Positions 1 to 64,000 of a stretch of 64,000 bases of DNA are shown here, piece after piece; positions within the stretch are counted from its first letter, which is position 1, and the number at the start of each line of letters is the position of its first letter. The stretch is from a bacterium (GTDB taxonomy: Bacteria > Patescibacteriota > Patescibacteriia > JAGPKW01): assembly GCA_021780535.1 (NCBI GenBank), contig JAJXYN010000011.1, positions 15,295 through 79,294 of the forward strand. The letters are read 5' to 3'. Below the pieces are notes generated by a model. It saw only the letters and a program-made list of their open reading frames with translations. It was not told where the DNA came from and did not search any database. Both the position numbers and the translations under genes were made by a program.

Positions 1-2
1 TT

Positions 3-155
3 TTTTGGGAGTATTGGACTTATAACAAATTCTTTGTTAAAGTTTTGGGCTATAATATCAGCTTTTTTATTTATGATAATTGGATTATTTGTTGTTGGAT
101 ATGTTAGAAAAAGAATGAAAATAGAAAGCGAGAAAAACGATAAAATTGAATTTTA
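3..155 (+). CDS. 3' end of a hypothetical membrane protein (partial at window edge)
   Basis: Open frame from the window start to TAA at 153-155. The hydrophobic C-terminus is ...FWAIISAFLFMIIGLFVVGYVRKRMK. Confidence 0.3.
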
Positions 156-166
156 AGAAATAAATT

Positions 167-955
167 ATGAAACTTTCTTTGATTATTGTTGCTTACAACA
201 TGAAAGATCTCGTTTTTAAGCAAATTAGTCATCTACACAATATAAAAACCAATATTGATTATGAAGTTATTATTGTTGATAATGGATCAACGGATAATAT
301 TATAAGTATTTCATCAGATTTTTCTGATGTAAAATTTGTTTTGTCTAAAAATAATTTAGGATATTTTGGTGGAGCTAATTTGGGTGTAAAAGTTTCATCA
401 GGAGAGTATTTATTTATTTTAAATTCTGATATATTAGCCTCTGATTATTGTTTTGATGAACTTATAAATTTTATTGAAAATAATGAAAATATTGGCATAA
501 TAGCTCCAAAACTTATATATCCTGATGATAGAGGTGTTCAAAATTCTTGTTTTAGATTTCATAACATAATAACTCCAATTATTAGAAGAACTTTTTTAGG
601 AGAAACTAAATTTGGTATGTTTGAAAATAGTAAAATGCTAATGGAAGATTTTGATCATAATGATGTTATAGAATGTGATTGGATACTTGGGGCTGCTTTT
701 ATTATTAAAAAAGATTTTTTAAAAAGTATTGGAGGTTTTGATGAAAGATATTTTCTTTATTATGAAGATATGGATATATGTAAAACAACGTGGATAAATG
801 ATAAAAAAGTTGTTTATTATAATAAAACTTATATGATTCATGATCATGCTAGAAATTCTGCAAAAAATAAAACTTTTTTAGATTTTCTTAGAAATAAAAC
901 TTTAAAAATACATATTATATCTAGTATTAAGTATTTTTTTAAATTTATAATTTGA
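167..955 (+). CDS. family 2 glycosyltransferase (GT2)
   Basis: N-terminal LSLIIVAYN...VIIVDNGSTDN and DxD-type motifs are typical of the GT-A fold, and there is an ED motif near the C-terminus. Confidence 0.75.
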   Translation: MKLSLIIVAYNMKDLVFKQISHLHNIKTNIDYEVIIVDNGSTDNIISISSDFSDVKFVLSKNNLGYFGGANLGVKVSSGEYLFILNSDILASDYCFDELINFIENNENIGIIAPKLIYPDDRGVQNSCFRFHNIITPIIRRTFLGETKFGMFENSKMLMEDFDHNDVIECDWILGAAFIIKKDFLKSIGGFDERYFLYYEDMDICKTTWINDKKVVYYNKTYMIHDHARNSAKNKTFLDFLRNKTLKIHIISSIKYFFKFII

Positions 956-1011
956 TTTACGCATGTTTTTATGCTATAAATTATATTAACATTTTTTGTT
1001 CGGAGGGTTTG

Positions 1012-1278
1012 ATGGCTGTAATAGGTGTTACTGAAACCAAAAGACAAATCAAAGCATCTGTTGTTTTGTCAAATCTCAGCGCTTTTCTTGGATGGGGAGG
1101 TAATCCTTATGTTGAAACATTGAGATCGTTGGTAGTGCAGGATAGTTCTGGATATATAACCGAAACTTCAATTACTAATTTGAATTATAGAGTTACTGGT
1201 TATATTGATAGAGTTAAGGATATTAAGCATAAAAAACAACTTGAAAAATTTTCTAATTATTTAGATTGCGAAATCTAA
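1012..1278 (+). CDS. hypothetical small protein (89 aa)
   Basis: A GGAGG RBS sits 7 nt upstream of ATG 1012. GC is locally elevated and a strong intrinsic terminator follows. The ORF-track start at 952 is probably too far upstream. Confidence 0.4.
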   Translation: MAVIGVTETKRQIKASVVLSNLSAFLGWGGNPYVETLRSLVVQDSSGYITETSITNLNYRVTGYIDRVKDIKHKKQLEKFSNYLDCEI

Positions 1279-1291
1279 ATAATCTTTTAAT

Positions 1292-1318
1292 GCCACTATT
1301 TTGTGGCGTTTTTTATTT
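1292..1318 (+). terminator. rho-independent terminator
   Basis: Hairpin GCCAC-TATTTT-GTGGC followed by TTTTTT. Confidence 0.6.
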
Positions 1319-1404
1319 TTACTGACAACATTTATACTTATTTGACAAAATGATGAAAAAGTGTTAAATTCTGTTTATGATTTTAGTTTTATTGTTTTAA
1401 ATTT

Positions 1405-3408
1405 ATGACAAATTTTAGCAAAAAAGAATTAAGAAAATATATTCTTAGGAGCTTAATAGCGCTTGTTTCCTTTTGTTTTGTGTTATTAATAGCAATAAAC
1501 GCATATCCTATTGTTAAAATATATAACTTATCTAAATCTATAAAAACAAATTTAAATATATTCCAAACTCAATTAGAGAAGGGTGATATAAAAAATTCAT
1601 TAACCACTGCTAACTTAATAATTGGAAATTCTAAAGATTTAAGAAATAATATAAATAATCTAAAAATATTGAATTATTTACCACAGGTTAGCGATAATAT
1701 AAATTCAGTAGATAACTTATCAGAAATATTAACGTTATCTATCAATAGTTATATAGAAATATATCCAACTATAGAGAAAAATATAAATATTTTCACCAAA
1801 AAAGATAGTTCTAAAATTATATCATTGCCGAAAAATGAAAAAGCCCAAATAATAAGTAGTATAAGCAACTCCCAAGTTGCTATAAATAATATAGAAAAAA
1901 ATATTGTTAGGATAGTTTATTTAATTGATGAAAATAAAAATAATAAAAACATAGTAAAGCCAATAAAAGATGTTTGGAATAAGATAAATTCTCAATATTC
2001 AAACATTAAACTTTTGGAAAAATTTTTGCCGGTAATAAAATCCTTACCAGAAATACTTGGAAGCACAAATGATGCTAAATATTTATTATTATTTCAAAAT
2101 AATACAGAATTAAGACCAACTGGTGGATTTATTGGGACTTACGGGACCATAATGATTTCAAATGGTGAAATAGGGGAAGTCTTTACTGATAATGTTTATA
2201 ATTTAGATAGAGCATCTGCTTCTAGAGTAAAAATAGAACCACCAAAACCACTAAAAGATTATTTAAAAATTAGCAATTTATTTTTGAGAGATGCTAATTT
2301 TAATCCAGATTATGAAGAAAGTGCAAAATATATAGCCGATTTATATAAAAAAGAAAGTCAAAATCAATATCCTATAACAGGCGTAATTGCTATTACTCCA
2401 GATGTTTTACAATCTATTATTGGATATTTTGGAGAAGTTGAAGCTATGGGATTAAAATTTAATAAAGAAAACTCAACCGATTTATTAAATTACGAAACAA
2501 AATTTGGTTATTGGAAAGATAAAAACATGGATGTGAGCCAAAGAAAAATTATTATTCAAAAATTGGCTGATGTTATATTTAAAAAAATTAAATCTTTGTC
2601 GTTAAGCGACTTAAAAAACCTTGCTGGAGTTATTTCTGATAATTTAGATAAAAAACAAATGCTACTTTATTTTAGCAATAAAGATGCGCAAAATTTTATT
2701 GTTTCAAATAATTGGGGTGGTAAATTTTTAGATAGTACAAATTCTGATTATTTTTCTGTGATTGATACTAATGTTTTATCTGGGAAATCAGAACCTTATG
2801 TTGATAAGAATTTGGATTATGATTTAAAGATGGTTGGCAATGATTTGATTGCTACTTTAAGTTTAACTTATAGACTTAGATATGATGATTATCTTAAAAA
2901 TGGCATATATCAGGATAACCCAGGATATCTTCAAGAATACAAATCTTACACCAGAGTTTATGTACCAAGTGGGTCTTGGCTTAATTTTATACAAAAAAAT
3001 GATGATATAGCTACTAGAAATAATGTTGATTTTAAAGACGAAAACGGGAAAGCTTCTTTTGGATTTTATTTAACAGTGCCAAAAAATACAACTGTAACAT
3101 ATAAACTTGAATATAAATTACCAAAAGAATTAGCTGATAAATTTAAAAATAGTTATTCTTTGATATATCAAAAACAATCAGGCCTACATGGAAATAAATT
3201 AAATATCAACATTGATATAAACAAAACAATAAAATCATATACAATAACAGACCAAAATGATTTATTGATCAATTCTTATAATGATAAGTTTAATCTAAAT
3301 GGTTTTGCTGATAACGATAAGAAGATTAATATAAAATTTTATTCAGATTCAAATATGAGTTATTTAAAAGAAATAGTAAATAAAAATTATTTAACTCTCC
3401 TAAAATAA
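1405..3408 (+). CDS. DUF4012-like membrane-anchored extracytoplasmic protein (paralog 1)
   Basis: N-terminal TM helix, then a large domain with LRPTGGFIGTYG, RDANFNPDYEES and QYPITGVIAITPD motifs. About 55% identical to the next gene. The family assignment is from memory of DUF4012 proteins. Confidence 0.55.
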   Translation: MTNFSKKELRKYILRSLIALVSFCFVLLIAINAYPIVKIYNLSKSIKTNLNIFQTQLEKGDIKNSLTTANLIIGNSKDLRNNINNLKILNYLPQVSDNINSVDNLSEILTLSINSYIEIYPTIEKNINIFTKKDSSKIISLPKNEKAQIISSISNSQVAINNIEKNIVRIVYLIDENKNNKNIVKPIKDVWNKINSQYSNIKLLEKFLPVIKSLPEILGSTNDAKYLLLFQNNTELRPTGGFIGTYGTIMISNGEIGEVFTDNVYNLDRASASRVKIEPPKPLKDYLKISNLFLRDANFNPDYEESAKYIADLYKKESQNQYPITGVIAITPDVLQSIIGYFGEVEAMGLKFNKENSTDLLNYETKFGYWKDKNMDVSQRKIIIQKLADVIFKKIKSLSLSDLKNLAGVISDNLDKKQMLLYFSNKDAQNFIVSNNWGGKFLDSTNSDYFSVIDTNVLSGKSEPYVDKNLDYDLKMVGNDLIATLSLTYRLRYDDYLKNGIYQDNPGYLQEYKSYTRVYVPSGSWLNFIQKNDDIATRNNVDFKDENGKASFGFYLTVPKNTTVTYKLEYKLPKELADKFKNSYSLIYQKQSGLHGNKLNINIDINKTIKSYTITDQNDLLINSYNDKFNLNGFADNDKKINIKFYSDSNMSYLKEIVNKNYLTLLK

Positions 3409-3411
3409 TTT

Positions 3412-5433
3412 ATGATAAATATTAAAGATAAAAAATTCATAAAATATTCAATAATGGGATTTTTATCTCTTATTGGTTTTATTTTGCTTTTATCAATAAT
3501 ATTAAATATCATTCCTGCTTATAATATATATAAATTATCAAAATCAATACAACCAAATATAACTCTTTTAGAAATACAGTTTAATAAAAAAGATTTTGAT
3601 AATTTAAAAATTACTATAAAAAAAATTAATAACGATTCTATAACTTTAAAACAAAATTTAAATAATTTGAAAATCATTACAATAATCTCTCAAATTTCAA
3701 ATAATGTAGAATCTGCAAAAGCATTATCTGATATTGTAACATTGGCAACTGACAGTATTATTAAAGTTTATCCTGTGTTTGAAGAAGATTATTCCATACT
3801 TTATGATACTAGTAACGTGAAAATAATTTCTATGCCAAAAGAAAAAAAGGCAAAGATAATAGCTAGTATATATAAAATTCAACCAGACCTTGATGAAGTT
3901 AATAAAAATATAAATAAAGTTCTAGATTTAATAAAATCAAACAAAGATAATAAAGATACAATAAAACCTATACAAGATATTTGGAGTAAAATAAATTCTC
4001 AATATTCAAATGTAGAAAAAATTCAAAAAATTTTCCCATTAATTAAAGCTTTGCCTGATTTACTAGGAACCCCAAAAAATTCAAAATATTTATTTTTATT
4101 TGAAAATAATACAGAATTAAGGCCAACAGGTGGTTTTATAGGAAGTTATGGTATTGTTAATATTTCAGAAGGAAATATAGGGAGAGTATTTACTGATAAT
4201 ATTTACAATCTAGATAACGCTAATATTAATAGACTTAAAATAACACCACCAGAACCAATAAAAGAGCATCTTAATCAAAGTTACTTATATTTAAGAGATG
4301 CCAATTGGAATCCTGATTATGAGGAATCTGCAAATTATTTAGCAAACTTGTATAAAAAAGAAAGTAGAAATCAATATCCTATTACTGGAGTAATAGCTTT
4401 AACACCCTCTGCAATACAAGACATAATAGGATATTTTGGGGAAATAGATGTTATGGGAACAAAATTTAATAAAGAAAATGCTACTGATTTATTAAATTAT
4501 GAAACTAAATTTGCTTATTGGGAAACGAGAGGAATAAGTGAAAGTAAAAGAAAAATTATCATTCAAAAAATGGCTGATATTTTATTTGAAAAAATAAAAT
4601 CTTTATCTCTTTCTAAAATTAACGATATTGCTAATATTATTGCAAGCAATCTAGATAAAAAACAAATACTTTTGTATTTTAATAATAAAGATGCTGAACA
4701 ATTTGCTATTAATAATAATTGGGCTGGCAAAATGACTGCTAATAATAATTCTGATTATTTTGCTGTTGTTGATGCAAACTTATCATCAGGAAAATCAGAT
4801 CCTTATATAGATAGAAATATAGATTATGACTTGAGATATGTTAATAACGAATTAGTGGCTACTTTAAGCTTAACTTATAAACATAGATATGATGATTATA
4901 TAAAGAATACAATATATCAAGATAATTTAAGTTATGTTCAAGAATATAAATCATATACTAGAGTTTATGTCCCAGAAGGTTCAAAATTGAATTCTTTACA
5001 AATTGACGACAATCCTCCAAGTATAGATAATATTGATTTTAAAAACGAAAACGGAAAAACATCTTTTGGATTTTATATGGTTATCCCAAAAAATGAAACA
5101 GTAACTTATAAATTTGAATATATAATACCAAAAGAATTAGCTGATAAATTTAAAAAAGAATACTCTTTAATATATCAAAAACAGGCTGGTGTTTATTTTA
5201 ATAAAATCAATGTTAATATTGATTTAAATAAAGCGATTGAGTCTTATAGTATTTCTAATGATACCGGGTTAACATTTAATACTTACAATAAAAAAATAAA
5301 TTTTAATGGAACAACAAATAGTGATAGAACTATAGATGTGAAGTTTTATTCTAATTCTGATATTGGATATTTGCAAAATGTAATTAAAAAAAATTATTTA
5401 AGCTTTAGAAAAGAAACACCACTTGGAAACTAA
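3412..5433 (+). CDS. DUF4012-like membrane-anchored extracytoplasmic protein (paralog 2)
   Basis: Same architecture and motifs as paralog 1 (LRPTGGFIGSYG, RDANWNPDYEES, QYPITGVIALTPS). Starts 4 nt after paralog 1. Confidence 0.55.
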   Translation: MINIKDKKFIKYSIMGFLSLIGFILLLSIILNIIPAYNIYKLSKSIQPNITLLEIQFNKKDFDNLKITIKKINNDSITLKQNLNNLKIITIISQISNNVESAKALSDIVTLATDSIIKVYPVFEEDYSILYDTSNVKIISMPKEKKAKIIASIYKIQPDLDEVNKNINKVLDLIKSNKDNKDTIKPIQDIWSKINSQYSNVEKIQKIFPLIKALPDLLGTPKNSKYLFLFENNTELRPTGGFIGSYGIVNISEGNIGRVFTDNIYNLDNANINRLKITPPEPIKEHLNQSYLYLRDANWNPDYEESANYLANLYKKESRNQYPITGVIALTPSAIQDIIGYFGEIDVMGTKFNKENATDLLNYETKFAYWETRGISESKRKIIIQKMADILFEKIKSLSLSKINDIANIIASNLDKKQILLYFNNKDAEQFAINNNWAGKMTANNNSDYFAVVDANLSSGKSDPYIDRNIDYDLRYVNNELVATLSLTYKHRYDDYIKNTIYQDNLSYVQEYKSYTRVYVPEGSKLNSLQIDDNPPSIDNIDFKNENGKTSFGFYMVIPKNETVTYKFEYIIPKELADKFKKEYSLIYQKQAGVYFNKINVNIDLNKAIESYSISNDTGLTFNTYNKKINFNGTTNSDRTIDVKFYSNSDIGYLQNVIKKNYLSFRKETPLGN

Positions 5434-5480
5434 GGTGTTTTCTTTTTTGAAAAAATAGTATAAAATTTACTAACAATGCT

Positions 5481-5576
5481 AAATCTAGTTAATAATATTT
5501 TCTTTTCATGGTGTTCCGCTCAATTAAGATATCGTAAGAGCTTCACAAATGAATGAAAACATTATTAACTAGATTT
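5481..5576. repeat. about 95 bp palindromic element, copy 1 (conserved core, co-varying terminal arms)
   Basis: Core AATATTTTCTTTTCATGGTGTTCCGCTCAATTAAGATATC...GAGCTTCACAAATGAATGAAAACATTATT flanked by a 16 bp inverted repeat, AAATCTAGTTAATAAT paired with ATTATTAACTAGATTT. Confidence 0.6.
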
Positions 5577-5597
5577 ATATTAATTTTTTAATAATTT

Positions 5598-6686
5598 ATG
5601 ATAGATATTAATCAACTACAATTTTACAAAAATAGACTTTCTGAATTAGAGTCTAGCCTTTCTAACCCAGGAATTACTTCTAATTCTAAAAAAATAGAAG
5701 AAGTTTCTAGAGAATATAAAACTACAAAGGAAATTGTAGATGTTTTTTCTGATTATAAAAAATGCCTTGAAGATATAGATAGCACAAATGAAATTATTGG
5801 TTCTAGTGACGAATCTATGAAAATTATGGCCGAAGAAGAGTTAGTTCAATTAAATTCTAAATTTATTAATATTGAAAATCAATTAAAACTTTTACTTGTT
5901 CCAAACGATCCTAAAGATGATAAAAACGCTATTTTGGAAATTAGAGCTGGTGTAGGCGGAGATGAGGCTGAGCTTTTTGCTGGAGATCTTCTTCGTATGT
6001 ACACATTATATGCTCAAAGAAAAGGTTTAAAATTAGAAATTATTGATATTAGTAAGAATCCTCTTGGCGGAGTTAAAGAGGCTATTATTAAAGTTGCCGG
6101 AAACGGTGCTTATGGATTATTAAAATGGGAAAGTGGTGTTCATAGAGTTCAAAGAGTTCCTGAAACTGAAAAATCTGGTAGAGTTCACACTTCTGCTGCT
6201 ACTGTTGCTATTATGCCGGAAGCTGAAGAAACTGATATTAAAATAGAGGCTAAAGACCTTAGAATAGATACTTTTTGTTCTTCTGGAGCTGGGGGACAAT
6301 CTGTAAATACTACATATTCTGCTGTTAGAATTGTTCATATTCCATCTGGGCTAGTTGTGTCTTCTCAAGATGAAAGAAATCAAACTCAAAACAAAGAAAG
6401 AGCTATGATGGTTTTAAGATCTAGACTTTATGCTATGGAAGAAGAAAGGAAAGCTCAGGAAGAAAGAGATTTAAGAAAAGGGCAAGTTGGGACTGGTGGT
6501 AGAGGTGAAAAAATTAGAACTTATAATTTCCCTCAAGATAGAGTTACAGATCACAGAATTAAATTATCTCTACATGGCCTACCAGGAATACTTAATGGTA
6601 ATATAGATGAAATAATAAATGGGTTGAAAATTGCTAGCACTGAAAAAGATTTAACAAATGTTGGTAATAATGATGACGAGGAATAA
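5598..6686 (+). CDS. prfA: peptide chain release factor 1
   Basis: GGQ motif ([12 protein letters not shown]), an RF1-type PxT tripeptide (PET) in [14 protein letters not shown], and overall RF1 architecture. Confidence 0.9.
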
Positions 6687-6697
6687 TGTATTGAAAA

Positions 6698-6730
6698 AAA
6701 TCAAGATTTTATTATCTTGATTTTTTATTT
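6698..6730 (+). terminator. rho-independent terminator after prfA
   Basis: ATCAAGAT-TTTATT-ATCTTGAT hairpin followed by a T-run. Confidence 0.5.
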
Positions 6731-6742
6731 TTATAGTTACAT

Positions 6743-6839
6743 ATAATTTAATTAATAATATTTTCTTGTTCTGTGTTCCGCTCAATTGGGATATCAAACG
6801 AGCTTCACAACGAAACGAAAACATTATTAATTAAATTAT
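6743..6839. repeat. about 95 bp palindromic element, copy 2
   Basis: Same core as copy 1. The terminal arms differ in sequence (ATAATTTAATTAATAAT paired with ATTATTAATTAAATTAT) but stay complementary. Confidence 0.6.
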
Positions 6840-6861
6840 TTAAACTTTATACATTTCCATT

Positions 6862-6876
6862 TTTATGCTATAATAT
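6862..6876 (+). promoter_or_regulatory. extended -10 promoter (TGcTATAAT) for the M23 peptidase gene
   Basis: TTTATGCTATAATAT lies about 30 nt upstream of ATG 6905. Confidence 0.4.
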
Positions 6877-6904
6877 ACTTAATGATTTTTAACCAAAACA
6901 TTAA

Positions 6905-8179
6905 ATGGATAAATTTGAACTAAAAGCTTATTCTTTATTCTTTATTTTTGTTTTTGTTTTAATTCAACCATTATCTATATTTGCTGAAAGTTCTACTTAT
7001 TACCAAGAACAGATAAATAAATTAAAGCAACAAACGGCTGAAAAAAACGATGCTATAGCAGAAGCAAAGAAGAAGCAAGATGAATATCAGGCTATTATTG
7101 ATCAAAAAATAGAAGAAAAAACAACCCTAAAAAGCCAAAAAGAAGAAATACAAGGTCAAATTCTTAAAACAAAATTTGATATTATTGAAATTGAAAATTT
7201 AATAGAAAGAACTAATTTAGAAATTCAAACTTTAGATTTGGAAGTAATTCAAACAGAAAAAAATATTGAAGATCAAAAAATAAAAATTGCAGAACTTATA
7301 AAAATTATTTATAAAAATGATAGTAAGGGTATATTAGATGCTTTCTTTCTAAATGATTCCTTATCAGAGTTTTTTGATCAAATTAAATATACCGAATCTA
7401 TAAATAGTGGTCTATCTACTGCTTTAGATGATTACAAACAAAATAAAGAAGACTTAAAAAATAAAAAACAAGAACTTAGAGATAAAGCTTTAGAACTTGA
7501 TCAAAATAAAATGTCTCTTGAAAATAAAAAAGAAGATTTACAAAATGATCAAGATAGATTAGCAAACCTAATACAACAAACTCAAGGGCAAGAAGATAAA
7601 TTCCAGAGTATATTGGCCAGTCAGATTTTGCAGGAAAAATTAATGCAAGCTGAGATTGATCAAATTGAAAAAGACATTAATAGTGCTAATTCTAAATTCA
7701 GAACAGCAAAAGAAAGAGAAGCTATGGAAAAGAAACTTCTTGATATGGGTGGAGCTGTAAGTAATAATAGTCTTTCTTGGCCTGTACCATCAAGAGAAAT
7801 TTTAGCTTATTTTCATGACATACACTATCCGTTTAGAAAACAAATTGGTGAACATTCTGGTGTTGATATAAGAGCTAAGCAAGGTACACCTATATTGGCT
7901 CCTGCTGGTGGGTATGTCGCTATGGCAAAAGATAATGGATATGGTTATAGTTATATATTACTTGTGCATGCTAATGGTGTTTCTACTCTTTATGGACATG
8001 TTTCTGGATTTAATGTTGTTAATGATCAATATGTTAAACAAGGTGACGTAATTGGCTATACTGGTGCAACTCCAGGAACCCGTGGAGCTGGTCCATTTAC
8101 TACTGGAGCTCATTTACATTTTGAAGTTAGAGTTAATGGGATACCGGTTAATCCTTTGGAATATTTAAAGATTAAATAA
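6905..8179 (+). CDS. M23 family peptidoglycan metalloendopeptidase with N-terminal coiled coil
   Basis: Signal/TM segment, long coiled-coil region, and a C-terminal LytM/M23 domain (HSGVDI...GHVSG...GAHLHFEVRVNG). Confidence 0.8.
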   Translation: MDKFELKAYSLFFIFVFVLIQPLSIFAESSTYYQEQINKLKQQTAEKNDAIAEAKKKQDEYQAIIDQKIEEKTTLKSQKEEIQGQILKTKFDIIEIENLIERTNLEIQTLDLEVIQTEKNIEDQKIKIAELIKIIYKNDSKGILDAFFLNDSLSEFFDQIKYTESINSGLSTALDDYKQNKEDLKNKKQELRDKALELDQNKMSLENKKEDLQNDQDRLANLIQQTQGQEDKFQSILASQILQEKLMQAEIDQIEKDINSANSKFRTAKEREAMEKKLLDMGGAVSNNSLSWPVPSREILAYFHDIHYPFRKQIGEHSGVDIRAKQGTPILAPAGGYVAMAKDNGYGYSYILLVHANGVSTLYGHVSGFNVVNDQYVKQGDVIGYTGATPGTRGAGPFTTGAHLHFEVRVNGIPVNPLEYLKIK

Positions 8180-8343
8180 AAACAAATTTTAAAAACGAAG
8201 CATCAAAAAACATAATTAAAGAATTAACTAAAGAATAAAAAGTTTTGGCGTGATTGCCAGGATTTTTTATTTTGTTTAAATTGCTTTTTTTGTTTTGTTT
8301 TGATATTATTTTATTATTATTTAGATATTTAAAGAAGAAAAAT

Positions 8344-9642
8344 ATGGAAAGAATTTTTACAAAAGATTTGAAAAATAAAATTGGTGAAAAAGTTTTATTA
8401 AAAGGACATCTCCATAAGGTTAGAGATCTTGGTGGTCTTTGTTTTGGGGTTTTAAGAGATAAAGATGGTATTGTGCAAATTACTACGGAAGATAAAAATT
8501 CTGTTTTACTTAAATTAAAGAGAGAATCTGTTATTGAAGTTACTGGTGAAGTTAAAATTTGTGAAAAAGCTCCTAATGGAATTGAAGTTTATTTAGATTC
8601 AGCGACTTGTCTTGTGGAAGTTAAAGAAGATCTTCCTTTTGAAATAGATAAACCAGAAATCAATGCAAATCTTGATACTGTTTTAAATTTTAGATCAATA
8701 TCACTTAGAAATCTTAGAAATAGATCCATTTTTAAAATTCAAGCTGTTCTTTTGAAAGCTTTTAGAGACTATTTTGTAAAAAATGATTTTGTTGAAATTA
8801 ATACTTCAAAATTATCAGGGCATGCTACCGAGGGTGGAACTACTGTTTTTAAAGTTGAATATTTTGATAGATTTGCATATTTAGCTCAATCCCCACAATT
8901 TTATAAACAAATGATGGTTGGAGTATTTGAAAGAGTTTTTGAAACTAACTTTGTATATAGAGCAGAGGAACATAATACTTCAAGACATTTGAATGAATAT
9001 ATGAGTTTAGATGTTGAAATGGGTTATATTCAATCTGCAACAGATATAATGAAATTAGAGGAAGGCTTTTTGAAACATGCCATAGAGATGTTAAAAAATG
9101 AATGTACAGAGGATTTTGAAAGACTTAAAATTGATTTTGCAATTATTCCAGATTCTGGAATACCTATAATTAGATTTGATGAAGCTCAAAAAATCCTTGA
9201 TGAAAAATATGGACAACATTGTTATGGAGATCCTGATTTTGAACCAGAGCATGAAAAATTGTTAGGTAAATATGCAAAGGAAGAATTAGGTAGTGACTTT
9301 ATATTTATATCTAACTACCCGACAGTTAAAAGACCGATGTACACAATGATTGATCCTGATAATAAAGAATTTACTTTTGGCTTTGATTTGTTATTTAAAG
9401 GTTTAGAAATAACTTCTGGTGCTCAAAGAGAACATAGATATGAAGAATTGGTAAATAATATGAAAAATAAAGGATTAAATCCTGATGATTTTGAGGATTA
9501 TTTAAATCAATTTAAATATGGATTACCACCTCATGGTGGGTTTGCTATTGGACTTGAAAGACTTACTGCACAATTATTAAATATTTCTAATGTTAGAGAA
9601 ACTACATTATTACCTAGAGATTTAGATAGATTAACACCATAA
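8344..9642 (+). CDS. aspS: aspartyl-tRNA synthetase, archaeal/eukaryotic type (likely non-discriminating)
   Basis: Class IIb motifs: N-terminal OB fold, FRSISLRN, LAQSPQFYKQ, GLERL. ATG 8344 (MERIFTKDL...) is preferred over the TTG 8254 in the ORF track. gatCAB lies directly downstream. Confidence 0.8.
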   Translation: MERIFTKDLKNKIGEKVLLKGHLHKVRDLGGLCFGVLRDKDGIVQITTEDKNSVLLKLKRESVIEVTGEVKICEKAPNGIEVYLDSATCLVEVKEDLPFEIDKPEINANLDTVLNFRSISLRNLRNRSIFKIQAVLLKAFRDYFVKNDFVEINTSKLSGHATEGGTTVFKVEYFDRFAYLAQSPQFYKQMMVGVFERVFETNFVYRAEEHNTSRHLNEYMSLDVEMGYIQSATDIMKLEEGFLKHAIEMLKNECTEDFERLKIDFAIIPDSGIPIIRFDEAQKILDEKYGQHCYGDPDFEPEHEKLLGKYAKEELGSDFIFISNYPTVKRPMYTMIDPDNKEFTFGFDLLFKGLEITSGAQREHRYEELVNNMKNKGLNPDDFEDYLNQFKYGLPPHGGFAIGLERLTAQLLNISNVRETTLLPRDLDRLTP

Positions 9643-9645
9643 AAT

Positions 9646-9672
9646 ATTCGGCAGAAATGCCGATTTTTTTAA
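9646..9672 (+). terminator. rho-independent terminator after aspS
   Basis: TCGGCAGAAATGCCGA followed by TTTTTTT. Confidence 0.5.
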
Positions 9673-9731
9673 TTGATTTTTATTGAAAAATACGATAAAA
9701 TTTAAAAATAATATTACCTTAATATAAAAAA

Positions 9732-10022
9732 ATGCAAATAGTTGATGAAACTTCAATAAAACATATTGCTAAACTTTCTAAAATTGCTCTAAAAAATGAA
9801 GAAATTCCTGTTTTAGCTAAACAAATAGAACAAATTTTAGAATATGTTGAGCAACTTAATGAAATTCCAGATAATATAGCACCATTAGATAATCTAACTG
9901 GTAATTTTAATAAATTTAGAGAAGATGTTGTTGTTGATTTTAAAAATAAAGAGAAAATTATTTCTAATGCACCAAAAAGTAAAGATGGATTTATATTAGT
10001 ACCAAAGGTTTTGAATAATTAA
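9732..10022 (+). CDS. gatC: Asp/Glu-tRNA amidotransferase subunit C
   Basis: Size (96 aa), position ahead of gatA, and a GatC-like helical N-terminus. Confidence 0.75.
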   Translation: MQIVDETSIKHIAKLSKIALKNEEIPVLAKQIEQILEYVEQLNEIPDNIAPLDNLTGNFNKFREDVVVDFKNKEKIISNAPKSKDGFILVPKVLNN

Positions 10023-10031
10023 TTTATTAAA

Positions 10032-11444
10032 ATGAATTTAAAAGATTTAAATATAAAAAAAATACATAACTCATTTCTAAATAAGGAATATTCTTGTACT
10101 GATTTGATTAATAATTATTTTGAAAAAATTAACGAAATTAATTCTGATTATAATATCTACACTAGTTTAAATAAAGAAAATGCTTTAAATCAGGCTAAAA
10201 TTATTGATGAAAAGATTGCAAAAGGTGAAGTTTTAAGAAAACTTGATGGTATTCCTTTTTCTGTCAAAGACTCTATTTGTACATTGGAATGTAAATCTCA
10301 AGCAGGTTCTAATATTTTAAAAGGTTTTGAAGCTACTTATAATGCTACTGCTGTTGAAAAATTAATTAATGAAGGAGCTATTCTAATTGGAAAGACTAAT
10401 TGTGATTCTTTTGGTCATGGTTCTTCTACAAAAAATAGTGATTACGGAATTACAAAAAATCCATATTCTTTAGACCATGTTGCTGGTGGATCTTCTGGTG
10501 GTGCTGCAGCTTCTGTTGCTTTAAATACTTGTACTTTTGCAATAGGAGAAGATACTGGGGGTTCAATTAGAGAACCAGCTTCTTTTTGTGGTATTTATGG
10601 TTTAAAACCATCTTATGGGAGAGTATCAAGATATGGTGCTATAGCTTATGGTTCTAGCCTTGATACTATTGGGCCGCTAGCTAATAATATGCTAGATATT
10701 GAAATAGTCCAAAAAATTATTGAGGGATTAGACGAAAAAGATGCTACTACAATAGAAGATAAAAAAATTATAGAACTAGAAAATAAAACAGTGAAGAAAA
10801 TTGGAATTATTAAAGAATTTTTAGATAATGGGCTAGATTTACGAATTAGAGATTTATTTGATAAAAAATTAGAAGAATATGAAACCAATGGTTTTGAAAT
10901 TCAAGAATTTCATTTACCATCAACAAAATATGCTGTTGCTTCTTATTATTTAATAGCTTGTTCTGAAACCTCTTCTAATTTATCTAGGTTTGATGGTGTT
11001 AAATTTGGTTTTAGAGCCCCTAATGTTACAAAATTAGAAGACATGTATCTCCAAACAAAAGAATATGGATTTTCTTTTGAAACAAAGAAAAGAATAATTC
11101 TTGGAACGTATGCATTATCAGCTGGCTATGCTGATAAATATTATAAAAAAGCTTGCTCTGCTCGTAGTCTTATTAAACAAGAATTGGAAGATATTTTAAA
11201 AGAAGTTGATTTTATATTAACTCCAACGAGTCCTGTTCTACCTTATGAAATAAATCCAATAAAGGAAATAGATCCAATGACTGAATATCTTGCTGATATT
11301 TATACCGTGATTCCTAGCCTTGCTGGAGTTTGTTCATTAAATGTGCCTATCGGGTTTGTAGAGAAATTACCGGTTGGAATGCAGATTATTGGTGGTGTAT
11401 TAGATGAAAATAAAGTTATGGAATTCGCAAAAATACTTGGCTAA
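10032..11444 (+). CDS. gatA: Asp/Glu-tRNA amidotransferase subunit A (amidase)
   Basis: Amidase signature GGSSGGAAASVA and a Ser-cisSer-Lys-type core, 470 aa. Confidence 0.9.
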   Translation: MNLKDLNIKKIHNSFLNKEYSCTDLINNYFEKINEINSDYNIYTSLNKENALNQAKIIDEKIAKGEVLRKLDGIPFSVKDSICTLECKSQAGSNILKGFEATYNATAVEKLINEGAILIGKTNCDSFGHGSSTKNSDYGITKNPYSLDHVAGGSSGGAAASVALNTCTFAIGEDTGGSIREPASFCGIYGLKPSYGRVSRYGAIAYGSSLDTIGPLANNMLDIEIVQKIIEGLDEKDATTIEDKKIIELENKTVKKIGIIKEFLDNGLDLRIRDLFDKKLEEYETNGFEIQEFHLPSTKYAVASYYLIACSETSSNLSRFDGVKFGFRAPNVTKLEDMYLQTKEYGFSFETKKRIILGTYALSAGYADKYYKKACSARSLIKQELEDILKEVDFILTPTSPVLPYEINPIKEIDPMTEYLADIYTVIPSLAGVCSLNVPIGFVEKLPVGMQIIGGVLDENKVMEFAKILG

Positions 11445-11568
11445 TTGATTTTTGGTTTTATATTTATGTGATATAATAAATGCAGTAAAATGTTGATAGT
11501 TGTTTATTTAAATAATTTAATTAAACGATTGTTAACTATAATTATTTAACTTATTTAACTATTTTTAC

Positions 11569-12045
11569 ATGAATCCTCAATTTTTATATACAATTCTCTT
11601 TTTTGCTCCTTTTATTTTGTTAATAATATTAGGTTTTTTAATTGCTAAGAAACTTATTAAAATTGGATTATTTGTACTTATAATTGCTGTTGTACTTTTC
11701 TTTGGTTTTTCTATTAAAATATCTCCACTAGATTATTTCTTTAATTATCAACAAAACGTTGATGCAAAAAGTATAAATCTTGGAAAATATACAATTACTT
11801 TCGGTCAAACTCCTTCCAGTGATTTTTACCATTCTTACATAAAAATTTATGATAATGAAACAAAAAAAGAAAATACTATTGAATTAGATCCTAAATCTGG
11901 TAAATATTGGAATGTTCAAATTACAACAGAAGGGAATAATATTTGTTTTAATAGCTCCTCTACCAAATTGTTTTGTATAGATAAAAATCTTTGGAGTATT
12001 AGTTATAATAATATAAGCACAAACCTTAAAGATATAGTTAAATAA
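11569..12045 (+). CDS. hypothetical membrane protein inserted between gatA and gatB
   Basis: Two N-terminal TM helices; no recognisable domain. Confidence 0.4.
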   Translation: MNPQFLYTILFFAPFILLIILGFLIAKKLIKIGLFVLIIAVVLFFGFSIKISPLDYFFNYQQNVDAKSINLGKYTITFGQTPSSDFYHSYIKIYDNETKKENTIELDPKSGKYWNVQITTEGNNICFNSSSTKLFCIDKNLWSISYNNISTNLKDIVK

Positions 12046-12049
12046 AATT

Positions 12050-13564
12050 ATGAATAAGTATTCTACTATAATTGGTCTTGAAATTCATGTTCAACTTGAT
12101 ACTAAAACTAAATTATTTTGTTCTTGTGACAATGAGTCTTTTAATATTGGACCCAATGTAAATATTTGCCCCATTTGTTCTGGGCAACCAGGTACTCTCC
12201 CTGTTATAAACAAACAAGCTATTGATTATGCCATAAAAGCTGGTCTTGCTATGAATTGTGAAATAAATAAACATACAAAATGGGATAGAAAAAGTTATTT
12301 TTATCCTGATTTACCAAAAGGATATCAAATTTCTCAATATGACCAACCTATAGATATTGGTGGCTATATTGAGATTTTCCTTCCAGATAATATCAATACA
12401 ACTAATAATGGAAAAGAAATTTTAATTTCTAAAAAAATTAAACTTGAAAGAGCTCATCTTGAAGAAGATGCTGGTAAATCTATTCATGACAGGAGTATTG
12501 AATATACTTATTTAGATTATAATAGATGTGGAACTCCACTTCTTGAAATAGTTTCAAAACCTGATATGACTTCATCTATTGAAGCTGAGCTTTATGCTAG
12601 AGAAATAAGAAGAAGAATGAGATATACCGGAGTTTCTAAGTGTGACATGGAAAAAGGACACATGAGATTTGATATTAATGTTAATCTTAAAATTGAAGAT
12701 GAAGATGGAGAAAAATTTACTCCAATAGCGGAAGTTAAAAATCTTAATTCTTTTAGATCTCTTGTACGTGCTATTGAATTTGAAATAGTTAGACAAAAAG
12801 AAGAATTTGAAAAAACAGGAATTACTAAAAATGATAGTAATAAAACCACTAGACTTTGGAATGACAACAAAGGAATAACATCTCAAATGAGAACTAAAGA
12901 AGAGGCAGCTGACTATAGATATTTTCCAGATCCCGACATTACGCCAGTTATTATAAGTGATGATTGGATAGAAAATATTAGAAAAACATTGCCAGAAATG
13001 CCTTCCGCTAGATTTAATAAATATCTTAATCTTGGATTATCAAAAACTATTTCATATAGTGTTGTTGATAATATTACTTTGGCTAACTATTTAGATGACT
13101 GTCTAAATTTAATAGATCAAATGTCTAGTACTAAAATTATAGAAATTAAACAAGAATTTTTAAATTGGTTTGGTAGAGATTTACTATCTCAAATTAATCA
13201 ATCTAACGAAGAAGATGAAAATATTAATACAATTATAAAAATAACTAAAGAGGATTTTATTGGATTAATAGAGTTGGTTGTAAATAAAAAAATAACTAGA
13301 AATTTAGCAAAAGAATTTTTAATAGACATATGGGATAATAGTAAAACTTTAGAAGAATTAAAAATCACTATCCCTAATGAATCTATAAATATTGAAGAAG
13401 TAATAAATAAAATTATTTCTATTAATACCAACATGCTAGAACAATATAAGGCTGGTAATGAAAAAGTATTTAACGTATTCGTTGGGCTTACCATGAAAGA
13501 AACTAAAGGACTTATTGATCCTAAAGAAATCCAAGAGAAATTAAAAGAGATTTTAAATAAATAG
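12050..13564 (+). CDS. gatB: Asp/Glu-tRNA amidotransferase subunit B
   Basis: N-terminus MNKYSTIIGLEIHVQL...LFCSC and a GatB/YqeY C-terminal domain. Confidence 0.9.
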   Translation: MNKYSTIIGLEIHVQLDTKTKLFCSCDNESFNIGPNVNICPICSGQPGTLPVINKQAIDYAIKAGLAMNCEINKHTKWDRKSYFYPDLPKGYQISQYDQPIDIGGYIEIFLPDNINTTNNGKEILISKKIKLERAHLEEDAGKSIHDRSIEYTYLDYNRCGTPLLEIVSKPDMTSSIEAELYAREIRRRMRYTGVSKCDMEKGHMRFDINVNLKIEDEDGEKFTPIAEVKNLNSFRSLVRAIEFEIVRQKEEFEKTGITKNDSNKTTRLWNDNKGITSQMRTKEEAADYRYFPDPDITPVIISDDWIENIRKTLPEMPSARFNKYLNLGLSKTISYSVVDNITLANYLDDCLNLIDQMSSTKIIEIKQEFLNWFGRDLLSQINQSNEEDENINTIIKITKEDFIGLIELVVNKKITRNLAKEFLIDIWDNSKTLEELKITIPNESINIEEVINKIISINTNMLEQYKAGNEKVFNVFVGLTMKETKGLIDPKEIQEKLKEILNK

Positions 13565-13622
13565 ATTGTTACTATTACATAATTTTATCGTTGTAATAAA
13601 TATAATTATCTAAAATAATAAA

Positions 13623-14267
13623 ATGAAAAAAATATTTTTATTAATATTGCCCATATTCTTTATTTTTTCTTCTAATGTAGGTGCATTGGAAAAAAGAGCC
13701 TGCACCACGGATTATACACCTGTTTGTGGGGTTGACGGTGTTACTTATAGTAATACTTGCACGGCAAATAAAGTAAAAGTTGCTTACACTGGTGAGTGTA
13801 AGATTAAACCATGTACAAAAAGTTATGTACCAGTTTGTGGTTTGGTACAGATTGAATGTATAAAAGCTCCTTGTAATCCTATCTTTGAAACATTCACTAA
13901 TAAATGCGAACTAAATAAAATTAAATCTGCTAAATTAGCATATAAAGGTGAGTGTAAAGAAAAAATACTTGGACCAAGCAAAATAAAATATTATAAAAAT
14001 ATTACAAAATATGGAAACGATATTTTTGGAAATAAAAAAACTGATATTGAAATTCAAAATACAATCTATAATATAATAAAAAATTCGAAATCAGAGTGTG
14101 TCATTGGAGGCCAAAAAACTTTTAATAAAGTTGTAAACAAGGGTGATGATTTCCTAAGATTTGAAGGATCTACTACTAAAAAAGGATGCGGATTTGCATG
14201 TATTTATAAATTAGATACTAATACTATAGAATCTGGTTGGATGTGTACTGGACTTATTATCAAATAA
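13623..14267 (+). CDS. secreted protein with two Kazal-like inhibitor repeats
   Basis: Signal peptide, then CTTDYTPVCGVDGVTYSNTC...GEC and CTKSYVPVCG...TNKC...GEC, which match the Kazal core PVCGxDGxTYxNxC. Confidence 0.5.
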   Translation: MKKIFLLILPIFFIFSSNVGALEKRACTTDYTPVCGVDGVTYSNTCTANKVKVAYTGECKIKPCTKSYVPVCGLVQIECIKAPCNPIFETFTNKCELNKIKSAKLAYKGECKEKILGPSKIKYYKNITKYGNDIFGNKKTDIEIQNTIYNIIKNSKSECVIGGQKTFNKVVNKGDDFLRFEGSTTKKGCGFACIYKLDTNTIESGWMCTGLIIK

Positions 14268-14290
14268 ATAAGCTTATCAATAAAATAAAA

Positions 14291-14320
14291 AACTGATAAT
14301 TCATTCAGTTTTTTATTTTA
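14291..14320 (+). terminator. rho-independent terminator
   Basis: CTGATAATTCATTCAG hairpin followed by TTTTTTATTTT. Confidence 0.5.
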
Positions 14321-14396
14321 TTTTGTTGATATTTTTTTATTTTTTTGATATGATATTTCATACTTATCATATTTAAATTATTTTTATTCAAAAAAT

Positions 14397-14627
14397 ATGC
14401 ACATACAAGAAGATTGTCCAGTAAACCCGGAGTTTCGCGGGTCAGCAACATTAGGAGAAAGAGGTCAAATAGTTATTCCTTCTGAATTAAGAGCGGAACT
14501 TAATATAAATCCTGGGGATAAATTTATGTTTTTTAAGGTTTATAATAAAATTGTTTCTCTTATAAAAGCTGATGATATTGAAGAAATTCAAAATACTATG
14601 AAAAATTTATCTAAAATGACTAAATAA
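14397..14627 (+). CDS. AbrB/MazE/SpoVT-family small DNA-binding protein
   Basis: A swapped-hairpin-like segment ERGQIVIPSELRAELNINPGDK, 76 aa, directly upstream of the MATE gene. Confidence 0.5.
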   Translation: MHIQEDCPVNPEFRGSATLGERGQIVIPSELRAELNINPGDKFMFFKVYNKIVSLIKADDIEEIQNTMKNLSKMTK

Positions 14628-14631
14628 AATT

Positions 14632-16041
14632 ATGACGGAAATTAAAAATAAATCAATTACAAAATCCATATTAACAATTGCTGTGCCCATAGTTTTCGTT
14701 AATATTTTACAAGTTGCATATAGCTTGGTGGACACTTACTGGGTTGGAAAACTTGGTGCTAACGCCATTGCTTCTATATCTATTTCTTTCCCAATATTAT
14801 TTCTTATAATGGCTATCGCGAACGGTCTTACTGTTGCTGGGTCTGTTTTTGTTTCTCAATATAAAGGCAAAAATGATAAAGAAAATATAAGTAAATTTTC
14901 CGGACAAACGATGATAACTGTTACAGTATTGTCATTGATTTTATCTGTTGTAGGATTTTTTACATCTGTTCCATTATTAAAATTAATTGGTGCTGGCCCA
15001 GAAATTATTAATGACGCTGCTGGATATCTTCAAGTTTCTTGCCTTGGATTATCTTCTACTTTTATATTTTTTGTATTTCAATCAATAATGAGAGGTGTTG
15101 GAGAGGTTAAAAAAGCTACATATATCATGTTTCTTGGAGTTGTATTAAATTTTTTTATTGATCCTATTTTTATATTTGGAAATTTTGGAATTCATGCTAT
15201 GGGCGTTACTGGAAGTGCTGTTGCTACTATTATTTGTCAGATTGCTGGGTCTCTTATTGCTTTGTATTTTTTATTTTTTAATAAAAAAAATGAAATACAT
15301 ATTTCTGTTAAAAATTTAATCCCTGATTTTAAATTCATTAAACAAATATTCAAAATCGGATTACCATCATCAATGGAACAAATAATTAGATCCTCTGGAA
15401 TGATTTTAATGATGTTTTTGGTTACTGGATTTGGCACAATATTAACAGCTGCTTATGGACTTGGAACTAGAATGTTTAGTTTTGTAATCATACCAGCACT
15501 TGGTTTTATGATTGCTGTTTCCATTTTAGTTGGACAAAATATTGGCTCTGGCGACAAAAAAAGAGCGGAGGAGATTGCAAAAAAAGGCGCTATAATGGCT
15601 TTTTTAGCTTTAACTTTAATTAGTGTTATTTTCTTTGTTTTTGCAAAATTTATAATTCAGATGTTTATACAAGATGATTCAGCTGTTATAGATGTTAGTG
15701 TTAAATTTATGAGATTTTTATCTGTAACTTTTGGAATGATGGGAATATCCATGACTCTTATGGGTGCTTTTATGGGCTCTGGAAACACTGTAACTTCAAT
15801 GATTTTAACGACCTTCCAATTATTTATTAATTTTGTATTAGCATTAATATTATCTAAATTTACATCTCTTGGATATAATGGAATATTTTGGTCTTACCCA
15901 ATAGCAACATTTATAATGTTTATAATTGCTATAATTATATTTTTAAAAGGAGATTGGAAAAATAAAAAAATAACAGAAGAAATGAAAATAAAAGATACAG
16001 TAGAAGAAGAAACTCTTATTAGAGAATTTGCAGAAGAATAA
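14632..16041 (+). CDS. MATE family efflux transporter
   Basis: 12 TM helices with NorM/DinF-like repeats; 469 aa. Confidence 0.85.
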   Translation: MTEIKNKSITKSILTIAVPIVFVNILQVAYSLVDTYWVGKLGANAIASISISFPILFLIMAIANGLTVAGSVFVSQYKGKNDKENISKFSGQTMITVTVLSLILSVVGFFTSVPLLKLIGAGPEIINDAAGYLQVSCLGLSSTFIFFVFQSIMRGVGEVKKATYIMFLGVVLNFFIDPIFIFGNFGIHAMGVTGSAVATIICQIAGSLIALYFLFFNKKNEIHISVKNLIPDFKFIKQIFKIGLPSSMEQIIRSSGMILMMFLVTGFGTILTAAYGLGTRMFSFVIIPALGFMIAVSILVGQNIGSGDKKRAEEIAKKGAIMAFLALTLISVIFFVFAKFIIQMFIQDDSAVIDVSVKFMRFLSVTFGMMGISMTLMGAFMGSGNTVTSMILTTFQLFINFVLALILSKFTSLGYNGIFWSYPIATFIMFIIAIIIFLKGDWKNKKITEEMKIKDTVEEETLIREFAEE

Positions 16042-16082
16042 TAATTTAGCAAATAATGAGAATTAAAAATTAAAAATTAAAG

Positions 16083-17987
16083 ATGAAAAAAATATTTAAA
16101 ATAATAATACCAATAACGATAGTTCTCTTAATAATAAGTGGTATTGTTATTATTAGTAATAAAAATAAACAAAATATAAAAGATTATAAAATTGTTAAAG
16201 CCCAGATTGGCAACTTCTCTGATTATGTTGCAGCTGATGGTAAAGTTTCAGGAGAAAACCAAATATCAATAAAGCCAAAGATTACCGGAAATATTGATCA
16301 AATTTTAGTTAAAAATGGAGATAAAGTTAAAAAAGGCGATTTACTTGTAAAATTTGATACTACTGATATTGAAAAAACAGTTCAAAATGCTCAGATAGCC
16401 GTCGCTAACAGTAAAAACAATCTAGACAAAATCACAAAACCCGTAGATTCTTTAGCAAAAATTCAAGCAGAATTATCTTTGCAATCTGCAAAAGATAATT
16501 TAGAAAAATTAAAATTATCACAAACAATAACTTTGCAACAAGCAAAAGACGCTAGAGATAATGCAACTACCGCATTAGATAATTCTTATGATTCTGCTTT
16601 AAATAATATAGATTCATCATTTGCTGGTTTTGCAACAATAATAAATGATGCACAAAAAATTTTATATTTAACAGATACTATACAAAACCAAGACATAACA
16701 GGAAATTCAACTACAGATGCTAATTTATTAAAAGATCCATTATCTCTTTGGTCTGGAGAAATGCCAAAATATTGGAATGATTCTATAAATTCTATTACTT
16801 TTGATACTCCGGAAGATAAACAAAAAGCTCAAGATCTTGCAATAAGTGCCACATCAGCTTATAAAAGCGCGAAAAGTTTATACGATCAAAATGTTATAAC
16901 CTACAGAACATTGTCAAAATATTCAGATAAGCAAACTATTGAGAATTTTTTGCCTACTGCCATAGACACAGCTAAAAGTATATCAGAGTCCATGAGAGCA
17001 ATGAACAATCTTTACGATTATTGGATTACTTACAATAATGATAGAAAAAGAACATTATACTATAACATACCAGTTTATAATGTTACTTTAAAAACAGATA
17101 CATCTTCTTCTAGTGAGTATTTAACTAATCTTATAAGTGCTCAAACTGGTGTTTATGGTATAAATACTTTAAAAACTTCTTTGAATGATGCTCAAAATAA
17201 TTTAGATACACTTATACAAAATCAGCCACTTGATTTATCTTCTGCACAAACATCTTTACAAGCACAACAAGAAGCTTATGATAAATTAATTTCTGGTGCC
17301 GATAAACTAGATATAAAATCTTATCAAATAGCATTGCAACAAGCTAATGTATCATTAGCTACAGCTACTGACCAATTAGCTAATTATTATATAAAATCTC
17401 CGTTTGACGGTGTTGTTGGCGGTATAACTATTAGAGAATCAGACCTTGTAGCTGCAGGAACTCCTATAGTTAATATAATATCTGACAATAAAATAGTAGA
17501 AATAAATATAAACGAGAACGATACTGCTAAAATACAAGTTGGTCAAAAAGCTATAATAACTTTTGATGCTTTTGATGGTTTGCAAATTAATGGTGAGGTT
17601 GCTGAAATAGATTCCACTCCAAGTATAGACCAAACTAATGTTGTTAATTATAAAATTAAAATATCATTAAAAAATGATACTGATCAAAGTAAAAAATATT
17701 TTGATCTAATAAAAACTGGTATGAATTCTTCCGCAAAAATTATAACGAAAGAAAAAAACAATATACTACTTGTTGATAGTGGCGCTATAAATCAAAATGA
17801 TAGTGGTTATTATGTAGAAACTGTTAAAACCTATTCTAATGGAAAAGATGAAATATCACAAAAAAGCGTACAAATAGGATTGGTTGGCACTGACAACACA
17901 GAAATTATTTCTGGGATAGATAATGGCCAAAATGTTATTATTAGACAAAAGAAAAAATTAAACACAGGAATGAGTTTCGCAAATTAA
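16083..17987 (+). CDS. HlyD/MacA-type periplasmic adaptor (membrane fusion protein) with extended coiled coil
   Basis: N-terminal TM, a biotinyl/lipoyl-like hairpin (KPKITGNIDQILVKNGDKVKKGDLLVKFD), a long helical region and a C-terminal beta-barrel. Confidence 0.75.
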   Translation: MKKIFKIIIPITIVLLIISGIVIISNKNKQNIKDYKIVKAQIGNFSDYVAADGKVSGENQISIKPKITGNIDQILVKNGDKVKKGDLLVKFDTTDIEKTVQNAQIAVANSKNNLDKITKPVDSLAKIQAELSLQSAKDNLEKLKLSQTITLQQAKDARDNATTALDNSYDSALNNIDSSFAGFATIINDAQKILYLTDTIQNQDITGNSTTDANLLKDPLSLWSGEMPKYWNDSINSITFDTPEDKQKAQDLAISATSAYKSAKSLYDQNVITYRTLSKYSDKQTIENFLPTAIDTAKSISESMRAMNNLYDYWITYNNDRKRTLYYNIPVYNVTLKTDTSSSSEYLTNLISAQTGVYGINTLKTSLNDAQNNLDTLIQNQPLDLSSAQTSLQAQQEAYDKLISGADKLDIKSYQIALQQANVSLATATDQLANYYIKSPFDGVVGGITIRESDLVAAGTPIVNIISDNKIVEININENDTAKIQVGQKAIITFDAFDGLQINGEVAEIDSTPSIDQTNVVNYKIKISLKNDTDQSKKYFDLIKTGMNSSAKIITKEKNNILLVDSGAINQNDSGYYVETVKTYSNGKDEISQKSVQIGLVGTDNTEIISGIDNGQNVIIRQKKKLNTGMSFAN

Positions 17988-17992
17988 ATTAT

Positions 17993-18718
17993 ATGAATAA
18001 AAAAACTATAATTAAAATTGAAGATATCAAAAAAGATTTTGGCAAGGGCGATAATATTACGAAAGTCCTTAAGGGTATTTCTTTTGAAATAAAAGAAGGT
18101 GAATTTGTTGCTATTATTGGTAAATCTGGTTCCGGTAAATCAACTTTAATGAATATATTGGGAGCATTAGATACACCAACTTCTGGAAAATATTTTCTTG
18201 ACGGAAAAGATATTTCTAAAATGAAAGACAAACAGCTTGCCTCTATTAGACAAAAAAGAATAGGGTTTGTTTTCCAATCTTTTAACCTTTTAAATGGAGT
18301 ATCTGTTTTAAAAAATGTAATGATGCCTCTTATCTATAATAGTGAAATTCCTACACATCAAAGAAAAAATATTGCTCTTGCGGCGTTAGAAGATGTTGGC
18401 TTTGACATGGAAAGAATAAATAATAAACCAAATCAAATATCTGGTGGCCAAATGCAGAGAGTTGCTATTGCTAGATCGTTAATAAATAATCCTTCCATGA
18501 TTTTGGCTGATGAGCCAACTGGTAATTTAGATAGTAAAACGGAAGAAATAGTTTTAAATACTTTTGATGAATTAAATAAAAAACAAGGTGTTACTATTAT
18601 AATTATTACTCACGATGATTCTGTTGCTGAGCATGCTAATAGAATTATAAAAATACAAGATGGTGAAGTTATTGAAGATGCTCCTAGAGGAAAAAGTAAA
18701 ATAGAATTAAGAAAATAA
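17993..18718 (+). CDS. ABC transporter ATP-binding protein, MacB/LolD/FtsE type
   Basis: Walker A GKSGSGKST, ABC signature SGGQMQR, Walker B ILADEPT. Confidence 0.9.
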   Translation: MNKKTIIKIEDIKKDFGKGDNITKVLKGISFEIKEGEFVAIIGKSGSGKSTLMNILGALDTPTSGKYFLDGKDISKMKDKQLASIRQKRIGFVFQSFNLLNGVSVLKNVMMPLIYNSEIPTHQRKNIALAALEDVGFDMERINNKPNQISGGQMQRVAIARSLINNPSMILADEPTGNLDSKTEEIVLNTFDELNKKQGVTIIIITHDDSVAEHANRIIKIQDGEVIEDAPRGKSKIELRK

Positions 18719-18733
18719 ATCAAACTATAATTT

Positions 18734-19939
18734 ATGAGATTTTTAGATTTATTACAAGAAACTTATAGTTCTGTTACTGCTAAAAAGGGTCGTACTATCC
18801 TAACTATTTTAGGTATTGTCATTGGGATTACTTCTGTTACTGCTATTCTTACTATAGGCGAAGCTGCCCAAAAATCTATAAAAGGCGATGTTGAATCATT
18901 TGGTAACAATGTTTTATTTATAGATTTAGACCCAACTAAAATATCTGATTCTGGAAAAAATATAAACGGATTTACAAATGAAAATATATCAGCAATAAAA
19001 AAAATTTCTGGTGTTGATACAGACAATGTTTATAAATTAGATTCTGCTAATTATGATATTAAATACAAGAGAGATGACGCTATTTTTAATACCGTTGGCC
19101 TTGAATCTAATTTACAATATCAGGTGAAACTTGAAATTGACCAAGGGAAATTTTTTACAACCGAACAAGAAAGAAATGCACAAAAAGTTGCTATAATAGG
19201 GCCAGATGTTAAAGATGAATTTTTTAAAAATGAAACAGCTATAGGGAAAATTATAAAAATTAACGATACAAATTTTGAAGTTATTGGAGTTACAAAGAAA
19301 AAACAATTATCTATTCAAAATTTTAATAATATGATTTTTATGCCAATAACAACCATGGGTAATTATTTAACTGGCAGAAACGAAGCTTTGGAATTATGGG
19401 TGTATTTTAAGGATGGTTATGATGTTACTGATTTAAAAGATAATATTAAGCAAGCTTTATTTAAGAGCAGCGGATTAAAATATGACGGGATAGATTATTT
19501 TAAAATAACAAGCCAGGATGATGCTGTACAATTAACTAGTAATATTACTTCTATTTTTACATCACTACTTGCCGCAATTGCCGCAATATCACTTTTAGTC
19601 TCTGGTATTGGTATTATGAATATGATGCTTAGAATTGTTGCTGAAAGAACAAAAGAAATAGGTCTAAGAAAAGCTGTTGGTGCTACTACTTTTGAAATAA
19701 GTGTACAATTTTTAATGGAATCTATTGCATTAACATTACTTGGTGGAATTTTTGGAGTTGGACTTGGTGTTCTATTGTCTAATTTAGTTATACCATTAAT
19801 GAATTTAAAAGGTCTTATATCTATTAATGCAATAATGATAGCCTTCTTTGTTTCTAGCGCTATTGGAATAATATTTGGATTTTATCCAGCTAGGCGTGCT
19901 GCAAAAATGAATCCTATTGATGCATTAAGAATTGAATAA
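18734..19939 (+). CDS. ABC transporter permease, FtsX/MacB type
   Basis: One N-terminal TM, a large extracytoplasmic domain, and a C-terminal FtsX 3-TM domain. Confidence 0.8.
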   Translation: MRFLDLLQETYSSVTAKKGRTILTILGIVIGITSVTAILTIGEAAQKSIKGDVESFGNNVLFIDLDPTKISDSGKNINGFTNENISAIKKISGVDTDNVYKLDSANYDIKYKRDDAIFNTVGLESNLQYQVKLEIDQGKFFTTEQERNAQKVAIIGPDVKDEFFKNETAIGKIIKINDTNFEVIGVTKKKQLSIQNFNNMIFMPITTMGNYLTGRNEALELWVYFKDGYDVTDLKDNIKQALFKSSGLKYDGIDYFKITSQDDAVQLTSNITSIFTSLLAAIAAISLLVSGIGIMNMMLRIVAERTKEIGLRKAVGATTFEISVQFLMESIALTLLGGIFGVGLGVLLSNLVIPLMNLKGLISINAIMIAFFVSSAIGIIFGFYPARRAAKMNPIDALRIE

Positions 19940-19965
19940 AAGAATTTAAATTTTGACTATTTACT

Positions 19966-21177
19966 ATGAAATTTAGAGATTTAATTGATGAAACTATACA
20001 ATATCTTTTGGCTAATAAAACAAAAACTGTCTTAACAACTCTCGGTATTACTATTGGTATTATGTCTATTATTACTATGCTTTCTATTGGCAATGCTGCC
20101 AAAAAATCTCTTGAAAGCGATATTCAATCCATGGGAGCTAATGTGTTGCAGATACTTCCAAATTCTGAATTTATTAGAAGTGGTAAACAACAAATAAAAC
20201 TTTACACTGATCAGGATGTCAAAGATATAGCAAAACTACCAGAAGTTAGAGCTCCTTACGCATTAGATTCTGCTACATATAAGGTTGTTTATAAAAATAA
20301 CAAACAAGTTCTTATACTTATGGCCTCTAATTTAGAGTTTCATAATGAGTTAAAATCAGAAATTGAACAAGGAAGAGATTTTACTCAAGATGAAGTTGAT
20401 AATTATTCAAAAGTTATAACAATAGGTCCTGGAATTGCAAAAGATATGTTTGGTCAAAAAAATCCAGTTGGAGAATATTTAAAAATCAACAATACGTCTT
20501 TTAAAATAGTTGGGGTTAATAAATCTATAAAATTTGCCTTTGGTATTGCTAATTATGATAATAGAATCTTTATACCAATCACAACAATGCATAGATACTT
20601 ATTGGGAAGAAACGAATCTGGCTTTCTTTGGATACAATTACAAAAAGATGCCGATCCTTCTATAGCTAAAGATAAAATATATAATATATTAACGGAAAAT
20701 AGGGGATTGAAATCTGATTCTAAAATAAAATACTTTAAAATATTTAGTAGTGATGACTTAATGAAAACGATAGGAAATGTAACAAATATTTTTACAATAT
20801 TACTTGCTTCTATCGCTGGCATATCACTTGTTGTCGCTGGTATTGGTATTATGAATATGATGCTTACAACTGTAATGGAAAGAACAAAAGAAATAGGCCT
20901 AAGAAAAGCTGTTGGTGCTCAAGCTAATGATATATCCATTCAATTTTTAGTAGAATCTGTTGCTATTACTTTTATTGGTGGTTTTTTTGGTGTATTACTT
21001 GGAGTTGGTTTAGCAAATCTTGTTACGGGTGTATTTATGAAAATCAACAGTGGTGTTGATATTACATATATATTGTTTGCTTTTGTATTGTGTACTTTTA
21101 TAGGTATTGGTTTTGGATACTATCCTGCAAAAAGAGCTGCAAAATTAAATCCAATTGAGGCATTAAGATATGAATAA
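19966..21177 (+). CDS. ABC transporter permease, FtsX/MacB type (paralog)
   Basis: Same architecture as the preceding gene. Confidence 0.8.
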   Translation: MKFRDLIDETIQYLLANKTKTVLTTLGITIGIMSIITMLSIGNAAKKSLESDIQSMGANVLQILPNSEFIRSGKQQIKLYTDQDVKDIAKLPEVRAPYALDSATYKVVYKNNKQVLILMASNLEFHNELKSEIEQGRDFTQDEVDNYSKVITIGPGIAKDMFGQKNPVGEYLKINNTSFKIVGVNKSIKFAFGIANYDNRIFIPITTMHRYLLGRNESGFLWIQLQKDADPSIAKDKIYNILTENRGLKSDSKIKYFKIFSSDDLMKTIGNVTNIFTILLASIAGISLVVAGIGIMNMMLTTVMERTKEIGLRKAVGAQANDISIQFLVESVAITFIGGFFGVLLGVGLANLVTGVFMKINSGVDITYILFAFVLCTFIGIGFGYYPAKRAAKLNPIEALRYE

Positions 21178-21204
21178 AAATATTGTTTTTTCGTTGTTTT
21201 ACTG

Positions 21205-21222
21205 TATAATATAAGAACATTT
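21205..21222 (+). promoter_or_regulatory. extended -10 promoter (TGtATAAT) upstream of lepA
   Basis: TTACTGTATAATAT lies about 20 nt upstream of ATG 21239. Confidence 0.35.
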
Positions 21223-21238
21223 TGAATTATAAAGCTTT

Positions 21239-23032
21239 ATGAATCAACAACATATTAGAAATTTTTGTATTATTGCTCATATTGATCATGGTAAATCGAC
21301 TTTAGCCGATAGATTTTTGCAAATTACAAATACTGTTCCAGAAAGAAAAATGCAAGCTCAACTACTAGATAGTATGGAACTTGAAAGAGAAAGGGGTATT
21401 ACTATTAAACTTACTCCTGTAAATATGGACTATACCTATAACGGAGAGCTTTATAGACTTAATTTAATTGATACTCCTGGTCATATTGATTTTAATTATG
21501 AGGTTTCTAGATCTCTTGCTGCTTGTGAAGGGGCTATTTTAGTTGTTGATGCTACTCAAGGTGTTCAAGCTCAAACAGTTGCAAATCTTTATCTTGCCAT
21601 TGAACAAGGTCTTGAAATTATTCCTGTTATTAATAAAATAGATCTTCCAAACTCTGACATTGAAAGAGTTTCAAGAGAAATTATTCATTTGCTTGGATGT
21701 AAAAAAGAAGACATTATCCACGCTTCTGCTAAAACGGGTTTTGGTGTTGAGAATATTATTAATGCTGTTATAGAAAGAATTCCATCTCCAAAAGGTGAAA
21801 TTGAAAACGATAATACAAAAGCTCTTATATTTGATTCTAAATATGATAAATACCGCGGTGCTGTTATGTATATTAGAATTTTTAATGGATCACTTAAAAA
21901 GAGTGACTTAGTTAAATTGATTAATAAAAACACTCAAGCGGAAGTATTGGAAATTGGATTACTTCAACCTGATATGGTTTCAACAGGATCTCTTGAAACT
22001 GGACAAATTGGTTATTTGGTTACGAACATTAAAACTATCTCTGAAACTAAAGTCGGAGATACTATTACGTTACTTAAAAATGCACATGTAGAACCACTAC
22101 CTGGATATAAAAAGGTGAAACCTTTTGTATTTGCTGGAATATTTTGTAAAGATAGTTCTGAATTCAATATTTTAAGAGATGCTATGGAAGAAATAGTTCT
22201 ATCAGATAGTGCTATTGAATACGTTCCAGAAGCTAGTCATGGCCTTGGTTTTGGTTTTAGATGTGGATTTTTAGGGTTATTACATTTAGAAATTATCTCC
22301 GAAAGATTAACAAGAGAATATAATCTTGATTTAATAATAACTACTCCATCTGTTGAATATAAGGTTACATTAAAGGATGGGAAAGAAGAAGTTATTCATA
22401 GCCCACAAGAATTAAAAGATCCAAGTTTTACTGATTCTATTTTTGAACCATTTGTATCTTGCGAAATTATTGTTCAATCTGAATTTGTTGGACAAGTGAT
22501 GGAAATAATGCCAGAGTATTATGGTACTTATAAGAGTATGAGTTATATTGAAGAAACTAGGGTAATATTGAAATATGAAATGCCTCTTGCATCCATTCTT
22601 GTTGATTTTTATGATAAGTTAAAAAGCGTAAGTAAAGGATATGCTTCTTTAAGCTATGAATATTTAGATTTTAGAAAAGCTGACATAGTTAAATTAGATG
22701 TTGATGTTGCTGGAGATCCTGTAGATGCTTTATCTATACTAACTTATAGAGAAGATGCTTATAAACAAGGTAAAAGAATAGTTGAAAAATTAAAATCTGT
22801 ACTTTCTAGAGAGTCTTTTGAAATAAAACTTCAAGCATTAGTTGGAGGTAAAATTATAGCATCCGAAAGAATATCTGCTATGAGAAAAGATGTTTTAGCT
22901 AAAATGTCCGGTGGAGATTATACGAGAAAGTTAAAGCTTTTGCAGAAACAAAAAGAAGGAAAGAAAAAAATGATGGGCAAGGGAAGCGTTGATATACCTC
23001 ATTCTGTATTTCTAGAAATGCTAAAAAGATAA
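21239..23032 (+). CDS. lepA: translation elongation factor 4
   Basis: N-terminus IRNFCIIAHIDHGKSTLADR, G-domain motifs and a LepA C-terminal domain; 597 aa. Confidence 0.95.
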   Translation: MNQQHIRNFCIIAHIDHGKSTLADRFLQITNTVPERKMQAQLLDSMELERERGITIKLTPVNMDYTYNGELYRLNLIDTPGHIDFNYEVSRSLAACEGAILVVDATQGVQAQTVANLYLAIEQGLEIIPVINKIDLPNSDIERVSREIIHLLGCKKEDIIHASAKTGFGVENIINAVIERIPSPKGEIENDNTKALIFDSKYDKYRGAVMYIRIFNGSLKKSDLVKLINKNTQAEVLEIGLLQPDMVSTGSLETGQIGYLVTNIKTISETKVGDTITLLKNAHVEPLPGYKKVKPFVFAGIFCKDSSEFNILRDAMEEIVLSDSAIEYVPEASHGLGFGFRCGFLGLLHLEIISERLTREYNLDLIITTPSVEYKVTLKDGKEEVIHSPQELKDPSFTDSIFEPFVSCEIIVQSEFVGQVMEIMPEYYGTYKSMSYIEETRVILKYEMPLASILVDFYDKLKSVSKGYASLSYEYLDFRKADIVKLDVDVAGDPVDALSILTYREDAYKQGKRIVEKLKSVLSRESFEIKLQALVGGKIIASERISAMRKDVLAKMSGGDYTRKLKLLQKQKEGKKKMMGKGSVDIPHSVFLEMLKR

Positions 23033-23123
23033 AAAACTAACCATAATATTTTCTGTTCATATTGATTTTTCAAGTGAAAAGAGTATTATTAAATAATCTT
23101 ACAATTTCATGGAGGTACTTATA

Positions 23124-23403
23124 TATGTACATGGAAGAAGGTAGTGTAAAAGAAGACTGTTTAATGGTTTTTGTTCATCCGAACTGTTATTTGGCAGCTC
23201 GGAAAATTGGGAAAATTTTTTCTGAACTTGGTTTTGTCTTTAAGCATATTCAGCTTACTTGCGAGGGTAATGTCTTTAAAACATACCCAATGCCAGCTTA
23301 TGCGCTAAAAAGACTTAAACAAGATCCACAAAACAATGACGATTCTTTATTCCTGTCGTTTCATTCTGATAGAAACGGCTTTATTACTATAGACAAACGT
23401 TAG
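23124..23403 (+). CDS. hypothetical protein
   Basis: GGAGG RBS before ATG 23124 and a tandem hairpin terminator after it. No recognisable domain. The ORF-track start at 23062 is probably too long. Confidence 0.35.
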
Positions 23404-23426
23404 GTTTTCAAAAACCTAACAAAAAT

Positions 23427-23457
23427 CCACGAGAGATTATCTCGTGGTATTTTTATT
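23427..23457 (+). terminator. rho-independent terminator
   Basis: CCACGAGAGATTATCTCGTGG followed by TATTTTTATTT, preceded by a smaller hairpin AGGTTTTCAAAAACCT. Confidence 0.55.
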
Positions 23458-23672
23458 TAAAATAATAATTTATTTTAGAGTTGATATGATAGGCAATATA
23501 ACACCAAGCAACATTATTATTAATAAAGATGCCACTACAATGTATTTGATAGTCAATTTAACTTTTTTCATAGAAATAAATTATTAAAATTTAAAGTTAA
23601 TAGAAACATTATAGCAATAGTTAAAAATAAAAAACAGCTCCTTGAAAACAAGAAAGCTGTTGGTAAATTTCC

Positions 23673-24497
23673 CTAATACGAAGGTTCTATATAAAGACTT
23701 GCATACTTATAAAAATTGGCTCTCGGTATTACTATATTATCATTATCAGCCATATACATTGATTCTAGAATAGAATCTGCACTTTGCTTTAATGGTTCGG
23801 TGTATGTATTGTTGATTCTTATTACCGCATCACCAGTATCTGTCATCATTATAAAAGTAGCTCTAGCGAATATAATTGGTTTAGAAAATATCTTTTCTTC
23901 TTCATTAATCTGATATCCTAGCGCTAAGGCTTTTTTCTTCAACGATTCTATACCTTTACTATTCGCATATTTTGCAAAACTAACTTTTTTTATCGTCTTA
24001 AAACGTATTTCATCTTGCGGTTTGAACAATTTTACATATTCTGCCGCGAGATCATTTGTTTCTGCTTGTCTTTTAATGACATGCAAATACCTTTTTTCTA
24101 CAACTCGTTCCATTGGATTTTGTCTTTTGTCCATTAGAGAAAAAACTGATATGGTTTGATAACCGTTTTTATCATAACTTTTATCACCCTTTGGAGGCGG
24201 TTCAAACCCAGCACAATAAAACATTCCATTTTTTTCTGTAAATTTCGTCATTGTTTTGATTTTATATGAACCTTTATACATATAAAAATCAATAATTACA
24301 GTTGCGTTACCTTTTTCGTCTATACTTTTTACAATTCCAGAAGCATTCATGTCCTTCAATTCAAAACTAACAAGATCACCTTTTTCAACAACAACAGTAT
24401 TTGAAAGTGCATAACCAAACGCAGCAATAGCTAAAAAGAAAACAATAATAAAGAATATGAAAAAATGTATTTTTCTTTTCATATTATATCCTCCCAT
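23673..24497 (-). CDS. hypothetical membrane-anchored/secreted protein
   Basis: N-terminal signal anchor (FFIFFIIVFFLAIAAFGYALS); no domain recognised. Confidence 0.5.
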   Translation of the reverse strand: MGGYNMKRKIHFFIFFIIVFFLAIAAFGYALSNTVVVEKGDLVSFELKDMNASGIVKSIDEKGNATVIIDFYMYKGSYKIKTMTKFTEKNGMFYCAGFEPPPKGDKSYDKNGYQTISVFSLMDKRQNPMERVVEKRYLHVIKRQAETNDLAAEYVKLFKPQDEIRFKTIKKVSFAKYANSKGIESLKKKALALGYQINEEEKIFSKPIIFARATFIMMTDTGDAVIRINNTYTEPLKQSADSILESMYMADNDNIVIPRANFYKYASLYIEPSY

Positions 24498-24617
24498 AGG
24501 ATGAATTTATTTGGATTAAAACATATTTTAATGAATTTGTAAAGTTTATTTTATATTTTAATAATTTAATGTACAATATAAACATTAGAAATTGGTTTTA
24601 TTATTAAATTATTAAAA

Positions 24618-25241
24618 ATGAAAGAAATTATTAAAAATTTAAAAATTGATGAAAAAATTATAGTGGTAGTTAGAAAATATTTTTTATCTCTATTTAAAGA
24701 TATATTTATAACATTATTTATTTTAACTTTTTCTTTTGTGTCTTTATATTTTATAATGCAAATAAAAAATAATACCGTTTTTTTAAATACCGCCTTGGTT
24801 GCTTTTTGGTTTTGTTTAGTATTTGCAATTTTTTGGGGCGTAAGAACATTTTTTATTTGGACTTTTGATTCTTTAGTGGTTACTAATTATAGAATTTTTG
24901 ATATAACACAGACAAGTATTTTTAATAAAAATGTTACGGAAATAAACCTTAGAGATATTAAATCTATATCATTTACAAAAAATGGTATTATTAAAACTGT
25001 ATTTAATTTTGGAGATTTAAAAATAGAAACTGAAAATGCTGAAACTAATTTAGAAATCAATAATATTAAAGATCCTTTTGATATTCAACAATTAATAAAC
25101 GAAAGAAAAGAAAAATTAATACAAGACGAAGGACAAAAAGGAAAATTTGACAATTTAAGTGAAGAAGAACTTATAGGTCTTGCTTACAAATTAAAAGAAA
25201 AAATAGGAAGTGATAGATTAAACGATATTTTAAAAAGTTAG
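24618..25241 (+). CDS. membrane protein with bacterial PH (bPH_2/YdbT-like) domain
   Basis: Two TM helices followed by VVTNYRIFDITQTS...GDLKIETE, the typical bPH_2 pattern. Confidence 0.5.
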   Translation: MKEIIKNLKIDEKIIVVVRKYFLSLFKDIFITLFILTFSFVSLYFIMQIKNNTVFLNTALVAFWFCLVFAIFWGVRTFFIWTFDSLVVTNYRIFDITQTSIFNKNVTEINLRDIKSISFTKNGIIKTVFNFGDLKIETENAETNLEINNIKDPFDIQQLINERKEKLIQDEGQKGKFDNLSEEELIGLAYKLKEKIGSDRLNDILKS

Positions 25242-25292
25242 TTGAACCATATTTGAATGACAAAATAAACATATTATCGTATAATTACCATC

Positions 25293-25706
25293 ATGATAAA
25301 AGATCGTCAGGAGTCTTCCTTGAAATTTAAAAAACAAAAATATACTCTTAAAGTTTTCCTAGTTATAAGTCTAGTTGTTTTTTTGTTTGTTTTTGTTGGG
25401 GTTATTAATGTTTTGCTAAAAAATAAAAATGAAGAAAAAAATATAAATGATTTATATTCACAATCTGAGGATATTAAAAACAAAAATAATGAAATTAAAA
25501 ATCTAATAAAAAATTATAACGATGAAACAAGTAAAGAAAAAATGGCTAGAGAAGATTTAAACATGATGGCCGATGGTGAAAATGTTGTTGTTGTAAATGA
25601 TGGTAAAAAAGAAATTCAAATAAATAAAAAAAATGACATTATAAACAAAAACAAAAATATCTCTAATTATAATAAATGGATAAATTTCTTTTTTGGAAAA
25701 GAATAA
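25293..25706 (+). CDS. FtsB/DivIC-like septum formation initiator family protein
   Basis: N-terminal TM, coiled coil, then EKMAREDLNMMADGENVVVV, which resembles the DivIC/FtsB signature. Confidence 0.45.
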   Translation: MIKDRQESSLKFKKQKYTLKVFLVISLVVFLFVFVGVINVLLKNKNEEKNINDLYSQSEDIKNKNNEIKNLIKNYNDETSKEKMAREDLNMMADGENVVVVNDGKKEIQINKKNDIINKNKNISNYNKWINFFFGKE

Positions 25707-25718
25707 TATTAAATAAAA

Positions 25719-26714
25719 ATGGATAAGAAAGAATTAATTAAAAAAAGTTTTGATAAAATTAAAGAATTGTTAAGTAATAAATTATTTTTTAAATTTTTTG
25801 TATTTTTTTTGTTATTTATTGCTTTACTTATTTCAAATATGATTATTGAAAATAATATATATAAATCTAATGATAGATCATTTTTTGCTATAACTTATGC
25901 AAAAATAATGAATATGCCAGCGATAAAAATTAATGGCAATAAAGTATCATATGTTGATTATTTTAAATTTTATGATTATTTAAATAATTTTTACAAAAAA
26001 CAAAATGAAAATGAAAATAATAATACAACAATAAACCCAGAAGCTATTAAAAATGAAGTTACCTCTAAGCTTATAAAAAATTCTATTTTAGAAACATTAT
26101 CATTAAAATATAATATAAAGCCTACAGATAGGGAAGTTTTTGATGAAATTAAAAATCTTGACTATGAAACTGGTAGTATAGATGATACTGCAAAAATAAT
26201 AAAAGATACTTATAATATGTCTCTTGATGAATTTAAGAAAAATTTTATAGAACCTATTATAATAAAAAATAAATTAGATACTATAATATCTAATGATCCT
26301 ATTATAAATAAAGATAAAATTGAAAAAATAACTAATATTTATAATCAAATAAAAGCGTCAAATAATGCTGTAACCAAAAATAAACTTGGTCAAGAGATTG
26401 ATATGTTTTCTACATTAGCAAAAGAATTCAGCGAAGATAAGACATCATCTGAAGAATATGGGGACTTGGGGTGGTTATCTAGAGATTCTATGGAAGAATC
26501 TATAAAAAATGCTGCTTTTGCATTGAAAGATGGAGAGTATAGTGGCGTAATAAAATCTTCTAATGGTTATCATATTATTAAATTATTGGACAAAATAGAT
26601 ACAATAGATATTCCGAAAGTTAGAATTGCTCATATTTTTGTAAAATCTATGGATATTAATACGTATTTACAACAAGAAATAGATAGTGCAAAAATAAAGA
26701 TATACATTAAGTAG
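25719..26714 (+). CDS. parvulin-type peptidyl-prolyl cis-trans isomerase (PrsA/SurA-like)
   Basis: C-terminal PpiC domain (DLGWLSRDSMEESIKNAAFALKDGEYSGVIKSSNGYHIIKL) after an N-terminal TM and helical domain. Confidence 0.7.
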   Translation: MDKKELIKKSFDKIKELLSNKLFFKFFVFFLLFIALLISNMIIENNIYKSNDRSFFAITYAKIMNMPAIKINGNKVSYVDYFKFYDYLNNFYKKQNENENNNTTINPEAIKNEVTSKLIKNSILETLSLKYNIKPTDREVFDEIKNLDYETGSIDDTAKIIKDTYNMSLDEFKKNFIEPIIIKNKLDTIISNDPIINKDKIEKITNIYNQIKASNNAVTKNKLGQEIDMFSTLAKEFSEDKTSSEEYGDLGWLSRDSMEESIKNAAFALKDGEYSGVIKSSNGYHIIKLLDKIDTIDIPKVRIAHIFVKSMDINTYLQQEIDSAKIKIYIK

Positions 26715-26820
26715 CTATAAATAAACGAAAATATTATAATTAGATTTTATGTTGTTATATTTTCGTATTTATATTAATATTATATTTATTATTCTAGATA
26801 ATCATTAATTTGTTAATTTT

Positions 26821-27354
26821 ATGGATTTAAATTCTGAAAAAGTTAAATTTCAATCTGCTATTGATTTTTTAGTTAAAGAACTTTCTACTATTAGAACCGG
26901 GAGAGCATCTGTTAGCTTAGTTGAAGATATAAAAGTTGATGCTTATGGATCACTTATGCCACTTAAAAGTTGTGGTAATATTTCTATTCCAGAAGCTAGA
27001 CAAATATTAATAGATCCTTGGGATAAATCTCTTATAAAAGAAATAGAAAAAGCAATCATGGCGTCTAACATTGGTTTAAACCCTAATAGTGATGGATCTG
27101 TTCTTAGAATAAATTTACCAGAAATGACAGAAGACAAAAGAAAAGATTTACTAAAAGTTGTTGGTGTTAAATGTGAAAATTGTAGAATAGAAATAAGGAA
27201 AATAAGAGAAGAATTAAAAAATTCTATGAAAGACGAAAAAGATGAAGATTTAAAAAAATCTATTCTTGAAGATCTAGACAGTGTTACTAAAGAATTTAAT
27301 GAAAAGGTAGAGGAAATAAGAAAGAAAAAAGAAGAGGAAGTAATGACTGTGTAA
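26821..27354 (+). CDS. frr: ribosome recycling factor
   Basis: 177 aa; RRF-typical segments IRTGRASVSLVEDIKVDAYG and VLRINLPEMTEDKRKDL. Confidence 0.9.
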   Translation: MDLNSEKVKFQSAIDFLVKELSTIRTGRASVSLVEDIKVDAYGSLMPLKSCGNISIPEARQILIDPWDKSLIKEIEKAIMASNIGLNPNSDGSVLRINLPEMTEDKRKDLLKVVGVKCENCRIEIRKIREELKNSMKDEKDEDLKKSILEDLDSVTKEFNEKVEEIRKKKEEEVMTV

Positions 27355-27384
27355 AGATAAATTTTAAATTTTAAAATTATATTT

Positions 27385-28542
27385 ATGTTTCTAACTATTA
27401 TTGTTGTTCTATTAATAATATCATTCCTTGTTACTATCCATGAATTTGGTCACTATATTACTGCCAGAAAATTTGGAATGAAAGTTGAAGAATTTGCTAT
27501 TGGCATGGGCCCAATTATTTTTAAATATACTAGTAAAAAAACTGGAATACTTTATTCTATAAGAGCTATACTTATTGGTGGTTTCTGTAAAATAAAAGGA
27601 GAAGATGGTAACAGTGAAGAAGCGAATAAACTTAGTTCTCCCACAACGAACGAGGTTGTAGAAGAAAAAGATTCTCAACATCTTCCGGACAATGATTCTT
27701 TTGGATCTAAAAAAATATGGCAAAGAGCCGTGGTATTATCTGCTGGAGTATTTATGAATCTTGTTTTTGCTATTATTTTAATTTATGTTGGACTTGTTGT
27801 TGGGATGCCAGATATTGTAAACCCAAACCAAAATTATAATGGAGCCCAATTTTCAAATGAAAGAATGCTTATAAGATCTGTTTTGCCAGGATCTGCTGCC
27901 GAAAAAGCAGGTATTAAATCAGGAGATGATATTATAAGTGTAAACAACCAAAAAATAACAGACTTAGATTTATTAAATAAGACATTACAAACTTCTAATG
28001 GAGTAAATTTATTATTAAAAGATTCTTCTGGCAAAGAAAAACAAATTACAAGTCTTAACAAAGAATTTAATAAAAGTCTTAACAAAGAAGTATTTGGTAT
28101 AGATTTCGCAAAAGTAGCAGTTATAAGATATAATCCTATTCAAGCTATTCCAAAAACATTCCAAACAACAGGATTTTTTGTAACAGGAATGTTCCAAGGA
28201 TTGGGATCTATGATGGCTAGTATATTTTCTGGGCATGGACTTCCAGAAGGGTTATCTGGCCCAATAGGAATCACATTTATTACAGGAGAAGCTATAAAAC
28301 AAGGTTTTTCTTATGTATTATATATAATTGCTCAGATTTCTTTGAACTTAGCTATTATAAATATAATTCCTTTTCCAGCTCTTGATGGCGGAAGATTATT
28401 ATTCTTAGTTTTTGAAAAGATAAAAGGTGCCCCACTTAATGAAAAATTTGAATTAATAGCAAATGGAATTGGTTTTTTACTTTTAATGTTATTGCTTGTA
28501 ATTGTAACATTTAAAGATGTTGGAAATTATATTCTAAAATAA
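27385..28542 (+). CDS. rseP: RIP zinc metalloprotease (site-2 protease) RseP
   Basis: HEFGHY zinc motif in TM1, a PDZ domain, and a C-terminal LDGG motif. Confidence 0.85.
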   Translation: MFLTIIVVLLIISFLVTIHEFGHYITARKFGMKVEEFAIGMGPIIFKYTSKKTGILYSIRAILIGGFCKIKGEDGNSEEANKLSSPTTNEVVEEKDSQHLPDNDSFGSKKIWQRAVVLSAGVFMNLVFAIILIYVGLVVGMPDIVNPNQNYNGAQFSNERMLIRSVLPGSAAEKAGIKSGDDIISVNNQKITDLDLLNKTLQTSNGVNLLLKDSSGKEKQITSLNKEFNKSLNKEVFGIDFAKVAVIRYNPIQAIPKTFQTTGFFVTGMFQGLGSMMASIFSGHGLPEGLSGPIGITFITGEAIKQGFSYVLYIIAQISLNLAIINIIPFPALDGGRLLFLVFEKIKGAPLNEKFELIANGIGFLLLMLLLVIVTFKDVGNYILK

Positions 28543-28560
28543 AAAATAATTATTACGTTT

Positions 28561-29790
28561 ATGTTGTTATCAAAAATACTTTACAAGACACAAAAAAATT
28601 TACCAACTGATGAAATTTCATTAAATGCTAAACTTCTTTTGCAAGCTTGCTTTGTTAAAAAAGAAATTGCTGGAGTTTTTTCCTATTTATCATTAGGATT
28701 AAGAGTTATTTCTAAAATAGAAAAAATAGTTAGAGAAGAAATGAATGCAGTTGGTGGTCAAGAAATTCTTATGCCAGGATTAACACCAAAACAAAATTGG
28801 TTAGACACTGGAAGATGGGGTATGGATGTTCTATTTAAAACAACTGGGGTTACTGGAAGCGAATACGCACTAGGCGCTACTCATGAAGAAATGGTTACTC
28901 CTATTGCAAAACAATTTATAAATTCTTATAAAGACTTACCACTATCTCTTTACCAAATCCAAACGAAATTTAGAAACGAAGAACGTGCTAAATCTGGTAT
29001 TCTTAGATGTAGAGAATTTAAAATGAAAGATATGTATTCTTTTCATGAAACAGAAGAAGATTTTGAAATATATTATGAACAAGTAAAACAAGCTTATATT
29101 AATGTATATAATAGACTTGGAATAGGCGATAACACAATTGTAGCTGTTGCTGATGGTGGAGCTTTTACTAAAAAACTTTCTCATGAATTTCAAACATTTA
29201 CAGATGCAGGAGAAGATTTGATATATGTTTGCGAGAAATGTAACCTTGGTATGAACAAGGAAGTTATTGAAAAATTTGATTATTCTTGTAATGTTTGTGG
29301 AAATAAAGATTTAAAAACAAGAAAAGCAATAGAGGTTGGAAATATATTCTCATTAGAAACAAAATATTCTGAAGCTTTTGATTTAACATTCCAAGACAAG
29401 ACAGGGAATAAGAAAAATCCTATTATGGGATGTTATGGGATAGGAATAACCAGAATTATGGGTGCTATTGTAGAAGTTTCTCATGATGAAAATGGGATTA
29501 TATGGCCAGAATCTATTGCACCATTTGTATATCACATAGTTGCTCTAGGTAATTCTGAAAATGTATCAAATAAATCAAAGGAGATTTATAATAGTTTAAC
29601 TTCAAAAGGATTTGATGTATTACTTGATGATAGAGATGAATCTGCTGGAACAAAATTAAAAGATGCAGATCTAATTGGTTGCCCAAATATTATAATAATA
29701 GGTGATAGAAATTTGGCAGAAAATAAAATTGAATTTAAAACTAGAAAAGATAATAAAACAGAATTAAAAGATATTTCTGAAATTATATAG
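28561..29790 (+). CDS. proS: prolyl-tRNA synthetase, minimal bacterial type without INS editing domain
   Basis: N-terminus LPTDEISLNAKLLLQACFV...GGQEILMPGL, class II motifs, and a C-terminal anticodon-binding domain. Only 409 aa, with a CxxC...CxxC insert where INS would normally sit. Confidence 0.8.
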   Translation: MLLSKILYKTQKNLPTDEISLNAKLLLQACFVKKEIAGVFSYLSLGLRVISKIEKIVREEMNAVGGQEILMPGLTPKQNWLDTGRWGMDVLFKTTGVTGSEYALGATHEEMVTPIAKQFINSYKDLPLSLYQIQTKFRNEERAKSGILRCREFKMKDMYSFHETEEDFEIYYEQVKQAYINVYNRLGIGDNTIVAVADGGAFTKKLSHEFQTFTDAGEDLIYVCEKCNLGMNKEVIEKFDYSCNVCGNKDLKTRKAIEVGNIFSLETKYSEAFDLTFQDKTGNKKNPIMGCYGIGITRIMGAIVEVSHDENGIIWPESIAPFVYHIVALGNSENVSNKSKEIYNSLTSKGFDVLLDDRDESAGTKLKDADLIGCPNIIIIGDRNLAENKIEFKTRKDNKTELKDISEII

Positions 29791-29802
29791 TATAAATAAT
29801 AT

Positions 29803-29835
29803 TCTCCATATGGGGAATATTATTTTATTTTTCTA
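29803..29835 (+). terminator. putative terminator after proS
   Basis: Imperfect hairpin ATTCTCCATATGGGGAAT followed by an AT/T-rich run. Confidence 0.35.
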
Positions 29836-29927
29836 TTGTTGGCATATTTTAAATTGATTGTATTTTTCTCAAAATACATTACAATTTATGTGTAAAAATA
29901 TTAACTTTATAACTAATAACCGAACAA

Positions 29928-30953
29928 ATGTTTTTCTCAAATTTATTTAAACCACAAGGAATAGGAATAGATATAGGAACTGATAAAATAGTTGTTTATC
30001 TTGATAAAAAAGGAGTAGTTCTAAATGAACCTACTGTTATTTCTATTAATACAAAAAACAACCAAGTAATTGCTATAGGTCAAAAAGCAAAAGAAATGAT
30101 AGGAAGAGTTCCTAGCTATATTGATATTATAAAACCAATAGAAAATGGAGTTATATCAAACTTTGAAGCCACAGAGAAAATGATTGACTATTTTATGAAA
30201 AAAATCAGAAGAGATTATGGTAATTTTTTAAATTCTCAAGCATTAATTTCTATTCCACTTGATATTACTGAAGTTGAAAGAAAAGCTGTTAATGATGTAA
30301 TTCTTGCAACTGGTATTAAAAATATTTATACAATAGACAAATGTATAGCTACTGCCATAGGTAATAGATTGAAAATATTAGATTCCATAGGTAATTTTGT
30401 TGTAGAATTTGGTGCAGGAAGAACTGAAATAATCACAATATCTACTGGCGGTATAATGGCTTATAAATCTATACCTTTTGGAAGTAAGAGTATGGATCAA
30501 AATATTATTTCTTACATAAGAGATAAATTTAGTATATTAATAGGAGAAACTACTGCTGAAAATATAAAGAAAAATATTGGTACAGCCCTTGAAAATAAAG
30601 AAAAAAAAATAAAAGTTAAAGGCAGAGATCTTGCTACTGGAATGCCGAAAGAAGTTATTGTTACTAATATAGACATATCTAACGCTATTGATAAAAATAT
30701 AGAAACTATAGTTGCTAATATTGAGTTTGTACTTGAAGCAACACCACCTGAAATTTTAAATGATATATACGAAAAAGGCATTATTCTTTCTGGAGGCGGG
30801 TCTCTTATTGATGGTCTTAAAGAAAGAATATCTAAACAAACTAAAATTACTACTTATACCGCCGACGATCCTTCTATGAGTGTTATTAGGGGCATAGGAA
30901 TGATATTAGCAGACATGACAAAATATAAAGATATTTATACAAAAATGAACTAG
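29928..30953 (+). CDS. mreB: rod shape-determining actin-like protein MreB
   Basis: N-terminus GIDIGTDKIVVY, actin-fold phosphate and adenosine motifs, 341 aa. Confidence 0.9.
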   Translation: MFFSNLFKPQGIGIDIGTDKIVVYLDKKGVVLNEPTVISINTKNNQVIAIGQKAKEMIGRVPSYIDIIKPIENGVISNFEATEKMIDYFMKKIRRDYGNFLNSQALISIPLDITEVERKAVNDVILATGIKNIYTIDKCIATAIGNRLKILDSIGNFVVEFGAGRTEIITISTGGIMAYKSIPFGSKSMDQNIISYIRDKFSILIGETTAENIKKNIGTALENKEKKIKVKGRDLATGMPKEVIVTNIDISNAIDKNIETIVANIEFVLEATPPEILNDIYEKGIILSGGGSLIDGLKERISKQTKITTYTADDPSMSVIRGIGMILADMTKYKDIYTKMN

Positions 30954-30955
30954 AC

Positions 30956-31738
30956 ATGAAAAAAATTTTTTTAATTTTAGGTGTTATTATCCTTCTTACT
31001 TCTTTTGTGTTTTTGAAGTTTGATGTTTTTAGTTTTCCATCAAATTTTGTTAGAAGTATTTCTAATAACATTACTGCGAATTTAAATTCTATTTCTTCAT
31101 ATTCTAATGATAAAATAAGTATAATTTCTAATATTTCAAATATATTAAAAGAAAATGAGGCATTAAAAAATGAAAATGAAGATCTTATCTATAAAATTAA
31201 TTCTATTACTGAAAAAAATAAGGAAAATGAAATAGTAAATGAAAGTATGAATTTTGTTAAAAATTATAATTATAAATTTGCAAAAATACTAACTATAAAT
31301 AAAGAAATTGATAACACAATAACAATAAATATTGGCAAAAAAGATGGAATAGATGTCGGTTATCCTGTTATTTTTAAAAATGGTTTTTTAATTGGCAAAA
31401 TAAAACAAGTAAATGATAATTCTTCTGTGGTTTTATTAACAATAGATAAATCAAGCGAAGTTGCTGCTACGGTATCTGGGTATGATCATAGTATAGGCAT
31501 AATAAACGGAAATTATGGATTGAATTTTAAGCTTAATTATGTATCAATCAAAGAACCGATACGAAACGATGATGTTGTTGTTACAAGTGGTATAGAAAAT
31601 AATGTTCCTTCTGGATTAATAATAGGGAAAATCTCTAAAGTAGAATATAAACCATCAGATTTTTTTCAAGACGTGACGGTTTCACCAGTAATTCCTTTTG
31701 AAAACTTCAGAGTTGTTAGCGTAATAATGCCAAATTAA
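30956..31738 (+). CDS. mreC: rod shape-determining protein MreC
   Basis: N-terminal TM, coiled coil, and MreC beta-domains (GIDVGYPVIFKNGFLIGKIKQV). Confidence 0.75.
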   Translation: MKKIFLILGVIILLTSFVFLKFDVFSFPSNFVRSISNNITANLNSISSYSNDKISIISNISNILKENEALKNENEDLIYKINSITEKNKENEIVNESMNFVKNYNYKFAKILTINKEIDNTITINIGKKDGIDVGYPVIFKNGFLIGKIKQVNDNSSVVLLTIDKSSEVAATVSGYDHSIGIINGNYGLNFKLNYVSIKEPIRNDDVVVTSGIENNVPSGLIIGKISKVEYKPSDFFQDVTVSPVIPFENFRVVSVIMPN

Positions 31739-31795
31739 TATTAAAATATGTAAATATATATTTCTATTTTTTCATATTTTTATTAAAATCATTCT

Positions 31796-32341
31796 ATGAT
31801 TAATCTAATTTCAAAATTTAATAATTATTTTATTCTTTCGGTATTCTTATTGTCGGTTGTTGCTTTTCAGTTTGGTTTTTTAGATCCTTTTAATGCTCTA
31901 TATTTATCTTCTATAAATATTTTTTTAATAGTATCTATATTAGTGTGTGTAAGCACGAAAAATATTAAAAAAATAATAATTCCTATGTTTATAATAGCTT
32001 TTTTAAGTAGCATATATTCTAACTATAATATTTTTATATTAATTCCTACCTACTTATTTTCTGCAACTATAATATTTTATCTTAACAAAGGACCATTGTT
32101 TATAACTGATTATTATAGATTCATTATACTTGTTATATTATCTGTTATTATTTTTAAAGCTTTGTTTTATCTAATATTATTTTTATTTAACTATCTTTAT
32201 TATAAAAATATTATTATTCCAGAAATGAATTATGAATTTTTATTTTCTATTATTTTTGAAATTATTTATTCCATATTAATTTTATCTATTTTTAAGCCGG
32301 ATATTAAATATATTAATTATGAATTTTTGGTCGGAGATTGA
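31796..32341 (+). CDS. mreD: polytopic membrane protein, MreD-like by position
   Basis: 181 aa with 4-5 TM helices, lying between mreC and the PBP2 gene. The call is by synteny only. Confidence 0.4.
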   Translation: MINLISKFNNYFILSVFLLSVVAFQFGFLDPFNALYLSSINIFLIVSILVCVSTKNIKKIIIPMFIIAFLSSIYSNYNIFILIPTYLFSATIIFYLNKGPLFITDYYRFIILVILSVIIFKALFYLILFLFNYLYYKNIIIPEMNYEFLFSIIFEIIYSILILSIFKPDIKYINYEFLVGD

Positions 32342-34265
32342 AAATGTAACAACTAAAGATTCGGAGGTGCTAAATGAGAATATAGAAGACTATTCCGAGA
32401 GAAGTATAGAAGGCGATAATATAGCTCCATCGTCTGATAAGTTTTTATTTGCTAAAAATAAAATAAAAAAAGGAAAGGTGCTAGCATTTTTTATTTTTAC
32501 CTCATTTATTTTATTTGTATTAATTTCAAGAGTTTATCAATTACAAATAATAAAAAATAGTTACTATTCTGAGCTTTCTGATGGTAATAAAACTAGAAAT
32601 ATAGAAATAAAACCTCAAAGAGGAATAATTTTTGATAAAAATTTTAAAAAATTGGTGAATAATATCCCAATATATTATTTATATTATATTCCTTACGATG
32701 TTCCTAAAAAAGAAGACGAACTAAATAAATTAAAATATGAATTAAAATTAATATTAAATTTAGATGATAAAATATTAAATAAAATTAAATTTGCGAGATC
32801 TTATAAAAAAGTATTTTTGGTTGAGGTGGATGATTTAGATAAAATATCCAAAGTAAAATTAGATATAGAAAATACTAGCGGACTTCTTATTGAACCTTAT
32901 TTTATAAGGGAATATGAAAATTCTGATGTTCAATCTTTGTCTAGTATTATTGGATATGTTGGAAAATTAAATGATTCTGATATATCTAAATATCCAAATT
33001 ACAAATTAAATGATAATGTGGGTAAATATGGATTAGAATTATATTATGAAGATAAACTAAAAGGATCTTCTGGGGCTGAACAAATAGAAGTTAATAATGT
33101 TGGAAAAGAAATAAAAGTAACAAATGAAATAGCTCAACAACCTGGTAATAATTTAAAGTTATCTATTGATTATAATTTTCAAAAAAAAATAGAAGAAATA
33201 TTACAAACTACACTTACTAAAAATCATTTAAAGAGTGGCACTGTTATCGCAATGAATCCAAAAAATGGCGCTATTCTTGGGCTTGTTAGTCTTCCATCTT
33301 ATAATTCAAATGACTTTTCTTTTAAAAACTCTGATAAAATAAATGAGTATTTTACAAGTGAAGATAAGCCTCTTTTTAATAGGGCTATAGGTGGAAAATA
33401 TCCGCCAGCATCAACTTTTAAACTCATTATGGCTTCTGCTGGTCTTGAAGATGGCGTTATAAACACGAACACGATTATAAACGATCTTGGTAAAATTGTT
33501 GTTAAAAATAAATATGGCCTTAACGTAAGCTACACTTTTAAAGGTTGGGATCCTTATGGTCTTGGCAAAATGAATATTTATCATGCATTAGCTCAATCAT
33601 CAGATATTTATTTCTATTATGTTGGTGGTGGTTTTGGTGATTTCCGTGGACTTGGTATAGATAAAATGGTTGAATATTTTAAGAAATTTAAACTAGATCA
33701 AAAAACTGGCATAGATTTACCATACGAAGTGCCGGGTTTTATACCTACACCAGAGTGGAAAAATAGTACTAGAGATGAGATTTGGACTCTTGGTAATACT
33801 TATAATACATCTATTGGGCAAGGGGATTTGTTATTAACTCCTATGCAAATAGCTATGTACACTAGCTATTTTGCTAATAATGGCACTAGTTATGAGCCTA
33901 GGGTGGTTGATTCCATACTTGATGAGAATAATAATCTTGTTTCAAAAGTACAGGGGAATGTTTATTTATCTAATATTGTATCTCAAAATACTACTAAAAT
34001 TATTAGAGATTCTATGAAACTATGTGTTGATGACGCTAAAAATGGAACATGTAGAGGACTTAGATCTTTAAATATAGATGCTGCTGGTAAAACTGGTACT
34101 GCTGAAGTTGCAAATAAAACACAATTAAATGCTGTTTTTACTGGTTTTGCACCTTTTGATAATCCGGAAATTGTTGTTACTGTTCTTGTTGAAAATGGTG
34201 GGGAAGGATCTACTGTTGCACTTCCTATTGCTAGAGATGTACTTAAGGAATATTTTAAAAAATAA
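32319..34265 (+). CDS. mrdA: penicillin-binding protein 2 (elongasome transpeptidase)
   Basis: N-terminal TM and dimerisation domain; transpeptidase motifs STFK, SSD-like and KTGTA. Confidence 0.85.
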   Translation: MNFWSEIENVTTKDSEVLNENIEDYSERSIEGDNIAPSSDKFLFAKNKIKKGKVLAFFIFTSFILFVLISRVYQLQIIKNSYYSELSDGNKTRNIEIKPQRGIIFDKNFKKLVNNIPIYYLYYIPYDVPKKEDELNKLKYELKLILNLDDKILNKIKFARSYKKVFLVEVDDLDKISKVKLDIENTSGLLIEPYFIREYENSDVQSLSSIIGYVGKLNDSDISKYPNYKLNDNVGKYGLELYYEDKLKGSSGAEQIEVNNVGKEIKVTNEIAQQPGNNLKLSIDYNFQKKIEEILQTTLTKNHLKSGTVIAMNPKNGAILGLVSLPSYNSNDFSFKNSDKINEYFTSEDKPLFNRAIGGKYPPASTFKLIMASAGLEDGVINTNTIINDLGKIVVKNKYGLNVSYTFKGWDPYGLGKMNIYHALAQSSDIYFYYVGGGFGDFRGLGIDKMVEYFKKFKLDQKTGIDLPYEVPGFIPTPEWKNSTRDEIWTLGNTYNTSIGQGDLLLTPMQIAMYTSYFANNGTSYEPRVVDSILDENNNLVSKVQGNVYLSNIVSQNTTKIIRDSMKLCVDDAKNGTCRGLRSLNIDAAGKTGTAEVANKTQLNAVFTGFAPFDNPEIVVTVLVENGGEGSTVALPIARDVLKEYFKK

Positions 34266-34273
34266 ATTAATAA

Positions 34274-34368
34274 AAATTTAAATAATAATATTTTCTTTCC
34301 ATAGTGTTCCACTCAATTAAGATATCAAAGGAGTTCACAAATGAACGAAAATATTATTATTTAAGTTA
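34274..34368. repeat. about 95 bp palindromic element, copy 3
   Basis: Same core. It carries a G-to-A change (CCACTC) compensated by C-to-T on the opposite arm (GGAGT). Arms: AAATTTAAATAATAAT paired with ATTATTATTTAAGTT. Confidence 0.6.
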
Positions 34369-34437
34369 TAACCAGATTTGCATTTTTCATGCATTTATCA
34401 TAATATTATTTTATTAAAATAAACTAAAAATAAAGAT

Positions 34438-35829
34438 ATGCAAGATATTATTTCTATTGTTGGTACGGGATTTGTTGGGCTTACTACCGCTGCTGTATTT
34501 GCTAATGCTGGATATAGAACTTATACAATTGATACTGATGAAAATAAGATAAATACTATTAAATCAGGTAAATCTCCTTTTTATGAACCTGGTATTGATG
34601 GCTTTGTTGAGAGAGCTATTACTATTGGAAATCTTATTCCTACCACTTCATATTCTGAATCTATACCAAATTCTAATATTGTTTTTATTTGTGTTGGAAC
34701 TCCATCAAATGAAGATGGTAGTGTTGATTTAAAATATGTTTTTGAATCAGTTTCTTCTATTATAGAAAATGCAAATTCAGACTTAATTATAGTTCAAAAA
34801 TCTACCGTACCCGTTGAAACTGCTAGAAGACTAGAGAAAATGATTCAAGAAAAGAACAAAAAAAACATTAAGATAGATGTTGTATCTGCACCAGAATTCT
34901 TAAGAGAGGCGTCTGCTGTTTTTGATACTCTATTTTTTGACAGATTGGTTGTTGGTGCTAGAAATAATGAAGCTGCAAATAAAATTATAGAGATATATAA
35001 AAATGTTGACTCTTTTTCTAAGGTTATAAATTATGAAAAATTTATTGATTATGCTTTTAACAATACTAGTAAAAAATATTTAGATAATTTACCGCTTTTT
35101 GAAAAAAGAATACTTAGAACAAAGGTGGAGAGCGCTGAATTATTAAAAGTTACTGCTAATTCTTTCTTAGCAATGAAAATTTCTTTTGCTAATTCTATTG
35201 CTAGAATTTGTGATGAAACCGGGGCTATCTCAAAAGAGGTTATGGACGGTATTGGCATGGATTCTAGAATAGGAAGATCTTTTCTTTACCCTGGGCTTGG
35301 ATATAGTGGTGGGTGTTTTCCAAAAGATGTTTCTGGTATGATAAATACAGCAAATGAATATAATGTTGACTTTGGAATATTAGAAGAAGTAAAAAAAATT
35401 AATTCTGGACAAATTAATATTGTCGTAAATAAATTGAAAAGATTAATTGGAGAAAATTTAGAAGGCAAGAAGATTACAGTTCTTGGTTTATCTTTTAAGC
35501 CAGGCACTAGTGATATTAGAAAATCTCAATCTATTTATTTAATAAAAAGATTAATAAAACTTGGAACTATTGTAAATGCTTTTGATCCTAAGGCCACAGA
35601 TGAAGCTAAAAAAGAATTTAATGATAAGAATTTAAATTATATGAATTCTATAGAGTCTGCATGCCAATCATCTGATTGTGTTGTTATTGCAACAGAATGG
35701 AATGAATTTGTAAATTTTGATTATAACTCAATTAAAGAAACTTTAAATAATAAAAATATATTAGATTGTAGAAATTGTTTAAATAAAGATAAAATTACCG
35801 AATCTGGATTTAATTATATTGGATTTTAA
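34438..35829 (+). CDS. ugd: UDP-glucose 6-dehydrogenase
   Basis: N-terminal Rossmann fold IVGTGFVGLTTAAVF; UDPG/MGDP dehydrogenase central and C-terminal domains. Confidence 0.85.
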   Translation: MQDIISIVGTGFVGLTTAAVFANAGYRTYTIDTDENKINTIKSGKSPFYEPGIDGFVERAITIGNLIPTTSYSESIPNSNIVFICVGTPSNEDGSVDLKYVFESVSSIIENANSDLIIVQKSTVPVETARRLEKMIQEKNKKNIKIDVVSAPEFLREASAVFDTLFFDRLVVGARNNEAANKIIEIYKNVDSFSKVINYEKFIDYAFNNTSKKYLDNLPLFEKRILRTKVESAELLKVTANSFLAMKISFANSIARICDETGAISKEVMDGIGMDSRIGRSFLYPGLGYSGGCFPKDVSGMINTANEYNVDFGILEEVKKINSGQINIVVNKLKRLIGENLEGKKITVLGLSFKPGTSDIRKSQSIYLIKRLIKLGTIVNAFDPKATDEAKKEFNDKNLNYMNSIESACQSSDCVVIATEWNEFVNFDYNSIKETLNNKNILDCRNCLNKDKITESGFNYIGF

Positions 35830-35838
35830 TTTGTGTGG

Positions 35839-35864
35839 TAGGTGCAAGGCATACCTTGCACCTA
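35839..35864. repeat. GC-rich perfect palindrome (REP-like) that may serve as the ugd terminator
   Basis: TAGGTGCAAGG-CAT-ACCTTGCACCTA. Its arms resemble the palindrome inside the RAYT gene at 53554-53581. Confidence 0.45.
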
Positions 35865-35945
35865 TATATTAATGTTTTTTATTTACTTTTTTTATGATTT
35901 AATGTATTTTATATCAACAACAAACAAACTGGAGGACGACTAACT

Positions 35946-36815
35946 ATGTTTAACTACTTAATTGATATTAAAGATATTGATATTGATTTTTTAGTAGAAA
36001 TAATTGCTAGTATTGTTTCTTTCCCACCTTTTATGGAAAGATCGGATTTTTATCATCAAAATATAAATTCATCTGCTCGCGAAACTATTTTTATAGATCA
36101 TACGGTGGGAGTCGTAAATGAGTTTTATAAGAATACCGATCATGGTTTTGCTCATTCTGTTAATGTATATAATCGAGCTAAAAAAATAGCTGAAGACATT
36201 GCTATGCATGACCAAATGTTTAATGACATAAAAGACGAAACCATACACATTTTAAAATGGTCAGCAATTTTCCATGATATAAGCCGTTTTTATGGAAAGA
36301 ATAAAAACCGCGGGTTTATAAGTAAGGCACTCGTTGAAGATGTATTTTTTTACAAAAATGACCCAGCAAAAACAGCTATTTTTCTTTGCATAGAAAGACA
36401 TGATTGGTTCAATACTAGAATAGACGGAGAATTACCGGACAAATTTAAAAGAAATCCTATCGTTGATATATTTAGACTTGCTGACAAAACTTCCATTTCT
36501 CCACTTGATGAATTAAAAAGATATTATAAAACAGGAAAAAAATATAATACTATATTTTTTAACCCAAATATTCCTATTAGCAGAAGATTTGAATTCAAAG
36601 ATAATTTAAAAGAAAGGGATATGATTACATTTTTTCTTCTTATTTTTATAATGAATGAAAATAGTTTCTTTTTTAATGCTACTAGAAGAATTTATATGGA
36701 ATGGGCAATAAATAAAGAAGATTTAAAAAAATATATAGTAAAAGATCTTTGTGTAGCCGAAAATATTCCATTGAACCAAATTAGAATGATCAATGAGATT
36801 TTAAATATGGTATGA
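35946..36815 (+). CDS. HD-domain phosphohydrolase family protein
   Basis: H...HD pattern (FAHSVNVYN ... IFHDISRF). Confidence 0.5.
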   Translation: MFNYLIDIKDIDIDFLVEIIASIVSFPPFMERSDFYHQNINSSARETIFIDHTVGVVNEFYKNTDHGFAHSVNVYNRAKKIAEDIAMHDQMFNDIKDETIHILKWSAIFHDISRFYGKNKNRGFISKALVEDVFFYKNDPAKTAIFLCIERHDWFNTRIDGELPDKFKRNPIVDIFRLADKTSISPLDELKRYYKTGKKYNTIFFNPNIPISRRFEFKDNLKERDMITFFLLIFIMNENSFFFNATRRIYMEWAINKEDLKKYIVKDLCVAENIPLNQIRMINEILNMV

Positions 36816-36820
36816 AAAAT

Positions 36821-36858
36821 GGACACATTAGCTTTCGCTTTTGTGTCCTTATTTTTTT
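36821..36858 (+). terminator. rho-independent terminator
   Basis: GGACACA...TGTGTCC hairpin followed by a T-run. Confidence 0.45.
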
Positions 36859-36921
36859 AGATTGCATTAATTCGTTATATATCGTAATATTTAAATATTA
36901 TTAATACTATATTATTTTAAT

Positions 36922-37872
36922 ATGAAATTAATATCTATAATTATTCCAATATATAATGAGAAAGAGAATGTCCCTCTATTTTTTGAAGAATTCTTAAAAA
37001 TTAATGAACAATTAAAAGATAAATATTTATTTGAACTTCTTTTTATTAATGATGGCAGTTCTGATTCTTCTATTAATGAATTATACAAACTTGAAGATGA
37101 CAATAAAACTAATATCATTATTAAAACTTTAGATTTTGCCCGTAATTTTGGTAAAGAAATAGCATTAACTGCTGGAATAGAAAATGCAGATGGCGACGCT
37201 TGCTTGATGATAGATGCTGATTTACAACACCCCATAGAACTTATTCCTAATTTTATTAAAAAATGGGAAGAAGGTTTTGATGTCGTTATTGGTGTTAGAG
37301 AACATAACAAGGGCGAGGGAATTATAAAGAAAATGGGATCTAAGTTATATTATTCTGTAATGAATAGAATTTCTGATACTAAAATTATTCCTCGTGCTAC
37401 TGATTTTAGGATTATTGACAAATCTGTTATTGAATCTTTTCTAAAATTTACTGAAAGAAAAAGAATGACAAGGGCATTGATTGATTGGCTTGGTTTTAAA
37501 CGTGATTATATATATTTTAATGCTAACGAGAGAAAATTTGGAAAGGCTAGTTATGATGTTGTAAAATTAACAAAATTAGCTTTAAATAGTTTTATTAATC
37601 ATAGTCTTTTCCCACTTAAAATAGCTGGATATTTAGGTGCTCTTATTACTATTTTCTTTGGACCTCTTGGATTATTTATTTTTATTGGAAGATATTTTAC
37701 TCATAGTGATTTTGCTTTGAGTTTTACTGGATCTGCTTTACTTGCAATAGTTAATGCATTTTTAATTGGTATAGTTTTGAGTTCACTTGGACTTATAGCA
37801 TTATATATTGCTAATATTGAAAATGAAGTGAAAAATAGACCTCTTTATGTTGTTAGAAAAAGAAGAAAATAA
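36922..37872 (+). CDS. GT2 polyprenyl-phosphate sugar transferase (DPM1/ArnC-like)
   Basis: N-terminus ISIIIPIYNEKENV, DAD motif, and two C-terminal TM helices typical of ArnC/GtrB-like enzymes. Confidence 0.75.
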   Translation: MKLISIIIPIYNEKENVPLFFEEFLKINEQLKDKYLFELLFINDGSSDSSINELYKLEDDNKTNIIIKTLDFARNFGKEIALTAGIENADGDACLMIDADLQHPIELIPNFIKKWEEGFDVVIGVREHNKGEGIIKKMGSKLYYSVMNRISDTKIIPRATDFRIIDKSVIESFLKFTERKRMTRALIDWLGFKRDYIYFNANERKFGKASYDVVKLTKLALNSFINHSLFPLKIAGYLGALITIFFGPLGLFIFIGRYFTHSDFALSFTGSALLAIVNAFLIGIVLSSLGLIALYIANIENEVKNRPLYVVRKRRK

Positions 37873-37951
37873 GATATAATTTGACCTTATTAATTTAAAG
37901 TAGTAGCCTTATAGTTGTGCTATTGGCACTTTTCAAATTCAATTATTTTCT

Positions 37952-38491
37952 ATGGGAGGGACTATGCCTACGAAACTGGGTGATTTTGTTTACTCAATCA
38001 GAAGGAATTTTTTCTCACTGGCTATGATTTTTTATTTCATCTTTCAGTTCCCATTGTTTGTGTTTGTTGGAAATAATATTTATAAACTTTTTTTGCAAGG
38101 TGACAAAAGTAAAATAGTTTACGATATTTTTTATAATAATATAGCTTTTTATTTTATTGGACTTATATCAAGTCCAATGATAGTTGCATTTGCACTGTCT
38201 ATTCTCGTTGTTATCTGGTTTATAGCTTATGGTATTTATTCGCTAATTGGGTTAATACTAATAGGCATTTTTTATGAAGATATTGAATCAAATGCCAACA
38301 CTATTTTTGAAGTGATAAAATATGAACATTGGTTCAATAGCCAAGAAGTAGAGCCATCTATGATACATTCTTGGATAGAAAATGTCAGAATATTCAAAGC
38401 AGAAATTCTTAACAATAAATTGAAGAAAATGATTAAAGATATGGCACTTAGACATCTTGAACTAAAAAAAGCTTTTGTACAAAACCAGTAA
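37952..38491 (+). CDS. hypothetical membrane protein
   Basis: 3-4 TM helices; no recognisable domain. Confidence 0.4.
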   Translation: MGGTMPTKLGDFVYSIRRNFFSLAMIFYFIFQFPLFVFVGNNIYKLFLQGDKSKIVYDIFYNNIAFYFIGLISSPMIVAFALSILVVIWFIAYGIYSLIGLILIGIFYEDIESNANTIFEVIKYEHWFNSQEVEPSMIHSWIENVRIFKAEILNNKLKKMIKDMALRHLELKKAFVQNQ

Positions 38492-38519
38492 TAGGTAATA
38501 ACTATTATTGTAATTTCTT

Positions 38520-38546
38520 TGCCCCGCACAATGGGGCATTTTTTAT
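38520..38546 (+). terminator. rho-independent terminator
   Basis: GCCCCGCACAATGGGGC followed by ATTTTTT. Confidence 0.55.
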
Positions 38547-38576
38547 TAAACTAAAATATATATTTTAACGTTTTTT

Positions 38577-38634
38577 AATTTTATTGTGTAAAACTAGGCA
38601 AATAAATAATTTGACTGATACAATAAATTGACAA
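38577..38634 (+). repeat. partial copy (3' promoter part) of the accessory-cassette promoter repeat
   Basis: AATTTTATTGTGTAAAACTAGGCAAATAAATAATTTGACTGATACAAT. Confidence 0.5.
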
Positions 38635-38724
38635 AAATGAATACTATGATAAAATAATAATACTTACTATTGGTAGGGCATAGCTTAAGCGTTAGTACTT
38701 AATTCAGACCCCCAGATAAAAATA

Positions 38725-39228
38725 CTACGATTTTGTCGTAGTATTTTTGTTTTCTAAAAATTTACAATCATTTAAAAAAATTAAAAATTTATTAGGGGTA
38801 ACTGTTTTTAATAACATAGAAAGCTTTTTTCTATTTGGAATAATTAATTTATAAAATTTATTATTTGATATTAGATATTTAACAATGCAATCAAAATCAC
38901 CATCGCCAGTAACTACGATACATTTATTATAAATATTAAAATAAATCATAATATTTAAAATCATTAAAGAATCTACATTTCCTTTTATTTTACCATTATT
39001 ATTTATTAAAATATTTTTAAAAACTAAGATATAACCAATGTTTTTTAAATATTCATATAAATTTTTATTTTTCTCAATAAAGCCAATAAATAAAAACATT
39101 TTATTTGATTTATATTTTTCTTTAAGATAAATATAAAATCTTTGATAATCTAATTTCCAACCAAGTTCCAACACACCTAGATTTAAATTTTGATTATCTA
39201 TAAAAGTATAGATAATTTCTTTTTCCAT
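38725..39228 (-). CDS. NYN/LabA-like (PIN-like) domain protein
   Basis: The VVTGDGDFDCIVKYL motif is characteristic of the NYN domain. A bidirectional hairpin terminator lies at its 3' end. Confidence 0.6.
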   Translation of the reverse strand: MEKEIIYTFIDNQNLNLGVLELGWKLDYQRFYIYLKEKYKSNKMFLFIGFIEKNKNLYEYLKNIGYILVFKNILINNNGKIKGNVDSLMILNIMIYFNIYNKCIVVTGDGDFDCIVKYLISNNKFYKLIIPNRKKLSMLLKTVTPNKFLIFLNDCKFLENKNTTTKS

Positions 39229-39262
39229 GTTTTGTTTTAAAATTAAACTATTACAAACATAT

Positions 39263-39389
39263 CAAACACTAAAACATGCAACATTAATTTCTATATTAAT
39301 TCTTTATTAATATTCCTAAATTTTGTTTTATATTAAATATTAATTTTATTGTGCAAAACTAGACAAATAAATAATTTGGCTGATACAAT
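39263..39389 (+). repeat. accessory-cassette promoter repeat, copy A
   Basis: CAAACACTAAAACAT...ATTAATTCTTTATTAATATT...AATTTTATTGTGCAAAACTAGACAAATAAATAATTTGGCTGATACAAT. Shared with 43538-43680 and 44287-44406, and more distantly 53893-53965. Confidence 0.55.
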
Positions 39390-39449
39390 TTATTGATTTT
39401 CGTGAAAAATGGGCGTAGAATTTGATATAAGATTTTTAATAAAATATAA

Positions 39450-40394
39450 ATGGCAAAAAAAATATTAGTTACAGGTGGAGCTGGTTTTGTTGGGTCACAT
39501 TTATGTAAAAGATTATTAGATGAAGGCAATGAGGTTGTTTGTTTGGATAATTTACAAACTTGTAGCAAAGAAAATATAAACGAATTATCATCTAATCCTA
39601 ATTTTACATTTGTATTACATGATGTAACTATTCCTTTTTGGACTAGGGTAGATGAAATTTATAATTTAGCTTGCCCGGCATCTCCTATTCATTATCAATT
39701 TAATCCTGTTAAAACTACTAAGACTTCTGTAATGGGTGCTATTAATATGTTAGATCTAGCTAGAGATAATAATGCCAGAATATTACAATCTTCTACTTCT
39801 GAAATTTATGGTGATCCTATGATTCATCCTCAACCAGAATCTTATTGGGGGAATGTAAATACCATAGGTATAAGATCTTGTTATGATGAAGGCAAAAGAT
39901 GCGCTGAAACTTTATTTTTTGACTACAATAGACAATTTAATACTAAAATTAGAGTTATAAGAATATTTAATACCTATGGTCCAAAAATGGCAGAGAATGA
40001 TGGAAGAGTTGTTTCTAATTTTATTATGCAGGCGCTTAAAAATGAAGATATAACAATATTTGGGACAGGTGATCAAACTAGATCGTTTCAATATATTGAT
40101 GATTTGATAGATGGAATGATTAAAATGATGAATAATGATAGAGATTTTATAGGTCCGGTAAATATTGGCAATCCTAATGAATTTACAATGAAAGAATTAG
40201 CGGAACTAATATTGAAATTAATTCCAGAAAGTAAAAGTAAAATAATTTTCAAAGACCTCCCACAAGATGATCCAAAACAGAGAAAACCTGTTATAGATCT
40301 AGCTAAAGAAAAATTAAATTGGGAACCAAAAATTAAATTAGAAGATGGTTTAAAGAAAACTATTGAATATTTTAGAGAAAAAATAAAAAAATAG
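39450..40394 (+). CDS. UDP-glucuronate decarboxylase (UDP-xylose synthase)
   Basis: GGAGFVGSH Rossmann fold, YxxxK catalytic pair, and a UXS-like [15 protein letters not shown] segment. Fits with ugd upstream. Confidence 0.8.
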
Positions 40395-40395
40395 A

Positions 40396-41394
40396 ATGAT
40401 TAAATATTCTTTTATAATTCCAGTAAAAGAAATAAATAATTACATCAAAGAATCTATTCCTAAAATATTAGAAATAGAAAGAAATGATTATGAAATTATC
40501 ATTTATCCAGATGAGATAGATAATAATTTTAATTCTCAAAAAACTAAACAAATAGCATCTGGTAATTGTGGACCAGCAGAAAAAAGAAGTTTAGCAATAA
40601 ATGATGCAAATGGAGAAATATTAGTATTTATTGATGATGATGCATATCCAGAAAAAAATTTACTAGATTTATTAGATAAAGATTTTGAGGATAAAAATAT
40701 TGTTGCTGTTGGTGGCCCAGCCATTACTCCAAGAAACGACGACTTTTGGCAGAAAGTTTCTGGTGCTGTATTTTTAAGCTCTATATCTGGTGGGAATCCT
40801 GAAAGATATATTTCTACTGGGAAGAAAAAATTTGTTAATGATTGGCCTTCTGTTAACCTATCTGTCAGAAAAAACGCATTTATTACTGTAAATGGATTTA
40901 ATAGTAAATACTGGCCAGGTGAAGATACTTTATTTTGTTTAGATTTATTAAAAAAAACTAATGGTAAAATATTATATGATCCCGATTTAATAGTTTATCA
41001 TCATAGAAGAAGTGGGTTTAAAAGACATTTAAAACAAATTGGACAATATGGATTACATAGGGGATTTTTTGCAAAAAAATATCCAGAAACATCTTTTAAA
41101 TTGAAATATTTTATACCTAGTATTTTTTTTGTGTTTGTCGTAAGTAGTATATTTTCTATATTTTTTAGTAATCTTTTATTGATTTTATATGGTATTGGGT
41201 ATATTTTATATATAGTTGCATTGATAAAAGCATTTTTAGATATTTATAAATACGAAACAAATATATTAATATGTATTAACGCTGCTTACTATATATTTTT
41301 TACTCATTTAATATATGGTTTTAACTTTATTAAAGGTTTTCTATTTACTAATGAATTAAAGAGTAAATTACGATCTACTGAATTAAAAAATTAA
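40396..41394 (+). CDS. GT2 glycosyltransferase with C-terminal transmembrane region
   Basis: GT-A N-terminus (FIIPVKE, DDD) and about 4 C-terminal TM helices. Confidence 0.7.
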   Translation: MIKYSFIIPVKEINNYIKESIPKILEIERNDYEIIIYPDEIDNNFNSQKTKQIASGNCGPAEKRSLAINDANGEILVFIDDDAYPEKNLLDLLDKDFEDKNIVAVGGPAITPRNDDFWQKVSGAVFLSSISGGNPERYISTGKKKFVNDWPSVNLSVRKNAFITVNGFNSKYWPGEDTLFCLDLLKKTNGKILYDPDLIVYHHRRSGFKRHLKQIGQYGLHRGFFAKKYPETSFKLKYFIPSIFFVFVVSSIFSIFFSNLLLILYGIGYILYIVALIKAFLDIYKYETNILICINAAYYIFFTHLIYGFNFIKGFLFTNELKSKLRSTELKN

Positions 41395-41403
41395 TCTACC
41401 AAA

Positions 41404-42924
41404 ATGAAAATAGCAATTTCTTATCCATCGTTAGAATCGGAAAAAGGTGTAGCATTACTTGGACAAAATCGTCAGTTCCAATGGTTTAATAGTCCTACTT
41501 ATATTTATCCTGTAATCCCGGCTTACACAGCAACATTATTAAAGCAAAATGGTTATGATGTTTTTTGGGATGATGGTATAGCTGAAGGATTGAATTATGA
41601 ATCTTGGAAAGAAAGATTTTTGAAAGAAAGTCCTGATGTTGTTATTTTTGAATCAAAAACCCCAGTGATAAAAAGACATTGGAGAATTATTAATGAATTA
41701 AAAGAATTAAGACCTGAAATAAAAATAATTTTAGTAGGTGATCATGTTACCGCATTCCCAGAAGAGAGTTTAAGATATTCTAAGGTTGATTATGTTTTAT
41801 CTGGTGGTGATTATGATTTTGGTGCTTTAAATTTAGTTAATTTTTTAGAAAATAAAGCTAATTTAGAGCCTGGTTGGTATTTTAGAGAATCCGGGGAATG
41901 GAATAAAGATTTGGAAAATGAAGACATTAATTGGGTTGATGGTGGCTTTGATAATTTAGTTATTAAAAATACTGGGGTAAAACAAGATTATCATCTACAC
42001 AACCTTGATACTCTTCCGATAGTTGATAGAGAATTAACTAAATGGAAATTGTACGCATTTAAAAATGGTAACTTTAAATACACTCCTGGTACATACATGA
42101 TGAGTGGTAGGGATTGTTGGTGGGGAAGATGTGCTTTTTGTTCTTGGACTACTTTATTCCCTGGAGCTAATTTTAGAACTAGATCTGCAAAATTAGCATT
42201 AGAAGAAGTTGGGCATTTGATAGATTTAGGTATTAAAGAAATCATGGAGGATTCTGGGTCTTTACCTATTGGACAATGGCTTATTGATTTTTGCAATGGA
42301 ATGATAGAAAAAGGATATAATACTAAAATTACGATGAGTTGTAATATGAGAATTAATGGTATTAAAGATCCTGAAACTTGGAAATTAATGAAGAAAGCTG
42401 GCTTTAGATTTGTTTTATTTGGTTTAGAATCCGCTAATCAAGAGACTTTAGACAGAATTGAAAAAAATCTTAAAATTGAAGAAATTGAACCTGGCCTTAA
42501 AATGTGTGAAAATGCTGGTTTAGAACCTCATATTACTACTATGATTGGTTACCCATGGGAAAAATATGGAGACGCTAAAAAAACTGTTGATTTAGCTAAA
42601 GATTTATTCAAAAAAGGGTATGTTGATACTTTGCAAGCTACTGTATTAATTCCTTATCCTGGCACGCCTTTATATAAATATTGTAAAGAAAATAATCTTT
42701 TGAATTTTAATGATTATGACAGATTTGACCAAAGAGAACAGGTTATGAAATGTGAATTAACTACTGAAAACGTTAAAGAATTAACTCAAGATTTATATAA
42801 GTCGTTTATTACTCCTAAATTTATTTTAAAGAAAGTCTTAAGTATAAGAAGTTTTGATGATGTAAAGTTTTTGTTCAAGGCTGCTTTTAAAGTTTTAGGA
42901 CATTTAATGGATTTTAAGAAATAA
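41404..42924 (+). CDS. B12-binding-domain radical SAM protein
   Basis: N-terminal cobalamin-binding-like Rossmann domain; cysteine cluster CWWGRCAFC (Cx4Cx2C) in a radical SAM core. Confidence 0.6.
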   Translation: MKIAISYPSLESEKGVALLGQNRQFQWFNSPTYIYPVIPAYTATLLKQNGYDVFWDDGIAEGLNYESWKERFLKESPDVVIFESKTPVIKRHWRIINELKELRPEIKIILVGDHVTAFPEESLRYSKVDYVLSGGDYDFGALNLVNFLENKANLEPGWYFRESGEWNKDLENEDINWVDGGFDNLVIKNTGVKQDYHLHNLDTLPIVDRELTKWKLYAFKNGNFKYTPGTYMMSGRDCWWGRCAFCSWTTLFPGANFRTRSAKLALEEVGHLIDLGIKEIMEDSGSLPIGQWLIDFCNGMIEKGYNTKITMSCNMRINGIKDPETWKLMKKAGFRFVLFGLESANQETLDRIEKNLKIEEIEPGLKMCENAGLEPHITTMIGYPWEKYGDAKKTVDLAKDLFKKGYVDTLQATVLIPYPGTPLYKYCKENNLLNFNDYDRFDQREQVMKCELTTENVKELTQDLYKSFITPKFILKKVLSIRSFDDVKFLFKAAFKVLGHLMDFKK

Positions 42925-43022
42925 TTTGACGAGATATTCTATTCTATGATATTATTTTAATATCACCATGATAGAGCATGTTTTTGGCTCCAATATTTGT
43001 CCAAAAAATACTCTCTATTAAT

Positions 43023-43048
43023 AAAAAACACCTTAACTGGTGCTTTTT
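43023..43048. terminator. bidirectional hairpin terminator
   Basis: AAAAACACCTTAACTGGTGCTTTTT, with A-run and T-run flanks on either side. Confidence 0.5.
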
Positions 43049-43119
43049 AATTTTAAAACTGAAAAATTCAAATTTAAAAACAATTTTAAAATCTAAATTT
43101 TAAAACATATAAAACATAG

Positions 43120-43476
43120 TTACTTAAGATTGTTGAATATCTTTGATAATATTAAATTTATTTCTCTTGCTTCTTTCCAGAATATTCTTAATTTTTCTTT
43201 ATTATCATCTTCATAATTAACTAGTATTTCTATCCAATATTCTGTTTCTTTCGCTTCTTTTCTTGATATTGCTATTTTGTTTCTAAAATCTTTTTTAGAA
43301 CAGCTATTATTAGCTTCTATATAGTTTGCACCAATAGAAGTTGAACATCTAAATAATTGATTTAATAAGGAATCTAAATCTTTATTAATATATTTATTTT
43401 CTTTTCTAATTTCTTTAATAAACAATATCAAATCTTTAATAAATAATTTAATTCTATCTTCAAGATCATATTTCAT
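43120..43476 (-). CDS. four-helix-bundle protein (23S rRNA IVS protein / Avd-like family)
   Basis: STSIGANYIEA...SKKDFRNKIAISRKEAKETEYWIEIL matches the TIGR02436-type four-helix-bundle family. Confidence 0.7.
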   Translation of the reverse strand: MKYDLEDRIKLFIKDLILFIKEIRKENKYINKDLDSLLNQLFRCSTSIGANYIEANNSCSKKDFRNKIAISRKEAKETEYWIEILVNYEDDNKEKLRIFWKEAREINLILSKIFNNLK

Positions 43477-43537
43477 AGTATTTGTTTTAAAATTTAAATT
43501 TTAATATTTAGATTTGTTTTGAATTTTGGTTTTTTTA

Positions 43538-43680
43538 GTTTTAAAATTTCTACTATACCAAACACTAAAACATACAACATTAATTTCCATATTAATTCTT
43601 TATTAATATTTTTAAATTTTGTTTTATATTAAATGTTAATTTTATTGTGCAAAACTAGATAAATAAATAATTTGACGAAT
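43538..43680 (+). repeat. accessory-cassette promoter repeat, copy B
   Basis: GTTTTAAAATTTCTACTATACCAAACACTAAAACATACAACATTAATTTCCATATTAATTCTTTATTAATATTTTTAAATTTTGTTTTATATTAAATGTTAATTTTATTGTGCAAAACTAGATAAATAAATAATTTGACG. Confidence 0.6.
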
Positions 43681-43699
43681 TTTTAGAATTTGATATAAT
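43672..43699 (+). promoter_or_regulatory. sigma70-like promoter TTGACG-16-TATAAT
   Basis: TTGACGAATTTTTAGAATTTGATATAAT. The same TAGAATTTGATATAA box recurs at 39415-39430. Confidence 0.45.
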
Positions 43700-43702
43700 A
43701 TT

Positions 43703-43868
43703 TAATATAAATTCCTTCGGGACTACAAAGATGTTTAACATCTTTGGGAAAAAGCTTTTATTGAATTATGTCCATAAAAGTTTACAACAATGGCTTCGGC
43801 CCTCCCTCTAGTTAATTCTAGTAGGGTAAAAATTGAAAAACTACGCAATTAATTTGCGTAGTTTTTCT
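43703..43868 (+). ncRNA. candidate small RNA (promoter-to-terminator unit) converging on the MazF-like gene
   Basis: Starts downstream of the 43672 promoter. Contains CCTTCGGG and the perfect hairpin CAAAGATG-TTTA-ACATCTTTG, and ends at terminator hairpin CTACGCAATTAATTTGCGTAG plus T-run. Confidence 0.25.
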
Positions 43869-44233
43869 TTTATTATTTTGAAATCTTCTATTTTTATATA
43901 TCCATTTAAATATTTTAATCTTTTACTATCTATTATTCTCAATTGTGATAACATTGCTGTACTTTCTATGTCTTTTATATAATTAAACTTATGATAGAAT
44001 TTATTTTCTTGTTTTTTTGATGAAGTTAATGGTATTCCAAAAAATAATCTATCATTAAATTTTTTTAATATTAAAACTGGTCTCAAAAATGATTTATTAT
44101 CACCATTTTGTTCAAAACCTATGTTTAACCCTAAAAAACAAAACCAAATTTCTCTTTCATGAAAAAATACATTATGTTCTTTTTTATTTAACTCTGATTT
44201 TTTATTGTGCCAATTTAAAATTTCTTTTTCCAT
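43841..44233 (-). CDS. MazF/PemK-family toxin-like protein (orphan)
   Basis: REIWFCFLGLNIGFEQNG...RPVLILKK...IPLTS...SQLRIIDSKRL parallels Kid/PemK (EIWLVSLDPTAGHEQQGTRPVLIV...VPVTS...RTID). Confidence 0.65.
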   Translation of the reverse strand: MEKEILNWHNKKSELNKKEHNVFFHEREIWFCFLGLNIGFEQNGDNKSFLRPVLILKKFNDRLFFGIPLTSSKKQENKFYHKFNYIKDIESTAMLSQLRIIDSKRLKYLNGYIKIEDFKIIKEKLRKLIA

Positions 44234-44286
44234 GTTTATTTAGTTTTAGTTTCTTTGTACTTCGAAGCTTTAGCGAAGAAGTATCA

Positions 44287-44406
44287 GTTTTAAAATTTCT
44301 ACTATACCAAACACTAAAACATACGACATTAATTTTTATATTAATTCTTTATTAATATTTTTAAATTTTGTTTTATTCTAGTTAATATCCAAATTGTGCA
44401 TAAAAG
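44287..44406 (+). repeat. accessory-cassette promoter repeat, copy C
   Basis: The 5' two-thirds are near-identical to copy B; the 3' part diverges. Confidence 0.55.
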
Positions 44407-44474
44407 ATAATTAACATTGATTTTATAATTAAATAAGGGTAGAATTTCTGTATTGATTTTTTTAAAGAATAAAA

Positions 44475-45371
44475 ATGAATAACTCTTTAGTTTCTGTTAC
44501 TATTACAACTAAAAATGAAGAGAAGAATATAGAAAATTGTATTAAATCAATATTTGGACAAACTTATAAAAATATTGAAATTATTGTAGTTGATAATAAT
44601 TCTTCTGATAAAACAAAAGAAATTGCATTAAAATATACAGATAAAGTTTTTGACAAAGGGCCTGAAAGGTCTGCTCAAAGAAATTATGGAATGATAGAAA
44701 AAAGCAATGGGGAATATGCTATGTTTATTGATGCGGACATGATTTTATCACCTGATGTTATAGAAAATTGTATTAAATTAACAGAAACTGAAAACATTGA
44801 TGCATTATGGATTCCTGAAATAGTTCTTGGAAATAATTTCTTTTCAAAATGTAGAAGATTTGAAAGAACTTTTTATAATGGAACAGTGATAGACGGAGCT
44901 AGATTTTTTAAAAAAAGTTCTTTTATTGAAGTTGGCGGTTTTGATATAACTATGAGTGGACCAGAGGATTGGGATATTGATAAAAAGCTAAAAGCTAAAA
45001 ATTTTAAATTAAAACTTTTAGAGACTGACGTATTAAATAAGAATAGTTGGGTATTGTATGAGTTCATAAAAGAAAGGGGTGTTAATTCTAATAAATATGG
45101 TTCTGTTATATATCATAATGAAGCTGACTTTAATCTTAAAAAGTATTTGAATAAAAAGGGATATTATGCTAAAAGTTTTGATGGATATATTAGTAAATGG
45201 GGTAAAGATGATAATGATATAAAAAAGCAATTTGGATTGAGTTATAGATATTTTGGTGTTTTTCTTGGAAATGGTAAATGGAAAAGATTATTATCTCATC
45301 CGATATTAGCTATTGGAATGTATTTTTTGAGATTTTTAGTTGGTGTTAGTTTTTTAATTAATAAAAAGTAA
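44475..45371 (+). CDS. GT2 glycosyltransferase
   Basis: N-terminus VSVTITTKNEEKNI...IEIIVVDNNSSD, a DAD motif and GT-A fold. Confidence 0.7.
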   Translation: MNNSLVSVTITTKNEEKNIENCIKSIFGQTYKNIEIIVVDNNSSDKTKEIALKYTDKVFDKGPERSAQRNYGMIEKSNGEYAMFIDADMILSPDVIENCIKLTETENIDALWIPEIVLGNNFFSKCRRFERTFYNGTVIDGARFFKKSSFIEVGGFDITMSGPEDWDIDKKLKAKNFKLKLLETDVLNKNSWVLYEFIKERGVNSNKYGSVIYHNEADFNLKKYLNKKGYYAKSFDGYISKWGKDDNDIKKQFGLSYRYFGVFLGNGKWKRLLSHPILAIGMYFLRFLVGVSFLINKK

Positions 45372-46400
45372 ATGAATAATCAATTTGATTTAAAATTTAG
45401 TATATTAATACCGACATATAAAGGTGCTGGCTTAATAAAAGAAACATTGGAAAGTATATTATCTCAAAGTTTTTATAATTATGAGATAATAATTCAAGAA
45501 GATGCATCTGACGATAATATAGAAGATGTTATAAAAAATTATAATGATAGTAGAATAAAATTTTTTAAAAATAATAAAAATTTAGGATATTCTATAAATT
45601 TAGAAGAAGGTAGAAAACATTGTACTGGAGATATAATATATTTAATGGGGCAAGATGATATTTTGGCAGAGAGTGCATTAATAAATACGTATAATGTATT
45701 TATAGAACATGATGATGTAGGTGCTGTTACTAGGCCATATTATTGGTTTGATAAAGATATAAAAATACCAGTTAGAGCTAAAAAACAATTAAATAGCAAA
45801 AAAGATGAAATTATAAAAATTGATGATGATATAGAAAAAATTATAAATGTATTTGAAACATTAGATCAACTTTCAGGATTGGCTTACAGAGTAAAATTTA
45901 TGGATATAGGATTTCATCCAGATTGTTTTCCTTGCCATATTTATCCATTCGCATCAATCTTTAAAAAACACTCTATAGCATTTCTTAAAGACTACACTAT
46001 TGCTGTAAGAATAAGTAGTAGTCAAACAAGAAATATATCTTCTATATATGAAAGATCTCCAATGCTTAGCTGGATAGACATGTTTAATAATGTTTTCAAA
46101 GAAGATAAATTCATAAAAACAAAAGATAAATGTATTAAAAATTTTGTTACTATAAATTATATTGGTCTTGTCCAGTTAAGAAATTATGCAAGATATTTTT
46201 TGTTTTTAAGAGAATCTTGGTATTTAATTAAATATCATTGGCAAAATATTTTTAATATAAAATATTGGTTTTTTGCTTTAGGGTGTGCTATTATGCCAGC
46301 AAAATTATTAATACCATTAGTTGATTGGTATAAAAATAAAATAAATTCTGCTAATTTAAAATATATAAAGTTTAATTATAAATTTAAACATAATGAATAA
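45372..46400 (+). CDS. GT2 glycosyltransferase
   Basis: N-terminus FSILIPTYKGAGLI...YEIIIQEDASDDN and a DD motif. Confidence 0.65.
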   Translation: MNNQFDLKFSILIPTYKGAGLIKETLESILSQSFYNYEIIIQEDASDDNIEDVIKNYNDSRIKFFKNNKNLGYSINLEEGRKHCTGDIIYLMGQDDILAESALINTYNVFIEHDDVGAVTRPYYWFDKDIKIPVRAKKQLNSKKDEIIKIDDDIEKIINVFETLDQLSGLAYRVKFMDIGFHPDCFPCHIYPFASIFKKHSIAFLKDYTIAVRISSSQTRNISSIYERSPMLSWIDMFNNVFKEDKFIKTKDKCIKNFVTINYIGLVQLRNYARYFLFLRESWYLIKYHWQNIFNIKYWFFALGCAIMPAKLLIPLVDWYKNKINSANLKYIKFNYKFKHNE

Positions 46401-47070
46401 AATTATAACTTATTTACATAATTATCCTTTTTTTACTAAAATTTTTCATACTTTAAATTATTGTTTAAAAAATGAGTTAAAAGATTGCCAAACTGTATTA
46501 GATTTGGGTTGTGGTCCTGATTCTCCTTTAAAATATTGTAAAAATATTAAATATAGTGTCGGCGTTGAAGGTTTTGAACCATATCTAGAGAAATCAAAAT
46601 CTAACAATATACATTCTGAATATATTTCAAAAAATATAATGGAATTAGATTTTCCAGAAAACTCATTTGATGCCGTTATTATGATAGAAGTATTAGAACA
46701 TTTACCAGAAAATGTTGGTTATGAAATTGTTAAAAAAATGGAAAAATGGGCAAAAAAGAAAATTATTATATCATCACCAAATGGTTTTATAAATCAAAAA
46801 GAAGTGGATAACAACCCACTACAAAAACACTTATCTGGTTGGGATTATAAAAAAATGGAAAAATTAGGTTTTAAATGTTATGGGTTAGCTGGTTTTAAAT
46901 TTCTAAGACAAGAAGTACAAAACGATACAATGAGTAACAATTTATTAACATCAATAAGATTTAAACCTAAAGCTTTTTGGTTTATTATTGCTACTTTAAG
47001 TCAAATTTTTACCTATCATTTCTCCGGATTAGCATTTGAATTGTTTAGCGTTAAAAAATTAAAAAAATAA
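46393..47070 (+). CDS. class I SAM-dependent methyltransferase
   Basis: Motif I VLDLGCGPDSPL and post-I acidic residue; overlaps the previous gene by 8 nt. Confidence 0.65.
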   Translation: MNKIITYLHNYPFFTKIFHTLNYCLKNELKDCQTVLDLGCGPDSPLKYCKNIKYSVGVEGFEPYLEKSKSNNIHSEYISKNIMELDFPENSFDAVIMIEVLEHLPENVGYEIVKKMEKWAKKKIIISSPNGFINQKEVDNNPLQKHLSGWDYKKMEKLGFKCYGLAGFKFLRQEVQNDTMSNNLLTSIRFKPKAFWFIIATLSQIFTYHFSGLAFELFSVKKLKK

Positions 47071-47071
47071 T

Positions 47072-47776
47072 ATGAAGTTTTTTAGAAAGTATTTTTTGTA
47101 TTTATTGGAATTAAGCACTAAGAAAAATTTAAGAAATATAATAGATTTTTTAGATAAAAAAGAATCTTGTAATTTTCTAGATTTAGGATGTAATGACGGT
47201 GTTGTTACTTTAAATTTTGCTAAAAAAATAGAAACTAAAAATATATATGGCGTTGAAATTGTTGATAACGCAATTGCCATTGCTGAAAGTAATGGAATTA
47301 AGGTTTTTAAAGCTGATTTAAATTTAAAATTACCATTCGAGGATTCTTATTTTTATTTTATAACAGCTAATCAGGTTATAGAGCATCTTAATAATACGGA
47401 TAATTTTATTTCTGAGATACATAGAATTTTAAAGCCCGGTGGATATGCTATTATTAGTACGGAAAATCTTGCTAGTTGGCATAATATTTTTTCTTTATTA
47501 CTTGGATTTCAACCATTTAGTATTACTAATTATTCAAATAAGGGTGTAATAGGTAATCCTTTTTCTTTATGGAAACAAAACAAATACGATGACAATACTC
47601 TTTCTTGGCAACATCAAAAAATATTTTCGTATTTTGGATTAAAAGATTTATTTATTAAAAATGGATTTTCTGTAATAGCTATTAAGACTAGTGGATATTA
47701 TCCTTTACCTGGTTTCTTTTCTGATATAGACAAAATACATGGTCATTGGCTAACGATAAAAGTGCAAAAATTATAA
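47072..47776 (+). CDS. class I SAM-dependent methyltransferase
   Basis: Motif I FLDLGCNDG, motif II ITANQVIEHL, and LKPGGYAII. Confidence 0.7.
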   Translation: MKFFRKYFLYLLELSTKKNLRNIIDFLDKKESCNFLDLGCNDGVVTLNFAKKIETKNIYGVEIVDNAIAIAESNGIKVFKADLNLKLPFEDSYFYFITANQVIEHLNNTDNFISEIHRILKPGGYAIISTENLASWHNIFSLLLGFQPFSITNYSNKGVIGNPFSLWKQNKYDDNTLSWQHQKIFSYFGLKDLFIKNGFSVIAIKTSGYYPLPGFFSDIDKIHGHWLTIKVQKL

Positions 47777-47800
47777 TATAATCTAATAAAATTTAAATTT

Positions 47801-48337
47801 ATGAATATTTTTTTTAAAATTATATTATTCATAATTTCTATTCCAGCGAGATTAAAAGGAATGAAATTTGGAGTAAATAGTTATATTTTGCCAGGATATG
47901 ATGTGTTATTTAATCAAATGAAAAACATAAATTTAAGTAATAATGTTGTTATTGGAAGAAATGCATGGATTCAAACCATAGAAAATGGGGAAATAATTAT
48001 CAATAACAATACTCATATAGGTAGGAATGTTGTAATTTCTTCTAGGGGTAATATAGTAATAGGAAATGAATGTATGATATCTTATTTTGTTTCAATTTTA
48101 GACCATAATCATGATTTTTACAATATTAATAAATCCCCAATTTTTAGCGGGTTAACTAACCCCAAAAATATTTCAATAGGCGATAAAACTTTTATTGGAG
48201 CTCATTCTTTTATAATGCCTGGCGTTAAATTAGGGAAAAATTGCGTTGTTGGTGCTAATAGTGTAGTAACCAAAAGCTTTGAAGATTATAGTATTATAGC
48301 TGGAAATCCAGCAGTTTTAATAAAAAAAATAGTTTAA
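47801..48337 (+). CDS. hexapeptide-repeat (left-handed beta-helix) acetyltransferase
   Basis: Repeated [LIV]GxxxxI hexapeptides ([34 protein letters not shown]), as in maltose/galactoside O-acetyltransferases. Confidence 0.75.
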
Positions 48338-48340
48338 TGT

Positions 48341-49234
48341 ATGAATAAAAAAATTTCAGTAATTATAGTTACTTATAATAGAAAAAATGACGTAGACTTA
48401 TGTTTACAGTCTATTTTTAATAGTACATATAATAATTATGAAATTATTGTTGTTGATAATGCGTCTGAAGACGACACGGTTATGTTTTTAGAAAATAAAT
48501 ATTCTAATAGCATAAACTTAATAAAAAGCCCAGTAAATTTAAATGCTGGGGGTGGTAGAAATTTGGGAGCGAAAAATGCTAGTGGAGATTATTTTTTGTT
48601 TATAGATAGTGATAATGTTATAGATTTTAATATGATAAATGAATTATATTTAGAAATTGAGAAAGGTAATAATTGTGGGATGATAGGGCCATTGATGTAT
48701 TATTATGAAAAAAAAAATATTATATGGTTATCTTTTGCCAATATAAATATGTGGACTAGTAAGTCAAAATATGAAGGGAATCTTGAAGAAGACAAGGGGC
48801 AATATAATCTTGTTAGAGAAACTGGCCATTTGCCTAATGTTTTTATGGTTAGAAAAAATATTTGGGAATTGGTTAATGGGATAGATGAAATATATGGAAT
48901 TATGTACGAAGAATCAGATTTAGCTGAAAAAATAAAAAAAATTGGATATAAAATATTAATAACTCCAAAAGCAAAAACATATCACAATACTCCTATGTCT
49001 TATAGCAAAGATTTGGAGTTTAATAATAAAAGATTTTATTATACAACTAGAAATAGAATAATATTTATGAGAAAAAATGCGACAAAAATACAATTATTTG
49101 TTTTTTATTCGATATTTATGCATGTTTTAAATTTTTATTATTTTATAAATATACTTAAATTTGGGAAATTAAATATAATTTCAACTTTTTTTTCAGCAAT
49201 TAAAGATGGTGTAACCATAAAAATAGAAAAATAA
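48341..49234 (+). CDS. GT2 glycosyltransferase
   Basis: N-terminus ISVIIVTYNRKNDV...YEIIVVDNASEDDT and a DSD motif. Confidence 0.75.
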   Translation: MNKKISVIIVTYNRKNDVDLCLQSIFNSTYNNYEIIVVDNASEDDTVMFLENKYSNSINLIKSPVNLNAGGGRNLGAKNASGDYFLFIDSDNVIDFNMINELYLEIEKGNNCGMIGPLMYYYEKKNIIWLSFANINMWTSKSKYEGNLEEDKGQYNLVRETGHLPNVFMVRKNIWELVNGIDEIYGIMYEESDLAEKIKKIGYKILITPKAKTYHNTPMSYSKDLEFNNKRFYYTTRNRIIFMRKNATKIQLFVFYSIFMHVLNFYYFINILKFGKLNIISTFFSAIKDGVTIKIEK

Positions 49235-49246
49235 GTAAAAAATAAT

Positions 49247-51889
49247 ATGATGTTTTATAAAAAAATTAATTTAAAAAAAATACTTATATTTATTGTATGC
49301 TTTTTTGTAATATTTCTATCAAGATGGAAATTATTTTTAAATAGTGGAGTAATAGGCCATAATTGGGATTGGTCAATACCATTATTGAAAAGTTCTAATT
49401 TAGAATTATTTAACCAAGGGAAATATATTTGGAATACTTTTTTTCTTGGCGTTTCGGATATTTTTTTTAGATTTTGGAATTTTTATTTGCATTTTTTAGG
49501 AATATTTTTAGGTGGTGAATTTTTATCTAAATTCATTATATTTTTTATATTAAGTTGTGGATTTTTGTCGTTTTATTTTTTTATAAAATTTTTTATAAAA
49601 AAAGTAATCAATTTTGATTATAATAAAGAAAAAGAGGATTATTTATTGTTCATAATCCCATCATTGTTATATGTTTTAAATCCTTTTATTTTTAATGATA
49701 TTATATCAGGAAGTCTTATATATCTTATAGCGTACTCCTTATTACCATTAACTTTACTATTTTTTATAAAATATATATATACTAATAAATTTAAAAATGT
49801 TATATATTTTTCATTTGTAATATTTTTTGTTTCTGGATCAACCCAAATGTATATATTTTCTATTATTTTATGCTTTTCTTTTTTAATTTATTATTTTTTT
49901 AACAAAAAATCTATATTAAATGGATTTAAAATTTTTTCTTTTTCTCTTTTAATAATTTCTATTCTGTTAATTCCTTTGTTATATAATAGTATTAATTTAC
50001 AAAAAACTACTTATTCTAAAAGAGCTAGTGCTAATACTGCAGTTCAAAAATACAGTAATCAGTTTTTAAATACACAACAAAACATATTAAGATCTTTTAC
50101 CTTGGAATCTTTTTTAGATAGAAACATTTTTTCGCATTTTTTAATTATACCATATTATTTTATATTTTATTGTTCTATTTTTTTATTAATAATAATAAGT
50201 ATATTTTTTGTTATTAATAACAAAAAATTAAGTAAAAAAAATATTATATTTGTTTTGCTATCATTTATTATCTCCATAACCGTTGTATCAATTTCTAAAA
50301 ATCCAATTACGGGTAATATGTTTCTATGGTTAATGGATAATTTTATCCCAGCAAGAGCTTTTAGCACAACTTATCATCTTGTATTTTTCTCAACATTTTC
50401 AACCTGTTTATTAATTAGCTTTGCTTTATTAAATCAAAACAAAAAATACTATGCTGTATTTATTGTTTTAATCATGTTAATTAATATTCAAGTTTTTGTA
50501 TTTGGAGATAATGGCATAAATATTTTAAAAAATCAAAAAAGAGATAGCATTGATCAATATTATCCAAACAATGAATTTATAAAATATTCCCTAGCTACTA
50601 ATCTAAAAAAACTTGATTATAGAATGTTATCAATACCAATGTCATATTCTCCTTATTATTTAAAAACAAAAAATCAAAACTATGGACAAGGCGGAGACCC
50701 TGATTTATTAACATTAAAACCATCAACATTTGAAAATTTTGTAAACACATCATACGTACTAGAAAAGGATTTGTTATATAATAAAAACGTAAATAATAAT
50801 TTATATTCATTATTTAATTTTAGAGATTTTATAATTAAAACTGATGTTGTCAGTAATTTTTCAAATTATAAAAATGATTATGATTACTCAAAATTAATTA
50901 AAAAATTTGAAAACAATATGCTATTTAAATCAAAATATTTTAATAATGGTGAATTTAATATTTTTCTTCAACACTTCTACACCCCCCAAACTATCATAAA
51001 ATCATCTCAAAATATCAGCGTATTGCCAGATATTGTTTCTCAAAATGATTATAACATTCGTTCTGCTACTTATTTTTCTGATAATACTTACAATGCTGAC
51101 GATAAATCTGTTTTTAACCCTAACGCTATTACGAAGACTGAAGTTAAAAATACTCCTACTATTGAATTTAAAAAAGTTAATCCTACTAAATATAAAGTTA
51201 TTATTCATGATGCAACTTCTGAATTTCCATTGATATTCTCTGAATCGTTCCATGATGGGTGGAAAGCATATTTAACTTCATCAAATAATTTAAAAACTGA
51301 AAAAACCAAAATTCAAAACGAGGAAATATTAAAAAATTATAAAATATTGGATGGGAATAGTGATGATCAAGCTTCTATTGACGAACTTAAGAGTTATATT
51401 GATAAAGGCTATATTTCTTCTTTGGGTGATTTGAAACAAAAAAATATTAAACATGTTAAATGGGATAATAATAAAGAGGTTTTTGATTATAATGAACCTT
51501 ATAAGATAGACTTTATTTCTAAAGATTTTAACGGCACTATTCAAAACGATAATCTTGACAGTGGCCATTTCTATGAAACTTGGTCAAAAACTCCTATTAG
51601 CGACTCTAATCATTCTATGGTTAATGGTTATGCTAATTCTTGGAATATTGATCCTAATAGTATTTGCAATAATAATTCTAAATGCACTAAGAATGCTGAT
51701 GGTAGTTATGACATGGAATTTACTATTGAATTTTGGCCTCAAAGATTATTCTATCTTGGTTTAATAATTTCCGGTACTACACTAATCGGTTGTATTGTTT
51801 ATTTGATTGTTGATGGTGTTAAAAATAAGAAAAAGAAAGAAGAAGAAAAAGAAAATAATAATCATGACCTAATTTCATATTTTGATTAA
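49247..51889 (+). CDS. large polytopic membrane protein (about 13 TM) with C-terminal extracytoplasmic domain
   Basis: 880 aa; N-terminal multi-TM region followed by a roughly 450 aa soluble domain. The architecture resembles GT-C-type glycosyltransferases or polymerases (inference only). Confidence 0.45.
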   Translation: MMFYKKINLKKILIFIVCFFVIFLSRWKLFLNSGVIGHNWDWSIPLLKSSNLELFNQGKYIWNTFFLGVSDIFFRFWNFYLHFLGIFLGGEFLSKFIIFFILSCGFLSFYFFIKFFIKKVINFDYNKEKEDYLLFIIPSLLYVLNPFIFNDIISGSLIYLIAYSLLPLTLLFFIKYIYTNKFKNVIYFSFVIFFVSGSTQMYIFSIILCFSFLIYYFFNKKSILNGFKIFSFSLLIISILLIPLLYNSINLQKTTYSKRASANTAVQKYSNQFLNTQQNILRSFTLESFLDRNIFSHFLIIPYYFIFYCSIFLLIIISIFFVINNKKLSKKNIIFVLLSFIISITVVSISKNPITGNMFLWLMDNFIPARAFSTTYHLVFFSTFSTCLLISFALLNQNKKYYAVFIVLIMLINIQVFVFGDNGINILKNQKRDSIDQYYPNNEFIKYSLATNLKKLDYRMLSIPMSYSPYYLKTKNQNYGQGGDPDLLTLKPSTFENFVNTSYVLEKDLLYNKNVNNNLYSLFNFRDFIIKTDVVSNFSNYKNDYDYSKLIKKFENNMLFKSKYFNNGEFNIFLQHFYTPQTIIKSSQNISVLPDIVSQNDYNIRSATYFSDNTYNADDKSVFNPNAITKTEVKNTPTIEFKKVNPTKYKVIIHDATSEFPLIFSESFHDGWKAYLTSSNNLKTEKTKIQNEEILKNYKILDGNSDDQASIDELKSYIDKGYISSLGDLKQKNIKHVKWDNNKEVFDYNEPYKIDFISKDFNGTIQNDNLDSGHFYETWSKTPISDSNHSMVNGYANSWNIDPNSICNNNSKCTKNADGSYDMEFTIEFWPQRLFYLGLIISGTTLIGCIVYLIVDGVKNKKKKEEEKENNNHDLISYFD

Positions 51890-51891
51890 AT

Positions 51892-52010
51892 GCTTTTTTA
51901 TAAAATAGGGTAGAGATACTCTATTTTAGTTTAATTCTTTAGTTTTTTAGTTTTGAATTTTATTTTTATTTGACGTATTATTATTTTTTGATATAATTTA
52001 AATAATAACG
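51892..52010 (+). repeat. direct repeat DR1 (terminator-like hairpin plus TTGACG-16-TATAAT promoter)
   Basis: Near-identical to 52741-52859: CTTTTTTATAAAATAGGGTAGAGATACTCTATTTTAGTTTAATT...TTTATTTGACG(T/G)ATTATTATTTTTTGATATAATTTAAATAA. Confidence 0.65.
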
Positions 52011-52098
52011 AGACGCCCGGGACAAATTCCAGGGGAAAAGATATTTCGTAAGATTTATCTACTGGGCTGTCTGGCCACCTTTGATGGTGGCTTTTTTA
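52004..52098 (+). ncRNA. candidate roughly 95 nt small RNA, cis-antisense to the 3' end of the DUF3800 gene
   Basis: TTGACG (51970-51975) and TATAAT (51992-51997) with a 16 nt spacer. Then a GC-rich segment CGAGACGCCCGGGACAAATTCCAGGGG...CTGGGCTGTCTGG ending in terminator GGCCACC-TTTGA-TGGTGGC plus TTTTTT. Confidence 0.3.
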
Positions 52099-52654
52099 GT
52101 TCTATAACTTTATATTTTAATATTTTTTTTAATATAATATTTAAATCATTGTCTAATTTATTTTCATTATCAAAATAATATCTAAAAAAACCTGCGATAT
52201 AATCAGCAATTTTTATACCTATAGAATTATTATCTTTTATGGTTCTTATTTTACTTATAGATACATTTCTATCTCTAAAGTATTTTTTAATTTTTCTATC
52301 ATATTTTTTGGATTTTTTACCATCAATAAAAACATAATTATTCTTATCATTTTCAATAAAATCAATTAAAGAGCTTTCTAATTCTTTTTCTTGATTTATT
52401 GGGTTTATTAATATTTTTATTTTAAAATTTACTTTTTGATCTGCTATTTCTTGTAAAACTCTTTTCTTAACATTCCAATTATCCTCACTCCAATGAAATG
52501 ATTTGATTTTTAATATCTTTTCTAAATCAATAATTATCTTTTCTATAAAAACATAATTATCTTCATTTATAAACACAAAAGCAAAACACGAATACTTTAT
52601 ATCTTTATTTACACCAGATTCATCTATAAATATATAAGTTTTTTCTTTTTCCAT
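52055..52654 (-). CDS. DUF3800 domain protein
   Basis: N-terminal YIFIDESG and C-terminal IKIADYIAG motifs are typical of DUF3800. The last 13 codons read through the GC-rich + strand terminator hairpin. Confidence 0.6.
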   Translation of the reverse strand: MEKEKTYIFIDESGVNKDIKYSCFAFVFINEDNYVFIEKIIIDLEKILKIKSFHWSEDNWNVKKRVLQEIADQKVNFKIKILINPINQEKELESSLIDFIENDKNNYVFIDGKKSKKYDRKIKKYFRDRNVSISKIRTIKDNNSIGIKIADYIAGFFRYYFDNENKLDNDLNIILKKILKYKVIELKKPPSKVARQPSR

Positions 52655-52740
52655 TTTTTATAATTAATCATTAATCTATTTATTATAGACTACTTATTAA
52701 TAAATGGCTAATATTAGAATATTAATTAAGAATTAATTAA

Positions 52741-52859
52741 CTTTTTTATAAAATAGGGTAGAGATACTCTATTTTAGTTTAATTTTTTAGTTTTTTAGTT
52801 TTGAATTTTATTTTTATTTGACGGATTATTATTTTTTGATATAATTTAAATAACAATGC
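52741..52859 (+). repeat. direct repeat DR2 (copy of DR1)
   Basis: Its TTGACG-16-TATAAT promoter fires antisense into the 3' end of the second MazF-like gene and is followed by CCTTCGGG. Confidence 0.65.
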
Positions 52860-52936
52860 CTTCGGGCCCCGAGATTTCAATATTTATTTATTGATTTCGC
52901 ATATATAAAAGCAGTCAGAAATGGCTGATTTTATAT

Positions 52937-53323
52937 TTAAAACATTAACTCTCTTAGTCTTTCTTTTAATAGGGCAAAATCATCTTTTGATATATATCCT
53001 ATTTTTCTATCTATTCTTTTTGAATCTATTAATCTTATTTGAGAAAGAATTGCAAATGATTTTTTATTTAAAAATACAAATTCAAAATGATATTTATCTT
53101 TATTAACTTTACTCGTAAGTGGAATACAGACAAAAATTCTATTATTAAATTTTTTTAAAATTAAAACTGGCCTTTCAAATTCAAAACCACCACCATTTTG
53201 TTCAAAACCTATATTTTTACCTAGATTAACAAAACAAATTTCTCTTTCTTTATAGAACACTATTTTATCCTTATCTTCTATTTTCTTTTTTAGACTATTC
53301 CATTTATCAAATTCTTTTTCCAT
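52937..53323 (-). CDS. MazF/PemK-family toxin-like protein (orphan paralog)
   Basis: Paralog of 43841-44233 (EREICFVNLGKNIGFEQNG...RPVLILKK...IPLTS...SQIRLIDSKRI). Its 5' leader and first four codons are identical to those of the DUF3800 gene. Confidence 0.65.
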   Translation of the reverse strand: MEKEFDKWNSLKKKIEDKDKIVFYKEREICFVNLGKNIGFEQNGGGFEFERPVLILKKFNNRIFVCIPLTSKVNKDKYHFEFVFLNKKSFAILSQIRLIDSKRIDRKIGYISKDDFALLKERLRELMF

Positions 53324-53344
53324 TTTTTATAATTAATCATTAAT

Positions 53345-53842
53345 CTATTTATTATTTCTATCCCCATTCCACATTTTTGGATTATTGATAATATAACGTT
53401 TTATTTTTAAATATTCTATTTCGTTACGAATTATATGATCATGAAATGATTTTTGCCATTTGAAATAATATGGTTTTATTTTATTGATTTCACGGGATGC
53501 AGACGATTTAAATAAACCAATGATTAATGATAATAATTGATTATTACGTTCCCGTAGGTGCCAGATTAATCTGGCACCTACATCACAATTTTTATTTATT
53601 TCAAAAATAAAATGTAAATGATTCGGCATTATACAATATTCATGTATTATTATTGTTTTATGAAAATTTTCTATATTTAATATTTTATTTTTCACAATTA
53701 TACCAATATTGTTTAAAATCATTTTATCGTTTTCAATATTTCCAAAATATGGATATCTATCACCAGTGCATATTGTAATAAAATAAAATCCATTATTTGA
53801 ATAATTCCATTTATTCCATCTGTTATTCTTATTTTGATACAT
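53345..53842 (-). mobile_element. IS200-like Y1 (HUH) transposase of the REP-associated tyrosine transposase (RAYT) type
   Basis: HUH motif MPNHLHFIF, GLFKSSASREIN, and C-terminal FKWQKSFHDHIIRNEIEYLKIKRYIINNP (WQ..FHDH.IR.E...YI..NP, the RAYT signature). A 28 bp perfect palindrome sits inside the ORF at 53554-53581. Confidence 0.7.
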
Positions 53843-53892
53843 ATTTTATTTAAACATTTTTTAACCAAATAAATATATCAAAATACTAAATA

Positions 53893-53965
53893 TTCTATAT
53901 TAATATTTCTATTAATTTTAGATTAATATTTCTAAATTTTGTTTTATCTTAAGTATTAATTTTAT
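53893..53965 (+). repeat. accessory-cassette promoter repeat, diverged copy D
   Basis: TTCTATATTAATATTTCTATTAATTTTAGATTAATATTTCTAAATTTTGTTTTATCTTAAGTATTAATTTTATTGTGTAAAAAG. Confidence 0.4.
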
Positions 53966-54123
53966 TGTGTAAAAAGATTTATCTTTGTTAAAATTTCGAC
54001 TGATGAAGTATGACGGTAATATTCTATTTTATTTTTATTTGACGGATTATTATTTTTTGATGAAATTTTTTTATTTATATTACGTAATATATAATTATAC
54101 AACCTAATACCAATGGAGGGGTT

Positions 54124-54534
54124 ATGTTGAACATATCCAAGCATTTTTACAATAACCACAAAGTTTTTTCTTCATTTGTTATTTTTATTATACTTGTTAT
54201 TTGTTTATATTATATTGGAAGACTTTATATATCTACCCATAATAACTCTTTTTTAAATAATAATATCATTCTAGCAAGCAAAAATTCTATTGAATTGTTT
54301 TTTGCATATTTCACTACTGGTCTTATCATATCTATCAATTTTGTTTTAACAATATTTATAGTTTATAAACTTTATAATATTTTTATTGAAATATCACACA
54401 ATGTTGATAAAAAAATAAAAATAATAGAAAATGACATGGGCTCAACAAAAGCTGAATTAGAGATGGAGTTTATGGCATATATTCTTATATTATTTGCTTC
54501 TTCTTTATCATTATTTTTTCTATTTTTTGGATAA
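54124..54534 (+). CDS. hypothetical small membrane protein
   Basis: GGAGGGG RBS and 3 TM helices. A decayed copy of the DR promoter (TTGACGG...TGATGAAAT) lies upstream. Confidence 0.4.
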   Translation: MLNISKHFYNNHKVFSSFVIFIILVICLYYIGRLYISTHNNSFLNNNIILASKNSIELFFAYFTTGLIISINFVLTIFIVYKLYNIFIEISHNVDKKIKIIENDMGSTKAELEMEFMAYILILFASSLSLFFLFFG

Positions 54535-54648
54535 ACTCATATTTATGTTGTACAAAAAATAGTTGCCCATATTTGTTATGGGCATTTTTATTTTAAAATA
54601 AAAAAAGACGCCATTGTTATTGGCGTCATCTGTTAAATCCTTACGGGT

Positions 54649-54822
54649 TTAATCCCTTCGGATTCCGTGTTCTTCAAAGGCGTCAAACGGCTTGAAATCC
54701 GTTTCGATCGTCTGGTTGGCCCCGTTGTCGCCGTCAATGTTTGCCGGCGCAGGCTTTGCGCTTTCGTCTTTTTTTTCCGTTTTGGACACTTTGTCCCTGT
54801 CCCTGTTCATAGTGATCATTGA
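54649..54822 (-). CDS. small acidic, low-complexity protein encoded in a GC-rich mini-island (57 aa)
   Basis: GGGAGGTG RBS before ATG 54822 and an intrinsic terminator 54601-54630 on the minus strand. Local GC is far above the genome background. The ORF-track start at 54885 is probably too long. Confidence 0.35.
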   Translation of the reverse strand, partial: SMITMNRDRDKVSKTEKKDESAKPAPANIDGDNGANQTIETDFKPFDAFEEHGIRRD

Positions 54823-55063
54823 CACCTCCCAAAAAAAGATGAATATCAGTATAACAGCGAATTTGTTTAAATGCAATAGTGCCAATTTTTTAAAAATGAT
54901 ATTATTGCTTTATTTTTATACACAATTATTTTATTTTCCTATTTTAGATATTATATTTATATATTAATTAGATTTTAATTTGTTTGTTAATTATCAATTA
55001 ATTTGATTAATTTTATTATAAATATTAGAATTAGATTTATTCTTAATCAATTTTTGGTATGTA

Positions 55064-56739
55064 TGGACAAATTGAAGAAAATATTTTTTAGATATAATCA
55101 CTGGTTTTTATATATAGCTATTATTTTTATTATTTTCCCAATTATTTTTAAAGATGGCTATGTTTTTTTGTCTGATTATGTTTTTGCTAACTATTCTGGA
55201 TTTAATCCTAATAATTTTTATATTTTTTCATTTCTTATTGAAATTTTATCTAAAATTTTTAGTCTTGCCTTTATTGGTAGATTATTTATATTATTATCAT
55301 TAATTGTGTCTATAATTGGTGCTAAATCTATTGTACAAAACTTTATTTCAAACAAATGGATTGTTTTTGTTGTTTCTTTATTTGGACTAATTAACCCTTT
55401 CGTTTATGATAGAACTATGTATGGACAGGTTGGGGTTGTTATTGCTTATGGATTTTTAATGCTTGGTACTGGATTTTTGTTTAATATTTTATTTAACAAA
55501 AAAAATATAATTAAAAACATAATAATATCATCTTTATTCTTTGGACTATCTATTGCTTTTGCATTACATTTTATATTTTTCTCTGCATTAATATTATTAT
55601 CTTTCTTGATTTTATTTATTATTAATAAAACATTAGATAAAAAAACGCTAATAATATCATCTTTGTTAATATTATTTGTTATAATATTATTTAATTTTAG
55701 TATTATTTCTGGACTATTTAATAAAAATAATTCTTCTATTAATTTTGTTGATAATAGTATTACAACAAAGGACTTACAAGCTTTTGCAACTTCTGGTAAG
55801 TATGGATTTGGAGCTTTTTATAATGTTTTATCTATGTCTGGTTTTTGGGGGAAAGATCAATTTAGATATACTGACTTAACTAAAAATAGTTTTATTTGGA
55901 ATTTTAGTTTTGTTATTGTTTTTTGTTTGTTTATTTATGGTTTTATTAAATCTTTTAAATATTTTAAAGAAAAAAATATTAAATATGCTTCTTATATTTT
56001 TGGATCTGTATTTTTATTAGCGTTGATATTAGCTATTGGCATTAAAGCACCTATTGTAAAAAATATTTCTGAATTTTTATTTAATTATTTGCCGTTTTAC
56101 AAAGGGCTTAGAGAATCACAGAAGTGGGTGAGTGCTTTAAATATTGCTTATATTATATTTATATCTATTGGTATAGAGAAATTACTTGAATATAAAACTT
56201 TAAAAAATAAATATAACAAAATAGCATTTTTATTATTTGTATCTTTTATTTTTATACTAAGAGCTCCACTAATGCTTTTTGCTTTTAACAACCAAATAGA
56301 ATTAAAAAATTACCCAAAAGATTGGTATGATGTTGATAAAATAATATCTAATGAATCTGGTTGCAAATATAATACATTATTTTTGCCATGGCACATGTAT
56401 ATGAATTTTAAATTTATTAATGAAAAAAATATTACTAGAGGGGTAGTGGCAAATCCTGCTCATAATTTTTTTAAGTGTAATACTATTGTTGGAACAAATA
56501 TGGAATGGGGTGGTATATATGATAATAGTGGTGATCCTATGGGTAATGATATTTTAAATAATTTTTTAAAAAAGAATGGAATTGGTGCTAAAGACGTTTT
56601 AGATAGATATAATATTAAATATGTTATACTGGCTAAAGAGGTGGATTATAATAATTATCTATCTTTACAAGCATTGAGCTATTTACAATTGAGACGAGAA
56701 ACTGCTAATCTATACCTATTTAAAGTCATAGATGATTAA
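55064..56739 (+). CDS. large polytopic membrane protein (at least 12 TM)
   Basis: The ATG 55064 start (MDKLKKIFF...) is preferred over the TTG 55003. The whole protein is strongly hydrophobic. It may be a GT-C/YfhO-like glycosyltransferase or polymerase (inference). Confidence 0.45.
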
Positions 56740-58429
56740 ACCCAATAAAAAAAATATTTTAATAGTTCTAATTTTTTCAATAATTATACTTGTTGGATCT
56801 GTGTTTTTATTTTTACTTTTTCAAGAAAAATCTAGTCTAATTTCTTATTCTGATAATAAAAAAGAGGTTAGAGTAAATATATTTGACAAACTTTCTAAGA
56901 AAAATATTAAACAAATATATTTATCAAGTAATGATCCTAAAAATTTTGTATTAAACAGAAGTATAAACGAAAATACTGATGTATTATTTACTTATAACAA
57001 AGAAAAAAAGAAAGTTGATATTTCTACTATTGATGATGAAATACAAATAAACGGGCAAACTCAATCTGGTTTAGGCTTATTATTAAAAGAAATAGATGCT
57101 AATATTGGAGATACATTAACATTTGGTAGTAACACTTTAGATGTAACTGAAAATTTAAAAAGTGTTTTTAAAATTAAAGATTTTATAGATGGCTTGAAAC
57201 TTCAACAAAATGCGAATTCAGACAATGAAAAGAATTTATTAGAAAATCAAAATTATTCTTTTGAAAATGGCTTATGGAGTAAAACTGTTGATGTTTGTGC
57301 GAAACAAAATGATAATAACAGTGTTGTCTCACAATCTTTATCTAATGATTGTACTGATGGTAAACAATGTTTACTTATATCATCTAAGAATAATACGGGT
57401 TGTGTTAGTAATTTTTTCACAGTTGAATTAAAAAAAGATTATAATTACAAAATATCTTTTGATTATAAACAAACCGTTGAAAATTCTGCATCTTCTATTT
57501 TGTTTATATTAATAGGAAAAGATGGCCAAAATTATTATTTTACATCAAATCTATCTTCAACAGATTATTTCAAGAGTTTTGTATATAATTTTAACACCAC
57601 ACAAGATATTGCTGGTGTTATTGTTAAATTTAATGTTACAGGAGATAATGGCAAAGAAAGTTCTGTGATTTTTGATAATCTAAAAATAACTAGCAACTCT
57701 ACAAATAGAACTATTGAGATAAAAAAAGATGATATTATAAAAGATCATCTTCTCTATGAAGTTGGTCTAAAAAACGATTTAAATGAGTTTAAAGCTATAC
57801 CAAAAACGGATTCCGAAATGTCTTCTAATGATTTTGACTATTTTTTAACTTTTGAAAATAAATATCAAAATTCTTACTTTATTAAAAGAATAGATATTCA
57901 AGAAAAAATATTTAGATCATCTAAATATTTTATAGTAGTATCTTCGCTTATAACTATTATGTCTTTAGTTTATTTATTAAAAGAATTAATAGTAAAATAT
58001 TTTGAAATAATTATCTTTGGATTATTGTTATCTTTTAAAAAAATATTATATTTTTTTAAAATTTTGTTAAACTATCCTAGCAAAAAGATAAATGAAATTA
58101 AAAATGAAAAACCTTTATTTATTATTTTAAAAATATTAACTTTTGTTATTATTTTTGGATTTTATTTATACAATTCACTATCAAATAAAAAAGAAATAAA
58201 TATTTTATCTGCTATTGCTCTATTTTACGGTATTAATTCTGTATTATTTGTAATAGAAAGTAGAGTATCGGCTTTTTTTGCGCTTATATATTTAGCGCTT
58301 TGCCCTGTTTTATTAATAATGAAAAAAGATGCTGTTGCTGAAAATATGGCAGTGCAAGCATATTATTTTTTGGTTATTACGGTAATTACTCAAATTAGAG
58401 AGAATAGAAAAGAAGAAAACAAAAACTGA
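56732..58429 (+). CDS. hypothetical membrane protein with central beta-rich extracytoplasmic domain
   Basis: N-terminal TM, a roughly 350 aa soluble region with a CBM-like segment, and C-terminal TM helices. Confidence 0.45.
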   Translation: MIKPNKKNILIVLIFSIIILVGSVFLFLLFQEKSSLISYSDNKKEVRVNIFDKLSKKNIKQIYLSSNDPKNFVLNRSINENTDVLFTYNKEKKKVDISTIDDEIQINGQTQSGLGLLLKEIDANIGDTLTFGSNTLDVTENLKSVFKIKDFIDGLKLQQNANSDNEKNLLENQNYSFENGLWSKTVDVCAKQNDNNSVVSQSLSNDCTDGKQCLLISSKNNTGCVSNFFTVELKKDYNYKISFDYKQTVENSASSILFILIGKDGQNYYFTSNLSSTDYFKSFVYNFNTTQDIAGVIVKFNVTGDNGKESSVIFDNLKITSNSTNRTIEIKKDDIIKDHLLYEVGLKNDLNEFKAIPKTDSEMSSNDFDYFLTFENKYQNSYFIKRIDIQEKIFRSSKYFIVVSSLITIMSLVYLLKELIVKYFEIIIFGLLLSFKKILYFFKILLNYPSKKINEIKNEKPLFIILKILTFVIIFGFYLYNSLSNKKEINILSAIALFYGINSVLFVIESRVSAFFALIYLALCPVLLIMKKDAVAENMAVQAYYFLVITVITQIRENRKEENKN

Positions 58430-58458
58430 AAAATTCAAAACAATTTTTCAGTTTTTTA
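58426..58458 (+). terminator. rho-independent terminator
   Basis: CTGAAAAATTCAAAACAATTTTTCAG followed by TTTTTT. Confidence 0.5.
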
Positions 58459-58473
58459 GTTTTAAAATTATTT

Positions 58474-59478
58474 ATGCTAAAAAAATTATTCTCTAAAATT
58501 AAGATTAAAACATTAATTGAGATATTTCTCGGCATTTCTCTTCTTTTTATTCCTTTTTTTGTTAATTATTTTAAAACTCCTGCTAATTTTAATTTTACTA
58601 ATAATTCTGATGAACAAATTTTTGTTTTACCAGATTCTAAAGAAGAACCTATTTTAAACCTACTTGATAAAGCAACAAATTCTATTGATATTACTATATA
58701 TCTTTTATCTGATAGAAAAATTATAGAAAAAATAAAAGAATTAAAAAAGAAAAATATTAATATAAGAATTATTTTAGAGAAAACTCCTTTTGGTGGCGGA
58801 TCGGGAAATTATAAAGTTTTTAATGAGCTCCTAAATATTGGTATAAATATAAAATATTCTGATCCTAGATTTGCATTAACTCATGCGAAATATATTGTAA
58901 TTGATAAAAAAGAAGCTTTTATAATGACTTCTAATCTTACTTATTCTGGACTTAATAATGATAGAGATTTTATATTTTATACTTCTGATAATAATATTAT
59001 AAATGAACTAAATAATATTTTTGAAAATGACTTTAATTATAAAAAATATAAATCAAAATTAGACAATCTTGTTGTTAGCCCAGATAATTCTAGAAATAAA
59101 ATTGAGAGCCTTATCAATTCTGCTACTAAATCTATTTATTTATATGGTGAAAATATCGGTGACAATGAAATTGAAAATTTATTAATTAAAAAGTCTAAAG
59201 AAGGAGTGAATATTAAATTGATTCTGCCAGATAATATTGGTCTTGAAAATAATATTCCTGTAATAAATAAACTAAAAGATGCTGGCATTGAAATAAAAAA
59301 TCTAAAAAAACCTTATCAACATGCGAAAATATTAATAATAAATAATTCTGTTATGTATTTAGGTTCTGTTAATTTTTCTACTTATTCTATGGATAGAAAT
59401 AGGGAGGTGGGTGTTATCAGTTTAAATAGGGACTCTATTGATAAGGTTTCTGACACCTTTAATAATGATTTAAAATAA
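58474..59478 (+). CDS. phospholipase D-family protein (two HKD motifs), membrane-anchored/secreted
   Basis: Signal anchor and two HxK(x)4D motifs (LTHAKYIVIDKKEAFIMTSNL and YQHAKILIINNSVMYLGSVNF). Confidence 0.7.
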   Translation: MLKKLFSKIKIKTLIEIFLGISLLFIPFFVNYFKTPANFNFTNNSDEQIFVLPDSKEEPILNLLDKATNSIDITIYLLSDRKIIEKIKELKKKNINIRIILEKTPFGGGSGNYKVFNELLNIGINIKYSDPRFALTHAKYIVIDKKEAFIMTSNLTYSGLNNDRDFIFYTSDNNIINELNNIFENDFNYKKYKSKLDNLVVSPDNSRNKIESLINSATKSIYLYGENIGDNEIENLLIKKSKEGVNIKLILPDNIGLENNIPVINKLKDAGIEIKNLKKPYQHAKILIINNSVMYLGSVNFSTYSMDRNREVGVISLNRDSIDKVSDTFNNDLK

Positions 59479-59509
59479 GCCATTTTTTTATAATTTATAG
59501 CCGTACTAT

Positions 59510-59538
59510 TGACAAAAGTTTATATATGTGTTATCATC
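59510..59538 (+). promoter_or_regulatory. near-consensus sigma70 promoter TTGACA-17-TATCAT driving the GC-rich island
   Basis: TTGACAAAAGTTTATATATGTGTTATCAT. Confidence 0.45.
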
Positions 59539-59544
59539 TTCATT

Positions 59545-60249
59545 ACCAAGATAAGGAATGAGCGAATTCCTCAGCATGAAGTTGCGGATTCCCATTCTGA
59601 ATCTCTGGCGGCGATCCACATCCTAGTGGTTAGCGCCGAAGAACATCCCGCCCCAAACCGCATCGGGGCAGAAAAAACAAACGGAGGTGAAACAGAATGC
59701 ACTGGTTCGAACGTTGTGGGGAAGACCCCCACTCAGCTAGCAACCGCTAGCTTCTCCAACCATCGACATCCTCGGGCATCTTCGTGTGGCCGACGATCTG
59801 CTGCCGCCCCGCCAAAAAATCCTTTTCTACAATGAAAAGGGGTTGGTCAAGTTGGTCGTCACCCACACATCTATTCCTTTTCCGGCCCCTTGCTCCTCCC
59901 CGCAAGAGGCACGACCGGAGGAAGGATCTCTAGATCCCCCTAACGCGTTCCATCGCGAGCGCCCAAAATAGCCCATGAGTCATCGACCTTGTCTGGCTCT
60001 AGGTGGGCTTCTCCCCGTACGCGTCTCCTTATTGGGCCTGTGGCATATCGCCTGGCCCTACGGGACGCCCAAGAACGGGTTGAGATTCGGGCGCAACTTC
60101 CGCGCCAGCCGTGGGGGATCTCAACGCCTTCCTGCTATGGTAAAAGCAGGACATTGATTCGTCAATGCAAACTCTTATCCGGTAAGTCCCGGAACACGTA
60201 AGAGAGTTACCCCCCGATATTCAAATGAGTATCGGGGCTCTTTTTATTT
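59545..60249 (+). other. roughly 700 nt GC-rich island with many local hairpins; candidate large structured ncRNA or horizontally acquired fragment
   Basis: GC is far above the flanks. It has its own promoter and the terminator 60212-60249. Stem-loops include GGAATGAGCGAATTCC, GCCCCAAACCGCATCGGGGC, AGCTAGCAACCGCTAGCT, CCTTTTCTACAATGAAAAGG, GGATCTCTAGATCC, GTTGAGAT...ATCTCAAC and CCTGCTATGGTAAAAGCAGG. Only short overlapping ORFs in several frames. Confidence 0.35.
60212..60249 (+). terminator. rho-independent terminator closing the GC-rich island
   Basis: CCCCGATATTCAAATGAGTATCGGGG followed by CTCTTTTTATTT. Confidence 0.55.
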
Positions 60250-60308
60250 ATTTGATTTTTTTATAAAAATATGTTTTAATATCTAGTAATATTATTTCTA
60301 TATTTAGT

Positions 60309-60400
60309 ATAAATTTACAATAATATTTTCTTTTCATAGTGTTCCGCTCAATTAATTTCAAATGAGCTCACAAATGAACGAAAAGATTATTATAAATTTA
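60309..60400. repeat. about 95 bp palindromic element, copy 4
   Basis: Same core. Arms ATAAATTTACAATAAT paired with ATTATTATAAATTTAT. Flanked by a 9 bp direct repeat TATTTAGTA (60301-60309 and 60401-60409). Confidence 0.6.
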
Positions 60401-60435
60401 TATTTAGTAATTAATTTTAAAATAACTTTAAATAA

Positions 60436-61554
60436 ATGCGAATTGGTATTGATGCTAGAATGTTAGGCGAGAGAGGTATTGGCCGTTATATTGAACAGCT
60501 TATTTTAAATTTGGAAAAACAAGATGTAGAAAACCAATATTATATTTTTTTGAATAAAAATAGCTTTGATAAATATGAACCTAGAGCTTTTAATTTTAAT
60601 AAGGTTTTAGCTGATTATAAATGGTATGGCATTGCTGAACAATTAAAATTTCCTGGATTATTAAAAAAATATAAGCTTGATCTTGTACATTTTCCTCATT
60701 TTAATGTTCCTATTTTCTATAATAAACCTTTTGTTGTTACAATCCATGATCTTATAGCTTTAAAATTCCCAACAACTAGAGCCACTACTCTTGGGCCATT
60801 CCAATATGCTGTTAAAAATTTTTTTTCTAAGTTTGTAATTGTCCATGCTGTTAAGAAAGCAAAAAAAATTATAGCCATTTCTGATTTTACTAAAAATGAT
60901 TTGATGGAATTTTTTAAATTTAATAAAAAACAAGAAAATAAAATAAAAGTTATATACGAAGGGGTTACTAAATTGGACAATGATTCTCAAATTAAGATTC
61001 ATACATCTGAATTTATAGATAAGAACCCACAATTTTTTGGATATGATTTTATTCTTTATATTGGATCTGCTTATCCTCACAAAAATCTTGATAAATTATG
61101 TGAAGCTTTTAAGAGTATAAATGATTTAAAATTGGTATTGGTTGGAAAAGAAGATTATTTTTATAATAAACTAAAAGAAGAATATAAAGATTTAATAAAT
61201 AATAAAATATTTTTAACTGGATATTTAGATGATAAAGAGCTATTAGGCCTTATAAATAAAGCTAAATTTTATATATTTCCATCTCTTTATGAAGGCTTTG
61301 GTTTACCTCCACTTGAAGTTATGCAATATGGCCTTCCTGTTCTTTCTTCTTATTCTTCTTGTTTGCCAGAAATACTTAGAGATTGTGCTGAATATTTTGA
61401 TGCCACAGATACAAATGAAATTATTTCATCTATAAATAAATTAAAAAATAACGAAAATAAACTTAAAGATCTTTCTATAAAGGAGCCATTGTTTGTTAAA
61501 AGATATCAATGGGCTGAATGTATTAGAGAAACTTTGAGTATTTATAAAAATTAA
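60436..61554 (+). CDS. GT4 (group 1) glycosyltransferase
   Basis: C-terminal EGFGLPPLEVMQYGLPVLSS and a GT-B fold. Confidence 0.8.
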   Translation: MRIGIDARMLGERGIGRYIEQLILNLEKQDVENQYYIFLNKNSFDKYEPRAFNFNKVLADYKWYGIAEQLKFPGLLKKYKLDLVHFPHFNVPIFYNKPFVVTIHDLIALKFPTTRATTLGPFQYAVKNFFSKFVIVHAVKKAKKIIAISDFTKNDLMEFFKFNKKQENKIKVIYEGVTKLDNDSQIKIHTSEFIDKNPQFFGYDFILYIGSAYPHKNLDKLCEAFKSINDLKLVLVGKEDYFYNKLKEEYKDLINNKIFLTGYLDDKELLGLINKAKFYIFPSLYEGFGLPPLEVMQYGLPVLSSYSSCLPEILRDCAEYFDATDTNEIISSINKLKNNENKLKDLSIKEPLFVKRYQWAECIRETLSIYKN

Positions 61555-61563
61555 TAAAATTTT

Positions 61564-62307
61564 ATGAAAGGAATTATTCTTGCTGGTGGGAATGGAACAA
61601 GACTTTCTCCTCTTACAAAAGTTACGAGCAAACAGCTTCTCCCAATTTACAACAAACCAATGATTTATTATCCTTTATACACTTTGCTTTCTGCTGGTAT
61701 AAAAGAAATTTTAATAATTGTTTCAAATGATAGACCTGGGGATTTTATGAGATTATTAGGCTCTGGAAAAGAATTTGGAGCTAAATTTACTTACGAAATA
61801 CAAGATAAAGCCAATGGCTTGCCTGAGGCATTTGTTATTGGTGAAGATTTTATGGATAATGAAAATGTTGCAATGATACTTGGAGATAATATTTTTGAAG
61901 ATGATTTTTCTTCTGCTATAAAAAACTTTAAAAGTGGTGGAAAAATTTTTGTTAAAGAAGTGTCAGACCCTGAGAGATTTGGTATTGCAGAGTTTGATAA
62001 TAATGGGAATGTTATACGTATAGAAGAAAAACCTAAACAACCAAAAAGTAATTATGCTATTACTGGTTTATACATATATGATCCTAGAGTTTGTAAATTC
62101 GCAAAAGAGCTAAAACCAACATGGAGACCAGAAACTGATATTACAGATCTTCATAATAAATATTTGGAATTAGGAGAATTATCCGTAGAAAAGGTAAGTG
62201 GTGAATGGATAGATGCTGGGACTTTTGAGACTTTGTTTAAAGCGACTGAACTTGCTAGGAAGAAATTCCATGATATGAATAGATGGGATTTTATAATGAA
62301 AAAATAA
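61564..62307 (+). CDS. sugar-1-phosphate nucleotidyltransferase (RmlA/GalU-like, short form)
   Basis: N-terminus MKGIILAGGNGTRLSPLT...KQLLPIYNKPMIYYPL. Confidence 0.8.
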   Translation: MKGIILAGGNGTRLSPLTKVTSKQLLPIYNKPMIYYPLYTLLSAGIKEILIIVSNDRPGDFMRLLGSGKEFGAKFTYEIQDKANGLPEAFVIGEDFMDNENVAMILGDNIFEDDFSSAIKNFKSGGKIFVKEVSDPERFGIAEFDNNGNVIRIEEKPKQPKSNYAITGLYIYDPRVCKFAKELKPTWRPETDITDLHNKYLELGELSVEKVSGEWIDAGTFETLFKATELARKKFHDMNRWDFIMKK

Positions 62308-62336
62308 AAATATCCTCAAAAAATTGAGGATATTTT

Positions 62337-63656
62337 TTATTGAAGATTTAAATTTGAAATTATATTTTTCCCTTTATCTTTATAAACAACAAATACTGAT
62401 TTATTATCAAAAGATATAACTTTACTGATATTATTTTTATTAGAAATAATATCTAATTCATTAACATTATCACCAATATTTATAAGCTTAATATCATTTT
62501 CTAAAATCAATATTGCATAATTTTTAGAGTAGAAATCTATATCTAATATTTTTTGACTATATCTTGTTGTAAATTTAACACTTTTTTCTTTTCTATCATA
62601 AACATTAAATTCATAATCATTCCAAGATATTATATAGTTTTTATCTATTTTTATATTCTTTCCTGTGATTTTTGTATAATCATTTTTGAAATCTTTAAAA
62701 ATATAAAATGAGTTATTATTGTTAGACAATACAAATTCACCATCTAAATAAAGAATGTCTTGTACATCATCCACTCCTAAATCATCATAAGAATAAACAA
62801 ATCCACTACTTAAATTTTTTTCTATAATTGATGTGTTTTTGATATAAAATATATTATCATTTACATAAACTAAATTATTTTTTTCAAATTGATCATCAAT
62901 AAGCTTAACTGTGTTTGACTGTAAATCCATGCTGTATATAGATTTTCCAGATTTAATAATTATTTCATAGTCATTAAATTCGTTCCAATAAATATTATCT
63001 ATATTTTTTACAAAATTGTCTAAATTTATGAGCCTATCACTGCTTATGTTATTAAATATTGGAATCATGTTTATATCTAAAATAAACAACTTGTCTTCCA
63101 TGTTTATTAATAACTTCGTATTCCGTCTTGACCAAGATATTTTTTTAATTTGTTTACTTGTAGAATAAACATTAAATTCTTCTTTTGTTAAAACGTCGTA
63201 TATAAATATGTTATTTAATTTTGTTTCAGTATTATATCTTACATAAGATATATATTTATTATCACTTGAATAGTAAGTGTTTTCACCAAATTCATTAGCT
63301 GGCGATAGTTCTATATCTTTTAAAACCAAGTCGTAATTAACGAATGATGTTATGGATGGAGTTATTTCAACCTTTTGCTCCCATTCTTTGTACCCATTTT
63401 TTACAAGTTTTAAATTATATTCTCCTGGAGTTAATTGATTTACTATTGCTGGTGTTTTTTGATTGATTTTTTTATCATTTAGATATATCTCTGTCTTGTT
63501 TGGATTTGTATTTATATACAGACTACCTGTCTGTATAAGTCTAAAATTTTTAAAATCTATCCTGTACCCACTATAAACTATAAGCGTGAGAGCTGTTACT
63601 GATATAGACAGTGTTGTAAACAGAAAAACACTGACTAATCTTAGTTTTTTATTCAT
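62337..63656 (-). CDS. secreted/membrane-anchored protein with PEGA-like domain
   Basis: N-terminal signal anchor. PEGA-like segment NPNKTEIYLNDKKINQKTPAIVNQLTPGEYNLKLVKNGYKEWEQKVEI. The rest is beta-rich and uncharacterised. Confidence 0.45.
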   Translation of the reverse strand: MNKKLRLVSVFLFTTLSISVTALTLIVYSGYRIDFKNFRLIQTGSLYINTNPNKTEIYLNDKKINQKTPAIVNQLTPGEYNLKLVKNGYKEWEQKVEITPSITSFVNYDLVLKDIELSPANEFGENTYYSSDNKYISYVRYNTETKLNNIFIYDVLTKEEFNVYSTSKQIKKISWSRRNTKLLINMEDKLFILDINMIPIFNNISSDRLINLDNFVKNIDNIYWNEFNDYEIIIKSGKSIYSMDLQSNTVKLIDDQFEKNNLVYVNDNIFYIKNTSIIEKNLSSGFVYSYDDLGVDDVQDILYLDGEFVLSNNNNSFYIFKDFKNDYTKITGKNIKIDKNYIISWNDYEFNVYDRKEKSVKFTTRYSQKILDIDFYSKNYAILILENDIKLINIGDNVNELDIISNKNNISKVISFDNKSVFVVYKDKGKNIISNLNLQ

Positions 63657-63779
63657 AAATAATTGTTATTTTATCTAATAGAATATACAATATATTAGGT
63701 AAAAAAGCAACCCAATAAGGCAATAGAATAAGAACCGCTTTCGGCGGATGAGAATAAATAAGAATTTTTTAAATATATT

Positions 63780-64000
63780 ATGACTATTAAATATAAAATT
63801 ATTTACACTAAACGTAAAAGCTTAGCAATTATTATTAAAAACGATGGCGAAGTTCATGTTAGAGCCCCAAAACACAAATTTTTTGATAGTTCTAAAATAG
63901 AAGAATTTGTTTATAGTAAAAAAGAGTGGATAGCTACTAATGTTGATAAAATGAAAAAGAACGCAAAAGAGAAAAAACCAGAGATGTCACCGAAAGAAAG
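63780..64000 (+). CDS. 5' part of a YgjP/DUF45-like metal-dependent hydrolase (partial at window edge)
   Basis: N-terminus MTIKYKIIYTKRKSLAIIIKNDGEVHVRAPKHKF...KKEWI matches the DUF45 N-terminal pattern. Confidence 0.4.
   Translation, partial: MTIKYKIIYTKRKSLAIIIKNDGEVHVRAPKHKFFDSSKIEEFVYSKKEWIATNVDKMKKNAKEKKPEMSPKE

Follow-up and report, generated by a model that had tools for sequence, protein, structure and literature searches.

Small genes for RNA-cutting enzymes break up the sugar-coat gene cluster in the surface-glycan locus of an uncultured ultra-small (CPR) bacterium, and these RNase genes are faced by small structured RNA genes. What such units are, and how they relate to the repeats around them, was analysed in a window of 64,000 nt (the whole stretch of DNA studied). 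The explanation preferred here, which we put at an even chance, is that four modules of an RNase gene and a convergent RNA gene may act as toxin-antitoxin-like pairs and would be exchanged via the repeats.

Small genes, repeats and promoters

All six small-gene calls of the first-pass annotation scored above the Pfam gathering score. The genes lie on the minus strand and encode an NYN-domain (LabA-like) RNase (38725-39228, 167 amino acids; PF01936, 4e-10), a 23S_rRNA_IVP four-helix-bundle protein (IVP; 43120-43476, 118 amino acids; PF05635, 1.4e-15; TIGR02436), two PemK/MazF-family endoribonucleases (PemK1, 43841-44233, 130 amino acids; PF02452, 2.2e-8; PemK2, 52937-53323, 128 amino acids; PF02452, 1.3e-12), a DUF3800 protein (52055-52654, 199 amino acids; PF12686, 1.6e-8) and an IS200-like Y1 or REP-associated tyrosine transposase-like protein (RAYT; 53345-53842, 165 amino acids; Y1_Tnp PF01797, 26.5 bits). 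The glycan genes verified were ugd, an epimerase/dehydratase gene, a radical SAM/B12 protein gene, two methyltransferase genes and a hexapeptide acetyltransferase gene, together with five of the seven GT2 genes that had been claimed.

A repeat of ~110-170 bp (repeat R) was located 5' of the NYN, IVP, PemK1 and RAYT genes, its copies placed within about 30 nt of the coordinates first given. Promoter-like elements were present on both of its strands, including the minus-strand extended -10 element reported earlier. The copy 5' of NYN (39208-39396, or more narrowly 39229-39396) has the extended -10 TGATATGTT at about 39256-39264, an ATTAAT array at 39283-39311 and also TTATTGTGCA. The copy 5' of IVP (43504-43680, or more narrowly 43541-43680), which is kept in the related genome L084, has TGGTATAGT at 43552-43560 and the array at 43579-43607. 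Only the left half is present 5' of PemK1 (44253-44423, or more narrowly 44288-44400; TGGTATAGT at 44301-44309, array at 44328-44356), and the copy 5' of RAYT (53824-53994, or more narrowly 53870-53975; extended -10 TGATATATT) is the most diverged, with 69-78% identity in the core. A right-half copy (38551-38631, plus strand) and the stretch 39316-39396 enclose the NYN module as an 81-nt direct repeat (D3, 80% identity). Core identity among the full copies was 69-91%. Core patterns were matched 4-5 times, against 0.08-0.4 expected from shuffles; all matches fell inside 38.5-54.1 kb, with none elsewhere in the window, and the sole match in 185,579 reference genomes was a chance one inside a coding region. 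The repeat is thus private to the lineage and not a generic promoter.

Around the DUF3800 and PemK2 genes, the direct repeats DR1 and DR2 and the identical leader described earlier were found as well. DR1 (51893-52008) and DR2 (52741-52856), both on the plus strand, are 97% identical and constitute copies 1 and 2 of repeat D2. The first contains the terminator of an 880-amino-acid gene, the promoter TTGACG-16-TATAAT (51970-51997) and the initial nucleotides of an RNA; the second contains a promoter (52818-52845) that is identical in L084. In a third, partial copy (53962-54077, plus strand), TTGACGGATTATTATTTTTTGATGAAAT precedes a plus-strand open reading frame of 136 amino acids at 54124. A 44-nt minus-strand stretch of leader and first four codons (52643-52686) is 100% identical to 53312-53355 (D15), where it overlaps the RAYT stop codon. 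DUF3800 and PemK2 are unrelated cargos, and each has the repeat with the RNA promoter (97% identical) on one side and the leader (100% identical) on the other. The repeats, the leader and the six genes of the first-pass annotation are all real.

Among the plus-strand promoter matches of the region that have an extended -10, the best (TTGACN-16..18-TAnnnT) lie at 38628, 42926, 43672, 51970 and 52818. Two plus-strand promoter-like sites of another type, TTGATT-17-TAGAAT, occupy homologous, aligned positions before the epimerase/dehydratase gene at 39450 (site 39393-39421) and the GT2 gene at 44475 (site 44417-44445), and are consistent with renewed glycan-gene transcription. To that extent the proposal that a promoter module restores glycosyltransferase transcription is supported; the TTGAC/TATAAT promoters mostly drive small RNAs, which converge on the adjacent minus-strand gene and have a terminator in common with it. 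On this view the repeats are inter-module regions in common. They hold an ATTAAT array and two promoters, one for the protein gene and one on the plus strand for either the RNA of the next module or the next glycan gene.

RNA genes convergent with the nuclease genes

The structured RNAs 3' of the plus-strand promoters had been overlooked in the first-pass annotation. The RNA facing the DUF3800 gene (52005-52076, plus strand) is a DUF3800-II RNA (Rfam RF02961; 64.5 bits against a gathering score of 43.2; E 4.7e-11), convergent with the gene, overlapping its coding end by about 20-40 nt at the 3' end and terminated at 52073-52092.

PemK1 is faced by two tandem plus-strand RNA copies 3' of the promoter TTGACG-16-TATAAT (43672-43699, plus strand). 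Copy 1 (43703-43755; model R1, 30.8 bits, E 7e-4) consists of a 5' AUAAAU, P1 UCCUUCGGGA and a P2 hairpin, and copy 2 (43780-43834; model R1, 22.3 bits, E 0.07) of ACAACAAUG, P1 GGCUUCGGCC and a P2 hairpin. The bidirectional terminator hairpin common to RNA and PemK1 (43835-43867) was found on both strands and holds the PemK1 stop codon in its stem. The RNA facing PemK2 (52846-52935, plus strand) is a variant of this family that model R1 does not reach, with AUAACAAUG, P1 GCCUUCGGGC, a long AU-rich P2 and a terminator at 52912-52927; it is kept in L084, L085, L086 and L004, where P1 has undergone one compensatory change. PemK2 itself has 478 relatives, in CPR, and is distantly similar to solved MazF structures.

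The PemK RNA was examined in 82 sequences (80 independent metagenomic PemK loci and the two PemK genes of the window). In 47 of the 82, a convergent promoter of the strict pattern leads into this RNA. With model R1, 67 sites were obtained in about 60 of the 80 metagenomic loci and two more in the window, each of them antisense to PemK; 64 of the 67 fall between -10 and +46 nt relative to a PemK stop codon. In the alignment 98.8% of cells pair, a percentage inflated by the fitting of that alignment to the model, and all ten pairs show double (compensatory) changes; none of 500 shuffles reached the observed values, and slid controls were 38-59% paired. The RNA folds into two covarying hairpins, capped by UUCG and GNRA loops, and these, like its nearly invariant unpaired nucleotides (UACAAAUG, a CGA linker and GUAA), lie outside the gene overlap. 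No entry for the family was found in Rfam 15, and it appears to be previously undescribed.

PemK/MazF proteins are well-established growth-inhibiting RNases. The short open reading frames 5' of PemK in these loci lack mutual similarity, so there is no recurrent MazE-like family; the PemK RNA may be an RNA antidote in place of the usual protein antitoxin. This sets the loci apart from type II MazEF and PemIK, with which they have the PemK/MazF family (PF02452) and the distant similarity to solved MazF structures in common: no upstream or overlapping antitoxin gene is present, and the convergent RNA is the sole conserved neighbour.

The NYN module is less secure than the other three, which are well supported. 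Its promoter (TTGACA-16-TAAAAT with extended -10, 38628-38655, plus strand; 11 of 12 matches, TG present) points at the 3' end of the NYN gene, and the candidate RNA (38660-38750, plus strand) has a body at about 38660-38717 and, at 38718-38750, a bidirectional terminator hairpin within which the NYN stop codon falls. The protein belongs to a large, mostly CPR family. A convergent promoter faces the gene in four of four NYN lineages; the RNAs vary between lineages, and the RNA sequence in the window found no comparative support. The cargos had been described as single genes, but the units carry a plus-strand RNA convergent with the gene (DUF3800, both PemK and, less securely, NYN).

Alternatively, a strong promoter region may have undergone ordinary duplication and gene conversion. 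The repeats and plus-strand promoters would then mainly insulate and restart the glycan operon where genes on the other strand interrupt it, with the RNAs as by-products. Plus-strand promoters do occupy homologous positions before RNA or glycan gene alike. The promoter facing IVP (TTGACG-18-TATTAT), moreover, is followed by 85 nt rich in hairpins and then by a terminator (42926-43046, plus strand), an orphan RNA-like element of which the stretch 42962-43046 is absent from the close relative L084. The PemK RNA nevertheless covaries across about 60 unrelated loci, regardless of what lies beyond, and DUF3800-II is an independently curated family. This is the least probable of the readings considered.

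Possible action of the RNAs

The modules (NYN; PemK1 with two tandem RNA copies; DUF3800 with its DUF3800-II RNA; PemK2) are most likely RNase-plus-RNA toxin-antitoxin-like pairs, a function suggested by sequence. Each combines a minus-strand small ribonuclease-type gene with a plus-strand small structured RNA gene that has its own near-consensus promoter and runs towards the protein gene, and both transcripts would end at a common hairpin terminator, with the stop codon inside or beside the stem. Plentiful structured RNA would keep the cognate RNase harmless, most likely bound directly as a pseudo-substrate (type III-like), and the complementary 3' ends of RNA and mRNA may add antisense control. 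Every RNA-partnered protein belongs to a nuclease family, which argues for this explanation; the DUF3800 protein has an RNase-H-like fold (PMC10910872, PMC7736814) and is also a retron-associated effector (PMC7736814). Against it, the PemK RNAs of the window itself are weak or variant (30.8 and 22.3 bits; PemK2 RNA beyond R1), the NYN RNAs vary between lineages, and PADLOC, run as a check on the proposed defence island, gave zero system calls and only a weak NYN domain match. The RNase-plus-RNA rule is also not universal here, because for IVP and RAYT, which lie in the frame too, no RNA partner is supported.

Strict convergent overlap is not needed by a trans-acting protein-binding RNA, and antisense control fits it at least equally. 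Antisense (type I-like) control only, which we regard as unlikely, would have the RNA act solely by its complementary 3' end (the common terminator hairpin), through transcriptional interference or by having the mRNA cleaved by RNase III, with the structured 5' domain merely stabilising the RNA. The 67 metagenomic R1 matches all run towards PemK, and for 64 of them the end lies no more than about 50 nt from the stop codon, which places the terminator over the PemK coding end; the 3' overlap of the DUF3800-II RNA points the same way. There is precedent in type I systems with convergent, 3'-overlapping transcripts and a terminator in common (par/Fst-RNAII of pAD1; txpA/RatA and bsrG/SR4 of Bacillus). 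Their toxins are small membrane peptides, whereas the proteins here are soluble nucleases of 128-199 amino acids, and the conserved structured domain of the RNA, with its covarying hairpins and nearly invariant unpaired nucleotides, lies outside the overlap. Those unpaired nucleotides pair with the PemK start region no better than shuffles (mean z -0.6). DUF3800-I RNAs can precede or follow their gene, on the same or the opposite strand (Weinberg 2017; PMC5737381), and the toxins of classical type I systems, hydrophobic peptides of under 60 amino acids (PMC3401426), are unlike enzymes of 130-200.

Less probable still is a ribonucleoprotein partnership, in which the RNA would be a cofactor, guide, scaffold or dedicated substrate of a nuclease that is non-toxic alone, for example in defence or RNA processing. 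The strongly conserved single-stranded positions of the PemK RNA would suit such a role, as would the features of sophisticated function that Weinberg 2017 saw in DUF3800-associated RNAs, for which no hypothesis was offered (PMC5737381). TPR-DUF3800 proteins are companions at Cas12a2 and Cas12a3 loci, a further point in its favour. It has to contend with growth-inhibiting RNases of the PemK/MazF family that stand here without any protein antitoxin, and with one module design across three unrelated nuclease families, for which generic neutralisation is simpler than three cofactor roles.

For the toxin-antitoxin-like reading, the nearest parallels are type III systems and the DUF3800 RNA motifs. 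Type III systems (ToxIN, CptIN, TenpIN; PMC3401426) likewise have an endoribonuclease without a protein antitoxin and a structured RNA partner that is constitutively transcribed, as the one here would be, and in tandem copies as at PemK1; the structure of ToxN is related to those of Kid and MazF (PMC3401426). The type III RNA forms a same-strand tandem repeat array upstream of the toxin with a terminator between (PMC3401426); in the present modules it lies downstream of the gene and on the other strand, mostly as a single copy, with a two-hairpin fold in place of a known pseudoknot, and the toxin is PF02452. The motifs DUF3800-I to -XI (PMC5737381) are small structured RNAs that have their own terminator, go with a single protein family and lie outside the 5' UTR, and one module here is a bona fide member, a DUF3800-II RNA beside a DUF3800 gene. 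Several RNA structures serve one protein family there, as with NYN here. The present design differs in extending to PemK/MazF and, less securely, NYN within a common repeat frame, and its PemK RNA is another, apparently uncatalogued family.

Possible exchange of modules, and the RAYT and IVP genes

In L084, L085 and L086 the same modules and repeats stand beside different neighbours, a re-assortment that fits portable, recombining cassettes; homologous recombination in the common flanks would swap whole RNA-plus-protein cargos. Presence/absence polymorphism was not seen, other assemblies of the same strain with identical flanking proteins showing the same layout, which also counts against the toxin-antitoxin-like explanation. 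The mobile-cassette idea of the first-pass annotation is partly supported, by the lineage-private repeat and the portable units; its single-gene cassettes and its RAYT mobilisation are unsupported, and so is polymorphism.

As originally framed, with single-gene cassettes inserted in the glycan locus on a bidirectional promoter repeat and mobilised by RAYT, that model is highly improbable. The lineage-private repeat, the TTGATT-17-TAGAAT site before glycan genes in two copies, the direct repeat around the NYN module and the other contexts of modules in relatives all favour it; the cargo, however, is an RNA-plus-protein pair, and the same-strain assemblies are non-polymorphic. The RAYT-like gene lies directly upstream of PemK2, yet it scored 65.5 bits with model NF047646 (cut-off 80), and such a gene adjoins PemK in only one of 80 other PemK loci. 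No REP-like repeats or hairpins flank RAYT or the cassettes, CTACG..CGTAG hairpins occurring twice only, and private flanks are also common to tandem PemK modules in many RAYT-free loci.

The 23S rRNA intervening-sequence proteins (PF05635 / TIGR02436) are related to the Avd proteins of DGRs, and their open reading frames in 23S rRNA are bracketed by a long stem-forming inverted repeat. IVP is bracketed in the same manner but lies outside an rRNA gene: arms at 43049-43118 (3' side) and 43479-43548 (5' side) pair over 70 nt with 76% complementarity (I1). The inverted repeat is not significant in two distant IVP loci, and is so in the window and L084 only, with duplex z scores of -7.5 and -9.6, respectively.

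Convergent RNAs opposite the small nuclease genes

The window has a G+C content of about 25%. Among the genes tested, housekeeping genes lie upstream of 34 kb (PBP2, a class II aminoacyl-tRNA synthetase and an M50-family, RseP-type protease) and a plus-strand glycan locus runs from 34.4 kb on (ugd, GT2 genes, an epimerase/dehydratase, a B12/radical SAM protein, two methyltransferases and a hexapeptide acetyltransferase). The identities given by the first-pass annotation to six small minus-strand genes all agree with Pfam: NYN (38725-39228; PF01936), IVP (43120-43476), PemK1 (43841-44233), DUF3800 (52055-52654; PF12686), PemK2 (52937-53323) and a RAYT-like gene (53345-53842). The two PemK proteins score 48.3 and 34.7 bits against PF02452 (PemK_toxin; cut-off 23.1). 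Relatives of the small proteins carry annotations such as Pacebacteria, Gracilibacteria, Parcubacteria and Peregrinibacteria, which places the source among the Patescibacteria/CPR bacteria.

Of the plus-strand promoter matches that have an extended -10 element, the five best lie at 38628, 42926, 43672, 51970 and 52818. Downstream of each come 60-130 nt richer in G+C and then a hairpin terminator, which includes or directly adjoins the stop codon of the minus-strand gene that comes next; none of the five precedes a glycan gene. The first-pass annotation had described a bidirectional promoter accompanying each small gene and restoring glycosyltransferase transcription. This holds in outline, but the five best plus-strand promoters precede RNA-like stretches instead. 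The proteins paired with such an RNA have 128-199 residues and nuclease domains.

The PemK-facing RNAs were compared using 80 metagenomic loci encoding relatives of the window PemK proteins. A promoter of the strict form TTGACN-15..18-TAnnnT is aimed at the 3' end of PemK in 47 of 82 sequences (the 80 loci and the two window genes). It is followed in order by UACAAAUG, a first hairpin P1 (GGCUUCGGCC and variants), CGA, a second hairpin P2 (often with a GNRA loop), GUAA and a terminator. The family was defined by a 5' UACAAAUG, P1 with a UUCG-type loop, the P2 hairpin and a terminator overlapping the PemK stop codon on the opposite strand. MAFFT with RNAalifold on all of the PemK RNAs recovered P1 alone, since the length of P2 varies, and was replaced by a covariance model (R1) built from 23 majority-class sequences.

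Model R1 gave 69 sites: two in the window and 67 in about 60 of the 80 metagenomic loci. Every one is antisense to PemK. At 64 of the 67 metagenomic sites the core ends between -10 and +46 nt (median 7) from the PemK stop codon, so that the terminator overlaps the last PemK codons. In an alignment fitted to the model, which favours pairing, 98.8% of cells pair and compensatory double changes occur in all ten pairs (150 cells); the double changes also stand out clearly in the MAFFT alignment, which was not fitted to the model. The observed values were reached by none of 500 shuffles, and slid controls were 38-59% paired. Folding z-scores of the candidate RNAs in the window (-3.6 to -4.6) take in the terminators and were left out of the evidence.

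PemK1 is faced by two tandem copies of the RNA (43703-43755, 30.8 bits; 43780-43834, 22.3 bits with R1). The RNA facing PemK2 (52846-52935) has the same 5' motif and P1 with a long AU-rich P2; it lies outside the reach of R1 and its family features were recognized by inspection. This variant is conserved in the close relative L084 and in loci L085, L086 and L004, with a compensatory G-C to A-U change in P1. A permissive search of Rfam 15 with the window region and 15 related loci assigned neither the PemK nor the NYN RNAs to a family, and no description of the PemK RNA was found in the literature searched, the coverage of which was incomplete. The PemK-facing RNA appears to be a new family. 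The PemK subfamily in CPR bacteria comprises at least 478 protein clusters and at least 582 confirmed metagenomic loci.

The predicted RNA/mRNA overlap is confined to the shared terminator and the last codons. Trans-antisense pairing was also tried: against the PemK start region the RNA core paired no better than against shuffled sequence. The window PemK genes have no adjacent protein antitoxin gene, their upstream neighbours being repeat R and the RAYT-like gene, and the short ORFs that run in the direction of PemK and end near its start showed no mutual similarity among the 63 loci with enough upstream sequence.

The DUF3800 module is an RNA family already known. DUF3800-II RNA (Rfam RF02961) is present at 52005-52076 on the plus strand, full length (1-69 of 69) at 64.5 bits against a gathering score of 43.2, and is convergent with and overlaps the PF12686 gene; these are the two marks by which membership was judged. 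Weinberg et al. (2017; PMC5737381) linked eleven RNA structures, unrelated to one another and in several cases with terminators, to DUF3800 genes, and stated that they saw no functional hypothesis for them.

For NYN, a convergent TTGAC(A)-TAnnnT promoter faces the gene in all four independent lineages (the window, L019, L097/L098 and L087/L090). The RNAs themselves differ: AUCACCAnCGnAAAAG and a long hairpin are common to L019 and L097, and the window and L087 each have another sequence. The pairing of NYN with an RNA is plausible, the window RNA being a candidate with no counterpart among the lineages compared. A viral collection scanned with the NYN protein yielded no relatives. The design known for DUF3800 is extended to PemK and probably to NYN.

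Inter-module repeats and re-assortment

Repeat R, described as a promoter repeat upstream of NYN, IVP, PemK1 and the RAYT-like gene, is real. It is present as four full copies, with a core identity of 69-91%, and one right-half copy; its core motifs occur four to five times against 0.08-0.4 expected by chance, all within 38.5-54.1 kb. A 24-base R core searched against reference-genome contigs gave one chance match, in a coding region of a Micrarchaeota MAG, the source species being evidently absent from that set. The DR1/DR2 repeat that brackets DUF3800 and PemK2 (here D2) was likewise verified (97% identity over 116 nt, plus a third partial copy), as was the identical 44-nt leader common to the two genes.

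A minus-strand extended -10 element (TGnTATnnT) can be read in every R copy. ATTAAT-N5-6-ATTAAT arrays, with hexamers about 12 nt apart, lie at 39283-39311, 43579-43607, 44328-44356, 52721-52737 and 53899-53927; all nine occurrences in the 64 kb sit upstream of small minus-strand genes, including DUF3800, the flank of which is otherwise of the D2 type. The arrays may be a shared operator or UP-like element of these genes. R and D2 are inter-module regions, each comprising a small-gene promoter and leader, an ATTAAT array and a plus-strand promoter. Where an RNA follows, the plus-strand promoter is TTGACA or TTGACG with a good -10 element; where a glycan gene follows, the homologous position reads TTGATT-17-TAGAAT (39393-39421 and 44417-44445). 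Two R copies plausibly restart transcription of the glycan genes past bidirectional terminators.

Between the near-identical ends of the DUF3800 and PemK2 modules the cargo, RNA and protein together, is wholly different, a hallmark of cassettes being replaced inside a conserved frame. In L084, R-IVP is joined to a PemK2-type module, not to PemK1, and is preceded by a different plus-strand gene, and the PemK2 module in L085 adjoins HicA-type genes. Elsewhere, PemK modules adjoin NYN, IVP, RAYT or other PemK modules, occur in tandem up to three and have lineage-private flanks in common. The observation behind the first-pass annotation was confirmed and its interpretation is supported in part: cargo appears to be replaced within a shared frame, but the cargo is an RNA and protein pair, not a single gene. 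The presence/absence polymorphism to be expected of mobile cassettes was not seen. Exact-protein look-ups found an identical layout in every other assembly with the same flanking proteins, which argues against recent module mobility.

Mobilization by a resident RAYT was also considered. The RAYT-like gene scores 26.5 bits with Pfam Y1_Tnp (cut-off 23) and 65.5 bits with the curated model NF047646, below the cut-off of 80, and can be called RAYT-like only. It lies between the 32-nt leader of PemK2 and an R copy. In L085/L086 a PemK2-type gene keeps the full upstream region of the window DUF3800 gene, and the RAYT-like gene therefore looks inserted into the PemK2 promoter region. A RAYT/REP system would in addition have flanking REP palindromes; no inverted repeat flanks 53345-53842 and no REP palindrome family was found, CTACG..CGTAG hairpins occurring only twice, both as gene terminators. 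The arrangement also differs from integron cassettes: the repeats are promoter/leader regions at the 5' ends of the genes, whereas integrons have attC at the cassette 3' end and an intI integrase with attI nearby. The ORFs scanned, which were part of those in the window, included no integrase.

Known systems and a possible RNA antidote

MazF and PemK are textbook toxins of type II, neutralized by protein. The PemK proteins here belong to the type II toxin family PF02452, but the adjacent protein antitoxin gene of MazEF/PemIK loci is absent. Type I toxins are hydrophobic peptides of less than about 60 residues, unlike these nucleases. In type III systems the RNA is a tandem array upstream of the toxin; here the RNA genes lie downstream on the opposite strand, repeat R or a leader lies upstream, and PemK1 alone has two tandem copies. 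The type III toxin families (ToxN/AbiQ, CptN and TenpN) were absent from the Pfam and PADLOC output.

That each RNA neutralizes its nuclease is, taken as a whole, a proposal for and against which we find the balance even. By analogy with type III systems, where the toxin processes the RNA that binds and inhibits it, the structured RNA would act by binding the nuclease directly. Several points favour direct binding. The conserved unpaired nucleotides and the two hairpins fall outside the mRNA-complementary region and do not pair with the start region, and three unrelated nuclease families share one design. ToxN is structurally related to Kid and MazF (PMC3401426), and type VII retrons also have DUF3800 as their effector (PMC7736814). 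The alternative, pure antisense action, draws on the strict convergent overlap, which suggests an antisense or interference component. In par of pAD1, convergent overlap goes with antisense/interference action, and retron effectors are restrained by a partner containing nucleic acid. Direct binding is considered somewhat more likely than pure antisense.

A broader proposal, held more tentatively and with the balance leaning against it, is that convergent structured RNAs are direct antitoxins for at least three unrelated nuclease families in CPR bacteria (PemK/MazF, NYN and DUF3800), the RNA and toxin pairs being exchangeable as cassettes through shared flanks. If true, a classical type II toxin family would have exchanged its protein antitoxin for an RNA, a toxin-antitoxin architecture in its own right. 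The proposal would also give a function to the DUF3800 RNA motifs, for which the 2017 study (PMC5737381) offered no hypothesis, linking them to a testable model with PemK and NYN of the same design beside them in one locus. A PemK subfamily that has no protein antitoxin but a conserved, covarying RNA suggests that neutralization by RNA extends beyond the three type III families. Each module is a compact unit that brings its own promoter, RNA, terminator and gene. In annotation, such RNA genes would account for seemingly orphan toxins and strong outward-facing promoters in CPR genomes, and for assembly breaks there.

The IVP element and other features

IVP is bracketed by 70-nt inverted repeats (43049-43118 and 43479-43548) predicted to form a long stem, with duplex z-scores against shuffles of -7.5 in the window and -9.6 in L084. 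No significant bracket stem was found in the distant IVP loci L033 and L025 or around the other small genes. The stem resembles that around IVP ORFs in the intervening sequences of 23S rRNA, but the gene here lies outside any rRNA gene. A candidate RNA partner at 42962-43046 was rejected: the promoter-plus-hairpin stretch 42926-43046 is missing in L084, and no convergent promoter faces IVP in L033. This stretch combines a strong promoter, 85 nt rich in hairpins and a terminator but has no partner gene to itself. It may be an orphaned RNA, left behind by a module that lost its protein gene or had it displaced by the IVP element.

The terminators of NYN (38718-38750) and PemK1 (43835-43867) are of one design (A-run, CTACG, loop, CGTAG, T-run) and place the stop codon CTA within the stem; they are the only two such hairpins in the whole window. 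L087 (2013-2115) and L090 (2013-2057) represent two populations that encode an identical NYN protein; the difference between them is a tandem duplication (58 nt) of the 3' end of NYN, located directly past the convergent promoter.

Breaks in independent assemblies of the strain (L107-L110, L001 and L002) tend to fall at or beside the repeats and small modules, consistent with multiple genomic copies of the repeats. The AT-rich segment 54913-55005, upstream of a 578-residue gene at 55003, is about 81% identical to L085 705-797, the region upstream of the PemK module there, and is a further flank element common to relatives. An island of about 250 bp (54600-54860) has about 48% G+C against 25% in the genome. 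It contains a minus-strand ORF of 56 residues (54649-54819), which matches nothing in Pfam or NCBIfam and is a gene call in L001 (contig JAKBEM010000101.1), and has terminator-like hairpins by it at 54564-54584 and 54607-54627. The island could be a foreign gene or RNA.

Follow-up and report, generated by a model that had tools for sequence, protein, structure and literature searches.

The window analysed here, i.e. the whole stretch of 64 kb, contains two loci at which a gene coding for a MazF/PemK-like protein is faced, on the opposite strand, by a promoter, a predicted small RNA and an intrinsic terminator. Their features are the following:

43672–43699, plus strand: promoter of RNA 1, with TTGACG, a 16-nt spacer and a TG-extended TATAAT (TTGACG-16-TGaTATAAT; 11/12 consensus positions and an extended -10)
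43704–43752, plus strand: RNA motif copy A, with leader AUAAAU, H1 UCC-UUCG-GGA and H2 at 43726–43747 (covariance model R2, 42.6 bits, E 4e-8; R1, 28.6 bits; fold)
43706–43875, plus strand: predicted full transcript of RNA 1, ~170 nt, comprising copy A, a spacer hairpin, copy B and the terminator (ends inferred from promoter and terminator)
43783–43831, plus strand: RNA motif copy B, GGCUUCGGCC (R2, 30.3 bits, E 1e-4; alignment with homologous loci; fold)
43835–43867, both strands: intrinsic terminator of locus 1 (terminator scan), 14 pairs, common to RNA 1 and toxin 1, covering the toxin stop and the last ~9 codons
43841–44233, minus strand: toxin 1, a 130-aa MazF/PemK-like protein with an N-terminal extension carrying the conserved W8 and K12 (ORF list, Pfam, family alignment)
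52818–52845, plus strand: promoter of RNA 3, with TTGACG, a 16-nt spacer and a TG-extended TATAAT
52852–52935, plus strand: RNA 3, ~84 nt, with leader AACAAU, H1 GCC-UUCG-GGC at 52858–52867 and an AU-rich H2 at 52870–52899 (sequence, covariance model, fold)
52912–52927, plus strand: intrinsic terminator of locus 2, followed by a U tract (terminator scan)
52937–53323, minus strand: toxin 2, a 128-aa MazF/PemK-like protein, 21 nt downstream of a RAYT gene (ORF list, Pfam, AF2)

Both open reading frames had been described as PemK/MazF-like in an initial annotation of this DNA; they are found at the positions given there, and the assignment is borne out by Pfam and by the predicted fold. Toxins 1 and 2 match PF02452 (PemK_toxin) with 34.7 bits (E 2e-8) and 48.3 bits (E 1e-12), respectively, both above the curated Pfam cut-off of 23.1, and share 51% sequence identity in a pairwise alignment. 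The AF2 model of toxin 2 has the MazF fold, an SH3-like barrel (pLDDT 76), and its 50 best Foldseek matches in the PDB are all MazF, YdcE or MoxT with a probability of 1.00, led by S. aureus MazF and B. subtilis YdcE; no ToxN chain is among these 50. The profile of the toxin family also matches the solved chains of MazF, EndoA and PemK at E ~1e-5. In the family alignment, R51-P52 is invariant and a P-L-T/S motif nearly so, and these align with the ‘RPVLV’ and ‘IT’ positions of EndoA. We take R51 and the Thr/Ser to be the catalytic positions (R29 in E. coli, R25 in B. subtilis). The subfamily is marked by an extra N-terminal helix of ~24 residues with an invariant Trp and Lys, which the solved MazF proteins do not have; it is modelled with moderate confidence only (pLDDT about 60–65), and could be an intramolecular regulator of the toxin. 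When its proteins are grouped at 50% identity, the subfamily gives ~2,000 clusters; it is spread over the Patescibacteria (candidate-phyla-radiation) and the sulfur-oxidising and pathogenic Campylobacterota, including virulence plasmids and prophages of C. jejuni. A tblastn search of GenBank phages returned relatives of the toxin in C. jejuni prophages of the CJIE4 type. In IMG/VR, the exact RNA patterns gave chance matches only and a scan with protein patterns gave no relatives, and the PADLOC library of defence systems has no match for the toxin loci.

MazF, which owes its definition to the protein antidote MazE, serves as the standard example of a type II toxin; the NCBI label of the subfamily is ‘type II toxin-antitoxin system PemK/MazF family toxin’. 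The two toxins had nevertheless been described as solitary, which agrees with what is found: there is no antitoxin ORF in the flanks of either, toxin 1 being preceded by a 240-nt spacer that bears repeats and toxin 2 by the RAYT gene. When 154 homologous toxin loci were compared by ORF clustering, no family of upstream ORFs recurred (the biggest cluster has 3 members), and the 51 ORFs upstream of homologous toxins yielded no Pfam match to MazE, RHH or Phd. A recurrent protein antitoxin upstream of the toxin is rejected on these two analyses. A MazE-like gene elsewhere had been named as an argument against solitary toxins, and a window-wide search did return a single ORF with an AbrB/MazE domain, at 14397–14627; it is, however, coupled to a MATE transporter gene, 4 nt upstream of which it lies, at 29 kb from toxin 1, and has no counterpart at the 154 toxin loci. 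A protein antitoxin encoded in trans, e.g. by this ORF, is retained as a caveat.

Beyond each toxin 3' end, the initial annotation had placed a plus-strand promoter and a tetraloop hairpin. The promoter of locus 1 lies where it was described, and its position relative to the leader agrees with the family pattern, whereas the second copy lies at 52818–52845 and not at 52826–52853, a difference of 8 nt. The sequence CCTTCGGG is indeed present beyond both toxin genes, at 43714 and 52859, these being its only 2 occurrences in 64 kb (chance expectation 0.05), but the one at locus 1 belongs to an additional upstream copy of the motif, and the copy in the family position had been overlooked. Locus 1 contains two tandem, unlike copies, of which copy B, and not the one with CCTTCGGG, is as far from the toxin stop as is typical of the family. 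Copy B is made up of the leader ACAACAAU, H1 (GGC-UUCG-GCC, 43792–43801) and H2 (43803–43826). Copy A is probably an orphan from a lost cassette which now forms the 5' end of the transcript. RNA 1 folds with a minimum free energy of -53.8 kcal/mol (z = -8.0 against shuffles), and the fold of RNA 3 has a z of -4.25 by the same comparison; the match of RNA 3 to R2 (52849–52910) is marginal, with 19.9 bits and E ~0.1, and falls exactly at the expected site.

An antisense or convergent transcript across the toxin 3' end had also been proposed; the predicted RNA ends do not indicate a long antisense over the coding end. Each RNA is predicted to stop at an intrinsic terminator by the toxin stop (RNA 3 ends 2 nt short of the stop codon of toxin 2), so the overlap with the toxin transcript is restricted to the terminator. 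Complementarity between the RNA and the toxin mRNA is certain solely over the common terminator, beyond which only read-through of the toxin mRNA would extend it; the terminator arrangement of locus 1 recurs in homologous loci. The 61-aa antisense ORF noted earlier within toxin 2 (52921–53106) exists, but appears by chance and is ruled out as a gene by its lack of any Pfam match and of conservation, an antisense ATG-ORF of at least 60 aa being present in just 1 of 65 toxin homologues. Scans of the window and 20 canonical loci with Rfam 15, both at the gathering threshold and at E ≤ 10, gave nothing at the toxin-associated RNA and returned only DUF3800-II and tRNAs, which excludes a known Rfam family. 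A search with TRF for tandem repeats like those of ToxI gave AT-rich low-complexity repeats only.

For the comparison across loci, the RNA motif was defined as a 6-nt A-rich leader, a 3-bp cUUCGg hairpin, a 2–3-nt linker, a second hairpin and an A-rich tail, and the covariance models R1 and R2 were built only from sequences at referenced coordinates. Among 80 homologous loci collected through the protein, from Patescibacteria and Campylobacterota, the models matched 57 at first and 64 afterwards, i.e. the RNA is present, immediately beyond the toxin stop and in opposite orientation to the toxin, at no fewer than 64 of them. Most of the unmatched loci show a variant RNA by eye, and one locus (L053) has a second match upstream of its toxin. 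The order within the family is promoter, 5'-ACAAAU leader, cUUCGg hairpin, second hairpin, A-rich tail and terminator, with a -10 box at 56 of 59 loci and, in most, a gap of 6 nt between this box and the first A of the leader. Pairing is kept in 99.4% of the cells of the alignment and 9 of the 10 pairs covary, none of 500 shuffles being as extreme; the stable tetraloops UUCG and GNRA (30/54) are found only on the strand opposite the toxin. A search begun from the RNA, with 17-mers, gave 105 cases, 79 of which have a convergent toxin gene; in most of these loci the toxin stop lies 39–59 nt from the RNA 5' end. The leader and the UUCG hairpin are kept between phyla, while H2 and the flanks vary, the stem of H2 differing in length between loci to the point that MAFFT was unable to align it. 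No part of the conserved 5' domain falls within the toxin gene; it is the terminator that sits at the stop codon. Considering that the toxins are only ~45–55% identical, the conservation of leader and H1 outside the toxin gene indicates that antisense pairing alone is an insufficient explanation.

Within the 64 kb, the three matches to the motif are all at toxin genes, and across the 428 kb searched a single orphan lies away from them. The motif is not a REP element of the neighbouring RAYT gene, which is excluded by this restriction to toxin genes and by the unrelated neighbours of toxin loci elsewhere. A site of the integron attC type can be dismissed by reasoning, since such a site is one long imperfect palindrome, and the motif has a promoter of its own and two tetraloop hairpins that are independent of each other. 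Of the remaining cases returned by the RNA-first search, about 9 hold an intact RNA, with its promoter and structure, beside a deleted or truncated toxin, and toxins without the RNA are almost absent, an asymmetry as expected of an antitoxin. Taken together, the sequence comparisons strongly support an RNA that is conserved, covarying and almost obligately linked to this toxin subfamily.

One relative of the toxins is encoded by pVir0047 (CJJ81176_pVir0047) of C. jejuni, which scores 98.9 bits against the toxin-family HMM, carries the N-terminal motif FDEWNxxKK and is ~40% identical to the toxins of the window (41% by tblastn). It is the sole toxin-like gene annotated on pVir, has no adjoining gene for a protein antitoxin, and faces a convergent TG-extended promoter followed by a three-hairpin sRNA of 77 nt that ends at the toxin stop. 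The CjrA/CjpT system reportedly stabilises pVir. In papers citing that system, CjrA is an RNA antitoxin reported with the protein toxin CjpT on pVir of C. jejuni 81-176, and is assigned to type I as an antisense RNA (PMC10470494, PMC7826846). Probably, cjpT is pVir0047 and cjrA is CJpv3, the 77-nt sRNA at 31119–31043 which is visible on Northern blots (Dugar 2013, PMC3656092, Tables S5 and S12). The same study places a dRNA-seq start site at 31119 on the minus strand, exactly at the predicted promoter, with a signal of 16164 for CJpv3 against 28 for the toxin, i.e. ~580-fold (PMC3656092). The 3' end of CJpv3 lies 5 nt beyond the toxin stop, and the ORF is not entered. Model R2 has no significant match at the pVir sRNA, in which the ACAAAU leader and the cUUCGg hairpin are absent and only the last hairpin resembles the RNA of H. 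suis. More generally, no ACAAAU/UUCG signature was found in the RNAs of the Campylobacter and Helicobacter relatives, so that the conserved sequence is not universal in the toxin subfamily. The RNAs of the window are predicted from promoter, fold and terminator to be convergent sRNAs ending at the toxin stop, the sRNA that has been measured being the pVir homologue.

The same architecture is seen at a neighbouring gene of the window, close to locus 2:

51970–52092, plus strand: DUF3800-II module, with the same type of promoter, an RNA and a terminator, convergent with the DUF3800 gene and overlapping its 3' end (promoter and terminator scan)
51970–51997, plus strand: promoter of the DUF3800-II RNA, the third of identical type
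52005–52076, plus strand: DUF3800-II RNA (Rfam RF02961; score 64.5 bits, gathering score 43.2)
52073–52092, plus strand: terminator of the DUF3800-II RNA (terminator scan)
52055–52654, minus strand: DUF3800 (RNase H-like) gene (Pfam PF12686, E 1.6e-8)

Two repeats connect this module with locus 2. D18 (52643–52686 and 53312–53355) is 44 nt long, 100% identical, and covers the first codons and 5' leader of both the DUF3800 gene and toxin 2, and D5 (51893–52008 against 52741–52856; 116 nt, 97% identical) covers the promoters of the DUF3800-II RNA and of RNA 3. With an NYN gene included, three unrelated nuclease families of the window (MazF-like, DUF3800 and NYN) have the same convergent-sRNA layout. 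The DUF3800 RNA motifs have been described on either side and either strand of their gene, and were not assigned a function by their discoverers (Weinberg 2017, PMC5737381).

The reading that we favour, and regard as probable, is that each locus is a two-gene module in which an endoribonuclease of the MazF/PemK fold is paired with a convergent sRNA antitoxin that takes the place of a MazE-type protein. The earlier suggestion that the partner of the toxin is a convergent RNA and not a MazE-type protein is strongly supported by the comparative data, with the difference that the conserved part of this RNA lies outside the overlap with the toxin and is not a long antisense. That the RNA neutralises the toxin we infer in part from the probable link with CjrA/CjpT. 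According to the proposed mechanism, the near-consensus sigma-70 promoter would start the RNA at the first A of the 6-nt single-stranded ACAAAU leader, which would be followed by the 3-bp cUUCGg hairpin, the linker of 2–3 nt and a second hairpin, variable in sequence and usually capped by a GNRA loop. The A-rich tail would then lead into the intrinsic terminator, which in most loci would also end the toxin mRNA, and which is predicted to lie just before the stop in locus 2 and, in locus 1 and most homologues, to cover the final codons of the toxin together with its stop. The abundant RNA would hold the RNase inactive, and a halt in its synthesis or its decay (upon gene loss, phage attack or stress) would free the toxin. 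The most likely mode, which we put forward tentatively and on the strength of a conserved RNA domain situated beyond the toxin overlap, is a direct, type III-like binding of this 5' domain to the MazF-like dimer, possibly with the leader as a pseudo-substrate. Antisense pairing across the common terminator, in the manner of type I systems, is a less likely mode, either extra or alternative; a cis-antisense role, or one coupled to transcription, would agree with a convergent orientation that is strictly conserved. More doubtful than direct binding itself is the wider proposal that this MazF subfamily is a large class neutralised through direct binding of a single-copy structured RNA whose 5'-triphosphate ACA leader is an uncleavable pseudo-substrate, and that the module of promoter, sRNA and common terminator is general to at least three unrelated nuclease folds, the MazF-like, DUF3800/RNase H-like and NYN ones.

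In a purely type I-like system, the sRNA would be a cis-antisense only, pairing with the toxin mRNA at its 3' end (the terminator, or a read-through 3' UTR over H2 and H1). Cleavage of the RNase III type, or the loss of the stop codon, would keep the toxin from being made, and the hairpins would serve stability and fast loop-loop recognition. This would account for the convergent layout with a common terminator at every toxin, for the resemblance to TxpA/RatA and BsrG/SR4 of B. subtilis and for the amount of the pVir sRNA, which far exceeds that of the toxin mRNA, and papers citing CjrA classify it in this way. We nonetheless consider it unlikely, as the overlap is restricted to the terminator and CJpv3 stops 5 nt beyond the toxin stop, outside the ORF. 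Moreover, antisense pairing needs no conservation of primary sequence, yet the leader and the UUCG hairpin are kept across phyla; the toxin is a 130-aa soluble RNase and not a small membrane peptide, and orphan RNAs keep their promoter and structure after the toxin is lost.

The RNA might also be a functional partner of the nuclease without being its antitoxin, whether as substrate, as cofactor or specificity subunit, or as processed product, within an RNP for defence sensing or RNA processing; the RNAs associated with DUF3800 and NYN genes could be likewise. The single-stranded, ACA-containing leader does resemble the recognition sites of MazF, whose specificity is ACA or UACAU, and such a role would be in line with the layout shared by three unrelated nuclease families in the window and with DUF3800-associated RNAs lying on either side and strand (Weinberg 2017, PMC5737381). 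The retention of the RNA after toxin loss, with the reverse almost absent, is however better explained by an antidote than by a substrate, and the surplus of sRNA relative to toxin transcript on pVir fits an antidote too, as does the plasmid-stabilising RNA antitoxin reported for pVir, which makes this explanation improbable. It is more improbable still that the RNA has no role in toxin control, its hairpins being terminators, or REP-like or recombination-site hitch-hikers of a mobile toxin cassette, and the toxin being controlled by a distant protein or by its own N-terminal extension. The RAYT gene adjoining toxin 2 and the AbrB/MazE-domain ORF at 14397–14627 could be read in this sense, together with the case of M. 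xanthus, where MazF is controlled by an unlinked protein. But other loci need no RAYT gene, and the AbrB ORF is coupled to the MATE gene. Hitch-hiking hairpins are also difficult to reconcile with a dedicated strong promoter at a fixed distance from the leader, with covariation backing a folded RNA, with a strand-specific tetraloop bias, with a motif confined to toxin genes (three in 64 kb, and one orphan elsewhere in 428 kb) and with a homologous RNA seen on Northern blots (PMC3656092).

The favoured reading, a convergent RNA antitoxin, implies that a whole branch of the MazF family appears to use an RNA partner instead of MazE. The recurrence of the toxin–RNA pairing in hundreds of genomes points to a large, unannotated class of RNA-controlled toxins; no family-wide description, Rfam 15 model or annotation of the toxin-associated RNA was found. 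If this is true, the type II annotation of the subfamily is wrong, tools that find toxin–antitoxin systems as gene pairs would miss the RNA partner, and the border between systems of types I, II and III is blurred. If the module is general to the three nuclease folds, the long-unexplained DUF3800 RNA motifs would gain a function as antidotes to nucleases. Several orphan RNA motifs linked to nucleases may have a general role, to judge by the parallel modules at DUF3800 and NYN genes. Among the cultured carriers are C. jejuni 81-176, Nitratiruptor and H. suis; the shortness of the RNA would allow binding and inhibition to be studied in vitro.

Compared with the type II systems MazEF, PemIK and Kis-Kid, the toxins of the window have the same fold and the catalytic Arg and Thr/Ser, the nearest structures being B. 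subtilis EndoA/YdcE and S. aureus MazF, but there is no adjacent MazE, PemI or Kis gene and the N-terminal helix of ~24 residues is extra. In the B. subtilis type I systems TxpA/RatA and BsrG/SR4, convergent RNAs overlap the toxin 3' ends. The arrangement in the window is similar, with convergent toxin and RNA genes whose 3' ends meet and a strong, constitutive type of RNA promoter; it differs in that the toxin is a soluble MazF-fold RNase of 128–130 aa and not a small hydrophobic peptide (usually under 60 aa), and in that the overlap is only the common terminator, with the conserved RNA domain outside it. Type III comprises ToxIN, CptIN and TenpIN, for which truncated toxins beside intact RNA partners are known (Blower et al. 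2012, PMC3401426). As in those systems, an endoribonuclease of the Kid/MazF-like superfamily lies beside a non-coding RNA gene that has a separate promoter and terminator, a protein antitoxin is lacking, and an excess of RNA is expected. The toxin here is, however, a true PemK/MazF member with only PemK_toxin matches in Pfam, and not ToxN/AbiQ, CptN or TenpN; the RNA is a two-hairpin unit in place of a tandem array of ~36-nt repeats, and it is downstream and convergent, while that of type III is upstream and co-directional. The DUF3800 RNA motifs (PMC5737381) are, like the toxin-associated RNA, structured sRNAs that accompany a single nuclease family, have a promoter and a terminator of their own and, in the window, show the same layout; the DUF3800 family is RNase H-like, and the RNA structures are unrelated. 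The pVir system CjrA/CjpT, if cjpT is pVir0047 as seems probable, has a toxin of the same MazF-like subfamily, likewise faced by a convergent sRNA and lacking an adjoining protein antitoxin. The window RNAs differ from the pVir RNA in carrying the ACAAAU leader and cUUCGg hairpin, and while CjrA is classed as type I by the papers citing it, the conserved, non-overlapping RNA domain described here suggests recognition by the protein.

Both minus-strand ORFs that the initial annotation had taken for MazF/PemK-like toxins (toxin 1 and toxin 2) are present in the window, and both score above the Pfam PemK_toxin cut-off. The two proteins share 51% sequence identity, and their PemK/MazF affiliation is borne out by an AlphaFold2 model (pLDDT 76), which contains a MazF barrel with an additional N-terminal helix (residues 2-17), and by a Foldseek search against the PDB, where the best 50 matches are all MazF-type toxins. 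Against solved MazF, EndoA and PemK chains, the family profile does no better than E ~1e-5, in matches that begin at residue ~24. Invariant across 24 aligned relatives are W8, K12, R51-P52 and the G-x-N-x-G-x-E-Q-x-G loop, and a P-L-T/S motif is nearly so; R51-P52 aligns with EndoA's catalytic Arg. Both promoters claimed to face these genes also exist, the second at 52818-52845, 8 nt away from the position originally given.

Features of the window
14397-14627: SpoVT/AbrB-domain ORF (Pfam MazE_antitoxin), 76 aa, E 2.4e-7
38725-39228, minus strand: NYN-domain RNase ORF, the fourth nuclease gene in the window
43672-43699, plus strand: near-perfect promoter TTGACG-16-TGaTATAAT, facing toxin 1
43704-43752, plus strand: motif copy A, covariance model 42.6 bits
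43783-43831, plus strand: motif copy B, covariance model 30.3 bits
43835-43867, bidirectional: terminator covering the stop and last codons of toxin 1
43841-44233, minus strand: toxin 1, 130 aa, Pfam PemK_toxin 34.7 bits (cut-off 23.1)
51970-51997, plus strand: near-perfect promoter TTGACG-16-TGaTATAAT of the DUF3800-II unit
51970-52654: DUF3800-II RNA module (RNA and gene), RNA convergent with the DUF3800 gene, Rfam RF02961, 64.5 bits
52073-52092: terminator within the 3' end of the DUF3800 gene
52818-52845, plus strand: near-perfect promoter TTGACG-16-TGaTATAAT, facing toxin 2
52849-52910, plus strand: motif facing toxin 2, covariance model 19.9 bits, E ~0.1
52912-52927: terminator, 2 nt from the toxin 2 stop codon
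52937-53323, minus strand: toxin 2, 128 aa, Pfam PemK_toxin 48.3 bits (cut-off 23.1)
53345-53842: RAYT-like gene (REP-associated tyrosine transposase), co-oriented with toxin 2 and 21 nt upstream of it, NCBIfam 65.5 bits (below the cut-off of 80), Pfam Y1_Tnp 26.5 bits

These toxins form a MazF-fold subfamily without a linked protein antitoxin. In the window, no small ORF lies directly upstream of either gene: a 240-nt spacer with a copy of a dispersed repeat lies ahead of toxin 1, and the RAYT-like gene, around which no REP-like repeat family was seen, ahead of toxin 2. Same-strand upstream ORFs at 154 toxin loci form no recurrent family (the largest has at most three members), and a Pfam scan of the 51 best-placed ones returned a single HTH and no MazE/AbrB, RHH or Phd match, in agreement with the earlier claim that an upstream antitoxin ORF is lacking. 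No ToxI-like tandem repeats were found, PADLOC gave no match, and neither did Rfam for the toxin-facing RNAs of the window and of canonical loci. A scan of all intergenic small ORFs of the window yielded one AbrB/MazE_antitoxin-domain ORF (14397-14627), 29 kb from toxin 1. This ORF ends 4 nt before a MATE-type transporter gene (14632-16041, 469 aa), of which it is probably the transcription regulator; as a caveat, we keep it as a formal candidate for a trans-acting antitoxin.

The dispersed repeat is AT-rich, about 171 nt long, and its copies (39208-39378, 43504-43674, 44253-44423 and 53824-53994) show 62-82% identity. Three of them immediately precede the NYN gene, toxin 1 and the RAYT-toxin 2 pair, and the fourth precedes the promoter of RNA 1 (the plus-strand RNA facing toxin 1), which places one copy on either side of the toxin 1 cassette. 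The repeat may be a common bidirectional promoter region or an insertion hotspot. Just past the one at the RNA 1 promoter, on the toxin 1 strand, lies a 118-aa four-helix-bundle member of TIGR02436, '23S rRNA intervening sequence protein' (43120-43476, E 4e-19).

Each of the three plus-strand promoters is followed by a structured stretch and then by an intrinsic terminator, and CCTTCGGG occurs twice in the whole window, against 0.05 occurrences expected. The predicted RNAs at 43706-43876 and 52852-52938 fold far better than shuffled sequences (z = -8.0 and z = -4.25, respectively). The covariance model described below matches three times in the 64 kb, with no further hits, and the two matches facing toxin 1 mean that locus 1 contains two unlike tandem copies. 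Copy B stands at the family-typical distance from toxin 1 and lacks a convincing promoter; copy A follows the strong promoter, has a weak hairpin downstream, and looks like what remains of an older cassette after loss of the toxin.

The toxin subfamily comprises 478 protein matches in a 90%-clustered database, 1,951 clusters at 50% identity (E <= 1e-10) and at least 596 loci in species-representative genomes, mostly of Patescibacteria and Campylobacterota (Sulfuricurvum, Sulfurovum and Sulfurimonas among the latter). By eye, nearly every locus has a common element just past the toxin stop, in reverse complement, which consists of a TTGAC-17-TATAAT/TATACT promoter, (u)ACAAAU, a 3-bp cUUCGg hairpin, a linker of 2-3 nt, a second hairpin of variable sequence and an A-rich tail. 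A covariance model, built from seven loci in the first round, matched 57 of 80 loci and, in the second round, 64 of 80, at each toxin on the opposite strand and immediately 3' of the gene. Most loci without a match have variant versions of the motif recognisable by eye, and one homologous locus (L053) has an additional orphan-like match upstream of its toxin (local positions 1058-1103). Pairing of the first hairpin is kept in 99.4% of cells, and 42 changes (GGC/GCC, UCC/GGA, GCC/GGC and others) are double-sided. In the model-based alignment, which is fitted to the model and thus biased toward the structure, the ten pairs are 99.4% paired and nine of them covary; neither shuffles nor slid registers came near these values.

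The RNA element is almost obligately linked to the toxin, covarying and strand-specific, with a strong promoter of its own and a terminator common to both genes. UUCG and GNRA loops are confined to the strand opposite the toxin, the latter capping the second hairpin in 30 of 54 loci. A -10 box is found in 56 of 59 loci and, because it mostly lies 6 nt from the first A of the leader, transcription should start at this A. In most loci, the toxin stop and last 5-6 codons combine with the A and T tracts on either side into a bidirectional intrinsic terminator, and the start and terminator positions therefore give an sRNA of about 80-90 nt. The initial annotation had envisaged a convergent transcript across the toxin 3' end; its convergent promoter stands, and the overlap shrinks to the common terminator, the only stretch in which, barring read-through of the toxin mRNA, the predicted sRNA and the toxin transcript would be complementary.

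In several Patescibacteria loci, the cassette has tRNA genes at a distance of no more than a few hundred bases (L008 3002-3072, L022 3138-3966, L056 2281-2352 and others, in local coordinates), which may hint at preferred insertion sites. Three Campylobacterota loci (L019 865-2304, L020 2501-3940 and L033 1117-2478) have a toxin ORF without a stop codon, whose frame stays open across the sRNA gene and on into the gene beyond (sugar epimerase or reductase), with the sRNA motif retained on the opposite strand; a non-stop design, a fusion or decay could account for this.

Searching metagenome contigs with the exact 17-mer of the commonest RNA class gave 105 matches with enough flanking DNA, and 79 of these have a convergent toxin gene, its stop mostly 39-59 nt from the RNA start. 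Among the remaining 26 matches, about 16 are chance occurrences within GC-rich coding DNA, and about 9 consist of a complete RNA, which has its promoter, both hairpins and its terminator, beside a deleted or internally truncated toxin gene. The orphan sRNA loci are L094, L102, L143, L148, L152, L154, L159, L165 and L180, the last of which retains only the N- and C-terminal ends of the toxin. Toxin genes without the RNA are almost absent. That the RNA outlasts the toxin, and hardly ever the reverse, is as expected if losing the RNA first is lethal.

Among cultured bacteria, plasmids carry tblastn relatives in Nitratiruptor, Helicobacter suis and C. jejuni 81-176 (pVir), as do CJIE4-type prophages of C. 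jejuni. All four have strong family-HMM scores, the N-terminal W...K motif, and a convergent promoter with a hairpin-rich stretch at the toxin 3' end. Of their RNAs, that of Nitratiruptor can be recognised as a variant of the motif; those of Campylobacter and Helicobacter are diverged and give no covariance-model match. In C. jejuni, the homologous sRNA is expressed in large excess: Dugar et al. 2013 (PMC3656092, supplementary tables) give a pVir transcription start at 31119 (minus strand) with a signal of 16164, a start for the toxin homologue pVir0047 at 30608 with a signal of 28, and the Northern-detected sRNA CJpv3 (31119-31043, 77 nt) between pVir0047 and pVir0048. The sequence upstream of 31119 is exactly the promoter predicted here and, as the pVir0047 ORF ends at 31038, CJpv3 ends 5 nt short of it. 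According to two citing papers (PMC10470494, PMC7826846), Shen et al. 2016 showed that, in strain 81-176, CjrA is an RNA antitoxin belonging to a pVir-borne type I system. Since pVir0047 is the sole toxin-like gene annotated on pVir, CjpT is probably pVir0047 and CjrA is probably CJpv3.

The RNA is reasonably likely to be the antitoxin of this toxin subfamily. Direct binding of the RNA to the toxin protein would be somewhat more likely than a purely antisense action on the toxin mRNA, and the two modes are not mutually exclusive. The invariant convergent orientation and the published type I label of CjrA speak for antisense; protein recognition is favoured because the leader and UUCG hairpin are kept across phyla while the neighbouring sequence drifts, because this conserved domain lies outside the toxin gene, and because orphan RNAs stay intact.

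Similar nuclease-RNA modules are found in the same window. The DUF3800-II RNA overlaps the 3' end of the DUF3800 (RNase H-like) gene in a layout like that of the MazF modules. Over 116 nt, the promoter regions of the DUF3800-II RNA and of the toxin 2-facing RNA share 97% identity, and the DUF3800 and toxin 2 genes have 44 nt of 5' leader and first codons identical. The NYN gene faces a promoter, a structured stretch of ~95 nt and a bidirectional terminator (38719-38750) over its stop (region 38600-39228). A convergent TTGAC promoter is present at four of five NYN homologue loci (L354-L357 included), three of which have a common RNA core around CCGAAGG-UUUCGUCC; Rfam gave no match for the NYN-facing RNA.

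In the literature searched, we found no account of the RNA motif conserved across the family or of its covariation-supported structure, of its spread through candidate-phyla-radiation genomes, of the shared-terminator design and decay asymmetry, or of the parallel with the DUF3800 and NYN modules. The window module differs from type II systems by the absence of a protein antitoxin, from type III systems (Blower 2012, PMC3401426) by its other toxin family, the lack of a repeat array and the convergent RNA, and from type I systems in having a toxin other than a small hydrophobic peptide and only a minimal overlap. We do not rate it as a categorically new system, and its nearest relative is probably CjrA/CjpT, the single studied case.

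What the first reader, a model, noticed from the sequence alone, without database searches (positions are those of the whole stretch)
51892..52859. DUF3800 gene plus a promoter-to-terminator sRNA-like unit bracketed by 119 bp direct repeats
DR1 (51892-52010) and DR2 (52741-52859) are near-identical. Each holds a terminator-like hairpin and a TTGACG-16-TATAAT promoter. They bracket a 730 bp segment holding the DUF3800 gene (minus strand) and a GC-rich roughly 95 nt unit (52004-52098) that begins at the DR1 promoter and ends at a strong intrinsic terminator. That unit is antisense to the last 13 codons of the DUF3800 ORF, which are translated straight through the hairpin. The architecture fits insertion or excision by recombination between the direct repeats, or a cis-antisense sRNA controlling the DUF3800 gene. 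The DUF3800 gene and the second MazF-like gene also share an identical 35 bp 5' leader and first four codons (52655-52695 and 53324-53355), which argues for module shuffling.
Basis: seen in the sequence. Interest (0 to 1): 0.55.

Follow-up and report, generated by a model that had tools for sequence, protein, structure and literature searches.

The report
DUF3800 RNA–nuclease module in tandem
The GC-rich unit is a catalogued but functionally unexplained small RNA (Rfam DUF3800-II) next to its usual partner, an RNase H-like nuclease gene. The "direct repeats" are one promoter block duplicated in front of two adjacent small-RNA/nuclease modules, which suggests the RNAs hold the nucleases in check.

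Summary
DR1 (51893-52008) and DR2 (52741-52856) are 97-98% identical, and each carries a hairpin and a TTGACG-16-TATAAT promoter. The 44-nt leader repeat is exact.

The roughly 95-nt unit is not new. It matches Rfam RF02961, DUF3800-II RNA (64.5 bits, threshold 43.2), described in 2017 with no known function.

The same layout recurs in 13 of 16 related metagenomic loci: promoter, RNA, a terminator shared by both strands, and a convergent DUF3800 gene. The 10-residue C-terminal extension is specific to this window. In close homologs the stop codon sits in the terminator loop.

DR2 drives a second conserved small RNA convergent with the PemK/MazF gene. That RNA family is absent from Rfam and was found at 68 of 80 PemK loci, none with a conserved protein antitoxin. 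The window holds five such modules (NYN, 23S_rRNA_IVP, PemK twice, DUF3800).

The DUF3800 protein models as an RNase HII-like enzyme with an invariant D-E-D-D set.

- **Best reading:** tandem, portable RNA–nuclease pairs that work like type III toxin–antitoxin systems. This is inferred, not shown.
- **Excision between the repeats:** possible but unsupported.
- **Novelty:** new member of a known kind.
- **Most valuable part:** the surrounding context, not the flagged unit.

The parts
51893..52008 (+). DR1. The left 75 nt hold an AU-rich hairpin (51901-51928) and a T-rich tract, which probably terminate the upstream 880-aa gene. The right 41 nt are the small-RNA promoter (-35 at 51970-51975, TG-extended -10 at 51990-51997) and the first bases of the RNA.
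   Evidence: Homology to the L002 module starts only at 51968.
52005..52076 (+). DUF3800-II RNA (Rfam RF02961). It has a 5' AUAACGAG tail and a closing stem enclosing two hairpins.
   Evidence: cmscan 64.5 bits against gathering score 43.2, E 4.7e-11. The minimum-free-energy fold agrees, -35 kcal/mol, z -4.35.
52073..52098 (.). Intrinsic terminator hairpin (GGCCACC-UUUGAU-GGUGGCU) plus a U-run. It ends the RNA and lies inside the 3' end of the convergent DUF3800 ORF.
   Evidence: Homologs place the gene's stop codon in this hairpin's loop.
52055..52654 (-). DUF3800 gene, 199 aa, RNase HII-like with D11, E12, D111 and D151. The last 10 residues (PSKVARQPSR) are a lineage-specific read-through tail.
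   Evidence: Pfam PF12686 E 1.6e-8. Alignments A1 and A6. AlphaFold2 pLDDT 92.8, with the last 10-residue block at 61. Foldseek top hits are RNase H2/HII/HIII.
52655..52745 (-). Upstream region of the DUF3800 gene, with a promoter-like site (-35 TAGCCA, -10 TATAAT, 52710..52682). The distal part is conserved with L002 and marks the right end of the portable unit.
52643..52686 (-). 44-nt leader plus the first four codons (MEKE), identical to 53312-53355 upstream of the PemK gene. It was probably copied from the PemK gene.
   Evidence: The PemK homolog in L010 also starts MEKE, while the DUF3800 homolog in L002 starts MEGDNKK.
52741..52856 (+). DR2, a second copy of the hairpin plus promoter block (-35 at 52818-52823, -10 at 52840-52845). 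It drives RNA-B.
52851..52936 (+). RNA-B, a divergent AT-rich member of a PemK-associated small-RNA family. It has a 5' ACAAUG tail, hairpin GCC-UUCG-GGC (52858-52867), a second hairpin, and a terminator with its core at 52912-52927.
   Evidence: Fold -23.8 kcal/mol, z -4.33. Clear homologs lie next to a 65%-identical PemK gene. Covariance model R1 gives 19.1 bits, E 0.013, at 52851-52945. No Rfam match.
52937..53323 (-). PemK/MazF-like endoribonuclease gene (PemK-2), convergent with RNA-B.
   Evidence: Pfam PF02452 E 1.3e-12. Alignment A2.
53345..53842 (-). REP-associated tyrosine transposase-like (IS200-like Y1) gene directly upstream of PemK-2. It is not found next to PemK in the other loci.
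   Evidence: NCBIfam REP_Tyr_transpos 65.5 bits, below its cut-off of 80. Pfam Y1_Tnp E 7.6e-6. tblastn hits only in the window and L007.
54026..54068 (+). DR3, a partial third copy of the promoter core with a mutated -10 (TGATGAAAT), upstream of ORF 54124-54534.

Best explanation
**What it is.** The flagged segment is one compact two-gene module.
- A near-consensus promoter makes a roughly 95-nt structured small RNA, the Rfam family DUF3800-II.
- The RNA ends in an intrinsic terminator that is shared with the convergent gene for a 199-aa RNase HII-like DUF3800 nuclease.
- The portable unit is 51968-52745.

**What the repeats are.** The module sits directly next to a second module of the same design, RNA-B plus a PemK/MazF-like RNase. 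The 116-nt repeats are one hairpin-plus-promoter block now present in front of both small RNAs. The 44-nt repeat is one leader and start now present in front of both nuclease genes. Tandem juxtaposition followed by recombination or gene conversion probably produced both repeats.

**How it most likely works (inferred, not shown).**
- The abundant small RNA binds its nuclease and keeps it inactive, as the RNA antitoxin does in type III toxin–antitoxin and abortive-infection systems.
- If RNA supply falls, for example through transcription shut-off or loss of the module, the nuclease is freed.
- The terminator overlap may also reduce nuclease mRNA levels.
For: **Identity of the RNA and the protein**
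- The RNA matches Rfam RF02961 at 64.5 bits against a threshold of 43.2.
- The protein matches Pfam DUF3800.
- The AlphaFold2 model has pLDDT 92.8. Its best PDB matches are RNase H2/HII/HIII, E 1e-5, TM 0.5-0.59.
- D11, E12, D111 and D151 are invariant in 49 clade members.

**The layout is conserved**
- A DUF3800-II RNA lies convergent and abutting the gene in L001-L006.
- The same holds in 13 of 16 metagenomic loci whose proteins are 31-68% identical.
- In those 13, the first in-frame stop after the tblastn match lies from 36 nt beyond to 27 nt inside the 3' end of the RNA motif. L095 and L096 are exceptions: the match ran through the real stop, which the sequence places in the terminator loop.

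**The module is portable**
- Window 51968-52745 is 80% identical over 786 nt to L002, where the neighbouring genes are different.

**Other nucleases use the same design**
- A PemK-associated small RNA lies convergent with the gene at 68 of 80 loci.
- In its alignment 94.3% of cells are paired, 14 of 17 pairs show compensatory change, and 0 of 500 shuffles reach this.
- All 40 RNAs that could be parsed form a clean second hairpin, with 32 different sequences.
- Upstream ORFs at PemK loci are unrelated to each other, so there is no conserved protein antitoxin.
- NYN genes and a 23S_rRNA_IVP gene have the same layout in the window.
- DUF3800 and PemK modules are also neighbours in L099.

**Similarities to type III systems**
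- The RNA is duplicated in tandem at L095, L096, L116 and window 43703-43872.
- The RNA promoter matches 11 of 12 consensus positions. The gene's promoter matches 10 of 12.

**Precedents from papers**
- The abiF RNA motif, another gene-linked motif, was shown to be an RNA antitoxin that binds AbiF (PMC12373285).
- Type VII retrons pair a DUF3800 protein or domain with a reverse transcriptase and its non-coding RNA (PMC7736814).
Against: - No expression, toxicity or binding data exist for any DUF3800 RNA. Weinberg et al. offered no hypothesis for its function.
- The gene order differs from known type III systems. Here the RNA is convergent and usually single-copy. In type III systems it is upstream, co-directional and repeated.
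- PADLOC, the anti-phage defence library, gives no hit for any of the proteins.
- No relatives of the DUF3800 protein were found in viral contigs, and only four weak PemK relatives.
- An RNase H-like enzyme may need the RNA as a substrate or cofactor rather than being inhibited by it.
- The history of the repeats cannot be reconstructed from one genome.
Confidence: 0.5

Rival explanations
1. **Cis-antisense (type I-like) control.** The small RNA acts through its complementarity to the 3' end of the nuclease mRNA. Pairing across the shared terminator would trigger RNase III cleavage, or convergent transcription would interfere with the gene, lowering nuclease expression without any RNA–protein contact.
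For: - The RNA and ORF overlap by 44 nt.
- A shared bidirectional terminator containing the stop codon recurs in the DUF3800, PemK and NYN modules.
- Type I systems such as par/Fst use convergent RNAs with a common terminator. This rests on my own knowledge and on paper titles listed.
Against: - The overlap is limited to the terminator. In PemK-2 it covers only the 3' UTR.
- The conserved, covarying parts of the RNAs lie outside the overlap.
- RNA pairing with the cognate mRNA 5' region is no better than shuffled controls, z from -1.7 to +0.5.
- The toxins are 128-199-aa nucleases, not small membrane peptides.
- The window's translated tail is not conserved.
Confidence: 0.15
2. **RNA as cofactor, guide or substrate.** The small RNA is a functional partner that the nuclease needs rather than an inhibitor. 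It could form a ribonucleoprotein that recognises nucleic acids, or be an RNA that the RNase H-like enzyme processes.
For: - The 5' end UAACAAG is conserved even between different DUF3800-linked RNAs (L101 and L108 against DUF3800-II).
- The protein has an RNase HII-like fold.
- DUF3800 domains accompany Cas12a2, Cas12a3 and retron systems that work with RNA or RNA–DNA hybrids.
- Other gene-linked RNA motifs from the same 2017 survey later proved to be guide RNAs. This rests on my own knowledge.
Against: - The RNAs have no variable, spacer-like segment. Their variation is compensatory stem change.
- Three unrelated nuclease folds (RNase H-like, PemK, NYN) share the same layout. A common control logic explains this more easily than a common guide mechanism.
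- PemK/MazF enzymes are not known to use guides. This rests on my own knowledge.
Confidence: 0.2
3. **Repeat-bounded mobile cassette.** The 848-bp segment is inserted and excised by recombination between the 116-nt repeats, possibly helped by the neighbouring Y1 (RAYT-like) transposase acting on the repeat hairpins.
For: - Other modules in the window are also flanked by direct repeats: 43537-43627 and 44286-44376 at 97%, and about 38575-38640 and 39318-39385.
- The L002 module is flanked by a 35-nt repeat at 80% identity.
- A Y1 transposase-like gene lies 0.5 kb away.
- Each repeat hairpin contains GTAG. This is the cleavage motif of E. coli REP elements, from my own knowledge.
Against: - Both other contigs that carry the locus have both repeat copies. 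No empty site was seen.
- The hairpin occurs only twice in 64 kb, so it is not a dispersed REP-like element.
- The RAYT-like gene is absent from the 80 other PemK loci and from the other DUF3800 loci.
- The L002 homology starts at the promoter, not at the left end of the repeat.
- A 116-nt repeat is far longer than a normal target-site duplication.
- DR2 has a plain function as the promoter of RNA-B.
Confidence: 0.12

Closest known systems
DUF3800-II RNA motif (Rfam RF02961; Weinberg et al. 2017, PMC5737381)
   Same: - The window RNA passes the family's curated score.
- It lies next to a DUF3800 gene.
- It is followed by a Rho-independent terminator, as the paper reports for several DUF3800 motifs.
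   Different: - Nothing defining differs.
- New here is the description of a fixed convergent layout with a shared terminator, tandem placement beside a PemK module, and duplicated promoter and leader blocks.
- The family's function is still unknown.
Type III toxin–antitoxin systems (ToxIN, CptIN, TenpIN) and the abiF-motif RNA RCd22 with AbiF (PMC12373285)
   Same: - A nuclease is tightly linked to a small structured non-coding RNA.
- The RNA has its own strong promoter and terminator.
- The RNA is sometimes duplicated in tandem.
- There is no protein antitoxin.
   Different: - In known type III systems the RNA lies upstream and co-directional, is usually repeated, and is processed by the toxin.
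- Here it is convergent, shares the terminator, and is usually single-copy.
- The proteins belong to other families: RNase H-like, PemK and NYN.
- Toxicity and binding are untested.
Type I toxin–antitoxin loci with convergent RNAs and a bidirectional terminator (par/Fst of pAD1; bsrG/SR4)
   Same: Convergent transcription of an RNA and a toxin mRNA that overlap at their 3' ends.
   Different: - The toxins here are nucleases of 128-199 aa, not short hydrophobic peptides.
- No 5' complementarity was found.
- The conserved RNA structure lies outside the overlap.
Type VII retrons (reverse transcriptase plus DUF3800; PMC7736814)
   Same: - A DUF3800, RNase H2-like protein or domain is coupled to a non-coding nucleic-acid partner.
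- It has an N-terminal DE motif and lacks the Q of the QxxD motif.
- The window clade has (K/R)xAD at that position, as seen in alignments A1 and A6.
   Different: - No reverse transcriptase is encoded in the module's 848 bp, whose only long ORF is the DUF3800 gene.
- The partner is a plain small RNA, not msDNA.
MazEF/PemIK type II toxin–antitoxin systems
   Same: The neighbouring gene is a true PemK-family protein (PF02452). The arginine and threonine that I take, from memory, to be catalytic in MazF are nearly invariant (R27, T70 in A2).
   Different: There is no MazE/PemI-like gene. Upstream ORFs at 73 loci are unrelated to each other. The conserved partner is a small RNA.

Membership tests
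Rfam RF02961 DUF3800-II RNA | Covariance-model score at or above the curated gathering score of 43.2 bits | tested here: met
   64.5 bits, E 4.7e-11, model positions 1-69 of 69, at 52005-52076(+).
Rfam RF02961 DUF3800-II RNA | Closing stem that encloses two hairpins | tested here: met
   The minimum-free-energy fold reproduces it, -35 kcal/mol, z -4.35. The cmscan alignment shows two non-standard pairs in the second hairpin.
Rfam RF02961 DUF3800-II RNA | Lies next to a gene that encodes a DUF3800 domain | tested here: met
   ORF 52055-52654(-) matches PF12686, E 1.6e-8, 35.8 bits against cut-off 21. The same pairing holds in 13 of 16 related loci.
Pfam PF12686 DUF3800 (RNase H-like) | RNase H-like fold with conserved acidic catalytic residues (N-terminal DE motif) | tested here: met
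   pLDDT 92.8. Foldseek top hits are RNase H2/HII/HIII. D11, E12, D111 and D151 are invariant in 49 sequences.
Pfam PF12686 DUF3800 (RNase H-like) | C-terminal QxxD motif, as described in PMC7736814 | tested here: not met
   The aspartate (D151) is invariant, but the Q position is K or R (IKIAD, LRLAD) in A1 and A6. The retron-linked DUF3800 proteins also lack this Q.
Type III toxin–antitoxin system | RNA gene upstream of and co-directional with the toxin gene, made of tandem repeats, separated from it by a terminator | tested here: not met
   The RNA is convergent and single-copy in the window. Tandem copies occur only at L095 and L096.
Type III toxin–antitoxin system | The protein is toxic and is neutralised by direct binding of the RNA | not testable with these tools
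   This needs expression and binding experiments. Only a nuclease fold and an intact catalytic set are shown.
Type I toxin–antitoxin system (convergent antisense class) | Small hydrophobic toxin peptide | tested here: not met
   The partner is a 199-aa soluble RNase H-like protein.
Type I toxin–antitoxin system (convergent antisense class) | Antisense overlap with, or complementarity to, the toxin mRNA | tested here: inconclusive
   A 44-nt 3' overlap exists. Pairing with the 5' region is no better than shuffled controls, z -1.7.
Type II MazEF/PemIK (for the neighbouring PemK gene) | Adjacent co-transcribed protein antitoxin | tested here: not met
   Of 73 loci, 38 have a same-strand upstream ORF. 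These are mostly 150-490 aa, and 32 of the 38 have no homolog among the others. In the window the upstream gene is RAYT-like.
Transposable element or cassette bounded by repeats | A recombinase inside the bounded segment, and an empty-site allele | tested here: not met
   The DR1-DR2 segment encodes only the RNA and the DUF3800 protein. Both other contigs carry both repeats. Sampling is very thin.

The most novel reading that the evidence does not exclude
The DUF3800 RNAs, together with apparently undescribed small-RNA families next to PemK/MazF, NYN and 23S_rRNA_IVP genes, form one widespread class of portable two-part modules in Patescibacteria and Campylobacterota. In each, a structured small RNA is transcribed convergently and shares a bidirectional terminator with a nuclease gene. 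The RNA would act as the nuclease's antitoxin. This would give the DUF3800 RNAs a function for the first time. It would also show that MazF-family toxins, the textbook type II toxins, can be controlled by an RNA instead of a protein.
Probability: 0.35. Interest if true: 0.8.

Novelty: new member of a known kind. Interest (0 to 1): 0.5.

Why it matters
Eleven different DUF3800-linked RNA structures were described in 2017, and the authors proposed no function for them. My full-text search for DUF3800 found no later paper that assigns one.

This locus places a DUF3800 module side by side with a PemK-toxin module of the same design, and the two share identical regulatory ends. The comparison shows that the same layout is conserved for three unrelated nuclease families, none of which has a protein antitoxin.

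That turns an unexplained RNA motif into a concrete hypothesis: the RNA is an antitoxin for the nuclease. It can be tested with simple co-expression experiments.

It also suggests that many "orphan" MazF and NYN genes in small-genome bacteria have an RNA partner that has been overlooked.

Tried and rejected
- **Small RNA as a hidden peptide gene.** Rejected. The AUG in ACAAAUGG is ACG or AUU in many family members, and no ribosome-binding site is visible.
- **RNA-B as a degenerate DUF3800-II RNA or another Rfam family.** Rejected. There is no Rfam match at E up to 10 apart from chance-level hits. It is instead homologous to the PemK-linked RNAs.
- **tRNA or tmRNA.** None in the window.
- **Known defence systems.** No PADLOC hit.
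- **Phage origin.** No DUF3800 relatives, only four weak PemK relatives, and no repeat hairpin in viral contigs.
- **par/Fst-like 5' complementarity.** Not better than shuffled controls. The first version of that script timed out.
- **Repeat hairpin as a dispersed REP element for the RAYT-like gene.** There are only two copies in 64 kb. RAYT is not linked to PemK or DUF3800 elsewhere.
- **Simple sequence motifs for RNA-B in 80 PemK loci.** The search failed until the downstream regions were read directly.
- **MAFFT alignment of the variable second hairpin.** It could not be aligned well, so I assessed it by folding each sequence separately.
- **Supplementary text of the 2017 paper.** Not held.
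- **One 2026 preprint that mentions DUF3800.** Not readable.
- **Empty-site search in metagenomes.** Not possible, because the single metagenome scan went to DUF3800 relatives.
Full report

Yes.
- The two repeats, 51893-52008 and 52741-52856, are 116 nt and 97% identical without gaps. blastn gives 98.2% over 113 nt, E 1e-54.
- Each repeat has an AU-rich 12-bp hairpin. The 77-nt stretch folds at -13.7 kcal/mol, z -2.2. It is weak as a terminator, and the scan does not list it.
- Each repeat has a near-consensus promoter, TTGACG, 16 nt, TATAAT, with an extended TG (51970-51997 and 52818-52845; 11 of 12 matches).
- That promoter core occurs three times in the window against 0 expected. The third copy, at 54026-54068, is partial and has a damaged -10.
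- The unit that follows DR1 is 47% GC in a window of about 25% GC. It folds at -35 kcal/mol, z -4.35, and ends in a good terminator at 52073-52092 plus a T-run.
- The ORF 52055-52654(-) is a DUF3800 protein (PF12686, E 1.6e-8). Its last 13 codons and stop run through the terminator and into the RNA.
- The leader repeat is 44 nt and exact: 52643-52686 and 53312-53355.
- Two other assemblies of the same organism (L007 from GCA_021833805.1, and L008) show both repeats at the same spacing.
- The organism is a Patescibacteria (CPR) metagenome-assembled genome, judging from the names given to its closest protein relatives.

**2. What the GC-rich unit is**

It is a catalogued RNA. A scan of the whole window against Rfam 15 gives one match above threshold: RF02961, DUF3800-II RNA, at 52005-52076(+), 64.5 bits against a threshold of 43.2, over the full model.

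Weinberg et al. 2017 found eleven unrelated RNA structures near DUF3800 genes. They noted that several are followed by terminators and stated that no functional hypothesis was obvious to them (PMC5737381).

**3. The layout is conserved, but the translated tail is not**

- The 68%-identical homolog P0002 has the same arrangement in six contigs. The promoter is TTGACGG...TGATATAAT, the DUF3800-II RNA scores 67.9 bits, and the gene's stop codon comes one base after the RNA motif.
- In a metagenome scan, 13 of 16 loci encoding proteins 31-68% identical carry a DUF3800-II RNA on the opposite strand directly downstream of the gene.
- In those 13, the first in-frame stop after the tblastn match lies from 36 nt beyond to 27 nt inside the 3' end of the RNA motif. 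L095 and L096 are exceptions, because the match ran through the real stop. The sequence places that stop in the terminator loop.
- Of the three loci without a match, L109 is cut off by the contig end. L101 and L108 carry a different RNA with no Rfam match that begins with the same UAACAAG.
- Close homologs end ...VIELKKPQ*, with the stop codon in the terminator loop. The window protein ends ...VIELKKPPSKVARQPSR* because its loop has no in-frame stop.
- The last ten-residue block of the model has pLDDT 61, against 88-98 for the rest.
The extension is lineage-specific and is a by-product of tight packing against a shared terminator.

**4. What the repeats are**

Nucleotide homology between the window and L002 runs from 51968 to 52745, at 80% over 786 nt. 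It starts exactly at the -35 box of the RNA promoter and stops at the DR2 boundary. The neighbouring genes differ: an 880-aa protein with no Pfam match and PemK here, SpoU methylase, NUDIX and a tRNA in L002. The portable unit is therefore promoter, RNA, gene and about 90 nt of upstream region.

The left 75 nt of DR1 (hairpin and T-rich tract) are local sequence. They probably terminate the 880-aa gene that ends at 51889.

DR2 is not a passive flank. It drives a second promoter-to-terminator unit, RNA-B (about 52852-52936; -23.8 kcal/mol, z -4.33), which is convergent with the PemK/MazF gene at 52937-53323.

The picture is two tandem modules of the same design. Their RNA-side ends (116 nt) and gene-side ends (44 nt) have become identical.
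- The MEKE start is native to the PemK side. The L010 homolog also starts MEKE.
- It is foreign to the DUF3800 side. The L002 homolog starts MEGDNKK.
- This points to recombination or gene conversion between neighbouring modules.

Deletion of the DUF3800 module by recombination between the repeats is possible, but I found no evidence for it.

**5. RNA-B belongs to a large family that appears undescribed**

- A 65%-identical PemK homolog has a clearly homologous RNA in the same place.
- Of 80 genome loci with PemK relatives (40-61% identical; Patescibacteria and Campylobacterota), nearly all show the same pattern directly downstream and convergent:
  - a TTGACA...TATAAT promoter;
  - 5' ACAAAUG;
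  - a GGC-UUCG-GCC hairpin;
  - a second hairpin;
  - an A-rich linker;
  - a terminator flanked by an A-tract and a U-tract, whose 5' arm contains the antisense of the PemK stop codon.
- A covariance model built from 32 of these RNAs hits the right place and strand in 68 of 80 loci. In the window it hits 43783-43876 (50.1 bits), 43706-43742 (21.5 bits) and RNA-B (52851-52945, 19.1 bits, E 0.013).
- On the seed alignment 94.3% of cells are paired and 14 of 17 pairs show compensatory change. No shuffle out of 500 reaches these values, and slid controls are far lower.
- All 40 RNAs that could be parsed form a clean second hairpin, with 32 distinct sequences and mostly GNRA or UUCG loops.
- Rfam has no match for these RNAs. 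Three full-text searches found no description. This does not prove the family is unpublished.
- No conserved protein antitoxin exists. Of 73 loci, 38 have a same-strand upstream ORF, and 32 of those 38 have no homolog among the others.

**6. The window holds five such modules**

Besides DUF3800 and PemK-2 there are three more.
- **NYN-domain gene 38725-39228(-)** (PF01936). It has a convergent promoter at 38628-38655 and an RNA ending in a terminator that spans the stop codon.
- **PemK-1, 43841-44233(-).** Its RNA has two tandem hairpin-pair units.
- **23S_rRNA_IVP gene 43120-43476(-).** It has a convergent promoter at 42926-42955 and a structured RNA.

Four NYN homolog loci (53-57% identical) show the same layout, one with two tandem RNA copies, and none has an Rfam match.

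Other shared features:
- The four RNase genes all start MEKE.
- Modules are flanked by direct repeats of a second intergenic repeat family, here called X: 39259-39378, 43537-43674, 44286-44376 and 53899-53974.
- A DUF3800 module and a PemK module are also neighbours in the unrelated contig L099, in the opposite order.

**7. The protein**

- The clade is small: 124 representatives at E up to 1e-3 in a library of 1.84 billion proteins.
- In 49 full-length members, D11, E12, D111 and D151 are invariant.
- The AlphaFold2 model is confident, with pLDDT 92.8 and pTM 0.89.
- Its best PDB matches are RNase H2, HII and HIII, E about 1e-5 and TM 0.5-0.59.
- This agrees with published predictions (PMC10910872 and PMC7736814).
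- The IDESG start resembles the IDEAG motif of RNase HII. That comparison is from my own knowledge.
- The protein is therefore very likely an active nuclease.

**8. How it most likely works**

*Shown.* A conserved, structured small RNA with a strong promoter is fixed next to a nuclease gene. The two are inherited and moved as one unit. Three unrelated RNase families have the same design and lack a protein antitoxin.

*Inferred.* The RNA binds and restrains its nuclease, as in type III toxin–antitoxin and abortive-infection systems. Supporting points:
- Tandem RNA copies occur in some loci.
- The promoters are asymmetric in strength.
- The abiF RNA motif was shown in 2025 to neutralise AbiF by direct binding (PMC12373285).
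- DUF3800 is the accessory protein or domain of type VII retrons.

*Against.* The gene order differs from known type III systems, no experiment exists, and there are no hits in defence or phage collections.

*Rivals.*
- Pure antisense control is disfavoured. The overlap is confined to the terminator, the conserved structure lies outside it, and no 5' complementarity is seen.
- A role as cofactor or guide is not excluded.
- The repeats could mark a mobile cassette, but evidence is thin.

My confidence that the unit is a DUF3800-II RNA–nuclease module is about 0.95. My confidence in the antitoxin mechanism is about 0.4.

**9. Verdict**

The flagged RNA is a new member of a known family whose function is open. 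The repeats are explained as a duplicated promoter block heading two tandem modules. The most valuable result is the context. It links DUF3800 RNAs to a broader, apparently undescribed set of RNA–RNase modules and yields a simple, testable hypothesis.

Noticed in passing
window 52851-52945(+), with loci L009-L093: A conserved small RNA convergent with PemK/MazF-like genes. It has a 5' ACAAAUG tail, a UUCG hairpin, a variable covarying hairpin, and a bidirectional terminator that contains the stop codon. It is present at 68 of 80 loci, is absent from Rfam 15, and has no conserved protein antitoxin beside it.
   Followed up: yes
window 43672-44233: A first PemK-like gene (43841-44233, minus strand) with a convergent RNA made of two tandem hairpin-pair units (43703-43782 and 43783-43872). 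The whole module is bracketed by 91-nt direct repeats at 97% identity (43537-43627 and 44286-44376).
   Followed up: partly
window 38628-39228; L114-L117: An NYN-domain RNase gene (38725-39228, minus strand) with a convergent promoter, a structured RNA, and a terminator spanning its stop codon. Four homolog loci have the same layout, and L116 has two tandem RNA copies. No Rfam match.
   Followed up: partly
window 42926-43476: A 23S_rRNA_IVP (four-helix-bundle) gene at 43120-43476(-) faces a promoter (42926-42955) and a structured RNA with a terminator (about 42960-43052; z -3.9). This is a possible fifth module. Its conservation was not checked.
   Followed up: no
window 38575-38615, 39259-39378, 43537-43674, 44286-44376, 53899-53974: A second intergenic repeat family of 90-120 nt at 87-97% identity lies upstream of each minus-strand nuclease gene or operon. 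Its right end leads into plus-strand TTGAC promoters. Its role is unknown: a shared regulatory region or a recombination substrate.
   Followed up: partly
L095 899-1088 and L096 1489-1667: Two tandem copies of the DUF3800-II RNA (87-nt repeat, 91-92% identical, 111-122 nt apart) downstream of one DUF3800 gene. This resembles the repeated antitoxin RNAs of type III systems.
   Followed up: partly
L101 about 2070-2200 and L108 about 445-600 (minus strand): DUF3800 homologs with a different convergent RNA that has no Rfam match even at E up to 1. It begins with the same UAACAAG as DUF3800-II RNA.
   Followed up: partly
L099 9-1752: A DUF3800 gene with its DUF3800-II RNA lies about 0.7 kb from a PemK homolog with its own RNA. 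The order is opposite to the window, so the two module types co-locate in an unrelated genome.
   Followed up: partly
L002 2889-2923 and 3764-3798: The DUF3800 module of a related genome is flanked by a 35-nt direct repeat at 80% identity, with an 18-of-19 core around AAACCAAGTTGAATC. This could be an insertion scar.
   Followed up: no
L010 about 700-800, compared with L009: A perfect palindromic insertion of about 70 nt splits the -35 region of the PemK-linked RNA promoter in one contig but not in its near-identical relative. It may be a small hairpin element.
   Followed up: no
L104 2070-3480: A DUF3800 module sits directly beside a 5S rRNA gene and a 23S rRNA gene that carries a group I intron.
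   Followed up: no
window 39217-39228, 44222-44233, 52643-52654, 53312-53323: All four RNase genes start with the same 12 nt, ATGGAAAAAGAA (MEKE). I did not test whether this is a shared translation signal or only AT-rich codon bias.
   Followed up: no
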